Of a stretch of 64,000 bases of DNA, positions 1 to 64,000 are shown piece by piece. Numbering within the stretch: the stretch's first letter is position 1; the number at the start of each line of letters is the position of its first letter. Position numbers and translations under genes: made by a program. The stretch is from Methanobacteriota archaeon (GTDB lineage Archaea > Thermoplasmatota > E2 > DHVEG-1): NCBI GenBank assembly GCA_963769885.1, contig CAVYNH010000006.1, positions 64,001-128,000 on the forward strand, in the 5' to 3' direction. The notes beneath the pieces are model-generated. The model was given only the letters and a program-made list of their open reading frames with translations, searched no databases and was not told the origin of the DNA.

Positions 1-750
1 CCCCGCGCCATCATCACCGGCATGATGATCGTCATGGTCTTCTACCTCGCCACCAACTTCATCGTCTACAGCATCCTCCCCTGGCAGCAACTCGGCCACT
101 CCTCCACCCCGCTGATCACCGCCATCAGCATGACCATCATCGGAGGCGCCGGCGTGATCATCATGGGCATCGGCGCCCTCCTCTCCGTCTCCGGCTCTAA
201 CGAATCCGGCACCCTCGGCACCGCCCGCCTCAGCTACGCTATGGCCATCGACGGCCTCTTCCCCAAAATCTTCGCTAAAACCCACAAAAGATACAAGACG
301 CCGGTCGGCGCCCTTGTCATCCAAGCCATCCTCGCCTTCGCCCTCGCCACCCTCTCCACCCTCCCCAACCTGATTAGCTTCGCCGTCTTCAACCTCGCCG
401 TCGCCTTCCTCCTCACCTGCCTCGCCCTCATCGCCCTCCGCAAAACCACAACCCACCACCTCCGCGGCCAACACATCCTCCCCTACCTCGGTATCGCCAT
501 CTGCCTCTACCTCTTCTACAACACCACTCCCACCAACATCCTCATCGGCCTCGCCATCATCCTCGCCGGCATCCCCATCTACGCCTACTTCTCCCCCAAA
601 ACCGACATCCACCACCTCAAAGACCTCTTCGTCTCCGAAGAAGCCGTCTTCACCCGCAACCTCAGCCGCAAAGAACGCTTCCTCGCCAACTTCATCGACC
701 TCCTCCACCGCGCCTACCACAAACTCCACAAGACCAAAAAACCAGACTAA
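1..750 (+). CDS. APC-family amino acid permease (5'-truncated by window)
   Basis: Multiple TM helices; motif ARLSYAMAIDGLFPKIFAKTHKRYKTP typical of APC permeases; frame open from base 1. Confidence 0.9.
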   Translation, partial: PRAIITGMMIVMVFYLATNFIVYSILPWQQLGHSSTPLITAISMTIIGGAGVIIMGIGALLSVSGSNESGTLGTARLSYAMAIDGLFPKIFAKTHKRYKTPVGALVIQAILAFALATLSTLPNLISFAVFNLAVAFLLTCLALIALRKTTTHHLRGQHILPYLGIAICLYLFYNTTPTNILIGLAIILAGIPIYAYFSPKTDIHHLKDLFVSEEAVFTRNLSRKERFLANFIDLLHRAYHKLHKTKKPD

Positions 751-794
751 ACACAAACCCTATATCGCCAGATGTAATGACGTAACCCTGCACG

Positions 795-3353
<2,559 letters not shown>

Positions 3354-3376
3354 TTTTAGAAAAGGGTCCATGAGCC

Positions 3377-4567
3377 TTATCGGCTCATGGCTTTCTTGAA
3401 CATGGGTACGGCGATGGCGAGCATGATGATGCCGAAGCCAATGAGGATAGCGACCTCGAGCATCACGGCGTCGAGCCCGGCACCAAGCACCATGACTTTG
3501 CGCATCGCGGTTGTCGCATAGGTCAAAGGCAGGAAATGCGCGAAATCCTGCATGTACCAGGGCATCTGCTGCAGGGGGAAGAAGACGCCGGAGAGGAACA
3601 TCATGGGGAACATCAAGGTCATCATGACCATGGTGGCGGTTTCCTCTCTGTCTGTGAACGATGTGATCAGGATGCCGAGGCCGACGAAGCTGAAGACGGT
3701 CAGCAGGACGAGGAAGATGACGAGTAGGATGTTTCCTTCGATAACAACCCCGAAGAGGCCGATGGCAAGGAGTAGGATGATGAACCCCTGGATCATGCCA
3801 CGGATTGTCTGCGCCATGACCTTCCCTAAGATGATGGAGAGGCGGTTGATTGGGGCGACGAGCATCCCGTCTAGGGTGCCAATGTCTTTTTCGTAGGAGA
3901 TCGCATGGGGCAGCCCGGTCATCAGCGCCATCATAACGACCATGCAAATGATACCGGGGGCGACGAACTGGAAGTAGTTCGGCTCTCCGGGGACGATGCC
4001 TTTGAACTCTGGTTGATACGGGGTGATGATGGAGCCGGCGATGTTTGAGGAGACGTGGTAGGTGACGTTGAGGGTGTGGGCCGCAGTCTGCGCTCCCATG
4101 GCTGAGATGACCTGGGACATGACGCCTTCCATGGTTAAGGAAACCTGCGGGTTGGACTGGTCAATGACGATGATGATGTAGCCTTGTTTGTCGGTCATGA
4201 GGTTCTGGCTGAAGTTCTCGGGGATGATGATGCCACCGTTGATTTCGTTGTTCTGCAGTTTGGTCTTGATGTCGTCGTAGCCTTGAGCGTTTGAGAGCTT
4301 CATCATGCCGGTTTGGTTATTGATGGCCTCTAGTTGGGTGGTGAACATCGTTCCCATGGTTTGTCCGTTGAATCCCGTGTCTTGGTTGACGAGGGCTACC
4401 GGGGTGTCTTTGATGGAGTTGCCTGAGGGGAAGATGAACCCGACCATGACCATCATGAAGAGTGGCATGAGGACGAGCATGACGAGGCGGATTTTGCTGC
4501 GGCTGAACTCCGCGAGGTCTTTCCAGCAGATCCAGAAGCTGTGTTTGAGGATGCGTCGTGTTGCCAT
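3377..4567 (-). CDS. ABC-2 type exporter permease with large extracytoplasmic loop
   Basis: EKDIGTLDGMLVAP and FLSGVFFP...PLTYA motifs; directly downstream of ABC ATPase. Confidence 0.92.
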   Translation of the reverse strand: MATRRILKHSFWICWKDLAEFSRSKIRLVMLVLMPLFMMVMVGFIFPSGNSIKDTPVALVNQDTGFNGQTMGTMFTTQLEAINNQTGMMKLSNAQGYDDIKTKLQNNEINGGIIIPENFSQNLMTDKQGYIIIVIDQSNPQVSLTMEGVMSQVISAMGAQTAAHTLNVTYHVSSNIAGSIITPYQPEFKGIVPGEPNYFQFVAPGIICMVVMMALMTGLPHAISYEKDIGTLDGMLVAPINRLSIILGKVMAQTIRGMIQGFIILLLAIGLFGVVIEGNILLVIFLVLLTVFSFVGLGILITSFTDREETATMVMMTLMFPMMFLSGVFFPLQQMPWYMQDFAHFLPLTYATTAMRKVMVLGAGLDAVMLEVAILIGFGIIMLAIAVPMFKKAMSR

Positions 4568-4579
4568 AGTGATATCACC

Positions 4580-5770
4580 TTACCGTACTCGTGCGGCCCT
4601 CCGTCTTCGGCGGCCGTGGGGCCCGCCGGTGCTGTGGTTGCTTTCTGAGAGTTTATCTCGGACCTGTCTGCCGGTGAGGTGGAGGAAGACGTCTTCGAGG
4701 GTCGGTTCGATGTTGCGGACCAAGACGATCTTCGCGCCGTGCTGCCTGAGTAGGTTGATGATGGTGTCGAAGGCGTTGGGGCCGAGGACTTGTACTTTGA
4801 TGTGGGTCTCGTCTTCTTGCGTGACGGATTTGACGGCTGGTGAGATTTGGACCGCGGTGATCATCGGGGTGGTGAGATTCTGAATTTCGATCTCGAGGAC
4901 GGTGGTGTCTGTTCCGGAGACGAGTTTTTTGAGGCCGGCGGGGGTGTCGAGGGCGACGATGTTGCCTTTGTCGATGATTGCGAGTCGGTCGCAGAGCATG
5001 TCCGCTTCGGTCATCATGTGTGTGGTGAGGATGATGGTCGTGCCTTGTTCAGTGTTGATCTGGCGGATGAGACCGCGGATGTCGGAGGTGGATTGAGGGT
5101 CGAGTCCGAGGGTGGGTTCGTCAAGGAAGAGGATCTCGGGTTGGTTGACGAGGGCGCGGATGACGTTGATGCGTTGTTTCATGCCGGTGGAGAAGGTGTC
5201 GATCTTGGCGTCCGCCCATTTTTCCATGCGGACGAAGTTGAGGAGGGTGTTGATGCGTTTTTTGAGTTCGGGTTCTGGGATGTTGTAGAGTCTGCCGAAG
5301 AGGGCGAGGTTTTCTCTGGCGGTGAGGTCGTCGTACATAATCATTTTTTCGGAGACGAGGCCGATGTGTTGGCGGACTTTGCTGTCTTGGTTGACGATGT
5401 CGTAGCCGGCGACGGTGGCGGTGCCGGCGGTGGGTCTGCTGAGGGTGCACAGCATACGGATGATGGTGGATTTGCCTGCGCCGTTGGGGCCGAGGAGGCC
5501 GAAGATTTCTCCTTGTTTGACGGTGAAGGAGACGTCGTCGACGGCGGTGAAGTCGCCGAACATTTTTTTGAGGTGGGTGAGGGTGATGGCGGCGTCCCCG
5601 TGCTTGTGGTGTGCGTGGGTGGCCGTCTGTGAGAGGATGGCTTTGCCTCTGGTTTGGCAGGAGGGGCAGATGATGATGATGTGTTCGCCTGGGGTGCCTG
5701 TGACGGTTTCGACGGTTCCGCAGGTGGGGCATTTGAATTTCTTGGTGGTGGCTTGGATGGTGGTTGGCAT
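4580..5770 (-). CDS. ABC transporter ATP-binding protein (DrrA-like) with N-terminal Zn-ribbon
   Basis: Walker A GPNGAGKS, signature FSTGMKQR, Walker B ILFLDEPT; N-terminal CPTC...CPSC. Confidence 0.95.
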   Translation of the reverse strand: MPTTIQATTKKFKCPTCGTVETVTGTPGEHIIIICPSCQTRGKAILSQTATHAHHKHGDAAITLTHLKKMFGDFTAVDDVSFTVKQGEIFGLLGPNGAGKSTIIRMLCTLSRPTAGTATVAGYDIVNQDSKVRQHIGLVSEKMIMYDDLTARENLALFGRLYNIPEPELKKRINTLLNFVRMEKWADAKIDTFSTGMKQRINVIRALVNQPEILFLDEPTLGLDPQSTSDIRGLIRQINTEQGTTIILTTHMMTEADMLCDRLAIIDKGNIVALDTPAGLKKLVSGTDTTVLEIEIQNLTTPMITAVQISPAVKSVTQEDETHIKVQVLGPNAFDTIINLLRQHGAKIVLVRNIEPTLEDVFLHLTGRQVRDKLSESNHSTGGPHGRRRRRAARVR

Positions 5771-5777
5771 TGGGAGA

Positions 5778-6008
5778 TCACTTCTTGGTGATTTTGGCTT
5801 TGAGTTCGGTGATGTTGTCGCTCATGAAGTCGAGGTATTTGTCCATGGTCTCTTCGTTGAAGAGGAGGATGTTTTTGACGTGGGTGTTGCCGATGACGAT
5901 GAGGGTGTCGCCTTTTTTGATGTTGAGGTCTCGGCGCAGGTTGATGGGAAGCACGATCTGGCCGCGTTCGCCGACGGTTGTGCTGCCGTAGAATTTCATG
6001 GGTTTCAT
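5778..6008 (-). CDS. AbrB/MazE/SpoVT-family DNA-binding regulator
   Basis: VGERGQIVLPINLRRDLNIKKGD is the AbrB signature; start moved to ATG 6008, preceded by GGAGGG. Confidence 0.88.
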   Translation of the reverse strand: MKPMKFYGSTTVGERGQIVLPINLRRDLNIKKGDTLIVIGNTHVKNILLFNEETMDKYLDFMSDNITELKAKITKK

Positions 6009-6051
6009 ATGCGGTTCCCTCCGACTTTTGGGACCCGTAAGAAGGGTCCGG

Positions 6052-6088
6052 TATATATAGGTTTTCATACATTTCATACTTTTCATAC
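6052..6088. promoter_or_regulatory. TATA-like box plus three tandem TTTCATAC direct repeats (putative operator of divergent promoters)
   Basis: TATATATAG at 6052-6060; TTTCATAC at 6063, 6072 and 6081 (9-bp period) between divergent AbrB-ABC and ABC-arsM units. Confidence 0.6.
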
Positions 6089-6193
6089 GCTGAAGGCTAA
6101 TAAAGGGGATGTGGATATGTGGTCACTGCACACCCTCCCTTCTCCCGTGGGGACCGCACGTTCACACGGTGTGCGTGGTGGAGGAATCCAACC

Positions 6194-7168
6194 ATGGCAG
6201 CCATCATCGACATCAAGGATCTCACAAAGACCTATGAGGACCGTACTGTCGTCAATCACCTTAATCTCCAGATCGAGGAGGGGGAGATCTTCGGGCTCCT
6301 CGGTCCGAACGGCGCGGGGAAAACCACGACGCTGCTGATGCTGACGACGCTGAAACCACCGACCTCGGGCACCGCGCTCATCAACGGTTTCGACATCATG
6401 AAACGCCCGGATAAGGTGCGCAAATCCATCGGCATCGTCTTCCAGGAGCCGAGCACCGACGAGATCCTGACCGGCTACGAGAACCTCAAGCTGCACGGCT
6501 GGCTGTACGACATGCCTGACGACCTGCTCAAAGCGCGGATTACAGAGGTCCTGAAGCTCGTGAGCCTGACGAACCGCAAGGACGACCGGGTGAAGAAATA
6601 CTCCGGCGGGATGCGCCGACGCCTCGAACTCGCGCGCGGCCTCATGCACCATCCCAAGGTCCTCTTCCTGGACGAGCCGACGCTGGGGCTCGACCCGCAG
6701 TCGCGCGAGAGCCTCTGGGAGTACATCGAGACGCTCGCCGCTGAGAAGAACATGACTATCATCCTGACGACTCATTACATGGACGAAGCGGACCGGCTCT
6801 GCGACCGACTCGCAATCATGAACGACGGCAAGATCATCGTCATGGACACCCCCAAGCAGCTCAAGGCGAACCTCGGCGGGGACATCGTCCGGCTCAAGGC
6901 GCCGCACCTCGACCAGGAGCGACTCAGGGCGCTCCCGTACGTCAAGAAGATCTCCCCCTGCGACGGGGAACTCTGCCTCACCGTGGAAAACGCCAGCTCC
7001 CATCTTCAGGAGATCCTCTCCCTCGTCGGCAAGGTGGAATCCGTTGAGGTACGTATCCCGACCCTCGACGACGTCTTCCTGCACTACACCGGCAAAGCCT
7101 TCAAGGAATCGGACTCGCAGGGCGGCGGCTGGGCCTCAAGCCCCACGGCTGGGGAGGCGAACGAATGA
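6194..7168 (+). CDS. ABC transporter ATP-binding protein (DrrA-like)
   Basis: GPNGAGKT, YSGGMRRR, LFLDEPT, THYM; start at ATG 6194 after GGAGG. Confidence 0.95.
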   Translation: MAAIIDIKDLTKTYEDRTVVNHLNLQIEEGEIFGLLGPNGAGKTTTLLMLTTLKPPTSGTALINGFDIMKRPDKVRKSIGIVFQEPSTDEILTGYENLKLHGWLYDMPDDLLKARITEVLKLVSLTNRKDDRVKKYSGGMRRRLELARGLMHHPKVLFLDEPTLGLDPQSRESLWEYIETLAAEKNMTIILTTHYMDEADRLCDRLAIMNDGKIIVMDTPKQLKANLGGDIVRLKAPHLDQERLRALPYVKKISPCDGELCLTVENASSHLQEILSLVGKVESVEVRIPTLDDVFLHYTGKAFKESDSQGGGWASSPTAGEANE

Positions 7169-7938
7169 GCGAGCTGAAAGGCATCTACGCCCTCTGGTAC
7201 CGCGAGTTCAAGGTCTTCCAGCGCGAACGCTCCCGCGTCGTCTCCTCCATCATCAACCCCCTGCTGTGGTTCTTCATCATCGGTGGCGGGCTCGGCACCT
7301 TCGTCTCCTTCGGATCTGTCGGATTCCAGACGTTCATCTTTCCAGGCATTCTCATCCAAATCTCGCTGTTCTCCGCCATCTTCTTCGGCGTCTACATCGT
7401 CTGGGACAAGAAGATCGACTTCATGAAAGAAGTCCTCGTCGCCCCCATGCGCCGCACCTCCATCTTCATGGGCAAGATCCTCGGCGGATCCACCGACACC
7501 CTCATCCAAACCGTCATCCTCATCGTCATCGGCATCGCCCTCTCCTTCGCCAGCATCCTACAGATCCACTTCACGGTCCTCTCGATCCTCGTCACCGTCG
7601 CCTTCCTCTTCGTCATCACCGTCGGCCTCTGCGCCATCGGCCTGATCATCGGCTCCCAGATGGAGAGCCCCGAGGGATTCCAGCTCATCATCAGCTTCCT
7701 CATCTTCCCTCTCTTCTTCCTCTCCGGCGCCCTCTTCCCCATCACCGATCAATCAGGCTGGCTGTCCGCCTTCATCCTCGTCAACCCGGTCACCTACGCC
7801 GTCGACGGCATGCGCGGCGTCCTCATCGGCGGCCCCACCGTCCGCTTCTCCCCCTGGCTCGACTTCCTCGTCATCACCATCTTCAGCCTCATCATGGTCC
7901 TCATCGGCACCTACGCCTTCCGAAAAATGAAACTCTAA
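7165..7938 (+). CDS. ABC-2 type exporter permease (DrrB-like)
   Basis: About six TM helices, FFLSGALFP...[11 protein letters not shown]; ATGA overlap with the ATPase. Confidence 0.93.
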
Positions 7939-7972
7939 CCTTCATATACCACCACCACATCTAGAAGCTCTG

Positions 7973-8701
7973 ATGAAAGACAAGGAGATCAAACGCGCGG
8001 TCAAAAAACACTACACCCAGACCGCCACCAAAGGCACCCGCTGCTGCGGAAAGGACACCGACATCAGCAAGACCTTCGGCTACACCGACGGCGACCTGTC
8101 CTCCTTCTCCAACGCCAACCTCGGCCTCGGCTGCGGCAACCCCACCGCCCTCGGCCACATCCGCGAAGGTGAAACCGTCCTCGACCTCGGATCCGGCGCC
8201 GGCCTCGACTGCTTCCTCGCCGCCCAAAGAACCGGCCCCACCGGCCACGTCATCGGCGTCGACATGACCGACGCCATGATCAAAAAAGCACGACACAACG
8301 CCGCCGCCTACGGCTTCACCAACGTCGAATTTCGGCATGGCGACATCGACGCGCTCCCCGTCGACGACGCATCCGTCGACGTCATCATCAGCAACTGCGT
8401 CATCAACCTCGCCCCCGACAAACCCAAGGTCTTCGCCGAAGCCTACCGCGTCCTCAAACACGGCGGCCGCATGTACATCTCTGACATCGTTCTCCTCGAA
8501 GAACTTACTGAGGATCAGAAAAACGACGTGGACCTGCTCACCGGCTGCGTCAGCGGCGCCCTCCTCCGCGACGACTATCTAACAGTCATCAGAAAAGTAG
8601 GGTTCACCACCACCATCCTCAACGAAAACACCGCCATCAGTAAGGAACAATACCAAGGCATCCCCCTCGAAAGCCTCACCGTCGAGGCACGCAAACCCTA
8701 A
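7973..8701 (+). CDS. arsM: Arsenite S-adenosylmethionine methyltransferase
   Basis: N-terminal [24 protein letters not shown] motif, [16 protein letters not shown]. Confidence 0.88.
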
Positions 8702-8741
8702 CACTGCTGCTACGCCCGATGCTACGCCATCGACCAACCCA

Positions 8742-9224
8742 TCAGGCTCTGACAAAAAACCCCATGATCCACTCGCTTAATGCGTTACTGATCAGGATTA
8801 CGACGATGGCAATCCCGACATGCATCAAGATCGCCGTATACGGGTTCACCTTCTGCTCCCGCGAGATATAATAACTCAGCACGATCAACAACGCCAGCCC
8901 CCACACGATCGAACAGACCGTTGCCACGACTAGCGGCAGGACTAACACGAACACAATGAAGACGAGGATCACCCCGAACCGCGTCAAGAAATTCAACACC
9001 GTCGAAACCCGCACCACCCGCTGCTGCTTCAAATCAGACTCCTGAAAAATATGGATCCCCATGGAATCCGAGATATTATCCGCCACCGCGATCACCAGCA
9101 GCGACCCGATGATGCTCATCTGCGGATCCGGGCTATGACTCAACCCGATGATGAAGGCAAGACACGTGATAATCGCCGAGCTCGCCCCGAAACTATACTT
9201 CGTCAAATGCGTCATAGTCCACAC
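8742..9224 (-). CDS. VIT1/CCC1-like small membrane protein
   Basis: Five hydrophobic segments; IAVADNISDSMGIHIFQES resembles VIT-family TM2. Confidence 0.6.
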   Translation of the reverse strand: MWTMTHLTKYSFGASSAIITCLAFIIGLSHSPDPQMSIIGSLLVIAVADNISDSMGIHIFQESDLKQQRVVRVSTVLNFLTRFGVILVFIVFVLVLPLVVATVCSIVWGLALLIVLSYYISREQKVNPYTAILMHVGIAIVVILISNALSEWIMGFFVRA

Positions 9225-9320
9225 CCCCTAGCTCACAAGCCCTTAAACATTCTTTGCTCGCCCAGACGATACGCTCAAATACCGCTGAAACCTAGACACC
9301 CATGGAGGAAAGACCTCACC

Positions 9321-9661
9321 ATGAAAAAATCCCGTTGGCGCTCATCCTGTTCATTATCCTGACTCTCAGCCTTTCAGGATGCCTCAGCGACAAGAGCAAG
9401 TTCGTCGGAACTTGGCGATTCTCAGAAGGCGGCACCATCACCTTCTATGACAACGACACCGTGGCCATCACCAACGTCGGTCCCCTCGTCGCCCTTCAAC
9501 TCACCGACATCTCCACCTACACCCTGAACGACCACAACATCACCTTCGCCTCACAGGGATCCATCGGGATCACCATCACCTTCACCTACTCCTTCCCAAA
9601 TGACACCACCCTCGTCCTCAGCCGTCCCCAGACACAACTGACCCTGACGAAAGTCAAATAA
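9321..9661 (+). CDS. Small putative lipoprotein; likely frameshift in an A-run just after the start codon
   Basis: Hydrophobic stretch ending in lipobox LSGC, then beta-rich FVGTW domain; ATG at 9321 followed by A6 needs one extra A to read MKKIPLALIL; alternative in-frame ATG at 9302. Confidence 0.7.
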
Positions 9662-9698
9662 TAAAAAAAGGGAAAAAAAGAAGGCGAGAGCGGAAGGC

Positions 9699-11798
9699 TT
9701 ATAGGAGTTTCAACACCGAAAACTCCTTACTATCAGTGTCCCCCTCGAAGTCATAGGCAATGATCTTGACAGTATGCTTCCCAAAGCTCTTCGCCGACCA
9801 CTCCCACGTGTACGGCTGAGAGCTCGCGTTCGCTTCCAGCACACCATCAAGATAGAACTCGACCTTCTCAACGTTCCCACCGCCGTACCACATATCCTCG
9901 AAATACACCGTGACGTTGATCGGCCCGAACACAACCGGCCGCGACATGGGAACGACCCGATGGTTCCTCACATACAAGGCATTCAACGGCTGCATCACAC
10001 CGAGAGCCGGTTTCGACCTCTCCAATGAGATGTTCTGCCAGGACGTGCTATTGGCGACACCATCGTGACGATACGGGTCGTACGATTCATAACCGTTCAC
10101 CCTCACCTCACGATACAACTCGCCCGGCGGTACTGAGATAGCATAGAACCCAGAACTATTCGTATAGGTCTCGTTTTGGAGACTGAACCCTGCCGCGTAA
10201 TCAATCCAATCATACGTCAGCATCGCATTCGGCAGAGCAGCACCGGAGGTTGCATCCCGGACATACCCGCAAATCTTAGCGTTCTCACTGGGATGAGCCA
10301 ACATCGACAAATTCACCCAACGCACCTCAAAATCAGAGATATTGATATTATGCAAAGACTCACTGAAATACCCAGCCTTTGTTGCACTAACATCAACTGT
10401 CCCAGAGGCAACATGAATCACATAGAATCCCACACCATTCGAAACTGTAATATTGTGATATGTCTGGCTAGACGACCCATGCCAAGTCACCGTGACGTTC
10501 GCTCCCGGAATTAATGCACTTGTGGACTCGTCTCGGATATATCCACAAAGCGTCGCATTCTCCTCAGGCTTTGGATAAAGCGTAGTGTTTATCCACTTCA
10601 CCTGACCATCAACCAGATTGAAAGAGTTCGTCGAGCGGTCACAATAGCCGACAGCAGAGATTGTCAGTCGATACCGTCCTGCCGGAGCCCCGACCTCATA
10701 GAACCCCGATGCATTCGTTGTCGTCTCATTCTCAAAGGATTCCCAGCCATTCGTCCGACCATGGATATTCACGACCGCCCCGGCGAGGGGAGTAAGGGAA
10801 ACGGCATCCGCGACATAGCCACGGACCGAAGCCGACTCCAGCGTCCCCAAAGAAGCAACTGATGGATGCAGGGGGACGGTCATGGAAGCCTGTGAGTGAG
10901 CAGGGACCGTCACCAAGGGCAGCTCCCCCGCGTAGCCGTCGTAAATGGTAGGGGTCTGCTCATAGGCGCGAGGCTGCGTGTAATTGAACGCCTCCTCCGC
11001 GGTGACGACGCCATCATGGTTGGCATCCGCATAGCCGCGCAGGCCGTCGATCAGCCAGGGAGCGAACCCGCCTGACATCGCTTCCTCGTCCTCGCGGCAT
11101 CCCATAAGAATAACACGATTCTGACCTTTCACGTCCTCGCCGAACCCTTTCACCCATTGGTTGGCGGCCTGTTTGAACAAGGAGTGGTTGCCAAGGGACC
11201 AATGGTCGTTGAAGCCACCGGCGAAGCAGCTGTCCACAATCAGGCACACGCCTTGTGATTGGAGGCGGTTGAGCTCGACATTGATCTCATCGTCCCACAG
11301 GAACGTCATGGGCATGGCGAACTGCCAGTAGGTGAGGAGCATCTCATCGGCGCCGTCGGCCTCGTCCTTCGGCGGCAGGTCGATCGGGGTCCCGTTGGCC
11401 GTCGCCATGGGGCTGCCGTGGGTGCTGAGGAAGACGAGGGAGGTGTCGCCGCTGCCCTCGTGTTGCCGCAGCCAGCGGAATCCCGCGAGGATGTTGCGCT
11501 CGGTGCCCTCTTCGCCCTTGATGACTTTGACATGGTCGGGCAGCCATCCGGCGTCCAGGAGGGTCTGTGCGAAGTCAGTGACTTCGCTGATCATCAACGG
11601 TCGGTCCTGCTCTGGGTTTTCGGCGTAGATGCCGATGCCGACGCAGAGCGCCCAGTTGTTCTCGGCGATAAATCCCTTTGCGGCTGGTGCCGGTTGGGCC
11701 GTGGTGGCCCTGGCTGTGAAGAGCGGCATGATTCCCGGGCTGACGAGGAGAATCGCGGTAGTCAGTAAGGTAATGGACCAACGTTGAATGGACTTCAT
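9699..11798 (-). CDS. Secreted caspase-like (C14) cysteine peptidase with three carboxypeptidase-regulatory-like repeats and a C-terminal Ig-like domain
   Basis: Signal peptide; STHG (His) and VDSCFAGGF (Cys); DANHDGVVTAEEAF; three GYVxD...T..SGFY repeats. Confidence 0.85.
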   Translation of the reverse strand: MKSIQRWSITLLTTAILLVSPGIMPLFTARATTAQPAPAAKGFIAENNWALCVGIGIYAENPEQDRPLMISEVTDFAQTLLDAGWLPDHVKVIKGEEGTERNILAGFRWLRQHEGSGDTSLVFLSTHGSPMATANGTPIDLPPKDEADGADEMLLTYWQFAMPMTFLWDDEINVELNRLQSQGVCLIVDSCFAGGFNDHWSLGNHSLFKQAANQWVKGFGEDVKGQNRVILMGCREDEEAMSGGFAPWLIDGLRGYADANHDGVVTAEEAFNYTQPRAYEQTPTIYDGYAGELPLVTVPAHSQASMTVPLHPSVASLGTLESASVRGYVADAVSLTPLAGAVVNIHGRTNGWESFENETTTNASGFYEVGAPAGRYRLTISAVGYCDRSTNSFNLVDGQVKWINTTLYPKPEENATLCGYIRDESTSALIPGANVTVTWHGSSSQTYHNITVSNGVGFYVIHVASGTVDVSATKAGYFSESLHNINISDFEVRWVNLSMLAHPSENAKICGYVRDATSGAALPNAMLTYDWIDYAAGFSLQNETYTNSSGFYAISVPPGELYREVRVNGYESYDPYRHDGVANSTSWQNISLERSKPALGVMQPLNALYVRNHRVVPMSRPVVFGPINVTVYFEDMWYGGGNVEKVEFYLDGVLEANASSQPYTWEWSAKSFGKHTVKIIAYDFEGDTDSKEFSVLKLL

Positions 11799-11917
11799 AT
11801 TTTTCTTCCCCCTATTGGATGAGTAGAGAGAAGGCGCTCCTTGTTTAAGTTATTTTTCCCAAATCTTCCCCAATTCGACGGCTGAAAGTTGTTTTTTATT
11901 AGGGGCCGGTGATGTTT

Positions 11918-12487
11918 CTAGGGAGCCGTCTGGGGAGGGGTGGTGGGTTCGCAGGGGGTGAGCTCTTGGAAGACGCCGAGCTCTTTGTTCTTGACGACGT
12001 TGTCCCAGTTAAAATAGCGGCCGTTCATGGCGACGTAGACGCCGGGGGGGAGGGTCTGGGCGTAGGCGAGCGCGCTGCCGAGGTTGAAGAGGCCGTCGCT
12101 GCTGCCGAAGCGGTACGGGATCATGGCACCGGTGAGGACGATGGTCTTGTCCGTGATGGATCTGCCGAGGAGTCGTGCGGTGTCTGCCATGGTGTCGGTG
12201 CCGTGGGTGATGACGATGCGGTCCTCGGGGGACTGTCGGCAGCAGTCCAGGATCCGCTGGCGGTCCGCCTCGTTCATGCTGAGGCTGTCTTTCATCATGA
12301 CCGTGTCGATGACGACTTTGAGGTAGCAGTGGCCCAGCTTGAGGACCTCGGGGACGTGGGTCTCGCGGAAGAAGAGGGAGCCGTCGAGCTCGTCGTATTC
12401 CTTGTCGAAGGTTCCGCCGGTGACCATGATGCGGACTTTGATCGTCGTCTCAGCCCTCCTGAGTTGTGGGTGAGGTAGTCGTTCCAT
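11918..12487 (-). CDS. Short (N-domain only) L-asparaginase-like protein; start uncertain
   Basis: TGGT and THGTDTM catalytic motifs, VLTGAMIP; true start probably near 12448. Confidence 0.85.
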   Translation of the reverse strand: MERLPHPQLRRAETTIKVRIMVTGGTFDKEYDELDGSLFFRETHVPEVLKLGHCYLKVVIDTVMMKDSLSMNEADRQRILDCCRQSPEDRIVITHGTDTMADTARLLGRSITDKTIVLTGAMIPYRFGSSDGLFNLGSALAYAQTLPPGVYVAMNGRYFNWDNVVKNKELGVFQELTPCEPTTPPQTAP

Positions 12488-12554
12488 TCTTTTGAGGTTG
12501 CCGGTCGAATCTCCTAGTGGGCATTATCGTCTTGGAGGGCAACGCTCTCTTTAG

Positions 12555-12574
12555 GTGCTCCTTTCAGGGAGCGC
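12555..12574 (-). terminator. GC hairpin just downstream of the HEPN gene
   Basis: GCGCTCCC-TGAA-AGGAGCAC imperfect stem 3' of the stop. Confidence 0.35.
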
Positions 12575-12576
12575 AT

Positions 12577-12921
12577 TCATTTTTTTCTTTTTTTCAGAAT
12601 CTTCGATACCTGCTTTTTCAATTCAGGTATTTTGCTCACAACAACATCCCATACAATCGCATGATCAACCCCGAAATATGCATGAATTAGGATATCCCGC
12701 AGCCCAGCTATCTTCTTCCATTCAACCTCTGGATGCTGTCGCTGAACATCAGCCGGAAGATGTTTCACCGCTTCCCCGATGATCTCAAGATTCCGGACGA
12801 CTGCGTCCTGCACAAGTTGATTCTTTGAGAAGTCCTCATACGAAAGCCCCCGCACATATCCATCTATTCGTTGAATAGCGAAGACAATATCCTTGAGAAA
12901 TACCTTAAATTCCCGAGGCAT
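12577..12921 (-). CDS. HepT-like HEPN ribonuclease toxin (DUF86)
   Basis: [13 protein letters not shown] and [12 protein letters not shown] (R-x4-H-x-Y) motifs. Confidence 0.92.
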
Positions 12922-13207
12922 ATCGGACACCCTTCAGAATCGAGGGTTTCAACTCAGTCTTCAATGCTTCCTTCACAACCAGATCAACCCGCCGCCCAAA
13001 GACGCTCTCAAGGAAGAATTTCAGGTCCATATAATTATCAAACGTCTTCCGACCTCTCTTGAACTCGACCAGGATGTCGATATCGCTCTTCCTCCCTTGC
13101 GTGTTTGAGGAAAATGACCCGAAGAGCCCGATCTTCCGCACACCATACCGTTGAATTCGTTCCCTTTTTTCAGAGAGAGTATTGAGGATATTCTCAGAGG
13201 TAAGCAT
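12905..13207 (-). CDS. MntA-like minimal nucleotidyltransferase antitoxin
   Basis: GLFGS...SDIDILV motif and RVDLV; overlaps the HEPN gene; start set at ATG 13207. Confidence 0.92.
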
Positions 13208-13474
13208 ACCGTGAATAAATACCTGCACGAGTATAAGAAATTGATTGTTGACAAAACCCATTATCCGTGCTAATGGCATGATCACGTCGGGAACGTGCTA
13301 AAGGCACACTTCTCCCCTTGTGTTGGAGAGTTACGGCCTGGCAAAAAATCCTTCTGGGGGATTACTTGTTAGAAGTTCGATGTTCCTGTATTTATTAAAA
13401 TCGGCGGCTCGACTTTTTTACGAGGATTAGTGCGGCATCCTAGAAAAAACAGGATTCGGGAATGAATTACGGTC

Positions 13475-15040
13475 TTAGTATCTCAATATTTGTCGTAAGA
13501 TTGGGAATGCATTGGGGAATCGATTGAGAAGCCAGTAGATGATGGGGAAGCGGGGTGGTTCGTACGGCATTTTGACATGGAGGGTGCCCCAGTCGCTTTC
13601 CATCAAGTGTTTGTCGCGTGCTTTGACGTTGATGTCGTAGCGGCCGCGTTTCTCCCAGGTATGCGATTGTATGATGGGTTGGCCTGAGGGGGTTGGGGTG
13701 GTCCAGTCAGTGGCGGTGCCATCGCCCCAGTTGATGTAGTAGGAGATGTTATTTTCCTCGGGGTCGGTCGAAACGAGAGTATAATTGCAGTTATGTTTTA
13801 TTTTTCCGGAGGAGGGGCCGGTGATGGTTGGTGGTGATGGGGGCTGGTTGGCAATTATTGTGAGAGCGTAGAGGGAGGTGGAGGAAAATTGGTTGCCGTG
13901 GGGTTCAAATTGTGCGGCGATGTAGAGTGTGCCGTTTTCGTCAATGGCAGGTGATGATTCGATGCTGTCTCCTGCATGGAATTTCCATCGGAGCGTTCCG
14001 TTTGGGTTGAGTGCGTAGAGGAAGCCATCGAGTGAGCCGCAGTAGATGATTCCATTTTTGTCAATGGCGGGGGAGGATAGCAAGGAATCTCCCGTTTGAT
14101 AATGCCATTTTTCAGTCCCATCGGGTGAGATGGCGAATAGTTTGCCGTTGTATGATCCTGCATAAATCGTGCCGCCACTAGCGATTGCGGGGGATGTCTC
14201 TGCAGAGTCTCCTGTATTGAATCTCCATTTCAAGGTTCCATTCGGGGAGATTGCATAGAGATTTTTATCCCAAGAGCAGACATAGATTATGCCATCGTCT
14301 CCGATGGAAGGTGATGATTTTACTTCCCCGCTTGTCTTGAATTTCCATCTCAAGGTCCCGTTTGGATTGATCGCATAGAGATACTGGTCGTGGGAGCCGA
14401 TGTAGATATTTCCATTTTTATCAATGGCTGGTGATGAGTATATCCAATCGGTTGCGTAGAAACTCCATTTAATCGTTCCATTAGGAGAAACAGCACATAA
14501 TCTGCTGCTTCCTAACGATGCAGCATAGATAATTCCTTCGCTATCAATGGCTGGCGAAGAAAAAACCCAGCCCTCCCCTAAATGGGTAATCCACTTTATT
14601 GATCCATTTGGATAAAGTGCATTAAGATTGCCATTATCTGATCCGAAAAAAATAGTTCCATCTGATGAGACGGCAGGGGAAGAATCCACCCAATCACCAG
14701 GAGCAAAATGCCATTTTTCTGTACCATTTGGATTTATAGCGAAAAAGAAATTGTTATGAAAACCTTCTGCACCGATATAGATTATATTATTTTTATCGAT
14801 AGCGGGAGAAGAAATAGTCAATCCTTCCATCTGAAATTTCCATTTGACAAGATACCAATTACCATTTGCCCCATACATACTTCTTCCTGTGTGATGTATA
14901 TCATGATGGAACATGGGCCATGCGGAATCCAGAAGACCATCAGACAAGGGTTCAGCTTTTGCTGGAGTAGCAGGTAGGATTGTGGGAAGAATGAGTATGG
15001 AAATCACAAGACCCAGTATGACGGTTGAAGGGTGTATCAA
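13475..15040 (-). CDS. Secreted PQQ-like beta-propeller repeat protein with PKD-like domain and amphipathic C-terminal tail
   Basis: Signal peptide; WPMFHHD; about eight SSPAI..GTIY..S.D..LYAINPNGT.KW repeats; YYINWGDG; tail WLLNRFPNAFPILRQIL. Confidence 0.9.
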   Translation of the reverse strand: MIHPSTVILGLVISILILPTILPATPAKAEPLSDGLLDSAWPMFHHDIHHTGRSMYGANGNWYLVKWKFQMEGLTISSPAIDKNNIIYIGAEGFHNNFFFAINPNGTEKWHFAPGDWVDSSPAVSSDGTIFFGSDNGNLNALYPNGSIKWITHLGEGWVFSSPAIDSEGIIYAASLGSSRLCAVSPNGTIKWSFYATDWIYSSPAIDKNGNIYIGSHDQYLYAINPNGTLRWKFKTSGEVKSSPSIGDDGIIYVCSWDKNLYAISPNGTLKWRFNTGDSAETSPAIASGGTIYAGSYNGKLFAISPDGTEKWHYQTGDSLLSSPAIDKNGIIYCGSLDGFLYALNPNGTLRWKFHAGDSIESSPAIDENGTLYIAAQFEPHGNQFSSTSLYALTIIANQPPSPPTITGPSSGKIKHNCNYTLVSTDPEENNISYYINWGDGTATDWTTPTPSGQPIIQSHTWEKRGRYDINVKARDKHLMESDWGTLHVKMPYEPPRFPIIYWLLNRFPNAFPILRQILRY

Positions 15041-15181
15041 AGTTCTTTCCCCAGGTAATAGAATCGCCGCCTCTCCTTATTAAACTGCCTCTGGAGGTTT
15101 AAATCTCGACCTGAAAAAGAGCTGATCGTGAGACCATGTGATGTGAAATTCTTGGAGCATTGAAAATCTAAAATTAAACCC

Positions 15182-16534
15182 CTAGTGGGCGTTTATCCAC
15201 TGGGCGATGTCGTCCACGACCTTAGGGGCGACGTTCCCAGGGACGGCGTAGTCCTGCGGCGACGGCGGCTCCCCGCCGGGGGTGAACAGGTGCGTGAGGT
15301 CTGGAAAGGCATGGAACGCGACGTTCGTACGATTCCCGAGCGCCGCCTGCCAGAGTAGGAAATCCAGCGTAAAGTTCACTTGGTAATCTCGCATCCCCTG
15401 CAGAAACAGCATCGGCAGCGACAGGTTCTCCGCGGTCTGAATCGGGTTGTAGCTTGCGAGGTCCGCCCAATAGGCCCTTCCGGCGCCAATCACGACCTCG
15501 CCTGTACGAATATTTAGTGTATGGATCTTCTCCACCATTATGCTGAGGTTGTGGATGGCCTGGGCCTCGAAGCTTGTGACGTTCCCGTCGAGGTTCGCAA
15601 GGTAGATGGTCTGGTTCAACGCGAGGTCCTCGAGCGGACGCGCCGGGACAGCAAGCAGGATCAGCCCCGCGATCCCGGTCGTGTTCGCCGCAATCCGAGG
15701 GGCGAGCATGGCGCCGAAGCTATGACCGAGGACATAGATCCTGCTCAGATCAACACCAGGGGTTGAATGCAGGAGTGCGACCGCCCGTTGCGCATCCTGC
15801 TCTGTCTCTTGAAACACCGTGAAGTTGCCCAGGTCCTTGGCGATGATCGCGCCGTACTGCCTCGTCCGCTTCTCGTACCGCAGCACCGCAATCCCCTGGG
15901 ACGCCAGCCCCCCTGCGAGATCCTTGAACGGCTTGTCCGCAAGGACGGTCTCATCCCGGTCGTTCGGCCCTGACCCCTGCACCAAGACCACGGCGGGGAA
16001 CGGACCCGCACCGTTCGGCATGCTCAGCGTCCCGGGAAGTGGCCACGCCGTCCCCGCACCCACGGTCACGTTCGTCTCAGCAAACGCGCTCAGATTCGCA
16101 TACGACGGCGGCCGATACTCACCAGAGAGATCGGCCGGCAAGAAATGCAGCCCGGCCACCAGCCCCGCCTGATCGAACGTCACTACACAATCCAGCGTCA
16201 TCTGCAGCGTGAACACACACGTCACAAACACGTTCGTATAGTTCTGCTGCGTCGTCACCCGCACGCCCGTGACGTTCTCAAACGCCCCATACTGCACCTG
16301 CAGCTGACCCCAGATCGCCTCCAGCTTCGCCGCGGACGTCGCCTGCTGCATCGTCCCCGTGAACCAGGAGGTAAACACCGCGGCCAGCGTCCCGTTGTTC
16401 ATCCGCTCGACAACCTGCACCGCCCGATCCTCATTCGTCACACCGGGCGCCGCCGGCCTCTGCTCGCTGCAGCCGCACAACCCGACCACCACCATAGACA
16501 CCACCACGAGAACACACGAAAACACTTTGTTCAT
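15182..16534 (-). CDS. Lipoprotein alpha/beta hydrolase with DUF3887-like N-terminal domain
   Basis: Lipobox LCGC; GSGPNDRDE, nucleophile GHSFG, QGMRDYQV, LTHLF. Confidence 0.88.
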   Translation of the reverse strand: MNKVFSCVLVVVSMVVVGLCGCSEQRPAAPGVTNEDRAVQVVERMNNGTLAAVFTSWFTGTMQQATSAAKLEAIWGQLQVQYGAFENVTGVRVTTQQNYTNVFVTCVFTLQMTLDCVVTFDQAGLVAGLHFLPADLSGEYRPPSYANLSAFAETNVTVGAGTAWPLPGTLSMPNGAGPFPAVVLVQGSGPNDRDETVLADKPFKDLAGGLASQGIAVLRYEKRTRQYGAIIAKDLGNFTVFQETEQDAQRAVALLHSTPGVDLSRIYVLGHSFGAMLAPRIAANTTGIAGLILLAVPARPLEDLALNQTIYLANLDGNVTSFEAQAIHNLSIMVEKIHTLNIRTGEVVIGAGRAYWADLASYNPIQTAENLSLPMLFLQGMRDYQVNFTLDFLLWQAALGNRTNVAFHAFPDLTHLFTPGGEPPSPQDYAVPGNVAPKVVDDIAQWINAH

Positions 16535-16836
16535 CACACTCACCACAGATATCTTGACGGACAGCCGTAGGAACCCTCGACCTAAAAGTCTTTCCCCAAC
16601 CCAATCAGAAGCCTCATCGAAGCATCCCTCCTTTTGCCATTACTTCACATTATTTCACAGTCACATTCCACTAAAATTTCATAGCTCACCACGGCTTCGC
16701 ATCAAACACCGCAATACACATACCGCCATCCTCAACCAACCACCCTCATCACCAGACCCACCAAACCCCTCAAAAAACACAGCAACCAATAAAAACCACC
16801 ACCCCCATAACAAAAAATCAGAGAGAAACGATAAAA

Positions 16837-18412
16837 ATGAGACCACGCCCCCTCATCCTCATCCTCCTCCTCACAATCCTGCTCACCATCCCCGCCACCG
16901 CCGCCACCCACCAGACCGACACCGCCGTCACCCCCGCCACCGCTCTCCAAGTCGCCCGCCACTTCCTCCCCACCGCCACCACCAACACCACCACCCTCAT
17001 CACCGACCACGCCACCCCCCTCTACTACCTCATCACCCTGCAGCCCACCGGCTACATCCTCGTCACCGCCGACACCCGCCTCCCCCCCATCCTCGCCTAC
17101 AGCACCACCGCAGCCCCCGACACCCCCGACGACCCTGACCACACCCTCCTCACCCTCGCCACCGCCGACCTCCACCAACGACTCACCCACCTCACCAGCC
17201 TCCCCCCTGATCTCCTCCGCCAACGCGCGGACCAATGGACCCAGCTCATCGCCGGCACCCCCACCCAGTCCTCCACCTACCGCCAATGGCCACGCCTCGG
17301 TACCACCAGCGACGGCGGCTGGCTCGAAACCACCTGGACCCAAAAATATCCCTACAACCTCGACTGCCCCATCGACCTCGCCACCCACGACCGCAGCGTC
17401 GCCGGCTGCCCCGCCGTCGCCATGGCCCAAATCCTCAACTACCACCAGACCACCAACACCATCGCCTTCAACGACACCGACGACTACCTCCACGACTACG
17501 CCGGCAACACCTTCACCATCAACGACAACCACGCCACCTACGACTTCCCCAGCTTCCCCGCCCTCGACACCAGCCTCGAAACCCTCACCCGCTACTACCA
17601 GACCCAGACCCCGCTCACCATCCGCGACAAGGCAGCCCTCGTCTTCGCCTGCGGCGTCGCCGCCCATCAAGTCTACAGCCCCCAGGGCTCCGGCACCTAT
17701 GGCGTCTCCCAAGCACTCCAGGCCTACCACCGCTTCGGTTTCACCAACGTCACCCTCCTCACCCAAAACACCACCGACACCTACACCCAGATCCAAGACG
17801 ACCTCAAGGTTGGCCTTCCCGTCCATTACGCCTGCGTGAACGAGAACTGGACCGCAGGCCATAACTTTGTCGTCGACGGCTACAACACCGACGGCTACTA
17901 TCATTGCAACTTCGGCTGGGGCGGCCCCATGGACGGCTGGTATCTCCTCCCCCAGGAGCTCCCACGCAACCTCACCTTCCTTGAAGGCGCCATCGTCCAC
18001 ATCCGCGACGAGTACCGACCAGTCCCGCCTCAGCGCCACTGGCAGCCTCAGCTGGGACCACGTCCAGACGAGAGCCACGCTCACCGGCACCATCCTTTTG
18101 CAGACCTCCGCCGAGCCCGGCACCACCCTCTCCTGGGAGGTCGCCGACACCCCGGACTGGGGCACCTGGACCTTCACCCCAGACTACGGCACCATCACCG
18201 CGAACAACACCGTCAACATCACGCTTTCCGCCACCGCCCCGTACCTCCCCAACCACCACTACACCGGACATATCACCATCATCAACCCCCAGGATCCCTC
18301 AGACAACTGCCTCATCCACCTCTCACTCACCACCCCTCAGGCTCACCCTTATTTCAACGTCCTCTTCCCCCGGCTATCCGCCTTCCTCCACCATCTCTTC
18401 CACCTCCAATAG
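16837..18412 (+). CDS. Secreted streptopain-like C10 peptidase with prodomain and C-terminal beta domain; frameshift near 18005
   Basis: WTQKYPYN, AGCPAVAMAQI (Cys), GHNFVVDGY (His), HCNFGWGG; protein-like sequence continues in another frame (GSLSW...TPDWGTWTFTP) to the stop at 18412. Confidence 0.85.
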
Positions 18413-18452
18413 AGACGAAGATTAAAGAACCCTCCTTAGATACACTCGCCTT

Positions 18453-19268
18453 ATGGGAAGATTAGGGCGAAGCTGGCAGCTGATGAAAACCAGCATGCAT
18501 GTACTCAGGCAGGACAAAGAAATCATCATCCTCCCAATCCTCTCGTTCTTCTGCGCCGTCATCATCCTCGGCACCTTCATCTTCGGGCTGTTCTTCACCC
18601 AAACCCTCTTCACCCTGTCCTGGATCCTCATCATCGTCCTTCTCCTCATGTACTTCTTCCTCTACTTCATCATCATCTTCTTCAACACCGCGATCATCGC
18701 CTGCGCCCACATCAGGCTCAACGGCGGCGACCCCACCATCCGCGACGGCCTGCGCATCGCCAGCGAGAACCTCGGACGTATCCTCAAATGGGCGCTCATC
18801 TCCGCCACCATCGGCCTCATCCTCCAGGCAGCCAGGGAACGCAGCGGCACCCTCGGCCGCATCCTCATCGCCATCATCGGCTTCGCCTGGACCGCGGTCA
18901 CCTTCTTCATCATCCCGGTCCTCATCTACGAGAAAAAAGGCATGTGGGACTCCCTCAAACACAGCGGCCAGCTCTTCCGCAAGACCTGGGGAGAAACCAT
19001 TGCTGGGGAAATCGGCTTCGGCGTCATCTTCTTCCTCATCGCCCTCATCGGCGTCATCCCGATCGTGTTCGGCATTCTCAGTTATAGCTTTACAACCTTC
19101 ATCATCGGCGTCGTCATCGCCGCCCTCTTCTGGATTGTTCTGGGCGCTGTTGCCTCAGCCCTCAACGGCATCTACGTCGCCGCCCTCTACAACTATGCGA
19201 CCACAGGAAAACTCCCGGAGCCGTACAACCCCAGCCTCATCCCCGCCTACAACCCCGGTCTCCGTTAA
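18453..19268 (+). CDS. Conserved membrane protein (DUF6159-like)
   Basis: Six TMs; SW.LMKTSM.VLRQDKE start; S..LFRKTWGE motif. Confidence 0.7.
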   Translation: MGRLGRSWQLMKTSMHVLRQDKEIIILPILSFFCAVIILGTFIFGLFFTQTLFTLSWILIIVLLLMYFFLYFIIIFFNTAIIACAHIRLNGGDPTIRDGLRIASENLGRILKWALISATIGLILQAARERSGTLGRILIAIIGFAWTAVTFFIIPVLIYEKKGMWDSLKHSGQLFRKTWGETIAGEIGFGVIFFLIALIGVIPIVFGILSYSFTTFIIGVVIAALFWIVLGAVASALNGIYVAALYNYATTGKLPEPYNPSLIPAYNPGLR

Positions 19269-19293
19269 TCAAAAAAATGTATTTGAATCTTTT

Positions 19294-19926
19294 CTAATAA
19301 GGATACGGAAAACAATTAAGATATTCAGCTATATATACTGCAATAAATGCAATTATTAAAAAAGGAATGCCAAAAATTTCAAAAATTGTATTATCTAGTA
19401 ATGCACCAAAAATTCCAAAGGGCACTGCAATAATTAATAAAATTAAACAGATAGCATCCTTAAAAATTGGTGTAGTTGTTGAACATGGACAGTTTAAAGC
19501 CTTTAATCCGTCAATTTCCTTTTTAAGTTTTAAGTCCTTCTCAAAAATACCATTAAGCTTATTTTTCAATGGAAAAAATGTTTCAGTCAATAAGGATATT
19601 TTTGGTCTAAACGATGATTTTGAAAGAATCAACCCAACAACATACATCCTCTTGAGTTGGTTCACAGTTAATACCGGAATCTTGATCGTCGAGAATTTTC
19701 CATTAAAATTAGTAAAAATATTCTTCAGCTGAGAAGCAAGAAAAACCTTCTGAATCTCCTTATTATTGACTATATCAACAATCGTTTGAAACACCAACTC
19801 TTTTTGTTTGAACCCATCCTTCATCGACGCTTGCACTGTCTGAAATCCAACAACATTTGTTTGTGAACCAAGGACAACCAAAATAATACATAGAAGACTC
19901 AAACCAAGGAGAATTGGCTTCTTCAT
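19294..19926 (-). CDS. Hypothetical exported protein with two C-terminal TM helices (low GC)
   Basis: Signal peptide, GGGAG upstream, Cys residues flanking the C-terminal hydrophobic hairpin. Confidence 0.75.
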   Translation of the reverse strand: MKKPILLGLSLLCIILVVLGSQTNVVGFQTVQASMKDGFKQKELVFQTIVDIVNNKEIQKVFLASQLKNIFTNFNGKFSTIKIPVLTVNQLKRMYVVGLILSKSSFRPKISLLTETFFPLKNKLNGIFEKDLKLKKEIDGLKALNCPCSTTTPIFKDAICLILLIIAVPFGIFGALLDNTIFEIFGIPFLIIAFIAVYIAEYLNCFPYPY

Positions 19927-20032
19927 TTTCTTTCTCCCAATTTAGTACCTGAAGAAAGGCTATTTAAATATATTTAGATATTTTTTAAAAACTCATTATT
20001 CTGAGCAATGAAAATGTATGAAACGAAGAGGG

Positions 20033-20512
20033 TCACCGCTGGAGCGTCACGCCCCGCTGATTCTGATATGTCCCCGACCGCTCCTGATACAAGGCCTTCG
20101 GCTGACTCTCCAACCGCTCGAACACGATCTGACAGAACCGGTCGCCGATCGGGATCTCCACCGGCTCATGGCTGGCGTTGAAGCACCCCAGCGTCAATGT
20201 CCCGTGGAACCCGGCGTCGACCTTCCCGAAGCTCGCCAGGACCCCTTTCCGCGCATAGCTCGAGCGGATCCACAGCTGAGATGTGATCATCGGACCCATC
20301 TGGATGCATTCTCGGGTGCTGACTGCGAACCACGTCAGCAGCGGGACAACCGCGACGCCATCCTTCACATGAGCACCCGATTTCTTGACGAAGACCTCAG
20401 CGATGGAGAGATCGTACCCGTTCGGCGTCAGGTTCTTCGCATGAAAGGGTTCGATTCCCAGGCTGCCATCCGCCAACGCCGCCTCAATGTCCGTGTCTGC
20501 GAGCACCACCAT
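20033..20512 (-). CDS. dcd: dCTP deaminase / trimeric dUTPase-family protein
   Basis: PNGYDL, RSSYARKG, GKVDAGFHGTLTL, RFCQIVF, YQNQRGVT. Confidence 0.85.
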   Translation of the reverse strand: MVVLADTDIEAALADGSLGIEPFHAKNLTPNGYDLSIAEVFVKKSGAHVKDGVAVVPLLTWFAVSTRECIQMGPMITSQLWIRSSYARKGVLASFGKVDAGFHGTLTLGCFNASHEPVEIPIGDRFCQIVFERLESQPKALYQERSGTYQNQRGVTLQR

Positions 20513-20518
20513 AGTCCC

Positions 20519-20998
20519 TCACTGAATCGCGATCTTCTTGATTGTCACCGGCTCCAGCGGCCTGTCGCTGCAGTCAGTCTTGACCGTGCCGATGGCATCC
20601 ACGACATCCATCCCGGAGACGACCTTCCCGAAGACGGGATGCTGACTCGTCCTCGGCGGCTTATCAAAATCCAGGTACGTGTTATCCACGAGGTTGACGA
20701 ACCACTGACTGCCGCCCGTGTTCGGACCGCAGTTCGCCATCGCGATCGTCCCCCGCACGTTGCTGAGATCCTTGCGGAACTCGTCCTTGATCGTGTACCC
20801 CGGCCCGCCAGTCCCGGTGCCCTTGGGGCAGCCGCCCTGAATCATGAACCGCGGGATGACCCGATGGAAAATCAGACCGTTGTAGAAGCCTTTCTGCACG
20901 AGCGTGACGAAGTTCCCGGTCGTGACCGGCGCCTTATCCTCGAACAGCTCGATGGTGAACGTGCCTTTACTCGTCTCAAAGACTGCGTTGCGATTCAT
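20519..20998 (-). CDS. Cyclophilin-type peptidyl-prolyl isomerase (cytoplasmic)
   Basis: FHRVIPRFMIQGG, GTIAMAN, GGSQWFVN, VFGKV; start ATG 20998 after GAGAGG. Confidence 0.93.
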   Translation of the reverse strand: MNRNAVFETSKGTFTIELFEDKAPVTTGNFVTLVQKGFYNGLIFHRVIPRFMIQGGCPKGTGTGGPGYTIKDEFRKDLSNVRGTIAMANCGPNTGGSQWFVNLVDNTYLDFDKPPRTSQHPVFGKVVSGMDVVDAIGTVKTDCSDRPLEPVTIKKIAIQ

Positions 20999-21014
20999 CC
21001 AAACCTCTCTCCCG

Positions 21015-21638
21015 TTACTCGATGACGATGGAGTTGATGATGATGTCGGTATTAGGCCTCCCGGTCCCATCGCTGCCGATGGCATGGGGCTGAACTGCGA
21101 TTGTATGGACGACATCAAGACCTTCTATCGTTCTACCAAATGCAGCATACTTCCCGTCCAAGGATGGTTGGGCACCGTCACAAATAAAGAATTCGGCACT
21201 TCCACCAATTCCGGCACCCGTACTTGCCATAGAGATTGTCCCATTTAGATGCTTCACATCACTAGACTCAAACGCAATCTGCCCGAACGGATCCATCTTC
21301 TGCGTCCCATTGGGCCAATACCCACCACCCTGAATCATGAAACCAGCATTAATCCGATGGAAGATCAACCCGTTGTAGAACCCCGCGTTCACCAGCCGCA
21401 CGAAATTATTCACGGTAATCGGCATTTTATCCTTATACAACTCGACACGAAACGTTCCCTCAGAGGTATTGAAAACTGCTACTGGATTTGGAGTCCTAGG
21501 ATACACCGCCCAGACCGCCACCACGGCAACGATAATGACAACAAGGACGATGCCGAGCTGGACGCCACGAGACGCAAAAGGACTCTTCTTCGGTTGCGGA
21601 GGGTTCGCCCGTTTACGAGAGGGGATTGCATCTGCCAT
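21015..21638 (-). CDS. Cyclophilin-type peptidyl-prolyl isomerase with N-terminal membrane anchor
   Basis: Basic N-terminus plus one TM, then FHRINAGFMIQGG, GTISMAS, LDGKYAAFG. Confidence 0.9.
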   Translation of the reverse strand: MADAIPSRKRANPPQPKKSPFASRGVQLGIVLVVIIVAVVAVWAVYPRTPNPVAVFNTSEGTFRVELYKDKMPITVNNFVRLVNAGFYNGLIFHRINAGFMIQGGGYWPNGTQKMDPFGQIAFESSDVKHLNGTISMASTGAGIGGSAEFFICDGAQPSLDGKYAAFGRTIEGLDVVHTIAVQPHAIGSDGTGRPNTDIIINSIVIE

Positions 21639-21721
21639 AATGAAATCACTCGCTCCCGGTAAAACAAGGCTTCTGTATAAGCCTTTCTCCCTCAGAAAAA
21701 AGACCTAAAGCCCGGCTACGA

Positions 21722-24571
21722 TCAACCGATCGTGAACGACCCCACCGCCGACACGGCCGCGTTCCCAGCCGTGTCCCGCGCCACGACCCAATACGAGACC
21801 ACCGTCCCCGTAGGGAACTGCCCCAGCTCACAGCCGTACACCGGCAGGTTCGACTCATTCCGCAGCGGATCCTCCTCATGACGCGGCTGCACCGGGAAAT
21901 CCCCATATCGATACATCACCGCAGACGAATTCGACTCCCCGACCGAATACCACAAGACTACCGACCCAATCCGATATGGGCCGCCTGCGCTCATGTTCGC
22001 ATACATAACGATGTTGCTCGTATTCACCGGCGACACCGGCCCCTGAACTACACTGAGGATCTCCGGCCCCCACGAATGCCCGCTCTCATTCACCGCAAAC
22101 CAGACCGACCGGACCGTCACCAGCCCCACGATATCGACAACCCGCACCGAAAGCAGATGGTCGCCAAGCGAGAGGTTCCCACAATCCAACGCAACCTCCC
22201 ACAACGCTGCACCCGTCGCCGGGCACCAGGACCCATTATCGACCCGGACATCAACCGCAACCACTCCCCCTGGATCAACACTCATCCCGGAGACATTCAA
22301 GACCCCCCGCACGATCACCGCCCCCGGCAATGGATTTAGAATCCGCAGGTCCGCCGGCGTCCGATCCTGCACCCGCGCAAAGGCCGAATCCTGCGCATCA
22401 CCGCACATCGCGATAATCTCATAGAGCCCTGGACGCACCCCCGACGTGTTCCAGACATAGGACCAAAACCCATCCACGGGCGTCACCTGGTACTCCGCAC
22501 AGCCGACCCGCAGCGTCACCGGCCCGGACGCCATCCCATCAATATTGATCGAGGACCCGACCTCGAAGATAGGGATGTCGTAAAGCATCCCAGCGAGGGG
22601 AAAAATCTGGACATGCGACGTCTCGGACGGCGCCCACGCCTGAAGATCCAGCTCGACATCGAGAGTCGTCAACACCCCCGGGTTGTGCACGACCAGGAAC
22701 CAATCCTGCAGCCGCGCCGAACAGTTCACAGACACCTCGTCACCCGAAACGACACCATAGCCAAGGAACACCTTGCCCGCCTGGTACTTCGCAAGGTTCC
22801 CCGCATCGACCCAGAAACATTCGACAAGTCCAGGGACCTCATACGTGCCACTCCCGCTCGTGAGGAAATTCTGCGGGCGTTGAAACCCTGTGCTGGCGAC
22901 CTGAAGCAGGAACCGGCAGTCCCCCGACGGCATCGTCCGATGACGCATCACCATCGGCGTGTGGGAATAATCGGCGAGGACCACCGTGAACGTTTTATCC
23001 ACAGGGCTTGACAGCGACCGCAGGACGTTATGTCGTGCCAGTTGCCAGGGAGCCCGAACATTCCCTGACTGGACCAGGAACACATACTCCATGTGTTTCC
23101 CCAGCTGGAAACTACAGTGGCCCGAGAGGTCCGTGTAGTTCCATGTGGTGATCGTCACGCCTTTGACTACATCCGGGATCTCATCGAACCGCTCCTGCAA
23201 ATGCGCGAATAAGACGGACAGCAGCTTGCCTTTCAGCAAGTCCGGCAGCCGGTCCCAACCCGCCTGGATCTTCCCCCAGATCAAGTCCTTGTAGTACGTG
23301 ATGTCCTTGGGACCCTTGACCAGGACGATAACCCTGGCCCCGTCCACCGGCTGCAGGAAGCCGTCCTTGACCTCAAAGCTGACCGTGACACGGTCCTCGG
23401 GATGGATGTACCGGGCGGTATCATCCTGGATGGTGTCATCCGGCCGCCAGGTGTAGATCGCGGACATGTTCTTGCCCCAGCCGTAGCCGTAGATGTCCGG
23501 CTCGTCGACGGCGCCGCCGCCGTCGCTCCACCAGTTGTCGTTCTCATGCCAGCCCTGGTGGTAGAACTCGCGCCAGACGTGGTCCTCACCGACATTGCAG
23601 GCAGGAATCGAGGGGATGAGGGCGGCCCGCTGGGCGGCGACCGCGATGCTCTGCAGCTCCCCGCACCAGCCATTGTGCTCGTGGGCGATGATGCTGGGCT
23701 TCCCGGGCCGGTCGCCGACCGCCTGGTTGGGCACGGTCTTGCCGACCCAGTAGCCGACGGCCTCGATCGCGGTCGGGTGCGCCTGGATGCTAGGCGTCCA
23801 GAGCCGCTGCGCCGGCTGGTAGTACGCCGTCGCGTCCCAGAGGTACTGGATGCCGGCGAGCTTCTCCTTGAGGAGGGGGTAGCCGAGGTCGTTGTGGTTC
23901 GTCAAGTAGGTGCGCCAGAGGAAGCCGTAGGTCGCGTCGACCTCGCTTCTGGTGAGCTTGGGGTGGACGATGTACCAGTAGTAGATCTCGGGTGGGAGCA
24001 GGAAGGTCTGGGGGGTGCCGTTGTCGAGGATGGTGTACTGGATGGTGGAGTAGTAGTTCCCGGTGTGGTCGTCGTAGTCTTTGATGTCGGCGTACTGGAT
24101 CCAGCGGTCGTTGTCGTAGAGGGTCTGGGCGTTTTCGAGGAGGAGGGCGGGGCTGGCGATCTTGCCGGAGGGGCTATAGGCGATGGAGAAGGCGATCTCG
24201 TCTGCGTATTGGGTGCTGGCGTTGATGAGCACGTCAGCATACGGCTGGGGGTCGGTGATGGTATGGAATTGGCGGATGAGGGCGGGTTGGATCCAGCGCG
24301 GGGATTTGGCGATGGCGGCGATGGTGGGTTGGGTGAGGTTGTCGTTGGCTAGGGGGAGTGGTTCCGGGGTGAGGGTCTGGTTCGTGGCGTTGAAGGCGAC
24401 GATGTAGTCGGCGCCTGGCGGGAGGGTGATGTGGGTGGAGAGGGCGGAGGTGAGGACAGGGGTGGCTTCGTGTGCCGTGGCGGTGAGTGTCGCGGGTGTG
24501 GTGAGGATGATGGTGATGAGGATGAGCAGGATCTTCGGTGGGCGTGAGCCGGCCCTGTGTCTGTTGAGCAT
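21722..24571 (-). CDS. Large secreted transglutaminase-like (Cys-His-Asp) protein with C-terminal Ig-like domains
   Basis: Signal peptide from MLNRHR; GWCGE, DHVWREFY, WHENDNW; Ig-like repeats such as VDVRVDNGSW. Confidence 0.75.
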   Translation of the reverse strand: MLNRHRAGSRPPKILLILITIILTTPATLTATAHEATPVLTSALSTHITLPPGADYIVAFNATNQTLTPEPLPLANDNLTQPTIAAIAKSPRWIQPALIRQFHTITDPQPYADVLINASTQYADEIAFSIAYSPSGKIASPALLLENAQTLYDNDRWIQYADIKDYDDHTGNYYSTIQYTILDNGTPQTFLLPPEIYYWYIVHPKLTRSEVDATYGFLWRTYLTNHNDLGYPLLKEKLAGIQYLWDATAYYQPAQRLWTPSIQAHPTAIEAVGYWVGKTVPNQAVGDRPGKPSIIAHEHNGWCGELQSIAVAAQRAALIPSIPACNVGEDHVWREFYHQGWHENDNWWSDGGGAVDEPDIYGYGWGKNMSAIYTWRPDDTIQDDTARYIHPEDRVTVSFEVKDGFLQPVDGARVIVLVKGPKDITYYKDLIWGKIQAGWDRLPDLLKGKLLSVLFAHLQERFDEIPDVVKGVTITTWNYTDLSGHCSFQLGKHMEYVFLVQSGNVRAPWQLARHNVLRSLSSPVDKTFTVVLADYSHTPMVMRHRTMPSGDCRFLLQVASTGFQRPQNFLTSGSGTYEVPGLVECFWVDAGNLAKYQAGKVFLGYGVVSGDEVSVNCSARLQDWFLVVHNPGVLTTLDVELDLQAWAPSETSHVQIFPLAGMLYDIPIFEVGSSINIDGMASGPVTLRVGCAEYQVTPVDGFWSYVWNTSGVRPGLYEIIAMCGDAQDSAFARVQDRTPADLRILNPLPGAVIVRGVLNVSGMSVDPGGVVAVDVRVDNGSWCPATGAALWEVALDCGNLSLGDHLLSVRVVDIVGLVTVRSVWFAVNESGHSWGPEILSVVQGPVSPVNTSNIVMYANMSAGGPYRIGSVVLWYSVGESNSSAVMYRYGDFPVQPRHEEDPLRNESNLPVYGCELGQFPTGTVVSYWVVARDTAGNAAVSAVGSFTIG

Positions 24572-24849
24572 GAAGTGTTCCCCCATGGGAATAATTCGTC
24601 TAGGGCTATATAAATAGACTCGTTTCCTTATCGTTGAGGGGAGGACGAAACGGGGGTTCTCTCCCAATCTGCATCGTCGCTTTTCGCACGAACCCGCCCC
24701 TCGGCGAGGCGACGGTCCTGTTCTCAGGACTCAGGAGAAAAAAGGGCAAACCATTAATAGGAGAATGCCATCTTGTCCCCTAGAATAGTCTAATATATAT
24801 AAGGGATAAACGGACCCTTGACAGGGACTCCGGTAATAGGGGTAGCCGC

Positions 24850-26229
24850 ATGGAACAACCGACCTTTGAAGCGTACATCAAGAAGTTTGACGGATACCTG
24901 CAGAACTACTTCCCGCCGAAGGACGCCTGGACGCCGGCCGACGAGGCCGTCTACAAGCCACTCGATTTGTACCGCATCCCGCTCAAAGAAGCGCAGGACA
25001 TGCAGCTACGATCATTGAAATGGACATTCAATTATCAGTATACCAACAACCCGATGTACCAGAACTTCTGCAAAGAACGCACCATCAGCCCCTCGGACAT
25101 CAAGACCTCCGATGACCTGGTGAAGATCCCGCTCATCCCCGACACCTTCTTCAAAGACTATCCCACCGGCCGGGACTTCGCACTCTGGCTGGGTAACATC
25201 TTCACCGGCACCTTGCCCAAGATCGTCATCAAGCAAAAAAACCCGACCTACGACGAGGTCATCGACGCCTTCAACGAGACGGGCATGGTCGTCTCCTACA
25301 GCAGCGGCACCAGCGGGCGACACACCTTCATCCCCCGGGACCGCCGGACCTTCGAAATCTCCGAGTACACCGTCGCGAAAGGCGGCATCGCCATGATGTA
25401 CCCCCTCTGGGACCACAGCATGGACGGCATGCTCCTCATGCCCAACCCGAAACGGACGAACGTGTACGCCGGGAAGGTCTGCACCATCTACTTCGACCTC
25501 ATTCATGACGTCCAGGTCGCCATCGACCGGGACATCTCCACCGAGCTGATCCGCATGACCATGTCCGGGGAGAAAGGCCTGAAGGCCTCGGTGGTGAACT
25601 ACTTCGCGAAACGGGAGTCGGCGAAAATGGTCGACCTCATCATCCGCTGGCTAGAAGACAAAGAGAAAACCGGGGAGAAGATAGCGCTGGTCGGCGCCCC
25701 ATTCATCCTCTCAGTCGTCATGGACAAGCTGCAGCGGGAAGGCAAAAGCTTCGACTTCAACGAGCGCGGCGGCGTCGCCACGGGCGGCGGCTGGAAGGCC
25801 TTCGAAGGCCAACGCGTCCCCGTCGTCGAATTCCGCCGCCAGGTCGAAAAGGTCCTGGGAATCCCCGAGAAATACTGCCTCGACCTCTACGGGATGGTCG
25901 AAGGCAACGGCTGGATGACGCACTGCCCCGAAGGCCACTACCTCCACATGCCCTACTCCTACTACAAGGGACTCGTCCTTGACACCGAATACAAGCCGGT
26001 CGGCTATGGGGAATGGGGTCGGTTCGCCTTCCTCGACGCCGCCTCTTACAGCTACCCCGGGTTCGTCATCTCCGGCGACAAGGTCCGCATGCTGGAACAC
26101 TGCCCGGTCTGCGACCGGCCCGGGCCCGTCCTCGAGCCCGAGATTAAGCGCGCCGCCGGCGAGGACATCCGCGGTTGCGCCGAGGAAGTCCGCCGGATGC
26201 TCTCCACTGATCTTGGCAAAGAAGGCTGA
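24850..26229 (+). CDS. LuxE/PaaK-family acyl-protein synthetase (ANL adenylating fold)
   Basis: IPLIP..FFK, P-loop SYSSGTSG, TGGGWK, DLYGMVE, YPGFVISGD, CPVC, C-terminal RGC acylation motif. Confidence 0.85.
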   Translation: MEQPTFEAYIKKFDGYLQNYFPPKDAWTPADEAVYKPLDLYRIPLKEAQDMQLRSLKWTFNYQYTNNPMYQNFCKERTISPSDIKTSDDLVKIPLIPDTFFKDYPTGRDFALWLGNIFTGTLPKIVIKQKNPTYDEVIDAFNETGMVVSYSSGTSGRHTFIPRDRRTFEISEYTVAKGGIAMMYPLWDHSMDGMLLMPNPKRTNVYAGKVCTIYFDLIHDVQVAIDRDISTELIRMTMSGEKGLKASVVNYFAKRESAKMVDLIIRWLEDKEKTGEKIALVGAPFILSVVMDKLQREGKSFDFNERGGVATGGGWKAFEGQRVPVVEFRRQVEKVLGIPEKYCLDLYGMVEGNGWMTHCPEGHYLHMPYSYYKGLVLDTEYKPVGYGEWGRFAFLDAASYSYPGFVISGDKVRMLEHCPVCDRPGPVLEPEIKRAAGEDIRGCAEEVRRMLSTDLGKEG

Positions 26230-26361
26230 CGGTCGTGCTGACCCCCGGGGAAATCAAAAGGAGCAGCGGTTTTCCCGGGTCTGGGTTGGGTTCCTGCTGC
26301 TCAGTAACATCGCGGTGACGGTGTTCGTGCTCGCCATCTTCGTGATCCGATAGACCGTCCG

Positions 26362-27348
26362 CTACGTGGCTTTCTGGTGGTGGGTGGTGTACCAGGTGAC
26401 GGTGTCGTCGACGGTGTGGGTGAGGCCGTAGTGGGGCCGGTAGCCGAGGTCCTGTTCTGCCTTATGGGTATCCAGGATGCGGGTATGACCGAGGACTCTG
26501 ACCTTGTGACGAGTCAGGGGCGGCTCTTTGCGAGTCGGTAGAGAGAGGAGTTCGGCGAGGCAGGCGAGGGCGTAGGCCGCGGGGTAGGAGTGGTGTCTGG
26601 TGGAGTGGGGGATGTGGAGGGCGTCGGTGGCGGCGTCCATGAGCTGGCGGACGGTACAGTCGAAGCTTTTGACGTTGTAGGCGTGGCCGTTGGCGTGGCG
26701 GGTCTCGCCGGCGAGGAAGAGGCAGGCGGCGACGTCGCGGCCGTCGGAGATGCTGAGGGTCTGCTGGCCGTCGTCGATGGTGAAGAGCTGGTTGTGTTGG
26801 AGGGCGGTGATGAGGAAGGGGGCAGCGAGGCGGTCGCGGGGGCCGGTGACGAGCGCGGAGCGGACGGCGCTGACGCGCAGGTCGTGTTCCTTGCCGTATT
26901 TCCAGAGGAGTTGTTCGGCCTGGTATTTGCTCTCGCCGTACTTCGGGACGGGATGCGGAGGGGTGCTTTCGGTGATGGGGGCGGTGGTTCGTGGGAAGCC
27001 GTAGACGGCGGCGCTGCTCATGAAGACGAGTGTGGGGACTTTTTTGAGGACGGCGGCGTCGAGGAGGTTGCGGGTGCCGTCGCGGTTGGTGGTGAGGAAC
27101 CGGCGTCGTGGGCCCCAGTCGTGGGGGTCGGCGGCGAGGTGGAAGACGACGTCGATGTCCTGGCAGGCGGCTCTGAGGCTGTGGCGGTCGAGGAGGTCGC
27201 CGTCGGTGGTCTGGAGGTGCTTGCCGGCGAGGTGGGTGGTGCTGCTGGTGGGTCGTTTGAGGACGCGGACGTCGTAGCCTTCGGTGAGGAGGTGGTCGAC
27301 GAGGTGGCTGCCGATGAAGCCGGTGCCGCCGGTGACGAGGGCTTTCAT
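26362..27348 (-). CDS. Extended SDR, NAD-dependent epimerase/dehydratase (3-beta-HSD-like)
   Basis: MKALVTGGTGFIG, VFHLAA, SSAAVYG, YGESK; the upstream part of the tracked ORF is antisense to 27448-28425. Confidence 0.9.
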   Translation of the reverse strand: MKALVTGGTGFIGSHLVDHLLTEGYDVRVLKRPTSSTTHLAGKHLQTTDGDLLDRHSLRAACQDIDVVFHLAADPHDWGPRRRFLTTNRDGTRNLLDAAVLKKVPTLVFMSSAAVYGFPRTTAPITESTPPHPVPKYGESKYQAEQLLWKYGKEHDLRVSAVRSALVTGPRDRLAAPFLITALQHNQLFTIDDGQQTLSISDGRDVAACLFLAGETRHANGHAYNVKSFDCTVRQLMDAATDALHIPHSTRHHSYPAAYALACLAELLSLPTRKEPPLTRHKVRVLGHTRILDTHKAEQDLGYRPHYGLTHTVDDTVTWYTTHHQKAT

Positions 27349-27447
27349 GGGGTGGTGGTATGCGGCTGTGGGGGTAAAAATGGTTTGGTTTTCGAGGTGT
27401 TGTTGTGGAAAGGCTAATATGGGAGAAGTGTCTCTTATGGGGGTTGT

Positions 27448-28425
27448 ATGGTTTCGTTTCATGAGATGAAGGACCGGGGGTATATCCCGCAGAAGACGTA
27501 TGCGAAGTTGATGATCGGCGGGGGGGTGACGTTGGCGAAGACGTTGTTGTTGAACCCGCGTGATCTGAAGAAGCTGCGGGTGATTCATCCTGGTGAGGAG
27601 CGGTTTGTGCGGCCGCCCCGGCTGTACGAGATCCCGCCGTACCGCGAGGGGATGCGGTGCGGGGTGACCGAGGAGAAGTATCTGCGGCCGACGCTGTTTT
27701 GCGACCCGTGCGCGCCTGATATCGTCGCGATGGCGCACACGCTGGGCGCGTTTCAGAAGTCTGAGTACGAGTATACGAAGGCGGCGTTTGAGTTCGTGAA
27801 GGAGAAGCTGGCGTTGGAGATCGGGCCGATGAACCCGGTGGACGAGACGCTGCGGCGGGGCTCCGGGACGTGTTTCCATTTGATTACCGTTTTTATCGCG
27901 TTGTGTCGCGCCGCGGGGATCAAGGCGCGGTACAAGATGTTCGCGATGACGATGATCAAGAGCTGGTACGACGCGCTGGTGGGCGCGGACCCCCTAGTGA
28001 AGAAGTGGTACAACTCCATGGGGTATTTCATGATCGAGGGGGAGGGCGAGGCGTTCGTGGATGGGAAGTGGACCGTTGCGCACGTCGGCCCGACCGCGGA
28101 GCGGCAGGCGTCCGCCGGGATCCCGATCACGACGTTCGGCGAGGACTCGATCGGCGTGTGGTTCTTCCCTATCCCGGGGACGATCATGACGATGGAGTCG
28201 ATCCCCTATGGCCTGGGCGGGTCGACGAAGCTGCTGCAGCGGATCGCGCCCGCGTCCATGGAGCGGGTGAACATCAGCATCCAGCGCCAGGAGGCGATGG
28301 GCCGCCGCGTCATCGAAGAGGCGGGGGGCGTCGCGGCCTATGATGCCATGGCGCGCAAGAAGCTTGGACCCAAGGGTCCGAGCATAGGCTTAACTAAGCC
28401 TCAGGCGATTTCCTTCGAAGGGTGA
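27448..28425 (+). CDS. Cytoplasmic transglutaminase-like protein with atypical triad
   Basis: YLRPT..CD, AFEFVKE, TLRRGSGTCFH...ALCRAAGIKARY, EAFVDGKW. Confidence 0.85.
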   Translation: MVSFHEMKDRGYIPQKTYAKLMIGGGVTLAKTLLLNPRDLKKLRVIHPGEERFVRPPRLYEIPPYREGMRCGVTEEKYLRPTLFCDPCAPDIVAMAHTLGAFQKSEYEYTKAAFEFVKEKLALEIGPMNPVDETLRRGSGTCFHLITVFIALCRAAGIKARYKMFAMTMIKSWYDALVGADPLVKKWYNSMGYFMIEGEGEAFVDGKWTVAHVGPTAERQASAGIPITTFGEDSIGVWFFPIPGTIMTMESIPYGLGGSTKLLQRIAPASMERVNISIQRQEAMGRRVIEEAGGVAAYDAMARKKLGPKGPSIGLTKPQAISFEG

Positions 28426-28432
28426 AGCATCG

Positions 28433-29695
28433 GTGACACCGGGAAGACCTTCGAGTTTTTATGGAGTCGAACGCAGCCGCCGGTACCTCTGGTACGTCAT
28501 CGCGCTGATGGCGATGATCGCCCTGATGGACCAATACCTCTCCTTCATCGAGACCGTCGCGCTCCCTTCGTTTCTCAAGGACTTCCAGATCTCGGCTGAG
28601 ACGTTCTCCTGGTGGGAGGCCGTCTACTACATCCCGACGTTCTTCATCTTCCTGCTCAACGGCCTGACCGACATCATCGGCCGGAAATGGTCGATCATGA
28701 TCCTGTTCACCATGATGGGGTTCGCCTCCCTCGGCATGCTCATGGCCACGCCCTCGTTCCACTTCTTCATGCTCTTCCTCTCCATCATCACGTTCACCAC
28801 CGTCTCCAATATGTGGACCATCCCGGTCAGCGAGGAGTCGCCGGCAGACCAACGAGCCAAAATCATGGGCATCGTGTATGGAATCAGCCTCATCCCCCTG
28901 CCCGCGGTCCTCCCGCTCCTCATCAACCGGCTGGGCCTGGGCTGGCGCTGGTACTACGGCGCGATGTTCCTGTTCATGATCCCGGTCTTCCTCATGTGGA
29001 TCTTCATGCAGGAGCCGAAACGCTACCAGGTCATCAAAGAAGAACGACGGCTCGGGAAACGGAAGAAACACCTCTACGGGATCGGCGTCATTAACCGGGC
29101 AGACCTCAAATACCTGTTCTTCTCCGCGGCCGTCTGGATGTGCTGGCTCATCGTCTCCCTCATCGGCGGCAAATACATCAGCTACTACTTCGTCACGATC
29201 CATGGATACCCCCAGAACACCTTCCTCCTCATCTTCCTCGGCATCCTTCTCATGATGATGGTCGGCTCCTTCATCGGCGGCTGGACCATGGACAAAATCG
29301 GCAGAAAACGAGGCTTCCTCATCGGATGCCTCGGCCTCGCCGTCTTCATGGCCCTCATCGGACTCGTCAGCGTCGGAGTCGCCCAATACCTCGCCCTCCT
29401 CACGGGCTTCTTCCTCGGCTTCTCCTACACCTGGATCATCGTCTACATCCCCGAAATCTTCCCCACCGACCGCAGAGGCGCCCTCATGGGCTGGACCACC
29501 ACAGCCGCCCGCGGCTCCTACATCATCGGCCCCGTCGTCGCCGCCATCCTCCTCCGCCTCTTCCCCACCATGCAATGGTTCTGGGTCATCTCCGGCCTCA
29601 TCATGGTCATCCCCATCCTCCTGGTCCTGCTCTTCCACCCCTACGAGACGACCCACAAGGAACTGGAGATCATCGAACAACAGCGAGAAACCTAA
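28433..29695 (+). CDS. MFS transporter
   Basis: About 12 TMs; motif A twice (DIIGRK, DKIGRK); ESPADQRA and EIFPTDRRG. Confidence 0.92.
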   Translation: MTPGRPSSFYGVERSRRYLWYVIALMAMIALMDQYLSFIETVALPSFLKDFQISAETFSWWEAVYYIPTFFIFLLNGLTDIIGRKWSIMILFTMMGFASLGMLMATPSFHFFMLFLSIITFTTVSNMWTIPVSEESPADQRAKIMGIVYGISLIPLPAVLPLLINRLGLGWRWYYGAMFLFMIPVFLMWIFMQEPKRYQVIKEERRLGKRKKHLYGIGVINRADLKYLFFSAAVWMCWLIVSLIGGKYISYYFVTIHGYPQNTFLLIFLGILLMMMVGSFIGGWTMDKIGRKRGFLIGCLGLAVFMALIGLVSVGVAQYLALLTGFFLGFSYTWIIVYIPEIFPTDRRGALMGWTTTAARGSYIIGPVVAAILLRLFPTMQWFWVISGLIMVIPILLVLLFHPYETTHKELEIIEQQRET

Positions 29696-29777
29696 CCCGG
29701 TCTTTTATCTTGACTCCCGGATATCGGTAGGACCTGTACGACAACCCTTTTATACCCTGGGTGCCACAGGCCAAATC

Positions 29778-29927
29778 ATGGTCTTCGTCATCGAACGCAA
29801 AGACGGCACCCACATCCTCTGCGCCCCGCGCACCAAACGCCGCCCCAGCCGCCGCAGACTCATGGCCTTCCAACTCGTCATCGCCGTTACCTGCCTCTCC
29901 CTCGGCATCTGGCTCCTCTTGACATGA
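29778..29927 (+). CDS. Small tail-anchored membrane protein (49 aa, not in ORF track)
   Basis: MVFVIERKDGTHILCAPRTKRRPSRRRLMAFQLVIAVTCLSLGIWLLLT; TTTTATA upstream; C-ending codons. Confidence 0.6.
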   Translation: MVFVIERKDGTHILCAPRTKRRPSRRRLMAFQLVIAVTCLSLGIWLLLT

Positions 29928-30059
29928 CGCCCTGCCACAAGGAGACACGCTTTTAAATAACCGCCCCCATATTTTATTCACCACCGCCTCGAAAAAATTA
30001 TAAAACAGTACGCCCTAATAGACTACACAAGAAAAGAATCCACCAGGACGCACAGGCCC

Positions 30060-30356
30060 ATGATAAGCCTCAAAATCTACCACCACGGCGACAACCTCAT
30101 GATCGGCGCCTGCGACGAGCAACTCATCGGCAAGACATTCAAAGAAGGCAAATTCCGCCTCTGCGTCGACAAGAAATTCTACGACGGCGAACGCGTGGAC
30201 GCCACGACCCTACGACGCTTCCTGCAGGATGCGACCATCGCCAACCTGGTCGGCGCCGAAACCATCAAGATCGCGATTGAACTCGGACTCGTAGACCCCG
30301 AGTGCATCCTGAAGATCAAAGGCATCCCCCACGCCCAGGTCGTCTGCATGCTCTAA
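30060..30356 (+). CDS. DUF424 family archaeal protein
   Basis: ACDEQLIGK, FYDGE, ATIANLVG, IPHAQ. Confidence 0.88.
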   Translation: MISLKIYHHGDNLMIGACDEQLIGKTFKEGKFRLCVDKKFYDGERVDATTLRRFLQDATIANLVGAETIKIAIELGLVDPECILKIKGIPHAQVVCML

Positions 30357-30369
30357 ACCGACAACCCAT

Positions 30370-30828
30370 TCATTTTTCCAGGGTCTTCAGCCTCTTTTCC
30401 ATCGCCTCGTAGTGCGTCCCCTTCCAGTAGTACTTCCGGCATGACGGGCAGAACCAGAATTCCTTCTGCCGTTCGAAGACCCGAGGAGGAACATGCTCGT
30501 GAGCATCCTCTGGAGCCGCGGAAACAAGAGGCGAATTGCACAGGGTGCAACGGGTCAACACCCGACTCAAATCAAGTGAAAATGCGTCGATAACCTGGCG
30601 TAGGTGAGTCTCGAGGTCCGTACCATCGATCAGAAACGCGGAGACCCTGGTCTTTTTTGCCCTTGCCGCCAAAACCTTGTCCCGGGTAAGGAGGACGCGG
30701 CCCTCGGTCTCGGCCTGATGAAGAATCTCCTCATCGCTGGTTGTATTCGACGGGTACGACGTATCAACGCCGAGGATCCGCAGCCACGTCGCGAGGGTCC
30801 CCAGCATATGGTCGCAGAGCGCTTTCAT
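30370..30828 (-). CDS. Mut7-C RNase (PIN-like) domain protein with Zn ribbon
   Basis: DHMLG.LA.WLRILGVD, LLTRD, RCTLCN, CPSCRKYYWKGTH. Confidence 0.9.
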   Translation of the reverse strand: MKALCDHMLGTLATWLRILGVDTSYPSNTTSDEEILHQAETEGRVLLTRDKVLAARAKKTRVSAFLIDGTDLETHLRQVIDAFSLDLSRVLTRCTLCNSPLVSAAPEDAHEHVPPRVFERQKEFWFCPSCRKYYWKGTHYEAMEKRLKTLEK

Positions 30829-30905
30829 CAATTAAAAAGGAAGAGAATCAATACTATTTCAGTCTACTGATGAAATCAAGAAAAAAGGCGGAGAAAAAAA
30901 GAATT

Positions 30906-32690
30906 TTAGAGCCAGTGGTAGAAGTCTTTGGTATCAATATTGGAGTTGTTGGCATTGTCAAAGACGAATACCGTCACGGTGTGTTTGTGCTCCAACAGCT
31001 CAAAAGTAGTGTACCTCCAGGTGTATGGCGGCTGGGTGTCGATGAAGACCGGGTTGAAAATGTCATCCTCCAAGTAGAAGCGGACCTCCCGGATGCCGGA
31101 CTGCTGGTCGGTGGTGTTGACCGTGATGTTGAAGCTGCCAATGATGACGGCCTTGAAAGGCATGAGGAACCGCCCGTAGATCCTGAGGTTGCCGATGTAG
31201 AGGCCGTTCGTGGGGGAGACGATCTTCACGGTCGGAGGAATCGTGTCGTTCTGCTGGAAGCCGCGCATGAGCGGGTAGCGGTCGACGCCCACGCCGCCGG
31301 GGATGACGTAGGGGGTGTCTCCGATGCCGTCGCCGTTCGCATCCACGCCGGTGTAATCGCTCCAGTGGTTGCCCCCGGAGGGGTAGCCGTTGTCCCAGAC
31401 GTTGAAGCCGTCGTCGAAGGCCTGGAGGCGGTTGCCGAGGAACTGGTTGTGGAACACGGTATTGTAGGAGGCGTCGTAGATCATGGTGCCGGCGAATCCG
31501 TTGTCCTGGATAGTGTTTTCTATGATTTTGTTCCCGGCGGTGCTGAGGATGTAGACGCCGTTCCAGGCGTTGGTGCGGACGGTGCAGCGAGAGAGGAGGC
31601 TTTGTGAGCCGTGGGACTTGAAGAAGACGCCTTGGTGGTTGTCCTGGACAAGGAGGTCCATCAGGGTAGCGTTGTGGTTCTCGACGCTGACGCCTGCATC
31701 ATTCTCGAGGGTCCCGCTGTTCTGGACCGTGAATCCTTGCAGGGTCGTGTACGTGGCGAGGATGCGTACGACGGTGCCGCCCTGCCTGCCGTCAAGGATG
31801 GTCGTGGTCTGGTTCTGGCCTACTAGGGAGATTTTTTTATTGACGAAGAGGTGCTCCCAGTAGGTGTCCGGGGCGACAGTGATGATGTCGTGGTCGATGG
31901 TGCACGCGTCATTGATGGCGGCCTTGATCGTGATGAACTCGGCGCCTGTGCGTTGGTTTATAATAGAGCCGTAGGGGTGGATGAGCGGGTAGCGGTCCTG
32001 GCCGATGGCCGGGATGTTGTAGGGGGTGTCGATGATGCCGTTTTCGTTCGCATCGGTTTTGTTGAGGTTCTCCCAGTAGTTGCCGGCGGCACCGTTATCC
32101 CACTGATTGCTCTGCGTCGCGAATGCGGGGTAGGAGTTACTGAAGAAGTTGTTGAAGAAAATTATGTTTGCGTTTTGGGTAGCGTAGATGCCGTAGAAGT
32201 TGTCGCGGATGATGTTCTTGGAAACGAGGCAGCCGGGAGCCGCAAGCGTGATGCCGGAGTCGTTGCCGAGGGAGCCGCTGTGTTGGATGGTGAAGTTGGT
32301 GAGGATGGAGTTGGATTGGGTGAACCTGACACAGGTGCCGCTGCCGCCGGCGTCAATGGAGGTGTCGCTGCGCCGTTCGCCGAAGACGGTGATGAAGGAT
32401 TTGTCGATGACGACGTGTTCAGGGTAGGTGCCGTGGAAGACGAAGACTGTGGTATGGGAGGCGGCGTGGTCGATGCCTTGTTGGATGAACTGATAGGGGT
32501 GCTCGAGGGTGCCCTCCCAGGGGCCGTGGGTGTTGTTGATGTCGACGTAGATAACGAGGTCGGTCCGTTGGGTCTGACCTTGGGTTCGAGTTGGGGCGGT
32601 GGATGAACTGGCGAGGGGTAGGATGAACAGGGATGCGGTGATGATGGCTGCGATGGTGATGCCTAGGCGGCTGGTTTTGATGATCCTCAT
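30906..32690 (-). CDS. Secreted NosD/right-handed beta-helix protein (two units) with C-terminal Ig-like domain
   Basis: Start MRIIK after GGAGG; signal peptide; IQQGID/IKAAIN..GTYxE; two GN[YH]W..D.NxxGI.DTPY motifs. Confidence 0.88.
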   Translation of the reverse strand: MRIIKTSRLGITIAAIITASLFILPLASSSTAPTRTQGQTQRTDLVIYVDINNTHGPWEGTLEHPYQFIQQGIDHAASHTTVFVFHGTYPEHVVIDKSFITVFGERRSDTSIDAGGSGTCVRFTQSNSILTNFTIQHSGSLGNDSGITLAAPGCLVSKNIIRDNFYGIYATQNANIIFFNNFFSNSYPAFATQSNQWDNGAAGNYWENLNKTDANENGIIDTPYNIPAIGQDRYPLIHPYGSIINQRTGAEFITIKAAINDACTIDHDIITVAPDTYWEHLFVNKKISLVGQNQTTTILDGRQGGTVVRILATYTTLQGFTVQNSGTLENDAGVSVENHNATLMDLLVQDNHQGVFFKSHGSQSLLSRCTVRTNAWNGVYILSTAGNKIIENTIQDNGFAGTMIYDASYNTVFHNQFLGNRLQAFDDGFNVWDNGYPSGGNHWSDYTGVDANGDGIGDTPYVIPGGVGVDRYPLMRGFQQNDTIPPTVKIVSPTNGLYIGNLRIYGRFLMPFKAVIIGSFNITVNTTDQQSGIREVRFYLEDDIFNPVFIDTQPPYTWRYTTFELLEHKHTVTVFVFDNANNSNIDTKDFYHWL

Positions 32691-33025
32691 TTCGTTTCCT
32701 CCCACATGGGAATATAAAGTCTGTAAGAGAGAGTACGGAATTCCATATTTATAATTTTCTGAAAAATATAATTTATGTCGTTTGGTATTGTTCCTTGGGG
32801 TGTTAAAGGAGGAATTTGCCGTTTTTGAAGATGAGGTTGCCGTCGGCGTAGACTTGGCCATTTTTGTGTAGGTCGGGGGGGACATCATTGAGACTTTGAA
32901 GTAGTATTGTGCAAATTTGTATTTGGGGAATGGAAAAAAACCTTCTAAATTCTTCTTAAATACCAAGAATGGTTCGAAAATTAGATAAGGAGCTTTTATC
33001 ATTCATTTTCTAGGGGAGGAATCCC

Positions 33026-34828
33026 GTGAAGAAACTGCTGGTAATTGGATTGATTTTGCTTTTTCTTTGTTCAAGTTTTCTCACCGCTACTCAGACGGCG
33101 AGTAAAAACATGCTGAGAGGCAATGGGGATATTCTTTATGTTGGGGGATCTGGGCCGGGTAATTACTCAACGATACAGACGGCTATTAATGCTGCATCAG
33201 AAGGCAGCCTCATTATTGTCTATGGGAAAACGTATCATGAGAATGTAGTTTTGAACAAATCCCACCTCACCTTAAGGGGAGTGCAGGGTGGGAAGAGCTT
33301 TCCCTTCGTGAGCGCCGGTTCGGGCAATTGGGCTTTCTTCTTTGAAAATGACTCATGCGCGATTGAGAATTTCACGGCGATGAATGGACGCACAGCGGCG
33401 ATCTATATTGTTTCCAATCATAACACCATTATAAATTGTAATACAATCGATTACTGGCTAGGAGTCCTAATTAGTGGTGGTGATTTCAATAACGTTAGTT
33501 ACTGTAGCATGAGCGGGAATGGTTTAAGGGGAATCGAATTACGATCCTCAAACAACAATACGTTTATTGGGAATCATATTAGTGAGCAAGGGCAATACGC
33601 GATTCTAATCGGCGGTTCGGCACATAATTGGATACGACAGAACATCTGTGAACAGTGTCCTATTCAGATAGAGAATTCGCCGATGAACTTGGTGGAAGAG
33701 AACACTATCGTGAACGACTCAAAAGGACTCGTACTTACTAATTCCAATTTCTCAAAGGTTCTTTGCAACAATTTTGTTAACAATGGACTCTCTGTGAATG
33801 GACCTCTGGATGAACTTTTGTCTTATACGGTCGAAGGGAATCTCAACAATGGAAAGCCGATGATGTATTACAAGAATCTTAACGGAGTCATTGTCCCCAA
33901 GGATGTCGGCGAAATCATTCTTGTGAACTGTTCTCATTTCCTAATTGAAAACAGCAGCAATTGCGAACACCGACTCTTGATTTTTTATTCATCAAATATT
34001 ACGATTACGCGAAACTCTTGTCTTGAGTACATCCAATTGGTCCACTCACAAAATAATATTATTTCAAACAATAGACTTGTGGACGTATGGGGCGGGATCG
34101 CATTAGATCATTCAAACAGGAATGTTATTGCCAATAACACTGTCAAAAATAAAGGCTCCTCTGCTGGAATCAAAATTTCTAGTTCGAACGACGACATTAT
34201 TGAAAACAATTTAATTTCCAGTTGTGAATTTGGCGTAGATATCTCTGGTACAAGAATGAGCATCTGTAATAACTCAATCAAAAACATATCAGCTTGGGCG
34301 ATATCAATCAGCATCGATGATTCGAAAGTCTGCAATAATATTCTTTATAATGGAGAAGAAGGAATCACTATCACTGGTTCCAATAATATTTTAAATGGCA
34401 ACTATATCGAATCATGTCATGTTGGAATCGACTCCGGTTCCAGTTCTTCGACAATATCCAATAACACCATCACAAAAAATAGGATAGGAATTGCGCTGTT
34501 TTATTCAACCGACAAAGTCATATTAAATCAAATTCAATGGAATGTCATTGGTATTTTCGCCTTTTCCTCTGAAGCGTTTATTGAAAAAAACAACATAGTA
34601 AAGAACCTGATTGACTCAAGTTTTTCTTGTTTTCAACTACGAGGAATAGTATTTTTAAAATGGAAGAATAATTATTGGGGGTTTTTCCATTTGTTTAGAA
34701 AGCACATTCTAGGCTCTATTGTAATTTTATTTCCTATAGGTTATTATAGCGGGTTTTCGATTTTCCTGCCTTGGCTAAAATCTGATCGAAGACCTGCTCA
34801 TACTCCCTATAATATTACGCCCAATTAG
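33026..34828 (+). CDS. Secreted NosD/right-handed beta-helix protein (low GC)
   Basis: Signal peptide; LYVGGSGPGNYSTIQTAIN; many Asn-ladder repeats; NNYW...D..PA..PYNI end. Confidence 0.88.
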   Translation: MKKLLVIGLILLFLCSSFLTATQTASKNMLRGNGDILYVGGSGPGNYSTIQTAINAASEGSLIIVYGKTYHENVVLNKSHLTLRGVQGGKSFPFVSAGSGNWAFFFENDSCAIENFTAMNGRTAAIYIVSNHNTIINCNTIDYWLGVLISGGDFNNVSYCSMSGNGLRGIELRSSNNNTFIGNHISEQGQYAILIGGSAHNWIRQNICEQCPIQIENSPMNLVEENTIVNDSKGLVLTNSNFSKVLCNNFVNNGLSVNGPLDELLSYTVEGNLNNGKPMMYYKNLNGVIVPKDVGEIILVNCSHFLIENSSNCEHRLLIFYSSNITITRNSCLEYIQLVHSQNNIISNNRLVDVWGGIALDHSNRNVIANNTVKNKGSSAGIKISSSNDDIIENNLISSCEFGVDISGTRMSICNNSIKNISAWAISISIDDSKVCNNILYNGEEGITITGSNNILNGNYIESCHVGIDSGSSSSTISNNTITKNRIGIALFYSTDKVILNQIQWNVIGIFAFSSEAFIEKNNIVKNLIDSSFSCFQLRGIVFLKWKNNYWGFFHLFRKHILGSIVILFPIGYYSGFSIFLPWLKSDRRPAHTPYNITPN

Positions 34829-34858
34829 AAAAATTCTGTTTTAATTTTTCCTGGGAAC

Positions 34859-35962
34859 CTAAAAAAGAAATTTACCGTTCTCAAAGATGAGTTCCTCATC
34901 GGCATACACCTGCCCGTTTTTGCGCAGGTCGCAGACCATGTCCCAGTGGAGTCCGGATTTGTTAGTGCTGCCGGTCTCGGGGTAGCCGTTGCCGAGGGCG
35001 AGGTGCATGGTGCCGCCGATCTTTTCGTCGAAGAGGGTGTTCTTCGTATATTGTGCGATGCCGTCGTTGGTGCCGAAGGCGAACTCGCCGAGGCGCTGGG
35101 CGCCGGGGTCCATCGCAATCATCGTTGTAAGAAACTCCTCCCCTTGCGACGCCTCTGCCTTCACGACCTTTCCTTTTGAGAAGGTGAGGGCAACGTCGTG
35201 GACCTCGCGACCGCCGTGGGAGATGGGGAACGAGTAGCGGATGTGGCCGTCCGCGGAGGTTTCGACCGGCCCGGTGAAGATCTCGCCGTCCGGGAAGTTT
35301 TCGCGGCCGTAGCAGCTGATCCATTTCCTGCCGGCGGTGGAGAGGGTGAGGTCCGTGTCTTTGGCGAGGATGTGGAAGGCTTTCTTCTTGTCCAGCATCG
35401 TCTTTATCTTTTCTTGTTTGCGTTGCATCGCGCGCCAGTAGCGCAACGGGTTCTTTGTGGTGACGTGGGCGGCGGTGTAGACGAAGTCTTCGTAGTCGGC
35501 GAGGCTCATTTCTGCGTCCTGGGCGGCGGCGTTGGTGGGGTAGAGGGTGAGGCACCAGCGGAGTTGGTGGCGGGCGGCGCGGGTGAGGAAGATCTGGGAG
35601 AGTTTTTGGTGGGAGTGGCTGACGGTGGCCATTTTTTTGGGGTCGACGTGGGTGAGGGCTTTGGTGTTTTCTTCGCTGATGATGGTGAGTTGGGCGGTGA
35701 TGGTTTTGATTTCGTGGAGGGCGAGGGGGCTGATGTAGCGGAGTTGGGATGGGGCGGCGTGTTTGTAGAAGAGTTCGGTGAGGCCTTCGAGGCCGATGCG
35801 GACGTGGGTGTGGGCGCCGGTTTGGATGGCTTCGTTGTAGACGGCTTTGACGAGGGGGGCGGCGGAAGGTCCGCTGTTGAGGATGAAGAGGTCGCCTTTG
35901 CGCAGTTGGAGGGAGTGGTGGACGAGGACGTGGGCGAGGCTGTCGATGCGGGGGTCGGTCAT
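34859..35962 (-). CDS. Aminopeptidase, M29 family (AmpS/PepS-like)
   Basis: NFPDGEIFTGP, LGEFAFG, LFDEKIGGTMHLALG, SGLHWDMV. Confidence 0.93.
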   Translation of the reverse strand: MTDPRIDSLAHVLVHHSLQLRKGDLFILNSGPSAAPLVKAVYNEAIQTGAHTHVRIGLEGLTELFYKHAAPSQLRYISPLALHEIKTITAQLTIISEENTKALTHVDPKKMATVSHSHQKLSQIFLTRAARHQLRWCLTLYPTNAAAQDAEMSLADYEDFVYTAAHVTTKNPLRYWRAMQRKQEKIKTMLDKKKAFHILAKDTDLTLSTAGRKWISCYGRENFPDGEIFTGPVETSADGHIRYSFPISHGGREVHDVALTFSKGKVVKAEASQGEEFLTTMIAMDPGAQRLGEFAFGTNDGIAQYTKNTLFDEKIGGTMHLALGNGYPETGSTNKSGLHWDMVCDLRKNGQVYADEELIFENGKFLF

Positions 35963-36010
35963 ATGCTTGGGAAACTCTTGGGGGATTAAAAGACTGTGTC
36001 CAGCATTTCG

Positions 36011-37264
36011 TTAGATGTTTTCCCAGTCGCGCAGGACGGAGGCCCAGCGGTATTTCTGGACCTCGGGGATCTCCTCGATTTTTCTGATGATGCGTTCGTA
36101 GCCTTTGAGGAGCGTGCGGGTGGAGACTTTGACGATGATGTCGTATTTGCCGGCGGTGACGGTGACGTGGGTGATGCCTTTGATGTTCCAGAGTTTGTCC
36201 ATGACGGCCTTGTGTGGTTTGCCGGGTTTGACGGTGATGAAGATGTAGGCTTTGACGACGGTGAAGGCGAAGCTGACGATGCCGAAGATGATGAGGGTGA
36301 TGCCGATGATCTTGATGATGAGCATGACGGGGTCGGTGCTGAATTGGCTGATGACGCCGAGTTGCAGGAGGATGATTGAGAAGGGGATGGCGAAGATGAT
36401 GGTGGATGCCCGTATGGCATTGTTGACGCTGGTTTTGCCTAATCCCAGGGAGCGGATGTAGAGGACGTAGGCGAAGAACGTGGTGCTCATGGTTGCCGCG
36501 AGCAGCAGGAACAGGTACGGGGAGAGGACGGCTTTAAACCCGCTGACGAGATGGCCGCCGCCAGTGATCATGTCGAAGCCGAGGAGGATCGCGGCGGTGA
36601 ACAGCAGGGAGAAGAACACGTTCCAGAGGCGGATGTTGATGGCGTCGTTAGGTTTGTTTCGGATGCGCATGAGTTTCAGGCGACGTTGGTAGATGGAGAA
36701 GATCGCCCATGTCGGGTTAATGACGATGAAGACGATGGCCATGGAGAGGGGGTTGATTTCCCCGTTCAGGCTTAAGGAGGCGAGGATCGCGCCGAAGGTG
36801 ACGATGACCGAGGATTGTACTTCCACCAGGGTCGGGACGTCTTTTTCGGTGATGGACTCCATGAGGAGGAGGTATAGGATGACGACCTGGGAGAAGGAGA
36901 GGATGACTGAGGGGTCCTTGACGGTGGAGACGATGGCGCAGTAGCCGACCGTGTTGATGGCGTTCATGAGGCCGGCGACGAGATGATTCTTTACCTCGCC
37001 TCGTTGAATGAGGCGGATGCGATGGAACGACGGGTCGAGAACCTTTGCCCCGACAGACTTGCCGTTGAGATGGAGGGAGAAAAACAGGGTGATAAGGAGC
37101 GTGACGATGGCGCCGACGAAAAAGATAGCGAAGGCGAACGCCCAGGGATCGGTTTCGAACGCGGGTTGGCTGCCGACGAAGCTGTCTAACCCTGTGACGG
37201 CCGCGGCGATGAACGCGGACGAGATCGCAAGGACATAGAACAGGTGTTTCTTAGGGATGTTCAT
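36011..37264 (-). CDS. DMT/EamA-like 10-TM transporter fused to a C-terminal Lrp/AsnC ligand-binding (RAM) domain
   Basis: Two five-TM repeats, then VKAYIFITVKPG...TAGKYDIIVKV. Confidence 0.75.
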   Translation of the reverse strand: MNIPKKHLFYVLAISSAFIAAAVTGLDSFVGSQPAFETDPWAFAFAIFFVGAIVTLLITLFFSLHLNGKSVGAKVLDPSFHRIRLIQRGEVKNHLVAGLMNAINTVGYCAIVSTVKDPSVILSFSQVVILYLLLMESITEKDVPTLVEVQSSVIVTFGAILASLSLNGEINPLSMAIVFIVINPTWAIFSIYQRRLKLMRIRNKPNDAINIRLWNVFFSLLFTAAILLGFDMITGGGHLVSGFKAVLSPYLFLLLAATMSTTFFAYVLYIRSLGLGKTSVNNAIRASTIIFAIPFSIILLQLGVISQFSTDPVMLIIKIIGITLIIFGIVSFAFTVVKAYIFITVKPGKPHKAVMDKLWNIKGITHVTVTAGKYDIIVKVSTRTLLKGYERIIRKIEEIPEVQKYRWASVLRDWENI

Positions 37265-37296
37265 GGCCGGTCAGATCCCAAGAGGCAAATGGGGGT

Positions 37297-37539
37297 TTAT
37301 TGGACGGAGATTTCTTTTTCGATGATCTGGGTTGTGGTCTTGCTGACGCCCTCGACGACCTGGAGCTTGTCGGTGACCTCCAGGAGCTCCTCGAGGTTCT
37401 TGACCTGCGCGCGGACCACGATGTCGTACTCACCGGCGATAATCGAGATCTTGACGATGTTAGTGATGCTACGCATCTCCTTGATGGCCTTGTCGGTCTT
37501 GCCTGGCTGCATTGTAATCAGGATATAAGCACTGATCAT
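37297..37539 (-). CDS. Stand-alone Lrp/AsnC ligand-binding (RAM) domain protein
   Basis: AYILI...G.YDIVV...GVSKTTT; no HTH. Confidence 0.88.
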   Translation of the reverse strand: MISAYILITMQPGKTDKAIKEMRSITNIVKISIIAGEYDIVVRAQVKNLEELLEVTDKLQVVEGVSKTTTQIIEKEISVQ

Positions 37540-37785
37540 GGTCGCTCACCCATCTTTCAGGGGCGAATAGGAAGGCGTGCTATAAATTTATCTATCTGGA
37601 TTATTTTCTAGGTGAGACATTCGACTTTAGCCTCAAATGACAAAATCAGGTAGAGACACCAGAATGGGCTTAAGAATCTTTTAGAATTCAGTGTGCAATT
37701 GTCATTTCAAAATATTGTAGAGATCAGCTAACAATCTCAAGAGGAATTCAATAAAAGAAGAAATTTTGAACTAGATTCAATGGTA

Positions 37786-39279
37786 TTAAAAACAGTGCAA
37801 GTACCATAGGGGAATTGTCTCAGTCCAACTATTTTGTCCACGGTAATATCCGACTACGGTAAGGGTCAGTTGCTCCAATGCTTTATCTTCGAACTTCTGT
37901 TTCATAGTCCATTCATATGGGGGTGCTGTATCGACAGCGTAGATTTTTCCTCCTATCATGAATGTGACATTGAGGAGCTTGTCTTCTTGATAGACATTAA
38001 CCTTCACTTTCGTTCTCCCAATAACCACGGTTTGATTCAAGAGAGTCGGACAGAGAGCGACTCCGAAGACTGTAAGTCTCCCAATTTTTGGGGTAAGAAC
38101 CTCTATCTTCTTAGGTTCTCCTGAGCCGATGGCATTGAGATACCCCTTATCCTCGCTACCCATCGATCCGACATAGACCGTCCCATCTTCCCCTATGGCC
38201 GGTGCGGACTGGCATGCTCCAATGCGGATTTGCCACAGCAACGTCCCGTTCGGATGTAAGGCAATAAAGTCGCCGCCGGAGGTACCAAAAAAGATTGTGC
38301 CGTCTGAAGAAGTACATGGCGTCCCACCTTCAATGTACCCTGCAGGATAGGCCCATTTAACCGAGCCGTTGAGCGGGTTCACGGCATATAGTGCGTTCCA
38401 TCCGGCATAGATGGTACCGTCTCGTCCTATCGTTGGTGACGTCCCTGCGTTAACATTTGTGTTCCATTTCATCGTCCCATTGCTGGGAAAGAGCGCATAC
38501 AGGTATCCATCTGTGGAAACAAAGAAGATGGTACCATCATCGCCGATGCAGGGGCTTACTCCGATTCCGTAGCCTGTTTTGAATTGCCAGTTGAGGGTCC
38601 CATTTGGGTTAAGGGCGTAGAAGTAGGTGTTCCAGCATCCGAAATAAATTGTTCCATCATCGCCAATTGCAGGGGCTGAATATACATCGTCGGTTGTCGA
38701 GTATTTCCAGCGTAAAGTGCCATTCGGATTCAGAGCGATGAGGCCATCGCCAACTCCGAAATAAATGGTTCCATCGATTCCTATTGTCACTGAAGATTTA
38801 TAAGTATCCATTTCAAGTGGATATGTCCATTTCGTAGTTCCATCCGGTTTTACTGCGTAAAGATAGGATGGATATGCGAAGGATGTGCTAAAATACAGTG
38901 TTCCATCGGAGCCAATGGCAGGGGTGTTTTCTCCATGTCCGTTTGTCAAATATTTCCATTTTAATGTTCCATTTGGATATATTGCAAATAAATTCGCAGC
39001 ATTGAGATAAAGAGTGCCGTCTGAATCAATCGCAGTCGAACCATAACATCCTGTAAATTCAGTTGGAAATGACCATTCTAGAATTCCGGGATTGGTACTT
39101 GCGTTGAATTGACTTCTACTAGTATGATGGACGTCATGGCAGAACATTGGCCAGATATTTTCAGAGGAAAAAACTTCGGAATTATATTGTTTTATACTGA
39201 TGCCTTGAACTCCAGAAATACTAACTAAAAATAGAGTTAAAAAAGTAAGAGCAACGAGATAGATTTTCAAATCATCCAC
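37786..39279 (-). CDS. Secreted PQQ-like beta-propeller protein with C-terminal Ig-like domain
   Basis: Signal peptide; WPMFCHD; PAIG.DGTIY repeats. Confidence 0.88.
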   Translation of the reverse strand: MDDLKIYLVALTFLTLFLVSISGVQGISIKQYNSEVFSSENIWPMFCHDVHHTSRSQFNASTNPGILEWSFPTEFTGCYGSTAIDSDGTLYLNAANLFAIYPNGTLKWKYLTNGHGENTPAIGSDGTLYFSTSFAYPSYLYAVKPDGTTKWTYPLEMDTYKSSVTIGIDGTIYFGVGDGLIALNPNGTLRWKYSTTDDVYSAPAIGDDGTIYFGCWNTYFYALNPNGTLNWQFKTGYGIGVSPCIGDDGTIFFVSTDGYLYALFPSNGTMKWNTNVNAGTSPTIGRDGTIYAGWNALYAVNPLNGSVKWAYPAGYIEGGTPCTSSDGTIFFGTSGGDFIALHPNGTLLWQIRIGACQSAPAIGEDGTVYVGSMGSEDKGYLNAIGSGEPKKIEVLTPKIGRLTVFGVALCPTLLNQTVVIGRTKVKVNVYQEDKLLNVTFMIGGKIYAVDTAPPYEWTMKQKFEDKALEQLTLTVVGYYRGQNSWTETIPLWYLHCF

Positions 39280-39408
39280 CGCGGATAAAAAATGATATTA
39301 ATAGTATAAATATTTTTTCGGTTTCATTTATGTAAACTTCGACTCGAGACTGTGAACTTGGAAGCTTTATAACATCGGACTCGATTGAATCTCCAGCGTT
39401 CGGTTCTT

Positions 39409-41103
39409 ATGACGCGGGTCGCGATTCTCGACGGGTACGTGGACGAGCCCACCTGCCTAGGCGTACCGCCGTATATCAGCCCGTATCCGCGGTATGTCGC
39501 TGGGGCGGCCTGGGAGAGCGAACCGAAGGCCGACGTCCGGTACCTCACCATCGACCAACTTCGGAGCAATCCGGCGCTGAGTAAGACGCTGGAGAATGCT
39601 GACCTCATCATCGTCATCGCCGGCATGGTCGTCCCCGGCCGGTACTTGTCAGGGCATCCCGCCAATCCTCAGGAACTCGCCATGGTTCTGCAAGGGGTCG
39701 AGGCGACGACGCTGCTGTGCGGCCCGGCCGCGCGCTACGGCTTCGGCGTCTCCGGCGGCCGACGAACAAGAACCGCTAATCAGTCCTATGACCTCGTTGT
39801 GCCCGGTGACGCGGAGTTCGCCGTCTACGATCTGCTGCAAGGTCGGACATTAGGAGATATTAATCCGTTGCGGTGCCGGTCGAGCCCTGATGAGATCCGA
39901 AAGTTCGCAGTCCTCGGAGCAAAGATCGTCTGTCAGCATCCGTTCTTCCCCCAGTATTGCATCACAGAGATGGAGACCTATCGGGGTTGTCCACGCAGCA
40001 TCTCTGGCGGCTGCTCGTTTTGCAGCGAGCCGAAGAAAGGCAAGCCGCAGTTCCGCCGGCCTCAGGACATCCATGCAGAAATTAAAGCATTGTATGAGGC
40101 TGGAATCCGGCATTTCCGTCTGGGGAACCAACCATGCATCTTCTCCTACATGGCGAAGACGGCAGGGACCGAGGAGTTCCCGCGTCCGAACCCCCAGGCG
40201 TTAGAAACGCTTTTCTCCGGAATAAGGAAGGTTGCGCCCGATCTCAAAACGCTGCATATCGATAATGCGAACCCGGGCGTCCTCGCTCGGTACCCGGAGG
40301 AATGTCGTCGAATTGCTCAGACCATTATCAAATATCATACTTCTGGAGACATCGCGGCGCTTGGTGTTGAGAGTGTGGACCCAGTAGTTATTGAACAGAA
40401 TAATCTGAAGGCCACCGCTGAGGAAGCGACTGAAGCGATACGACTGCTCAACGACGTTGGTAGTCGGCGGGGGGAATCAGGGCTGCCAGAGCTGCTGCCT
40501 GGCTTGAATTTCGTGTTCGGCTTAAAAGGTGAGACGAAGCGCACATTCACCCAGGACTATGCATTCCTGAAGGGATTATACGAGCAAAGGTTGTTGCTGC
40601 GTCGAATCAATCTGCGTCAGGTGATGCCATTGCCGGGGACGCCGATGGAGGCGGTGGGCGAGTCAATCGTGCGGCGGCATCACGGCGTGTTCCTGCAGTT
40701 CAAACGTCAGGTACGGGTATCGGTGGAGCGGCCGATGCTTGAACGCCTCGTGCCGATGGGTACGGTGCTGCGTGAGGTTTACTCTGAGTTGCATGAGGGA
40801 AAGGTAACGTTCGGCCGGCAGTTAGGCACCTATCCGCTGCTCATCGGCATCCCAGGAGTGTTCCCGCTGCACGCATTCACCAATGTGAAGATCATTGACT
40901 ACGGGTATCGATCGGTGACGGGGGTGCCGTACCCGTTGGATGTGAACGTGGCGCCGCGGGAGACGCTGGAGGCGATCCCTGGGATCGGGCGGCGGCGGGC
41001 GCAGCGGCTGCTGTTGGGCCGACCGTTCTCGTCGGTGGACGATATGGTGGCGGCGTTGGATGATCCCGGGGTTGCTCGCATGCTGCGTGCATACCTTGTC
41101 TGA
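39409..41103 (+). CDS. Radical SAM protein with C-terminal helix-hairpin-helix (COG1031-like)
   Basis: ILDGYVDEPTCLGVPPYISPYPRY; ETYRGC-x7-CSFC; LEAIPGIG HhH. Confidence 0.85.
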   Translation: MTRVAILDGYVDEPTCLGVPPYISPYPRYVAGAAWESEPKADVRYLTIDQLRSNPALSKTLENADLIIVIAGMVVPGRYLSGHPANPQELAMVLQGVEATTLLCGPAARYGFGVSGGRRTRTANQSYDLVVPGDAEFAVYDLLQGRTLGDINPLRCRSSPDEIRKFAVLGAKIVCQHPFFPQYCITEMETYRGCPRSISGGCSFCSEPKKGKPQFRRPQDIHAEIKALYEAGIRHFRLGNQPCIFSYMAKTAGTEEFPRPNPQALETLFSGIRKVAPDLKTLHIDNANPGVLARYPEECRRIAQTIIKYHTSGDIAALGVESVDPVVIEQNNLKATAEEATEAIRLLNDVGSRRGESGLPELLPGLNFVFGLKGETKRTFTQDYAFLKGLYEQRLLLRRINLRQVMPLPGTPMEAVGESIVRRHHGVFLQFKRQVRVSVERPMLERLVPMGTVLREVYSELHEGKVTFGRQLGTYPLLIGIPGVFPLHAFTNVKIIDYGYRSVTGVPYPLDVNVAPRETLEAIPGIGRRRAQRLLLGRPFSSVDDMVAALDDPGVARMLRAYLV

Positions 41104-41138
41104 GGTAGGTTTTTGTACCTGGTTGGCATTCGGGGATT

Positions 41139-41606
41139 ATGGAGCAAGGGCAGGTCACTCCCCTCGAGTTGCGTCTTGGCCACTCATTTTTGAACAAGGA
41201 CCTGCTCGTGACGGCGATGACGCATAAGACGTATGCGTTCGAGGCGCCGACGCCCTTGGAGTTCAACGAGCGGTTGGAGTTCCTCGGGGACAGTATCCTG
41301 AATTTTGTGGTCGCTGAACAATTGTCCTCGACGAACAAGTATTTCTCCGAGGGGGAGTTGACGCGGCGGCGGGCGATCGGGGTGAACAACAAGCTGCTGG
41401 CGGACGTTGCCAGGCAGCTGGGCATCGGGGAGTTCCTGTTGCTGGGCCGTGGCGAGCAGAAGCAGGGCGGGTCGGCGAACCTGTCGAACCTGGCGAACGC
41501 CCTGGAGGCGGTCATCGGGGCGATCTACCTAGACGCAGGGCTTTCGGCTGCACGGGACTTCATCCTGCAGAAGGTCTTCACCGCGGACCTCTTCTTCCTG
41601 AAGTAG
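41139..41606 (+). CDS. rnc: Ribonuclease III catalytic domain (no dsRBD)
   Basis: AMTHKTY, signature NERLEFLGDSIL, EGELT, ALEAVIGAIYLD; only 155 aa. Confidence 0.85.
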   Translation: MEQGQVTPLELRLGHSFLNKDLLVTAMTHKTYAFEAPTPLEFNERLEFLGDSILNFVVAEQLSSTNKYFSEGELTRRRAIGVNNKLLADVARQLGIGEFLLLGRGEQKQGGSANLSNLANALEAVIGAIYLDAGLSAARDFILQKVFTADLFFLK

Positions 41607-41642
41607 TTTCGTTTCGAAAAAAAGAAAAAAGGACGGGGTGTC

Positions 41643-41756
41643 TTATCCGACCATGAGTCGGAGGCAGAGCCCGATCATGAACACACTGGATAGAGTCGCG
41701 AGGTAGAACCAGGTCTTATCCCAGTCCTCTCTGACGAGCGCGTGCACTTTATCCAA
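41643..41756 (-). CDS. Small membrane peptide (37 aa, TTG start, not in ORF track)
   Basis: MDKVHALVREDWDKTWFYLATLSSVFMIGLCLRLMVG; GAGG upstream, TTATTAATA further upstream, T-run downstream. Confidence 0.55.
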   Translation of the reverse strand: MDKVHALVREDWDKTWFYLATLSSVFMIGLCLRLMVG

Positions 41757-41918
41757 CGTCCTCAGTCTCCTCGGATACGAGAATTCAGATGGTATTAATA
41801 AGCTTTCCCGCTAAAAACACCCGTTAAATAGACAGTACGGAAATTTGGCAGTCAAAATAACAAACAATGCTTTTATAGTGGGTCCTAGAAAAAGTACCTG
41901 GCCCTGAGAGGTTAGGCA

Positions 41919-42353
41919 ATGCTCGTAAGAGATATCATGACCAAAGAGGTCGTCACCATCGAAGCCAGTCAGACCGCAAAAGCCGCCTGCGAGATGTACA
42001 AGGACCGCGGCGTCGGCTGCCTCATCGTCACCCAAAACAGCCTCATCATCGGCATCCTCACCGAACGCGACATCATCGAACGCATCATCCTCGGCGAACG
42101 CAACCCCAAGACCACCACCGTCCACGACATCATGTCCACCAACATCAAGACCATCCACGGCTACGCCACCATCGAGACCGCCACCAAAGTCATGAAAGAC
42201 AACCACATCAAAAAACTCCCCGTCATCCTCAACAACAAGATCGTCGGCATCATCACCGCCACCGACATCTCCAACCGTGTTCCCCAATACACGCGCGAGG
42301 TCCAACTCTACGCCACCCAGGATGGCCCCTACCAACTCATCCCCGAACGATAA
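41919..42353 (+). CDS. CBS-pair domain protein
   Basis: VRDIMT, GILTERDI, HDIMS, GIITATDI. Confidence 0.92.
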   Translation: MLVRDIMTKEVVTIEASQTAKAACEMYKDRGVGCLIVTQNSLIIGILTERDIIERIILGERNPKTTTVHDIMSTNIKTIHGYATIETATKVMKDNHIKKLPVILNNKIVGIITATDISNRVPQYTREVQLYATQDGPYQLIPER

Positions 42354-42426
42354 GACACCAAGGAAAAAACGTGGGCTCCACCGCTTCCCTCACCAATATT
42401 ATATGTTGGCGACCCCGCGGCTCTTT

Positions 42427-42981
42427 CTATTTCTGATACTTCCAGTCCCGGTAGTACGCGAACCGACGACTGCGGGAAAATTGGTCCGGCGAGCCATCCG
42501 ACGACAGCGCGTCCCGGATGATGCCTTCGATGTCCCGCAACAAAATAGCGGACTCCTCCGTATCATAGTCCACCGTCATACTCGACCCATCCCGGTACAC
42601 CACGCCCTCCTCCGAGTCGAACGACATGGTCGGGCTCAGCTGCAGGTCCGGGTCGAACCGGTCGATCTCCTCCAGCTGCTTAAGCTGATAACAATCCTCC
42701 GCCATCCCAATCATGGTCCGGTACCGCTGGATCTCCTGCGGGCCCCGCGCGGCCTTGATGCAGTCCTGCAGCGTCGAGACCACCGCCGGCAGCTCCGCTA
42801 TCGACAGGCCCAACAGGACCTCGCGCCAGAACCAGCTGTAGACCTTGCTGCCCCGCGCATTGACATGCTCCGGGGCACGATCCGGATACAGGATCACCCG
42901 GCCGCCCAGCGTCCGATGACGACGACGCCACTCCGACCGCTGACGGTCAAGCTCCCGCTTCTTCGGTGCACTCACTGCCAT
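42427..42981 (-). CDS. Hypothetical protein
   Basis: 184-aa ORF with protein-like composition and an AT-rich promoter region upstream (42995-43040). Confidence 0.65.
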   Translation of the reverse strand: MAVSAPKKRELDRQRSEWRRRHRTLGGRVILYPDRAPEHVNARGSKVYSWFWREVLLGLSIAELPAVVSTLQDCIKAARGPQEIQRYRTMIGMAEDCYQLKQLEEIDRFDPDLQLSPTMSFDSEEGVVYRDGSSMTVDYDTEESAILLRDIEGIIRDALSSDGSPDQFSRSRRFAYYRDWKYQK

Positions 42982-43197
42982 GCATTCTCACGACACATTA
43001 TTACAAATAGTATAATATAAATATTATGGAATAAATAAAAGACGCCGTCGCGCCGAGAAAAAAACGAGGCCACGGACAACGCGCCAACGCTCCCCGACTT
43101 TTCTTCCCTCAACACCTAAAAAAACCCGCTCAGCCCCTTCCCGAAGCTCGGAACATTTAAATAGATTGCAACAAATAGATAAGTTGGGGAACCTCAT

Positions 43198-45090
43198 ATG
43201 AAGAAACTCCTTTCCTGCTTCCTCTTAGCCATGGTGCTACTCCCGACTGCCGCTGCAGCCGCCACCATCCTTCCCCTACCCTCCACCCACACCCTCACCC
43301 AGACCATCATCTTCCATCCCCCACAGATCACCCAAACCGGCGGCCATAGCACCATCGCCATCGACAACACCAACACCCGCCTCAGCCAACCAGGCGCCCC
43401 AAGCCTCCCCGAACAGCTCCTCACCTACACCTTCCCCCTCGGCACCATTATCACCTCAATTTCCGTCCACTTAGCCGCCGACCAGACCTACCAGCTCCCG
43501 ACAGCCCTCGACTGCCTCGCATCGCCCCTGACCATCGTTGATGACACCGCCCTGTCTGCACCCGTGATGGCCGCAAGCCTCGAAGCCTATCCTCAGCAGC
43601 ACTGGACCTATGACCTGGGCGCCGGCCTCCTCGGAACACAGCACACCCTCTACCTCAATGTCCGTCTCACCCCCGTCCAGTACCACCAGGCGGCCCAGAC
43701 CATCAGCTTCTCCCCCACCGCGTCTGTGACAATCCAGTATCAAGACCCGGTCTCGAATCCCGCTTCCCTCAAAGGGAGCTATGACCTGGTCATCATCGCC
43801 CCTGAGAAGTTCACGGATGCCCTCACGCCCCTTGTCAACCATAAAATCGCCCATGGAGTCTCAACCCTGCTCGTGGCCAGGGAAACAATCTGCAACAATA
43901 CCAACTACTCCCAAGGCCGCGACTGCGCCGAGAAACTCAAACTCTTCATCAAAGACTGCATCGAGCAGTACAACATCTCCAGCGTCCTGCTCGTCGGCGG
44001 CCGCAAGGGCGGCATCCTGAAAGAGAAATGGTGGATGCCCGTCCGCTACAGCCACCTCGACGATGAATCCGATTTCGAGGCAAGCTACCTTTCCGACCTC
44101 TACTTCGCCGACATCTACAAGTACGACAACCAATCGGGAAAAACCTTCGAAGACTGGGACTCCAACGGCAACGGCGTCTTCGCCGAATGGAACAGCAACG
44201 GCAAAGACATCCTCGACATGTACCCCGATATCGCAATCGGCAGGCTCGCCTGCAAAAACCTCCATGAGGTCAAGACCGTCGTCAAGAAGATCATGACCTA
44301 TGAGAACACCACCGCAGGCACAGACTGGTTCAAGACCCTGATCGTCGCCGGCGGCGACAGCTCCCCCTGGGACAAGTGGAACGAAGGCGAAGAGGAGAAC
44401 AAGGTCGCGATCAGCTACCTGCCCGACTTCACCTCCGTCAAGCTGTGGACCTCGGACGGCAGCCTCAACAGCACAGACGACGTCATCACCGCCGCCCGCA
44501 ACGGCAGCGGGTTCCTGTTCTTCGACGGCCACGGCAACCCCTCGCTGTGGGCCACGCATCCCCACAACTCAACAACATGGATCGACGGCCTCTTCTCCTC
44601 GGACATGATCAAACTGCGCAACGGCGACAAGCTGCCCATCATCGTCTGCGGCGCCTGCCATAACGCCCAGTTCAACGTCTCCCTCGGCAACCTCATTAAA
44701 TGCTTCCTGCAGCAGCCGCTCACGTATTTCAAGCACCGGTTCTATTACATGGACTGGATCCCCGAATGCTGGGCCTGGCGGTCCGTCAGCGTCCCCAACG
44801 GCGGCAGCATCGCCTGCCTGGCGTACGCCGGCCTCGACTGGTTCACCGAAGGGGACGGTAACCATGACGGCATCCCGGACTGCGTCCAGCTCTACAGCGG
44901 ATACATGAACTGTAACTTCTTCTATAACTACGGCGTCCGCAACATCACCACGCTCGGGCAGACCGTTGCCCAGGACATCACCGGCTACCTCACGAAATAC
45001 CCCCCCATGGCCTACAAACTCGACTGCAAGACCTGCCAGGAGTTCACCCTCCTCGGCGACCCGACCCTCATGATCGGCGGGTACTCATAA
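43198..45090 (+). CDS. Secreted gingipain-like C25 cysteine peptidase with propeptide
   Basis: Signal peptide; PGAPSLP propeptide; VLLVGG, SDLYFAD, PDIAIGRL, GHGNP (His), GACHN (Cys), LLGDPTL. Confidence 0.93.
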   Translation: MKKLLSCFLLAMVLLPTAAAAATILPLPSTHTLTQTIIFHPPQITQTGGHSTIAIDNTNTRLSQPGAPSLPEQLLTYTFPLGTIITSISVHLAADQTYQLPTALDCLASPLTIVDDTALSAPVMAASLEAYPQQHWTYDLGAGLLGTQHTLYLNVRLTPVQYHQAAQTISFSPTASVTIQYQDPVSNPASLKGSYDLVIIAPEKFTDALTPLVNHKIAHGVSTLLVARETICNNTNYSQGRDCAEKLKLFIKDCIEQYNISSVLLVGGRKGGILKEKWWMPVRYSHLDDESDFEASYLSDLYFADIYKYDNQSGKTFEDWDSNGNGVFAEWNSNGKDILDMYPDIAIGRLACKNLHEVKTVVKKIMTYENTTAGTDWFKTLIVAGGDSSPWDKWNEGEEENKVAISYLPDFTSVKLWTSDGSLNSTDDVITAARNGSGFLFFDGHGNPSLWATHPHNSTTWIDGLFSSDMIKLRNGDKLPIIVCGACHNAQFNVSLGNLIKCFLQQPLTYFKHRFYYMDWIPECWAWRSVSVPNGGSIACLAYAGLDWFTEGDGNHDGIPDCVQLYSGYMNCNFFYNYGVRNITTLGQTVAQDITGYLTKYPPMAYKLDCKTCQEFTLLGDPTLMIGGYS

Positions 45091-45126
45091 GAAAAGAAAA
45101 GGAACGAAAGCAAAAGGTGAACCGTA

Positions 45127-47406
45127 ATGCCCATCAAAAAAACCCTATGTTTTAGCCTCGGCACGCTACTGCTCGCCAGCGCGCTCATCGTCCCCAGCGC
45201 CCTCGCAAACCAAAATAGTCTCTATGTCGATGACCTCGTACGCATCCCCATCACCAACGGGTTGCCCACCCTCCCGCGAGGCGTGGAGATCGCCGGCGGC
45301 GTCACAGGACAGGCCGTCGACATCATCATCCCCGCCTACCGCGAAGGCGAACTCACCGCCCTCGGCCTCACCTACAGCATCCTGGTCCACGACATCGACG
45401 CCTACAGCGCCGGCTACCGCGGCCAGTACCACAGCCTCGCCCAGATGGAGACGTTCCTGCAGACCACGGCCAGCGCCTACTCCAACATCTGCCAGCTCAC
45501 CAGCCTCGGAAAAACCTACCTCAACCGCGACATCTGGTGCCTAGAGATCTCCGACCACCCTGGCGTCGAGGAAGGAGAACTCGCCGTCGCGTTCATCGGC
45601 GTCCACCACGCCAGAGAATGGCCCGGCATGGAGATCACCCTCAACCTCATCAACCTCCTCACCAGCGGATACGCCTCCAACACCACAATCCAGAACCTCG
45701 TCAACAACCGCCGCATCTTCATCGTCCCCTGCATGAACGCCGACGGCTACTACCACAGCCACGACCAAAGCGTCGACTGGCGTAAGAACATGCACTACTT
45801 CCCCCAATACAGTAGCACCGGCGTCGACCTCAACCGCAACTACGCCGGCTCCTGCAACGGCGTCGGCCTCGGCGAATGGGGCACCGTCTACCAAGACGCC
45901 GCCAGCCACCACGCCCCTGAAGAAGTCTACTGCGGACCCGGCCCCAACTCAGAGCTCGAAGTCCAAGCCATCGAAAGCCTCTTCACCGCCCACAACATCT
46001 GCGCCGCCATCAGCTGGCACACCTATGAAGAACTCGTCCTCTGGCCCTACGGCTACGCCAACACCCAGACCCCGGACAATACCTACCTCGTCCAGGTCGG
46101 CCAACAGATCGCCGCCCGCATCCACAAACAGTCCGGCGGCGGCACCTACACCCCCCAGCAGAGCGTCGGCCTCTACCCGACCACCGGAGACATGCTCGAC
46201 TGGCTCTACGGCTACTCCTACTACGAACTCGGCCACTCCTGCTTCTGCTACACCATCGAAGCCTGCAGCTCCTTCCAACCTTCCCAAAGCTACCTCGACC
46301 AGATCTGCGCCGAGAACGCCCGCGGCGGCTTTTATCTTCTCACTGAAGCCCAGAACATCAGCCAGATCGCCCAACACCCCACCCGACCCACCATCACCCC
46401 CATACCCGTCAACGACACCGGCACCTACACCCTTCACTGGCAGGTCGCCAACCCCACCTGCAACCCCGACCAATACGAGCTCGACGAGCTCACCGGCCTA
46501 AGCCTGACCACCGACGGCGCCGAGACCGGCATGACCAACTGGGCCAGCAGCGGCTTCACCGTCTCCACCCAGCACGCCCACTCCGGCACCAGCAGCTTCA
46601 AAGGAAACCCCGCCAACGACCAGACCTCCACCCTCACCTCCGCCACCCCCATCCCCGTCACCCCCGGCATGACCCTGGACTACTGGACCTACTTCAACAC
46701 CGAACAATACTTCGACTACGGCTTCGCCGAGGCCAGCATCGACGGCCGCGTCTACGACGTCCTCGGCAACTTCACCGGCACCGGCACCACCTGGACCGAG
46801 CACCAAGCAGACCTCAGCGCATACGTCGGCAAATCCGTGTTCCTCCGCTTCCGCTACGTCACCGACAGCAGCACCGCCGGCGAAGGCTTCTACGTCGACG
46901 ACATCACCCCCGTCGCCACCTTCGCCCAGAACACCACCCTCTCCAACACCCTCACCGCCCCGCAGTACACCTGCCACGACCGGCCCAACGGCACTTACTA
47001 CTACCGCGCCAGGGCCCACACCGCCGCCCGCGGCTGGGGCGACTTCTCCACGATCCAGACCGTGACCGTCGCCATCACCCACCACGGCAACGACACCACC
47101 CCACCGACCGTCAACATCACCAGCCCCACCTCCCGCTACCTCTACTTATTCAACCACCCCATCTGCCCGTTCTTCACCACCCTGATTATCGGAAAGATTA
47201 CGGTCAGCGCGGCGGCCACAGATGATGTCGGCATCGCCCAAGTCGACTTCTACGTCGACGACGTCCTGATGTACACCGACATCACACAGCCCTACAGCTG
47301 GGACTGGACCAACCACACCACCGGTAAACACACCCTCAAAGTCGTCGCCACCGACACCTCCGACAACACCGCCGAACAAGATCTCACCGTCCGCAAGTTC
47401 CTCTAA
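45127..47406 (+). CDS. Secreted M14 zinc carboxypeptidase with beta-sandwich and C-terminal Ig-like domains
   Basis: HHAREW, NADG, WRKN, GVDLNRNY, SWHTY, TIE; GKSVFLRFRY.TD...GFYVDDI. Confidence 0.93.
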   Translation: MPIKKTLCFSLGTLLLASALIVPSALANQNSLYVDDLVRIPITNGLPTLPRGVEIAGGVTGQAVDIIIPAYREGELTALGLTYSILVHDIDAYSAGYRGQYHSLAQMETFLQTTASAYSNICQLTSLGKTYLNRDIWCLEISDHPGVEEGELAVAFIGVHHAREWPGMEITLNLINLLTSGYASNTTIQNLVNNRRIFIVPCMNADGYYHSHDQSVDWRKNMHYFPQYSSTGVDLNRNYAGSCNGVGLGEWGTVYQDAASHHAPEEVYCGPGPNSELEVQAIESLFTAHNICAAISWHTYEELVLWPYGYANTQTPDNTYLVQVGQQIAARIHKQSGGGTYTPQQSVGLYPTTGDMLDWLYGYSYYELGHSCFCYTIEACSSFQPSQSYLDQICAENARGGFYLLTEAQNISQIAQHPTRPTITPIPVNDTGTYTLHWQVANPTCNPDQYELDELTGLSLTTDGAETGMTNWASSGFTVSTQHAHSGTSSFKGNPANDQTSTLTSATPIPVTPGMTLDYWTYFNTEQYFDYGFAEASIDGRVYDVLGNFTGTGTTWTEHQADLSAYVGKSVFLRFRYVTDSSTAGEGFYVDDITPVATFAQNTTLSNTLTAPQYTCHDRPNGTYYYRARAHTAARGWGDFSTIQTVTVAITHHGNDTTPPTVNITSPTSRYLYLFNHPICPFFTTLIIGKITVSAAATDDVGIAQVDFYVDDVLMYTDITQPYSWDWTNHTTGKHTLKVVATDTSDNTAEQDLTVRKFL

Positions 47407-47418
47407 AACGGACGACCT

Positions 47419-47442
47419 CCCCTCTCTTTTTTTCTCCTTTTT
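47419..47442 (+). terminator. Archaeal oligo-T terminator
   Basis: CCCCTCTCTTTTTTTCTCCTTTTT just after the M14 stop. Confidence 0.55.
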
Positions 47443-47503
47443 AAGCTTCGAGCAAGATTTTAAATAGACTCTCAGCCTACTTTCCTCCATAGGGGGAAAC
47501 ACG

Positions 47504-49370
47504 TTGAAAAAATGCCTTTCGCTACTCATCATCGGAGGCCTTCTCTTCACCGGACTCGGCGCAAGTCAACCCGCGTCTACGACCGCGCCACTACTCACCC
47601 AGACTATGACTGTCTCATTCTCCCCACCACGGTTTCTTGACACGAACAGCGCACTCAACATTATCCTGCCCGAGGCAACCTCGTATACAAAGACACCTGG
47701 GCAGCCGATGCTCCCGGTCGTCACCCAAGTCTTCACCCTCCCCTTCCGCACCCAGGTCACCTCTGTCTCCGTCAGCTTCTCCCAACCCCACCAGTACCTC
47801 CCTAGAGATGCCCCTTGCCGCCGCAATGTCGCCCCTTACTGACACCCCCGAACCAATTTCCACGACAGACTCGACCAGCAGCTACTCCACGCCAAGCTTC
47901 AGCTCCCACGTCGCTGCCGGGCGCAGCGGCGATTCGCTCGCGACCTATCTCGCCGTGAACCTCCGGCCTGTCGGCGTCGACCCCGCAGCCATGACCGCCA
48001 TCTATGCCGGGCAGGCGACCATCACGTTCGATTATGTCCTGCCGCAGCCGATGCCCGCTCCACGTGAAAACTACACGCTCGTGGTCATCGCCCCACAAAA
48101 ATTTATCTCGGCCCTCCAGCCGCTCATCACTCACAAGACCGCCAACGGAATAACATCGCGGCTCGTCGCCCGCGAGGACGTCTGCAACGGCACCATCTTC
48201 CCCGCCGTCGGCCGTGACTGCGCTGAGAGAATCAAGTATTTCATCAAAGACGCCATCGAACAGTGGAACACCTCCTACGTCCTGCTCGTCGGCGGCCGCA
48301 AAGGCGGCATCCAGAAAGAGACCTGGTGGATGCCCCCACGGTACTCGCACCTCAACGACGGTGGTGAAGCAACCTACCTGACCGACCTGTACTTCGAGGA
48401 TATCTACACCCCGAACGGCAGCTTCTCCAGCTGGGACAGCAACGGCAACGGCGTCTTCGCGGAATGGACCAACACCAGCAAGGACATCCTTGATATGTAC
48501 CCAGACGTCTATGTGAGCCGGCTGCCGTGCACCTCCGTAGCCCAAGTGAAGACCATCGTTAAGAAGATCACAACCTATGAAACCAAGACCGCGGGGTCGG
48601 ACTGGTTCCATACGTTCATCGGCGTCGCCGGCGACACCTACCCTGAGAACGATACCTACTACGAAGGCGAGATGGCGACCAACATGTCCTACAGCTTCCT
48701 GAAGCCGCTGGGGTTCACCCCCGTCTTCCTGTGGACGTCGCTAGGGACCTTGACCGATAAGCAGGATATCATCGCCGCGATGAACCAGGGTGCGGGGTTC
48801 GTGCACTTCTCCGGACATGGCAACCCCTCGGTCTGGAGCACGCATGCGCCGCACAACAAGACGTTCATTGATGGTCCCACAACGTTTGACATGCACAAGC
48901 TGCGGAACGGGGCGAAGCTGCCGGTGGTCATCGTCGGCGGCTGCCACAACGCCCAGTACAACACGAACCTCTGCAACATCATCCTTGGCGTTCTTCATGA
49001 TGGCCTGCATTATTTTGCTTGGAAGAAGCCGATCGGCCGGTTCTGGTACAACGAGTGGGTGCCGCGGTGCTGGGCATGGAGCATGGCGGTGCAGCCCCAG
49101 GGCGGCTGCATCGGCATCATCGCCAACACCGGGCTGGGGTACGGGCAGCCTGGGTCTCAGACGCTGAATATGTCTGGTCGGTTCCTGGAATGGCTGTTCT
49201 TCAAGAGCTATGCGGAGGGGAATACGCATCTCGGGGCGACTCATGGTGTCGAGCTCATGGAGTACATGAATGAGTATCCGCCCATGGAGAATCAGATGGA
49301 CTGCAAGATCATCCAGGAATGGGGGCTGCTGGGGGATCCGAGCCTGCAGATCGGTGGGTTCTCGTCGTAG
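47504..49370 (+). CDS. Second gingipain-like C25 peptidase, split by a frameshift near 47800
   Basis: 47504-47800 gives signal peptide plus PGQPMLP propeptide; other frame continues LEMPLA...GHGNP...GGCHN...LLGDPSL; clearly paralogous to 43198-45090. Confidence 0.88.
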
Positions 49371-49419
49371 ACCATTTCCTGAAGAAATATTTATATACTC
49401 TCCAGGATTAATTTACGTT

Positions 49420-50730
49420 ATGCGTCGCCTGGGACGGCTTGGGACATTGATGCTCTGCATTTTCTGCATGGTGCTTCTCCTTTGTCCGATGGCCGTTTCC
49501 AGATCCGTGCCTTGTGATGGTGCTGCCGTTCCTGTGAGTGTAGGGGATGCCCACTCGCTTATTGGGCGGATCACGCCTGAGCTTTTGCATGAGTATCTTG
49601 GGCGCCTGTGCGCGTTCGGCCCTCGGTATACGGGGACGGTGACCTGCGGGGTCGCCAGCGAGTATATCTATGATGCGTTCGCGGCGTTGGGTTTGGCAGT
49701 TGAGTACCATCCATGGGAGTATGATAGGATCATTGGTCGGGATGTGGTCGCGACGCTTCCTGGTATCCTGCCGGATAGTGATGGGGTGTACATCGTCTGC
49801 GGCCATTACGATACCGTGTTGGTGTCGCCGGGGGCGGATGATGACGGCTCGGGCGCGATGGCGGTGCTGGCGATCGCGACGGCGTTGAAGGACCAGCGGT
49901 TGAACCATACGGTGAAGTTCATCACGTTTGCGGGGGAGGAGCGGGGGACGTACGGGAGTTTCACGTATGCGCGTGAGGCTGCGGCGCGGGGGGACAATAT
50001 CCTCGCCGTGTTGAATATGGATATGGTTGGGTACGCGAACACGACTGCAGGGGGTCGGGTGCTGCGGTTTTATCCGCCGGACCGGGCCGTGTGGATCGGA
50101 CAGTATGCGACGGAGATCTGTCGGAAGTACCATGATGTCGTGGATTTGTCGATTGAGATTCGGCCGAACTATCGGGGGAATGATGCGCAGTCGTTTCTTG
50201 ACTACGGGTACGATGGTGTGTGGATTGCGCATGCGGATGGGTACCCGTGGGGGCATTCGCAGTACGATAACCTGTCGCACATCAACTGGTCATATTATAC
50301 GAAAGTGGCGCGGTTCATGTGTGCGTTGACCTGGGAGATCGGGATGCGGCCGGTGCCGGTGCAGGTGCATCTGACGGCGCCGGATGAGGGCCGGGTGTAT
50401 GTGTTGAACCGGTCGTTGTTCCGGGCGGATTTCGGGAAGGAGTGGACGACTGGGCTGCGGGGGACGACGATCATCTTTGGGCATCGGGTGGTGGCACGTG
50501 CCGAGGTGATTAGTAGCGAACCGGTGCAGAATGTGGTGTTCTGCATCGACGGGGATTTCATGAGGTGGGAGTCGTCGCCGCCGTATGCGTGGACGATCTT
50601 GGGGTGGATGGCCCCGCTCTTTGGGCGTCACACGCTGCGGGTGATTGCGTACACGACGGCTGGGCATACCGCTGAGGATGAGATGGATTTGATAGTGTTC
50701 AGTCTTAAGGATTCGTTCAGCCGTTGGTGA
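49420..50730 (+). CDS. Secreted M28 peptidase with C-terminal Ig-like domain
   Basis: GHYD, PGADDDGSG, GEERG, NMDMVG, H near C-terminus of the catalytic domain; start ATG 49420 after TTTATATA. Confidence 0.9.
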   Translation: MRRLGRLGTLMLCIFCMVLLLCPMAVSRSVPCDGAAVPVSVGDAHSLIGRITPELLHEYLGRLCAFGPRYTGTVTCGVASEYIYDAFAALGLAVEYHPWEYDRIIGRDVVATLPGILPDSDGVYIVCGHYDTVLVSPGADDDGSGAMAVLAIATALKDQRLNHTVKFITFAGEERGTYGSFTYAREAAARGDNILAVLNMDMVGYANTTAGGRVLRFYPPDRAVWIGQYATEICRKYHDVVDLSIEIRPNYRGNDAQSFLDYGYDGVWIAHADGYPWGHSQYDNLSHINWSYYTKVARFMCALTWEIGMRPVPVQVHLTAPDEGRVYVLNRSLFRADFGKEWTTGLRGTTIIFGHRVVARAEVISSEPVQNVVFCIDGDFMRWESSPPYAWTILGWMAPLFGRHTLRVIAYTTAGHTAEDEMDLIVFSLKDSFSRW

Positions 50731-50744
50731 ATGGGGGAAGAGGA

Positions 50745-51431
50745 GTGACGATACGTAGGATGCGCTGTGTTGCTGTTTTCTGTCTTGTGGTGGTTGGGTT
50801 TGGCTGGGTGCCGGCCCATGGGTCTGCGGGCGGGTCGCGGGTGGTGTTGGTGACGGGGTTTGAGCCGTTTGGGAACTACTTGGTGAACCCGTCGGGGTTG
50901 ATCGCGGAGGCGTTGAATGGAACCGTGATTGGGAATGCCACCATCGTTGGGGTGGTGTTGCCGGTGAATTTCACGACGGCGGTGGAGGCGGTGGACGCGG
51001 CGATCGATGTGTATCGTCCGGTGGTGGTGGTGAGTGTGGGGTTGAATGCGCGGGTGCATCGGTTGGCGGTGGAGCATTGGGGGGTGAATCTGATGCGGCT
51101 GCCGCGGGGGAGCGCGGTCGTGCGGTTGCGGCGTCTGGTGGTGGGTGGGCCGTGGGTGCGTCCGGTGTCGGTGCCGGTCTCGGAGTGTGTTCGTTCTTTG
51201 CGGGGGGTGGGTGTGCCGGTGCGGGGGAGTTGGTGGGCGGGGACGTATGTGTGTAATGCGGTGTTGTATGGGGAGCTTGGGCATGTTGCTGCGGTGGGGT
51301 TGGGGGCGGTGGTGGGGTTTGTGCATGTGCCGCTGCTGGATTCGCAGGATCCTGGTGGGCTGCCGCTTGCGGTCGAGGTTGAGGGGATCCGTGGTGTGGT
51401 GTCGTGCTGTCTGGGGTCGGTCGCGGGCTGA
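50745..51431 (+). CDS. pcp: Pyroglutamyl-peptidase I (C15) with apparent signal peptide; start uncertain (50745 or 50760)
   Basis: VLVTGFEPFG..VNPS, AVE (Glu), AGTYVCN (Cys), GFVHVP (His). Confidence 0.88.
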   Translation: MTIRRMRCVAVFCLVVVGFGWVPAHGSAGGSRVVLVTGFEPFGNYLVNPSGLIAEALNGTVIGNATIVGVVLPVNFTTAVEAVDAAIDVYRPVVVVSVGLNARVHRLAVEHWGVNLMRLPRGSAVVRLRRLVVGGPWVRPVSVPVSECVRSLRGVGVPVRGSWWAGTYVCNAVLYGELGHVAAVGLGAVVGFVHVPLLDSQDPGGLPLAVEVEGIRGVVSCCLGSVAG

Positions 51432-51489
51432 TTTGTGATCGTTGGTTGTTGAAAATATTTATAAGGGTTTGTGTGCTGTTTGGGTGTGG

Positions 51490-51750
51490 ATGCGTGACAT
51501 TACCAAGGCGCAGCTGACGGTGGGTCTGCTGGCGCTGTTTACGACGCTGTGGGGGTTGGTGTTGGGGACCAGTAACCTGGTGACTGCCGTGGAGATGGTG
51601 GCGTTGCAGGCGGTGGTGCTGCTGGTGTTGAGTTATACGTTAATCGCGTTGTTGGAGTGGGTGGGGGTGTTTGATCTGCGGACGAACGCGGTGATGGTGT
51701 TGGTGGTGTTGGTGACGTTCCGGATCTTGTCGACGGTGCGGCTGCTGTAA
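51490..51750 (+). CDS. Small three-TM membrane protein
   Basis: Three hydrophobic segments; TTTATAA upstream. Confidence 0.65.
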   Translation: MRDITKAQLTVGLLALFTTLWGLVLGTSNLVTAVEMVALQAVVLLVLSYTLIALLEWVGVFDLRTNAVMVLVVLVTFRILSTVRLL

Positions 51751-51770
51751 AAAGAATTTCGGTTGGTGGG

Positions 51771-52694
51771 TTAGGTGTCGGTGGGTTTTTGCGGTTTTGT
51801 TTTGATGATGTGGATGGCGCCGGTGTAGTCGCCGGCTGGTGAGAGGAGGGGGGCGGCGAGGACTTCGAGGGTGTGGCCGTCGTTGGGGGCGGGGAAGGTC
51901 TCGCGTTGGGGTTGTTTGGTGGCTTTCATGGCGGGGCAGAGGCAGTGTTCTGGTGGTCGGGTGGTGTGGTGGATGAGTTGGTAGCATTTTTTGCCGATGC
52001 AGGTGTCGGGGGTGAGGTTGAGGTAGGCGGTGAAGGCGGTGTTGATGCGGGTGAGGTTTTGGTCGGTGTCGATGAGGAAGATGAGGTCGGTGAGGTGGTC
52101 GACGGTGGTCTGCCAGAGGGTGGTGGCGGTGTGGAGCTGGCGGTGGAGGTCGTCGTGGGTGGTGGTGTTAGAGAGGATGATGGCGACGCCGGGCTGGCCG
52201 TCGTCGAAGGTGGTGGGGAGGGCGCGGATCTGGAGGGTGTAGTGGCGGTTGTGGTGGGTGTAGTCGGTGCTCAGTTGGGTTTCTTTGCCGTTGAGTGCGG
52301 TTTGGGCGCTGGTGGCGAGGTTGGGGAGGTTGAGGATGGTGCTGGAGAGGGTGGTGATGGTGGTGCCGAGGAGCTCGGGTTTGGTGACGCCCAGGAGTGT
52401 GAGGAGGGTGGCGTTGGTTTGGATGATTCTGAGGTCTTTGTTGAGGAGGAGGATGCCGTCGGGGTTGACGTCGATGAGGTTGGCGAGGGGGAGGCGGGTG
52501 CTTGGGAAGTAGACCTTGGCGGGGCCGAAGGTGAGCATGTCGACGTGGCCGGTGATGAGGAGGATGTCGAGGTATTTGGCGATGCTGTTGCGGTTGGTTT
52601 TGGTTTCTCTGGCGATGTCGGTGACGGTCATGCCCTTGGGGTGGGCTTTCAGGATGGCGATGATGGCTTGGAGCTCGTCTTGGTAGTCGTCCAC
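51771..52694 (-). CDS. wHTH plus two PAS domains, one-component regulator
   Basis: GMTVTDIARETKTNRNSIAKYL HTH; two PAS units, the second with KCYQLIH...HCLCP. Confidence 0.85.
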   Translation of the reverse strand: MDDYQDELQAIIAILKAHPKGMTVTDIARETKTNRNSIAKYLDILLITGHVDMLTFGPAKVYFPSTRLPLANLIDVNPDGILLLNKDLRIIQTNATLLTLLGVTKPELLGTTITTLSSTILNLPNLATSAQTALNGKETQLSTDYTHHNRHYTLQIRALPTTFDDGQPGVAIILSNTTTHDDLHRQLHTATTLWQTTVDHLTDLIFLIDTDQNLTRINTAFTAYLNLTPDTCIGKKCYQLIHHTTRPPEHCLCPAMKATKQPQRETFPAPNDGHTLEVLAAPLLSPAGDYTGAIHIIKTKPQKPTDT

Positions 52695-53115
52695 GGGAGG
52701 GTAATATCAGGAGGAGAGTATTTATGCATTTCGTTTTGCGTGGCGGTTCTGCCATGCATAAGGCGAAGGCTTTATATAGTGTTGGTGATATGCAGGTATT
52801 GCCAAGCAGAAGTGCTAGGCAAAACGTAGTGGTGCGAGGGAACCTAATGACCATGACGAATTCCTCCGTCTCCGGATCTTCTGAACACCCTTGTGGGGGA
52901 GCGCATTCTCCTCGTCCGTCCTCTCCTCTCTTCCTCCACATCCCTCCCCACTCCCATCCTCTCTCCGGCTTTTTTCATCCTTCCTATACGAGGGGGTACC
53001 GCTCCCGGTAAAAAAACCGCATCCGCCTCCTTCTTTTCCCCGGTACCTCCCCCAACACCTCCAGAGGAAACCAGAATTATAAAAGAAAACCTTATAATAA
53101 TCAGGACGCCTATTA

Positions 53116-54393
53116 ATGTCTGATATGCGCCGCGCCCTTCTCCTCGTCTGCATCCTGACCCTGCTCCTCTCCTCCGCGCCCCTCGCCCGCCCGGTCCCCG
53201 CCCAGCCCATCGCCGGCTCAAAGCTCGCCGCAGTCCTCGACAAGATCACCCCCGCCCTCCTCACCGGGTACCTCACCAGCCTCGTCTCCTACGGCCCCCG
53301 CGTCAGCGGCACCTACGGCTGCCTGCTCGCCGGCGCCTACATCAATGATCAGTTCACCAGCATGGGCCTCGCCACCCGCTTCATTAACTACTCCGCATGG
53401 GGCAACAGGTACAACTTCCACCACGTCACCGACCGCGACGTCGAAGCCACCCTCCCCGGCACCAATACTGATGATCACAGCGTCCTCCTCTTCAACGCGC
53501 ACTTCGACAACGCCCACTTGTCGGTGGGCGCCAACGACGACGGCACGGGCGCCGCCGCGGTCCTCGCCGCCGCCTACGCCCTCAGCCACTTCACCTTCAA
53601 CCGCACCATCCGCTTCGTCGAATTCTCCGGCGAAGAACAAGGGCTCCTCGGCAGCCGCGCCTACCTCAAAGAGATCTACCCCCGCGGCGACGACGTCCTC
53701 CTCGACGTCGACGCGGACATGATCGGCCACGCAGTAACGACTGCGGGCGCACACGCCGCCCGCCTCAGCGTCACCGAGGACACCGGCTTCGCCACCACCA
53801 CCTTCCAGATCGTCAACGCCGGCTACATCGACTTCAATATCACCACCCATAACATCACCCGGATCACGAAGGACTTCGGCGGCAGTGACTACAGCGCCTT
53901 CGTCAACGACGGCTACGAGGCCGTCGCCTGCTGGGAGGCTGAGCACGACCCCAACATGCACACCCCGGCCGACAACCTCAGCAACGTCAACATCCCGTAC
54001 CTCGTCAACTACACCAAGCTGATCGCCGGCAGCCTCGCCCTCCTCGCCGACGCCGACCCCGTCCCTCCCCAGGTCCGCCTCGTCTCCCCAGCGCAGGGCA
54101 CCCTCAGCATCCACAGCCGGCTCATCAAAAACATCGACGAGCGGAAGACCATCTGCCTCAACGACGTCTGGCTCTGGGCCGAGGTCTTCCACCCCTCGCA
54201 ACCGATCCTGCGCGTTGATTTCTACATGGACAACAAGCTCGCCTATTCAGACACGACTCCTCCCTACAACTGGCATCTGGAGAGGCTCTCCATCCGAAAG
54301 CATACCATCACGGTGATCGCCTACGATTCCCAGGGTCGGACCACCTCAGACATCCGGGAGATCCACTACGTTAACCTCTTACGAAAAAAGTGA
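53116..54393 (+). CDS. Secreted M28 peptidase with C-terminal Ig-like domain
   Basis: AHFD, GANDDGTG, GEEQG, DMIG, SDY, MHTPAD. Confidence 0.92.
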   Translation: MSDMRRALLLVCILTLLLSSAPLARPVPAQPIAGSKLAAVLDKITPALLTGYLTSLVSYGPRVSGTYGCLLAGAYINDQFTSMGLATRFINYSAWGNRYNFHHVTDRDVEATLPGTNTDDHSVLLFNAHFDNAHLSVGANDDGTGAAAVLAAAYALSHFTFNRTIRFVEFSGEEQGLLGSRAYLKEIYPRGDDVLLDVDADMIGHAVTTAGAHAARLSVTEDTGFATTTFQIVNAGYIDFNITTHNITRITKDFGGSDYSAFVNDGYEAVACWEAEHDPNMHTPADNLSNVNIPYLVNYTKLIAGSLALLADADPVPPQVRLVSPAQGTLSIHSRLIKNIDERKTICLNDVWLWAEVFHPSQPILRVDFYMDNKLAYSDTTPPYNWHLERLSIRKHTITVIAYDSQGRTTSDIREIHYVNLLRKK

Positions 54394-54442
54394 GGCTTCC
54401 ACCGTAAAAAACAATCCCCCCTTATGTCCTATTTTTAAACCT

Positions 54443-55876
54443 CTAAGAAGAACCATACAGCCGCATTAGTATGTTCCTCCAGAGAGGGGGGCAGTCCGGA
54501 GACGGCCGGACAGTAAACTTCACAGAGAAGGAAGGCAGGATCATAATCTTGGTTGTATAATCAATATGGAGGTAATGGTTCCGACCGGAGATGATTATCC
54601 CCAGGCCCTCCGGGGGGAAAATCCAGTCCACGTCAGTGGACATATACTTCACGCGACTTGGGATAAACCGCATCGGGGTGTTCGTCCCTCTCCCGTCAGT
54701 TAAGGTGGTGATGTGGCCGTTCTGCTCCACGGTCGCGTTCGCCACCCCTGCCACGAGGAAGTTGCCGAGCTCAAACGGCCCGGTCTTGAAGTACATCTTT
54801 GTGATATTGGTAGTGCTCCGGAAGAAGACCTGGAGTTTCATCGAGCCTTTCCCTGCATCAATCTCGAAATCCATCGGCAGGTACGCATCGCGGTCGCCGA
54901 GATACTGATCGCGAAGGATCCGGGTAGTGATATCCCCAAACTCCCAGTAGCTCGTCCCGTCGGTTACAATCAAGAGAGCAGCGGACGGACCGTCCTTCAC
55001 GGTCAAGGCCGTCGCCCGAAAGAGGATCATGCTCCATCCGCACGGAAACCCGATCCAAATCCAGTCATAGCCGACGATACTGTCGGTACTTGAGTGATAA
55101 AAGGTCCAGTCGATGAGCCCGTTTTGCAGGTATTGCATGAAGATCCATTTCGACAGTTCGCAGTATAAGGTACCCGCCTTCACCGCATTCTGAAGACCAA
55201 GACCCCGGAAGAACGTGTCATAGAAATGGGCGTCGGCGAACTGGTGCTCCATGTACCCGATGCCGGTGACGTTCTCCGACTGGCCTTGGAACGTGAGCCT
55301 GCCGGCAACCTTCCCCAGCGGCATGAGCCAGTAATGGAAGGTCCCGCTCCCGCACGGGATCGTCCCGTTTACCGCTTCCTGGCCGATGTAGTGCGGCGGG
55401 GCGCTAGCATTGAAGTAGATAGACATGGTGATGTTATTGACGTCGTCGTTGATGAACACCGTATAGTATGGATAGAGGCCGCGGAACGTCGAGTTATAAT
55501 AGGAGAGGTTCACGCAGTTCTTCTCATGGTGGAAGGGACCGGGGTGCGGATCGGCGTGGAGGCAGTCGTAATAGCTACCGGTGTGGCGGTCCCAGCACTC
55601 GATCCGGATGTAGGAAAAGCCGTCGGTGCTGGACCAGTGGCCTGACGACCAGTTCATCTGATAAAAGAACATGATGCAGACATCCCACTGCCCGCCGTCC
55701 TCCAACGTGAGCGTGGTGTACAGCCACCACCATTCGATGCCGCAGGGGAAATGATCGCCCTCGTCCGCGGGCGTCTCACGCGGCTCCGTGATGGTTCCAG
55801 AGTCAGCGTGAATCCCCGGAAACAGAAGAAGGGACAGCAGCAGGAAACCGCAAAAGGCGGCGACAAATCGTTTCAT
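54443..55876 (-). CDS. Secreted lipocalin-like/AttH(CrtC)-like beta-barrel protein
   Basis: Signal peptide; DEGDH...EWWWL, VTGIGYMEHQF, YDWIWI pattern. Confidence 0.6.
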   Translation of the reverse strand: MKRFVAAFCGFLLLSLLLFPGIHADSGTITEPRETPADEGDHFPCGIEWWWLYTTLTLEDGGQWDVCIMFFYQMNWSSGHWSSTDGFSYIRIECWDRHTGSYYDCLHADPHPGPFHHEKNCVNLSYYNSTFRGLYPYYTVFINDDVNNITMSIYFNASAPPHYIGQEAVNGTIPCGSGTFHYWLMPLGKVAGRLTFQGQSENVTGIGYMEHQFADAHFYDTFFRGLGLQNAVKAGTLYCELSKWIFMQYLQNGLIDWTFYHSSTDSIVGYDWIWIGFPCGWSMILFRATALTVKDGPSAALLIVTDGTSYWEFGDITTRILRDQYLGDRDAYLPMDFEIDAGKGSMKLQVFFRSTTNITKMYFKTGPFELGNFLVAGVANATVEQNGHITTLTDGRGTNTPMRFIPSRVKYMSTDVDWIFPPEGLGIIISGRNHYLHIDYTTKIMILPSFSVKFTVRPSPDCPPLWRNILMRLYGSS

Positions 55877-55965
55877 GGTCTTTCCCCCACTAGACATTCT
55901 CTCACAAGTATTTCAATTTATCTTCATTGATTTTTAATTACACAAGGTTTCAAAAAAAGAAGTAA

Positions 55966-56154
55966 TTATAATCGAATTTCTCGACACATGGCATCGTGAC
56001 CACCCCGCCGTGCAAATGGCGCGTTCGGTCCCAGTCCATACGGCCCCGCCGATTCACCGTCGTCACCTACGGCACCTTCGGACGTACCACCACGGACATC
56101 CGCGACATCCACTGCATCAACCTCCTCCTGCGACACTAAAGGAAATATTTTCAT
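55966..56154 (-). CDS. Small hypothetical protein (62 aa)
   Basis: AAGGTG before ATG; 17 bp after the Zn-finger gene. Confidence 0.4.
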   Translation of the reverse strand: MKIFPLVSQEEVDAVDVADVRGGTSEGAVGDDGESAGPYGLGPNAPFARRGGHDAMCREIRL

Positions 56155-56171
56155 ACACCTTCATTCGCATC

Positions 56172-56447
56172 TTAAGCGGTTGGATGTAGCCGCAGATCGC
56201 TGACCTTGCCTTGCATCTTTTTCAGAGCTATCGTGATCTTGTCTGCCATCCTTTGATGATCAACACCTATCGATGATTTTCTAGTGAAAAAATCAACATA
56301 AGGCAAGTTGACCTTACCCCATCTCTCTACACTTTCAGAAACAGTATCAAAACAATGACCGCATAACAGATGATCTTGCCCCATTGTCGGATGTCGGTAG
56401 CCTTCGATGATTCCCAGGTTCTTTCCACATTCTTCACATGCTTTCAT
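56172..56447 (-). CDS. Small Zn-finger protein
   Basis: CEEC...CGHC; GGAG upstream. Confidence 0.7.
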   Translation of the reverse strand: MKACEECGKNLGIIEGYRHPTMGQDHLLCGHCFDTVSESVERWGKVNLPYVDFFTRKSSIGVDHQRMADKITIALKKMQGKVSDLRLHPTA

Positions 56448-56504
56448 TTTCTTATCTCCAATATACTGTATAGGGGCTGAACGACATCAAATGGCTCACC
56501 AAAA

Positions 56505-56555
56505 AACTCGACAGAATAGTAATATAGTCAGAATAAAATATGCTTTTGTCGAGTT
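56505..56555. promoter_or_regulatory. 12-bp inverted repeat flanking an AT-rich core (putative operator)
   Basis: AACTCGACAGAA (56505-56516) and TTTTGTCGAGTT (56544-56555), one mismatch. Confidence 0.55.
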
Positions 56556-56558
56556 CGT

Positions 56559-57512
56559 ATGGAAAAGATAGATTTGAAAGATAGGAGAATACTATATGAG
56601 CTTGATGTAGATAGCAGGCAATCGTTTCGAAATATCGGCAGAAAGGTTGGTCTCTCCAAAGATGTGGTGGCCAGTAGAGTCAAAAAATTAAGAGACAGGG
56701 GAGTCATTCTCCGTTTTTTTGCCTACTACGACATCCTCCACTTAGGGTATAATTTTCTAAGATTTTACTTTAAGTTCCAATACGTCACCCCTGAAATTAA
56801 AAAAGAAATTATCAATCACTTCATGAATGATGATCATGTAAACAATCTGTTTTCAACTGAGGGTAGCTACGATTTAGGCGTTTTAATGATGGTGGAAAAC
56901 ATTTCTGATATCTATCCTCTCTGGAGAAAAACCCTCGAGAAATATGGTGATTATTTTTCAACGCAAGTCTTTTCAGCATACATGGGTGAATTAATCTACG
57001 GGCATGGGTTTTTGCTTGAAGGTATCGAAAAACCACAGAGGACTCCCTTACGAAAGAATTTGGGGAAAGTAAAGATTGATGCTCTTGATGTAGAGATATT
57101 AAAATTATTGTCGGTTGATTCAAGAATACCTACAGTTGAGATTGCGAAAAAACTCCAGTCAAATGTGACAACTATTAATTCAAGAATTAACAGACTTGTG
57201 AAGTCGAAAGTCATCCTTGGTTTTTCCGTCGAGCTTGATATGGATAAACTGGGGTATCAAACTTGGAAAGTGGATTTCTTTTTAAGTGAGTATACGAAAT
57301 TAAACCAAATTGTTACCTATTTAGAAAAAAATCCTCTGTTATACTGTGTCGATTATACCATAGGATATGCTGATTTGGAGATAGAAATCAATGTAAGAGA
57401 CAATAGTCAACTCCATGATATTATTGAAGATCTGCATGCAAAATTTCCGAAAATAATTCGGAACTATTCATTTTTCCGCGGTATAAAATTTTATAAATGG
57501 TATAGTTTATAA
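56559..57512 (+). CDS. Lrp/AsnC-family regulator with tandem duplicated HTH-RAM units (low GC)
   Basis: IDLKDRRILYEL..DSR and IDALDVEILKLL..DSR HTHs, each followed by a RAM-like domain. Confidence 0.88.
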   Translation: MEKIDLKDRRILYELDVDSRQSFRNIGRKVGLSKDVVASRVKKLRDRGVILRFFAYYDILHLGYNFLRFYFKFQYVTPEIKKEIINHFMNDDHVNNLFSTEGSYDLGVLMMVENISDIYPLWRKTLEKYGDYFSTQVFSAYMGELIYGHGFLLEGIEKPQRTPLRKNLGKVKIDALDVEILKLLSVDSRIPTVEIAKKLQSNVTTINSRINRLVKSKVILGFSVELDMDKLGYQTWKVDFFLSEYTKLNQIVTYLEKNPLLYCVDYTIGYADLEIEINVRDNSQLHDIIEDLHAKFPKIIRNYSFFRGIKFYKWYSL

Positions 57513-57777
57513 TATTAACAATATACTTGAAAACGAAAATGTGGTACGAGCACTGACACGGTTTTAGAACTACTGTTTGTGTGTCAGAATAGGGGATCCA
57601 CGGTGACTGTCCTATTGCACGTATTTCCGTATGTCGAGATCGATTGATATCCACATCAAACACCCTACGACCTCCAAGGATTCTCTATGAATTGACCCCA
57701 ACAAAGGATACATGAATTTTCTCCTTAGCTTTTCCACCCCACCTATTTTTAAAGGGACGTCTCGTTGACATACAACT

Positions 57778-59733
57778 ATGGTACGAGGACTCGCCGCCCT
57801 CGACGTCTACACCATCACCACCGAGCTCCAAAGCCTCCTCGGCTCCTACATCGAAAAGGTGTACCAGCTTGCCCCAGACACCCTTCTCCTCAAAACCAAG
57901 ACCCCCAAAGCCGGCGCGGACCAACTCTTCATCCGCAACCAAAACTTGCTCTGCCTCACCAGCCGCCGCTTCGACACCCCCGAGACACCCAGCGTCTTCG
58001 CCATGACCCTCCGCAAGTACCTCCAAGGCGGACGCATCACCCAGATCATCCAACACCAACTCGACCGGATCCTCATCCTCACCATCACCAAAGGCGACCA
58101 GCCCTACCGCCTCATCCTCGAACTCTTCACCCACGGCAACATCATCCTCACCACCCCAGACGACACCATCATCCGCCCCCTCCTCCAACAAACCTGGGCG
58201 AAACGCATCCTACGCAGCAACCAACCCTACCTCCCCCCACCACCCCAAGCCAACCCCCTCACCCTCACCCAAGAAGCATTCAACGAGATTCTCGCAAAAA
58301 GCACCAAGGACCTCGTCCGGACCCTCGCCATCACCGTCAACCTCAGCGGCCTCTACGCCGAAGAACTCTGCCACCGCGCCGGACTCGACAAAAACACAAA
58401 AATCCCAAGCCTCACACCAGAAGACCGCCAACGACTCTACGCCTGTCTCCAAGAACTTCTAAGGCCCTTCAAAGAAAAGACATTCACGCCAGTCCTCGTG
58501 AAAGAAAACGACGCTATCGTCGATGTCCTGCCGATCCCATTTGAAACCTACAAAGACAAGACCCAAGAACCCATCCCCGAGTTCACCCGCGGCCTCGACG
58601 CCTTCATCAACCAACCCAAAGAAGCCACCCCCGACCAACAAGCCCACACCGCCCTCCACGACCGCCTCACCCGCCAACTCCACCAACAACAACAAACTGC
58701 GTCAACCTTCGAAACCCAGATTGCCATCAAAAAACAAGAAGGAGACCTCATCTACCAACACTACCAACCACTTGAGTTTCTCCTTAAACAAATAGCTGAA
58801 GACATGCGACTCAAGGACAAAACCGCCGCTCTTAATCAAATCCGCAAAAACCCACTCGTCAAATCTTTCATCCCTGAAGCCGACAACCTAAAAGTCACCC
58901 TAAAAGACCAAGCAGAAACCGAACACACCCTCAGCCTCGACTTCCGCAAAACCGCCGCCGCCAACGCCCAGGCCGCCTACCAAGACAGCAAAAAACTCCA
59001 AGAAAAACTCAAAGGCGCAAAAGACGCCATCAAAAAAACCAAACACGACCTCCACACCCTCACCGAAGAAACCACCACCGAAAAACCCAAGAAACCAGTC
59101 CAACAAAAATGGTGGTTCCAACAATACCGCTGGTTCATCACCACCGACGGCAACATCGTCGTCGGCGGCCGCGACGCCCGCACCAACGAACAAATCGTCA
59201 AAAAATACCTCACCGAAGGCGACCGCTACGTCCACGCCGACATCCACGGCGCCCCCAGCGTCATCGTCAAACACACCGACATCCACGGCAACACCATCCC
59301 CATCACCGACCAAACACTAGAACAAGCCTGCATCTTCGCCACCTCCTACAGCAAAGCCTGGAGCCAATACGCCACCGCCCAGGCCTACTGGGTCACCCCC
59401 GAACAAGTCAGCAAAACACCAGAAACCGGCGAATACGTCCCCAAAGGCGCCTTCATCATCCGCGGCAAACGCACCTACCACCAATGCATCCTCCAACTCG
59501 CCATCGGCCTCGCCACCCTCGACGACCACCCCGTCCTCATGGCCGGCCCCCTCGACGCCATCAAAACACACACCAAAAACTACCTCGTCATCACCCCCGG
59601 CACCACCAAAAGACCCACCCTCGCCAAAAAAATCGCAGCCATCCTCCACGTCCCCGTCGATGACGCCGACAGACTCCTCCCACCCGGCAACGCCACCATC
59701 ACCACCCCGCCCAAGGGAGGCAAACCCAAGTGA
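57778..59733 (+). CDS. rqcH: Ribosome quality control NFACT protein (Rqc2/RqcH homolog)
   Basis: FAMTLRKYL, LDRIL, ELF..GNIIL, YAEELC..AG, coiled coil, GGRDA..NE, VHADIHGAP, GAFIIRG. Confidence 0.93.
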   Translation: MVRGLAALDVYTITTELQSLLGSYIEKVYQLAPDTLLLKTKTPKAGADQLFIRNQNLLCLTSRRFDTPETPSVFAMTLRKYLQGGRITQIIQHQLDRILILTITKGDQPYRLILELFTHGNIILTTPDDTIIRPLLQQTWAKRILRSNQPYLPPPPQANPLTLTQEAFNEILAKSTKDLVRTLAITVNLSGLYAEELCHRAGLDKNTKIPSLTPEDRQRLYACLQELLRPFKEKTFTPVLVKENDAIVDVLPIPFETYKDKTQEPIPEFTRGLDAFINQPKEATPDQQAHTALHDRLTRQLHQQQQTASTFETQIAIKKQEGDLIYQHYQPLEFLLKQIAEDMRLKDKTAALNQIRKNPLVKSFIPEADNLKVTLKDQAETEHTLSLDFRKTAAANAQAAYQDSKKLQEKLKGAKDAIKKTKHDLHTLTEETTTEKPKKPVQQKWWFQQYRWFITTDGNIVVGGRDARTNEQIVKKYLTEGDRYVHADIHGAPSVIVKHTDIHGNTIPITDQTLEQACIFATSYSKAWSQYATAQAYWVTPEQVSKTPETGEYVPKGAFIIRGKRTYHQCILQLAIGLATLDDHPVLMAGPLDAIKTHTKNYLVITPGTTKRPTLAKKIAAILHVPVDDADRLLPPGNATITTPPKGGKPK

Positions 59734-60788
59734 AGATCATCCACCAGAACCCCAAAACCGGCGAGATCAAACTCGTCGCCGAAAACCTCGACGACATCTG
59801 GCACCTCTACAACATCATCCAAGAAGGCGACCTCGTCAGAGCCGTCACCTTCCGAACCGCAGACGACCACAAAGACGACCGCATCCGCGCCGTTAAAACC
59901 GAAAAAAAACGCATGAAACTCGGCATCAAAGTCGAAAAAGTCGCCTTCCACGAATTCAGCAACCGCCTCCGCATCCAAGGAACCATCATCGAAGGAATCC
60001 AAGACCTCGGACAACACCACACCTTCAACGTCGACACCGATATCCTCGAACCCATCACCCTCATCAAAGAACACTGGCGGCCCCACGACCTCCAACGCCT
60101 CCAAGAAGCCGTCAACCAACGCACCGTACCCGTCCTCCTCTTCGTCAGTCTCGACGAGGACACCGCCACCATCGCGGTCCTGCGCCAAAGCGGCGTCCAA
60201 CAGGTCGCCGACATCGACGCCCACCGCAGCGGCAAGATGTACGAAACCAAAGAAATCAGTTCCGAATACTACGACGACATCCTCGGAATCATCAAAACCA
60301 CCAAGGCCCCCGGCGCCCCCCTCGTCGTCATCGGCTCCGGCTTCGCCCGCGAACACCTTATCGACTTCATCAAAAACAAAGACCCCGGCCTCCTCGACTC
60401 CTACGTCAGCTACGCCACCGGCAACGCCGGCATGAACGGCGTCCACGAGGCCATCAAAGCCGGCATCGTCGACAAGCTCACCAAAGAAAACCGCGTCTCC
60501 AAAGAAACCCAGGCAGTCGAACGCCTCCTCGAAGAAGTCAAAAAAGACGGCCTCGCCACCTACGGCCCCAAGGAAGTCGAGAGCGCACTTGAGCAAGGCG
60601 CGGTCGAGACCCTGTTGATTTCGGACGTCTGCATCCGCAGCCGCCAGGGGGAACACCTCCTCGACCTCGCCAGAAAAACAAACAGCGGCTTCCTCATCAT
60701 CAACTCCCTACATGAAGCCGGGAAAAAATTCGAAAGCCTCGGCGGCGTCGCCGCCATCCTGCGCTACAAGCCCACGGCTCAGACGTAG
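59730..60788 (+). CDS. pelA: mRNA surveillance/ribosome rescue protein pelota
   Basis: ENLDDIWHLYNII..GD, NRLRIQG, GQHHTF, GAVETLLI, LGGVAAILRY; GTGA overlap. Confidence 0.95.
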   Translation: MKIIHQNPKTGEIKLVAENLDDIWHLYNIIQEGDLVRAVTFRTADDHKDDRIRAVKTEKKRMKLGIKVEKVAFHEFSNRLRIQGTIIEGIQDLGQHHTFNVDTDILEPITLIKEHWRPHDLQRLQEAVNQRTVPVLLFVSLDEDTATIAVLRQSGVQQVADIDAHRSGKMYETKEISSEYYDDILGIIKTTKAPGAPLVVIGSGFAREHLIDFIKNKDPGLLDSYVSYATGNAGMNGVHEAIKAGIVDKLTKENRVSKETQAVERLLEEVKKDGLATYGPKEVESALEQGAVETLLISDVCIRSRQGEHLLDLARKTNSGFLIINSLHEAGKKFESLGGVAAILRYKPTAQT

Positions 60789-61534
60789 CGGCCGCAGCCC
60801 GTGCCGATAATCATCGACATGTACGGCGGCGTCCAGTTGCTCGTCTCCGACGGGAAGCCAACAGGCAGGTCATCAAGGCCCGTCCCCGTCATGTTCTCCT
60901 TGAACGTAAAGCTGTAATACGAGTAGTTGACGTCCAGGGTGAAGTGGTTGCCCTTGTCGCGGAACCGAAGCGGGAACCGCTCCCCGATCTTGACGGTCAC
61001 GGTGACGTTGATGGGCTTGTTCGTCCAGCTGGTACTCTTGAACATCGCCTCCAGCCTCTTCTCGGCGTCCTGCGTGTTGTTCGCCTGGATCGTCTTCGGG
61101 GGCATCAACTTCGTCGAGACATTGATAGAAAAGTCCCCCGCCTTCGTCCGCGGCGCGCTCTTGTCAGAAAAGGACGTCGTCTTGTTGTCCGGCGTCTTAA
61201 TCGAAAGCGTCAGGGTGTCGAGGCCGAAGCGGCGTAGCAAGGCCTTGTCGTCGACCCACTGAAGCCTAAACGAAACTGACTTCAGGTTCGCCTGATTAAT
61301 CGTGACGGGTGTCGAAACTCCGGTCCCCTTCGGCGCGTTCCCCTCAATCTGTGACAGGGAGGCGTTCACGGTATGCCACGTGACCGAGTACGTCATCCAC
61401 GTGGATTGCTCTTGACTCGGGGTGGACGGGGGCGTGACCGAGGGCGAATACAGCGCGACCCCGGCGCCCGCAATGAGGAGAATGAAGACACCGACAATGA
61501 TGATGATTTTGTCGTTGCGGCGAAGGGTAATCAT
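60779..61534 (-). CDS. Hypothetical membrane-anchored beta-sandwich protein
   Basis: N-terminal TM after basic residues; GGTGA upstream; overlaps the pelota stop by 10 bp. Confidence 0.7.
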   Translation of the reverse strand: MITLRRNDKIIIIVGVFILLIAGAGVALYSPSVTPPSTPSQEQSTWMTYSVTWHTVNASLSQIEGNAPKGTGVSTPVTINQANLKSVSFRLQWVDDKALLRRFGLDTLTLSIKTPDNKTTSFSDKSAPRTKAGDFSINVSTKLMPPKTIQANNTQDAEKRLEAMFKSTSWTNKPINVTVTVKIGERFPLRFRDKGNHFTLDVNYSYYSFTFKENMTGTGLDDLPVGFPSETSNWTPPYMSMIIGTGCGRYV

Positions 61535-61675
61535 ATCGTCACCTACGGGAGGCGGTTTATTTAAAGTCTCTGGAGAGATTTTTGTCTTATTTAGAAGTAT
61601 GTTTAGGGCTTTATTAAATTTTTCCTTGTTTAAATATATATATCCCTGATTTAAATTTTCTAAGGAAGAGCCCGG

Positions 61676-62692
61676 CTACGGGAAGGCGGTGACAATCGGG
61701 ATTGGACTCTTACAGATGGCACAGCGGCCATCGACAAGCCCGGTGATCCGGGCTAAAAACCCATGCCGCTCCACTAGAAGGGCATGGCAAGACGGACAGT
61801 AGGTGTTCTCGTAATCCCCGTGCGGGACGTTGCCCACGTAGACGTACTGCAGGCCTGCCTCGACGGCAAGGGACCGCGCCTGCAGCAGGGTTCCCGCGGG
61901 GGTGGGCGCCACCGCGGTCATCTTATGGTCCGGGTGGAACCGGGAGAAATGGACTGGGGTCTGCAGGGAGAGCCGGTCGGCGACCCACCGGCAAAACGCG
62001 CTGAGCTCCTCCCGGGCGTCGTTGTAGCCGGGGATGATGAGGTACGTGATCTCGAGGTGGACGCCGAGGCGGTGGGCGAGCTCGCAGGCTTCGAGGACCG
62101 GGGCGAGGCGGGCCTTGCAGACCCGGTGGTAGAAGGACTCGGTGAAGGCCTTGACGTCGACGTTCATCGCATCGAGGAGGGGGGCGAGCTCCTTGAGGGG
62201 CTCGGGGTTGATGAAGCCGTTGGTGACGGAGACGGTGGCGAGGCGGGCGGCTTTGGCGAGCCTGGCGCTGTCCCGGACGTACTCGTGCCAGATGGTGGGT
62301 TCGTTGTAGGTCCAGGCGATGCCCGCGCAGCCACTTTCCTGTGCGGCGGCGACTGCATCCTGCGGGGAGAGTTCTTGGAGAGGATAGGATTCAGGGGTGG
62401 CGGTGGCGATGTGGTAGTTCTGGCAGTGCAGGCAGCTCAGGGTGCAACCGACGGACCCGAGGGAGAGGACGGTGGAGCCGGGGAGGAAGTGGTAGAGTGG
62501 TTTTTTTTCGATGGGGTCTGCGGCGATGCCGGAGCAGAGGCCATAGATGAGGGAGACGAGGCTGCCGCCTTGGTTTTCCCGGACACCGCAGCGGCCGCGT
62601 TTGCCGGGAGGGATGCGGCAGTGGTGGGGGCAGAGTTGGCACTGAACCGAGTTGTGGTCTTGTGAGGTCCAGAAGGCTGCGGGGGTGCTCAT
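61676..62692 (-). CDS. amrS: AmmeMemoRadiSam system radical SAM enzyme
   Basis: CQLCPHHC..G.CGVR, DPIEKKPLYHF, GCTLSCLHCQN, TYNEP, HFSRFHP, YVGNV..T.CP.C. Confidence 0.92.
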   Translation of the reverse strand: MSTPAAFWTSQDHNSVQCQLCPHHCRIPPGKRGRCGVRENQGGSLVSLIYGLCSGIAADPIEKKPLYHFLPGSTVLSLGSVGCTLSCLHCQNYHIATATPESYPLQELSPQDAVAAAQESGCAGIAWTYNEPTIWHEYVRDSARLAKAARLATVSVTNGFINPEPLKELAPLLDAMNVDVKAFTESFYHRVCKARLAPVLEACELAHRLGVHLEITYLIIPGYNDAREELSAFCRWVADRLSLQTPVHFSRFHPDHKMTAVAPTPAGTLLQARSLAVEAGLQYVYVGNVPHGDYENTYCPSCHALLVERHGFLARITGLVDGRCAICKSPIPIVTAFP

Positions 62693-62719
62693 CCTAGTGG
62701 GTTCGATGGTGGTTGGGTT

Positions 62720-64000
62720 TTATTTACTTTGGCCTAGGACGAGGCCGGGGTTGTTGAGGAGGCGGCTGGGGTAACGGTCGTTGATCTGGGGGCGCATGCC
62801 TTTGTAGGCGGCGAGGTCTTTGTCGGTACGGAGCAGGTATTTGGCGTAGTAGAAGGCTTCTTCGACGCTAACTTTGCCGTCTTTGAAGAGGCGGGAGTGG
62901 GTGGGTCGGCCGAGGTTGAGGGGGCCGGGACGGTAGCCGTCGGCGGTTCCTTGGAGGCCTTGGAACCAGAGGAGGGTGAAGAGGGGTCCTTGGGTGGTGC
63001 TGGCGTAGCCGATGTCGAATTTGCTGGCGCCGGTGAGGATGATGCGTCCGTTTTCGGGGATGCCGGAGCGCATGAAGATGCTGGTGGGGAGGCTGGCGAC
63101 GGTGCGGTCGGCGAAGCCGCCGGCGTAGCAGGCGTCGACGATGATGGTGGTGCGGTGGCTGTTGAGGGGTTTGAGGAGTTGGCCGAGGTCTTTGTCGGTG
63201 AGGAGGCTATCCCAGAGGTAGAGGGCGCTGCTCTGCAGGATCTTGCCGCCGTTGCGTTGGTTGGCGTTGCCGTAGCCGTGGTTGAAGAACCAGAGGAAGA
63301 CTTCGCTGTCTTTGAATTGGTTGGATTCGTTGATGACTTGGGTGAGGGTCGCGACGACGTTGTCTTTGGTGGCGCCGCCGTAGGTGATGGCGTAGTCGTG
63401 GGGGCGTTCTTGGAGGGTCATAAGGCGTTGTCCGAGGCCGTTGTCGGTGCGGATCCAGCCGTCGTCGAAGAGGATGATGGTGTGGTTGGTGTCGTAGCCG
63501 AGGGTGTTGATGAAGTAGGCGGCCATCTGTTCGGAGAGGAGGAGGCCGCCGTTGCCGAGTTTGCTTTGGTTGTCGGCGGGGAAGTTGCCGGTGGCGATGA
63601 AGACGGCCCAGCGGTGGCTGCCGGTGGTCATGGCGCGTTCGTTGTCGACGGTGATGGTGATGGTCTGGGTCTTGGAGTAGGATTTGCCGTCGCTGGCGCG
63701 GACGCTGATGGTGACGGCGCCGTCTGGGCCTTGGTTGGTGTTCCAGTCGTAGCTCCAGAGGGTGGTGCCTTCGGCGGTGGCCCAGGCTTTGTCGCCTATC
63801 TTGACTTGGATGCTAGTAAGTTCGTTGTCGCCGTCTTTGTCGTGGGCGGTGCCGCTGATCATGACGAGGCGGCTGAGGGTGGTTTCGTCGGAGGGGTAGG
63901 TAAGGGTGACGGTGGGTGGGGTGTTGATGAGGTGGAGGTTGGTGGTGAGGACGCCGGAGTACATGGTGAGGATAACGACGACGGCGATGACTGCGACGGC
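62720..64000 (-). CDS. Membrane-anchored caspase-like (C14/C13-type) peptidase with N-terminal Ig-like domain (5'-truncated)
   Basis: Frame open to the window end through a hydrophobic stretch; FNHG (His), VDACYAGGF (Cys), DGKVSVEEAF. Confidence 0.82.
   Translation of the reverse strand, partial: AVAVIAVVVILTMYSGVLTTNLHLINTPPTVTLTYPSDETTLSRLVMISGTAHDKDGDNELTSIQVKIGDKAWATAEGTTLWSYDWNTNQGPDGAVTISVRASDGKSYSKTQTITITVDNERAMTTGSHRWAVFIATGNFPADNQSKLGNGGLLLSEQMAAYFINTLGYDTNHTIILFDDGWIRTDNGLGQRLMTLQERPHDYAITYGGATKDNVVATLTQVINESNQFKDSEVFLWFFNHGYGNANQRNGGKILQSSALYLWDSLLTDKDLGQLLKPLNSHRTTIIVDACYAGGFADRTVASLPTSIFMRSGIPENGRIILTGASKFDIGYASTTQGPLFTLLWFQGLQGTADGYRPGPLNLGRPTHSRLFKDGKVSVEEAFYYAKYLLRTDKDLAAYKGMRPQINDRYPSRLLNNPGLVLGQSK

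Follow-up and report, generated by a model that had tools for sequence, protein, structure and literature searches.

Gene-anchored, kilobase-scale amino/keto strand skew in the genome of an uncultured sediment archaeon points to a one-sided DNA process

As a rule, strand skews are weak and serve as a record of replication or transcription history. The window considered here, by which we mean the whole stretch of 64,000 nucleotides that was analysed, comes from the metagenome-assembled draft genome (7 contigs) of an uncultured sediment archaeon and raises the question of what could write a far stronger pattern. An earlier note, made from the sequence, had described its + strand as alternating between C/A-rich and G/T-rich blocks that ignore gene direction, reverse inside single genes and reshape the encoded proteins, and had attributed them to a local, polar and strand-asymmetric process. 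We therefore asked how strong this signal is, where it is anchored, how widely it is shared and which process may best account for it.

The alternation is borne out by measurement. Keto skew has a standard deviation of 0.225 across the 1-kb windows of the stretch, compared with a mean of 0.031 and a maximum of 0.040 in 200 shuffles, and each of the 14 blocks that had been named has the polarity given to it, with keto skews of -0.19 to -0.42 in the C/A-rich blocks and +0.26 to +0.39 in the G/T-rich ones. GC skew and TA skew take the same sign in 14 out of 14, with |GC skew| of at least 0.27 throughout and |TA skew| of 0.08-0.13 in three of the C/A-rich blocks. Genome-wide, the correlation between GC skew and AT skew is r = -0.78, which corresponds to +0.78 for TA skew. 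Representative blocks, and the five stretches in which the profile is both low in GC and unskewed, are as follows.

1-2700, + strand: C/A-rich block (keto skew -0.34) holding the 3' part of an amino-acid permease gene (1-750) and a P-type ATPase gene (795-3353), both from Pfam, with third-position skews of -0.81 and -0.68
4300-6000, - strand: two ABC-transporter genes (Pfam), G/T-rich on the + strand (keto skew +0.32) and so C/A-rich on their coding strand
57778-60788, + strand: C/A-rich block (keto skew -0.42) with an RqcH-like gene and the next gene (k4 -0.86 and -0.82)
62000-64000, - strand: G/T-rich on the + strand (keto skew +0.31), being the C/A-rich coding strand of - genes
~12400-15100, 19200-20000, 33000-34850, 37600-39300 and 56300-57600, no strand: five low-GC (GC 0.33-0.49), unskewed stretches

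The block at 57778-60788 opens with a sharp drop (jump -1.03 at 57650) at the edge of the last of these low-GC islands. That island (56300-57600) reaches 19-51x depth in sequencing runs X4 and X5, where the remaining region stays below 6x, which indicates that it occurs outside the source genome too. No RNA family in Rfam was matched within the window.

The skew peaks at third and four-fold codon positions, and the compositions of the two types of gene mirror each other there: C.83, A.085, G.05 and T.035 at the four-fold sites of C/A-type genes, and G.77, T.13, C.075 and A.03 at those of G/T-type genes. About a sixth of genes (~17%) have this mirror-image, 'wrong' polarity, with G at 0.64-0.77 of their four-fold sites. 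Proteins are indeed reshaped, Pcp consisting of 22.8% Val and 13.6% Gly with 0% Lys, and the C10 protein of 12.2% Thr, 10.9% Pro and 7.4% His. The signal also extends into non-coding DNA, where GC skew 5' of strongly skewed genes is -0.36 between -100 and -50 bp, -0.25 at -225 bp and -0.13 at -400 bp, and the DNA upstream of G/T-type genes is G/T-rich throughout. Taken together, the peak at third and four-fold positions, the mirror polarities, the skewed non-coding DNA and the 'wrong' genes are better accommodated by a local, polar process acting on the amino/keto axis at the level of DNA than by selection on codons or proteins, which agrees with the process that had been proposed.

The genes that had been named as exceptions to gene direction (M28, Pcp, transglutaminase-like and hydrolase) are real and supported by Pfam, and the skew does reverse inside three single genes. 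They are listed here with neighbouring features; values by thirds are four-fold keto skews on the coding strand in the first, middle and last third of the gene.

49420-50730, + strand: M28 peptidase gene (Pfam) with a G/T-rich coding strand, thirds +0.43/+0.83/+0.79
50745-51431, + strand: Pcp/C15 (pyroglutamyl peptidase) gene (Pfam) with a G/T-rich coding strand, thirds +0.67/+0.93/+0.89
49420-51750, + strand: M28, Pcp and a small ORF, all with G/T-rich coding strands (k4 +0.67, +0.83 and +0.90)
27448-28425, + strand: transglutaminase-like gene (Pfam), 'wrong' polarity strongest at its 5' end, thirds +0.77/+0.45/+0.23
15182-16534, - strand: hydrolase gene (Pfam), its 5' half with the polarity of the adjoining C10 gene, thirds +0.66/+0.40/-0.03
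16837-18465, + strand: C10 peptidase gene (Pfam), extremely C/A-rich (keto skew -0.56 over 16801-17200), four-fold thirds -0.88/-0.89/-0.30
9699-11798, - strand: CarboxypepD_reg/Big_7 protein gene (Pfam) with an internal reversal, thirds -0.36/+0.16/+0.45
21722-24571, - strand: long gene with an internal reversal, thirds -0.58/+0.18/+0.52, and a sharp rise at ~23400
47955-49370, + strand: second C25 gene, with an internal reversal, thirds -0.33/-0.08/+0.44

The C/A-rich tract of the C10 gene begins ~700 bp 5' of its start codon, and the polarity switch in this region falls inside the hydrolase gene, not between the two promoters. A shadow ORF of 481 aa lies opposite the C10 gene.

Genome-wide the profile has the form of a sawtooth: above a |jump| of 1.0 the sharp drops number 78 and the sharp rises 15, and above 1.2 they number 34 and 3, an asymmetry that is the same whichever strand is read. 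The genome contains 122 sharp drops, the strong ones at a median spacing of ~12 kb, and the skew is organised in multi-gene domains of ~5-12 kb, the interval at which polarity flips. Intergenic DNA makes up 14% of the genome and holds 48% of the 122 drops, and 76% of the others lie within 300 bp of a gene 5' end. Counted by gene end, 5' ends account for 88% of sharp drops and 3' ends for ~70% of sharp rises, and genes point away from the drops. The main anchors of the window and the ramp between two of them are given below.

5770-6119, no strand: sharp drop (P site) at a divergent junction, four-fold jump -0.89 at ~6000
24667-24850, no strand: sharp drop (P site) at a divergent junction, four-fold jump -1.10 at 24650
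41606-41919, no strand: sharp drop (P site) between co-directional genes, four-fold jump -1.39 at 41650
42000-52700, no strand: single 10.7-kb ramp, + strand keto skew rising from -0.40 to +0.52, with zero at ~48.7-48.8 kb
51771-52694, - strand: PAS-domain gene (Pfam), its own coding strand C/A-rich (k4 -0.94)
52694-53116, no strand: strongest sharp drop of the window, four-fold jump -1.70, with the switch at ~52845 in a divergent intergenic region

The best single step through the ramp falls at 48690, ~3 kb before the convergent gene junction at 51760 (51.76 kb), and the switch at ~52845 precedes the TATA-like box of the + gene by ~200 bp. Position relative to an anchor thus matters as well as gene orientation. 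Genes oriented toward an anchor hold its polarity for ~2 kb (-0.37 to -0.17, compared with +0.3 far off), the reach of this place effect being ~2-4 kb regardless of the distance to the next drop, and when the zero-crossing between two divergent junctions is regressed on the convergent point the slope is 0.48, not 1. Where a co-directional tRNA gene follows closely, the 3' end of the gene before it stands at +0.10, compared with a baseline of ~-0.2. The earlier note had suggested that oriented motifs might mark the switch points; this was not upheld, since a comparison of the ±120 bp around each of the 122 refined drops with 575 other intergenic regions showed no enriched 6- to 8-mer (best p 2e-4, uncorrected).

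Neither assembly joins nor recent rearrangement account for these features. Logan contigs from another study, which derive from a ~95% identical strain, cover 41839-48337, 50264-55865 and 57736-61000, and the independent 6723-bp contig over 50264-55865 bridges the 52.7 kb switch, showing that no assembly join lies there. The congener G001 is collinear with 42000-54383, across both the zero-crossing and the switch, and has a matching profile. Block polarity is likewise common to orthologues in relatives. The skews of orthologues in G000 and G001, whose four-fold transitions are ~90% saturated, correlate with r = 0.74 and include no sign reversal in 276 pairs, from which it follows that the skew is at equilibrium rather than transient. 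The sign of k4 in the M28, Pcp and small ORF cluster is kept in G001 (+0.41, +0.61, +0.76) and in G015 (+0.54, +0.41, +0.35), and the inverse polarity of the Pcp cluster is common to the source genome and genus g15. Skew of this kind is present in four of the 24 relatives sampled, these four genomes representing three genera, and at least 12 relatives combine an ordinary purine-type skew with NucS. A tree of one protein (an MGMT-EndoV fusion, 12 taxa) gave no resolution on a single origin of the trait.

In G000, which is more skewed than G001, C has been gained chiefly from G (C/G 575 vs G/C 162), a gain that requires transversions on the amino/keto axis and would be possible if C/C mismatches were tolerated. 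Among the ~95% identical strains, amino-acid changes polarised with G001 comprise 31 from keto to amino and 33 from amino to keto, so that a net flux is not visible. Pooled differences between the ~95% strain (run X2) and the source amount to 484 transitions and 267 transversions, and the metagenome locus L050, at 75-89% identity, is, like G001, too diverged for a mutation spectrum.

The complement of repair genes offers a possible source for the axis of the bias. NucS is present in all four skewed genomes, and a search for MutS in 30 genomes of the order, with G000 among them, gave no hit. NucS/EndoMS cuts G/T, G/G and T/T mismatches, and not A/C, C/C or A/A (PMC4838380, PMC6159521). We also considered whether the presence or absence of a gene could be the lineage-specific cause, and rejected this for the candidates followed across 31 genomes: NucS, EndoV, UDG, the MGMT domain and two Orc1/Cdc6 genes occur in skewed and unskewed genomes alike and fail to track the skew, and all 12 aligned sequences of the MGMT-like domain retain its catalytic Cys.

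We tentatively favour an explanation in which the skew is the equilibrium footprint of a lineage-specific, strand-asymmetric substitution bias at the level of DNA, arising from one-sided resynthesis from gene 5' ends under NucS-only mismatch repair. Such a bias would strip G and T, mostly in exchange for C, from the strand running 5'->3' away from certain gene starts, and would decay over ~2-4 kb from the anchor, so that a ramp from C/A-rich to G/T-rich would form between anchors and end in a sharp drop at the next. Our best guess at the mechanism is repeated resynthesis of one strand that starts at gene 5' ends and moves outward, which might come from repair of the exposed non-template strand by new synthesis, from the filling of gaps left when promoter-proximal breaks are resected, or from leading-strand synthesis primed locally. 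With NucS/EndoMS apparently the sole mismatch repair, sparing of A/C, C/C and A/A would mean that only a misinserted A or C survives on the new strand, which would set both the axis and the sign of the skew. Given that at least 12 ordinarily skewed relatives possess NucS, this filter alone cannot account for the restriction of the trait to some lineages. The earlier note had offered dispersed initiation, directional repair or translocation, and exposure of single-stranded DNA as examples of the process, and our analysis singles out none of the three. Counting against resynthesis from gene starts, the rises lie mostly at gene 3' ends and skew is missing after tRNA genes, both of which are more natural if the limits are those of transcription units. 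The anchors are also free of motifs, and it is from the profile that we infer breaks, resynthesis and initiation there.

It is possible, if somewhat unlikely, that a purely transcription-coupled asymmetry of mutation or repair is sufficient, in which the RNA-like strand loses G and T and in which antisense, divergent and read-through transcription generate the ramps and 'wrong' genes. Gene strand does have an influence, with R2 = 0.25 for four-fold skew genome-wide, and among pure-strand windows 51-52% have a C/A-rich coding strand, 36-38% are weak and 11-12% are opposite. The claim that blocks ignore gene direction goes too far, in view of this R2 and of the sharp boundaries at gene ends; the opposite windows and internal flips are nevertheless real, and gene strand accounts for only 25% of the variance. 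Transcription would also fit the location of drops at gene 5' ends and of rises at 3' ends, the lack of any reset at operon-internal junctions (r = 0.86) and the absence of skew downstream of tRNA genes, where transcription ends. Bidirectional promoters in archaea, reportedly described by Warman et al. in 2021, would add to this. From the first to the last third of genes the coding-strand skew rises by +0.14 on average, with rises of >0.5 in 109 genes and falls of >0.5 in 16, gene 3' ends being on average less C-biased rather than G-biased, and qualitatively the same pattern is seen in unicellular fungi (PMC3315797).

Against transcription as the whole cause, skew is seen as far as 400-700 bp before start codons, and it also occupies the 5' half of the divergent genes next to them. 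Polarity crosses ~60% of convergent junctions irrespective of an oligo-T run of >=5 after the stop codon (51% vs 61%, p = 0.33), and oligo-T terminators were accordingly rejected as barriers. A ribosomal-protein cluster that is co-directional throughout goes back and forth between -0.91 and +0.42, Pcp and M28 have retained their inverse polarity across genera, and annotated transcription units are a poor fit to the conserved inverse-polarity genes and internal flips. To our knowledge a silent-site skew of ~0.9 is without precedent in its amplitude, and its sign is opposite to that of bacterial and mammalian transcription asymmetry.

The sawtooth also invites comparison with many fixed replication starts, in which drops would be origins, A+C would be enriched in the leading strand, as it is in yeasts, and ramps would reflect graded fork polarity as in human N-domains; we consider this improbable. 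Sharp jumps of one sign with gradual returns, strong drops ~12 kb apart and genes that face away from drops, as in co-orientation of replication and transcription, are all in its favour. On the 785-kb contig C6, in 40-kb bins with gene strand averaged out, there is neither a chromosome-scale trend nor a switch at the Orc1/Cdc6 locus (~260 kb), as expected if forks never travel far. On the other hand, the search for an ORB-like or other motif at the drops found none, sharp rises are tied to gene 3' ends in ~70% of cases, as zones of fork merger would not be, the place effect extends only ~2-4 kb however far away the next drop lies, and relatives with the same two Orc1/Cdc6 genes are unskewed. 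Origins ~10 kb apart are, as far as we know, not known in any prokaryote, and we know of no replication skew that comes near ~0.9 at silent sites. A related conjecture, which we hold to be about as improbable, is that the sharp drops are real DNA-synthesis start sites and that in this archaeon and a few related genera the chromosome is copied or re-copied from well over 100 fixed promoter-proximal sites primed by recombination or R-loops, with an N-domain-like sawtooth as the result. If this were true, kilobase-scale replicons would be seen for the first time in a natural prokaryote, and under NucS-only repair each pass would enrich A+C in the new strand.

Selection on nucleic-acid properties, whether for unstructured A/C-rich mRNA or against the formation of R-loops or G-quadruplexes by the non-template strand, seems very unlikely. 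In its favour, most genes have a C/A-rich coding strand, among them the highly expressed RNA polymerase subunits (coding-strand skew -0.53 to -0.91), EF-2 (-0.60) and thermosome (-0.66), and the pattern has been maintained over long evolutionary time; the ~17% of mirror-image genes, with conserved ones among them, largely refute it, and flips within genes, skewed upstream non-coding DNA and the lack of skew in most relatives with the same gene set add to the case. An artefact or mosaic, by mis-assembly, un-equilibrated inversions or donor patches of other composition, could draw on the draft state of the 7-contig assembly and on the low-GC unskewed islands that indicate foreign DNA, and is scarcely credible and refuted for practical purposes by the independent Logan contigs (~95% strain) across the 52.7 kb switch, the same profile in collinear G001 over 42000-54383, the occurrence of the pattern in four genomes of three genera and the 0/276 orthologue sign reversals.

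One of the closest compositional parallels is with GRINS, duplicated regions (>80% identity, >500 bp) in repetitive bacterial genes that are linked to gene conversion and are defined by duplication together with mean |GC skew| and |TA skew| >0.15, positively correlated (Nivina et al. 2021, PMC8256042). The two share intense, positively correlated GC and TA skews with a third-position peak (here 14/14 blocks of same-sign skew and r of +0.78 genome-wide, with |TA skew| <0.15 in three C/A-rich blocks), switches of a single strand from G+T-rich to C+A-rich DNA, or back, over no more than 1 kb, and amino-acid effects that set Gly, Val, Cys and Trp against Pro, Thr, His and Gln. They differ in that the skew covers the archaeal genome in full and has its anchors at gene starts, and membership of GRINS was rejected because the repeats are lacking: in a blastn comparison of window and genome, 0 bases of the window lie in duplicates of >=500 bp and >=80% identity, and 318 in repeats of >=150 bp.

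In unicellular fungi the GC skew of the coding strand runs from a C bias at the 5' end through intermediate values to a G bias at the 3' end, and it reaches into promoters (McLean and Tirosh 2011, PMC3315797). The archaeal skew resembles this in affecting four-fold sites and amino-acid usage, in the mean rise of +0.14 along genes (109 rising by >0.5 vs 16 falling) and in the skewed upstream DNA; here the 3' ends are less C-biased rather than G-biased, TA skew tracks GC skew, the host is an archaeon, and a weak, single-gene effect is replaced by a near-saturated one (C 0.83) in multi-gene domains of ~5-12 kb. The replication skews of yeast (PMC3459929) and human N-domains likewise combine sharp jumps with gradual returns, as do the 78 drops vs 15 rises (|jump| >1.0) here, where the amplitude is tens of times larger, the spacing is ~10 kb, the jumps coincide with gene 5' ends, many of the returns coincide with 3' ends, and drops can be called origins only by analogy. 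Among prokaryotes, an origin/terminus pattern would switch over long range, whereas no such switch is seen on C6 and 122 sharp drops occur genome-wide. The sign here is opposite to that in human N-domains and in bacteria. Vertebrate mitochondrial DNA has an A+C-rich strand with most of the sense sequences and a G+T-rich partner, with a graded skew attributed to time spent single-stranded. The archaeal genome shares the A+C and G+T strands and the grading by position; the mitochondrial case differs in having one domain per genome, arising mainly from C->T and A->G deamination, and never reaching 83% C.

Overall, these data point to a strong, one-sided DNA process, of which we found no description for archaea in the literature. 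The skew is near-saturated (83% C at silent sites), flips every ~5-12 kb, rewrites protein composition and is held across species. Unexplained 'intense skews' were first noted in bacterial GRINS, and this genome offers a natural example of them on a genome-wide scale. Long opposite-strand shadow ORFs and position-dependent codon usage follow from it, and these could mislead composition-based gene finding and detection of horizontal gene transfer. If NucS filtering is involved, then this lineage would provide a testable tie between non-canonical mismatch repair and genome composition. The process that writes the skew dominates the sequence evolution of the lineage, and the genome records its start points and its reach.

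The strand asymmetry of the window (G000:C6:64001-128000) is large: its GC skew reaches extremes of -0.50 and +0.51 in 1-kb windows, with the AT skew running counter to it, and its keto skew, (G+T-A-C)/N, has a standard deviation of 0.225 at this window size as against 0.031 in shuffled sequence. Across the source genome, G000, a 2.09-Mb draft in 7 contigs, the 5th and 95th percentiles of the 1-kb GC skew are -0.40 and +0.39, and GC and AT skew correlate at r = -0.78. An earlier note, made from the sequence alone, had described kilobase-scale C+A-rich and G+T-rich blocks; the sign it assigned was correct in all 14 blocks that it listed, which confirms the observation. It had also raised the concern that switch points might be assembly joins. 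Contigs of metagenome run X2, an independent assembly from another study (~95% identical, depth ~30), span 41839-48337, 50264-55865 and 57736-61000 and bridge the strongest switch of the window, which, together with the profile shared by relatives, rules out an assembly artefact.

Since both strands of skewed DNA hold long open ORFs, real genes were fixed first by Pfam. Skew is maximal at codon position 3 in real genes and at position 1 or 2 in shadow ORFs, a rule that is independent of the sign of the skew, and a three-class codon model seeded with it was used for genome-wide gene calling. All 19 Pfam-supported genes had margins above 35 and all 8 shadow ORFs margins below 5; the resulting set of 1730 genes covers 86% of the genome. 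Shadow ORFs opposite skewed genes reach 481 aa with no Pfam match, as at 16732-18177 (-) and 51873-52829 (+), where codon position 1, not 3, is the most skewed. In such genomes they are likely to give rise to false gene calls.

Genes were classed by the dominant bases of their coding strand, and the two strongly skewed classes differ at four-fold sites as follows.

Base composition at four-fold sites of strongly skewed genes
C/A-type genes (n=307): C 0.83, A 0.085, G 0.05, T 0.035
G/T-type genes (n=49): C 0.075, A 0.03, G 0.77, T 0.13

The G/T-type class complements the C/A-type class, and the skew is therefore a property of the DNA strand rather than of the message. Non-coding DNA is skewed as well as coding DNA. 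In spacers of at least 400 bp upstream of strongly C/A-type genes the GC skew weakens with distance, from -0.36 at -100 to -50 bp through -0.25 at -225 bp to -0.13 at -400 bp, and the DNA upstream of G/T-type genes is G/T-rich along the whole upstream stretch. Selection on codons or proteins is ruled out by the mirror-image genes and the skewed non-coding DNA.

The further claim that the skew ignores genes was overstated, given that four-fold skew relates to gene strand with R2 = 0.25 (600-bp windows) and that sharp boundaries lie mostly at gene ends. The coding strand is C/A-rich (beyond 0.3) in 51-52% of single-strand genic windows and shows the opposite in 11-12%; opposite-polarity genes of the window include those for an M28 peptidase, Pcp, a transglutaminase-like protein and a hydrolase, all Pfam-supported. 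Polarity reversals inside single genes, as had been claimed, were seen in three window genes, each flipping from a C/A-rich 5' to a G/T-rich 3' part, and over the whole genome the skew climbs by more than 0.5 between the first and the last third in 109 genes (300 aa or longer) compared with 16 in which it falls. Skew passes operon-internal junctions without a reset (r = 0.86) and is usually still carried over between co-directional genes with spacers of 120-300 bp (r = 0.61). At two of the window's divergent junctions the polarity switches not between the promoters but 0.5-0.7 kb within one gene.

On either strand the profile tends to climb slowly and fall abruptly, with 78 drops beyond -1.0 against 15 rises beyond +1.0 between adjacent 600-bp windows, and 34 against 3 at a threshold of 1.2. 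Strong drops, called as P sites, number 122 (median spacing ~12 kb) and strong rises 67. Refined P sites are intergenic in 48% of cases, as against 14% of the genome, and of those inside genes 76% are no farther than 300 bp from the gene's 5' end (median distance 78 bp); no motif marks these anchors. Around 70% of the strong rises fall at convergent spacers or no more than 300 bp from a 3' end; 15 occur deep in gene interiors.

Position matters beyond gene strand. Read on the outgoing strand, genes facing a P site carry its polarity within 2 kb (-0.37 to -0.17) and stand at +0.3 more than 5 kb away, and genes directed away from it pass from -0.59 to -0.3 with distance, the first 0.8 kb of this profile being conditioned by the definition of P sites. 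Between two divergent junctions that enclose a convergent point, the zero-crossing follows that point with a slope of 0.48. Roughly half of the asymmetric intervals, 43.2-52.7 kb of the window among them, have their zero-crossing 1-6 kb into the longer gene cluster. Where a gene has a strongly skewed 3' end, its convergent neighbour has the same strand polarity in its last 600 bp in ~60% of cases, regardless of oligo-T runs. Genes that directly precede a co-directional tRNA gene have 3' ends displaced toward G/T (+0.10, where ~-0.2 is the general value), and no skew effect was found in the DNA downstream of tRNA genes. The ribosomal-protein cluster, all co-directional, swings from -0.91 to +0.42, and in the RNA polymerase operon the skew strengthens along its length from -0.53 to -0.93.

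The local, polar mutational process proposed in the earlier note is partly supported by these data: its local, strand-level polarity stands, its independence from genes does not. Among three DNA-level readings, transcription-coupled asymmetry would account for the gene-end boundaries and the tRNA result, although each exception then demands unannotated antisense, divergent or read-through transcription. Many replication start sites would account for the sawtooth and for its sign (leading strands of yeast are A+C-rich; PMC3459929), but leave both the gene-end pinning of the returns and the 2-4 kb reach unexplained. We prefer the common denominator of the two, a one-sided resynthesis of DNA that would proceed outward from gene starts. 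NucS/EndoMS cleaves G/T, G/G and T/T mismatches and hardly A/C, C/C or A/A (PMC4838380, PMC6159521). NucS is present in G000, and a search of the order for MutS gave no match; with the published specificity, an A or C misinserted on the new strand would escape correction; the surviving changes would be T>C, G>A, G>C and T>A, all four from keto to amino. Such filtering would yield the observed axis, with the correct sign, under any model of this type. Unskewed relatives have NucS just as the skewed genomes do, so that it cannot be the lineage-specific cause, and none of EndoV, UDG, MGMT and Orc1/Cdc6 discriminates skewed from unskewed genomes.

Some of these genes, all outside the window, have features of their own. 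NucS adjoins an Orc1/Cdc6 gene at G000:C6:259613-261630, as it does in G001, G014 and G018, and a sharp skew drop lies directly upstream of the latter gene at ~261.7 kb. G000 has a thermosome gene and two Orc1/Cdc6 genes, whose family had matches in no control genomes other than archaeal ones; the second Orc1/Cdc6 gene (G000:C7:394390-394650) has an open frame of only 243 aa as opposed to ~400 aa in all relatives and may be truncated. At G000:C4:163426-164301 a single ORF joins an MGMT-like domain to endonuclease V, a fusion present in all 12 aligned sequences (family f1 and G019 of f2) with the P-C-[FY]-K Cys kept; its open frame is 430 aa in G000 and 356 aa in the congener G001, compared with 304-334 aa in the others.

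Within the window, the extremely C/A-rich C10 peptidase gene (16837-18465) is absent from the syntenic place, L050:2158-2317, of the metagenome locus that is its nearest relative here, and the flanking genes stand ~160 bp apart there; the ~95% strain carries it (P0009, 91% identical), and either a gain in the G000 lineage or a loss in L050 would fit. Two C25 (gingipain-type) peptidase paralogues (43198-45090 and 47504-49370) lie 4.4 kb apart, and X2 contigs jump between them at joints that skip 4300-4500 bases. An ORF in another frame spans 47504-47842, in the putative start region of the second copy, and X2 has a divergent 97-base segment near this start (47792-47891).

In 20-kb samples, keto-type skew occurs only in G000, G001, G014 and G015 (mean |keto| 0.10-0.20; r between GC and TA skew +0.36 to +0.76); the 20 other relatives sampled lack it, showing mostly an ordinary purine-type pattern with negative r in most and GC of 0.28-0.45. 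Metagenome loci around one window gene are skewed in a handful of 59. As G014 and G015 are skewed at a mere 44% GC, high GC is no precondition; low-GC stretches of the window are without skew. One such stretch, 56300-57600 (GC 0.33-0.49), contains a 317-aa ORF (56559-57512) and has a depth of 19-51x in metagenome runs X4 and X5 against <6x for flanking host DNA; it must therefore be present outside G000, and is probably a mobile or widely shared element.

Within the limited literature covered, we found no published description of such skew in archaea or Thermoprofundales-type genomes. Closest among published phenomena is GRINS (PMC8256042): it shares the axis, the profile over codon positions, the effects on amino acids and the abrupt flips, but its definition requires repeats, and the window contains none. 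In fungi, a 5'/3' pattern of GC skew (PMC3315797) follows the same polarity rule at far lower amplitude.

The pattern is also old. G001 is collinear with window 42000-54383, with the same ramp and drop, and four-fold coding-strand skew in the two genomes correlates at r = 0.74 with 0 sign reversals (276 orthologue pairs, 442 kb of G001); 16 G/T-type genes are common to both despite transitions at four-fold sites being ~90% saturated. In G015, of a different genus (~45% aa identity), M28, Pcp and a small ORF again have inverse polarity and the PAS gene facing the Pcp cluster again has C/A polarity; other genes differ, such as that for the M14 peptidase (-0.81, -0.36, +0.01). Between ~95% strains the polarised amino-acid changes balance out, with 31 keto-to-amino and 33 amino-to-keto. 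Given the polarity conserved in G001 and G015, the skew is at an equilibrium that is being actively maintained and that depends on the local architecture.
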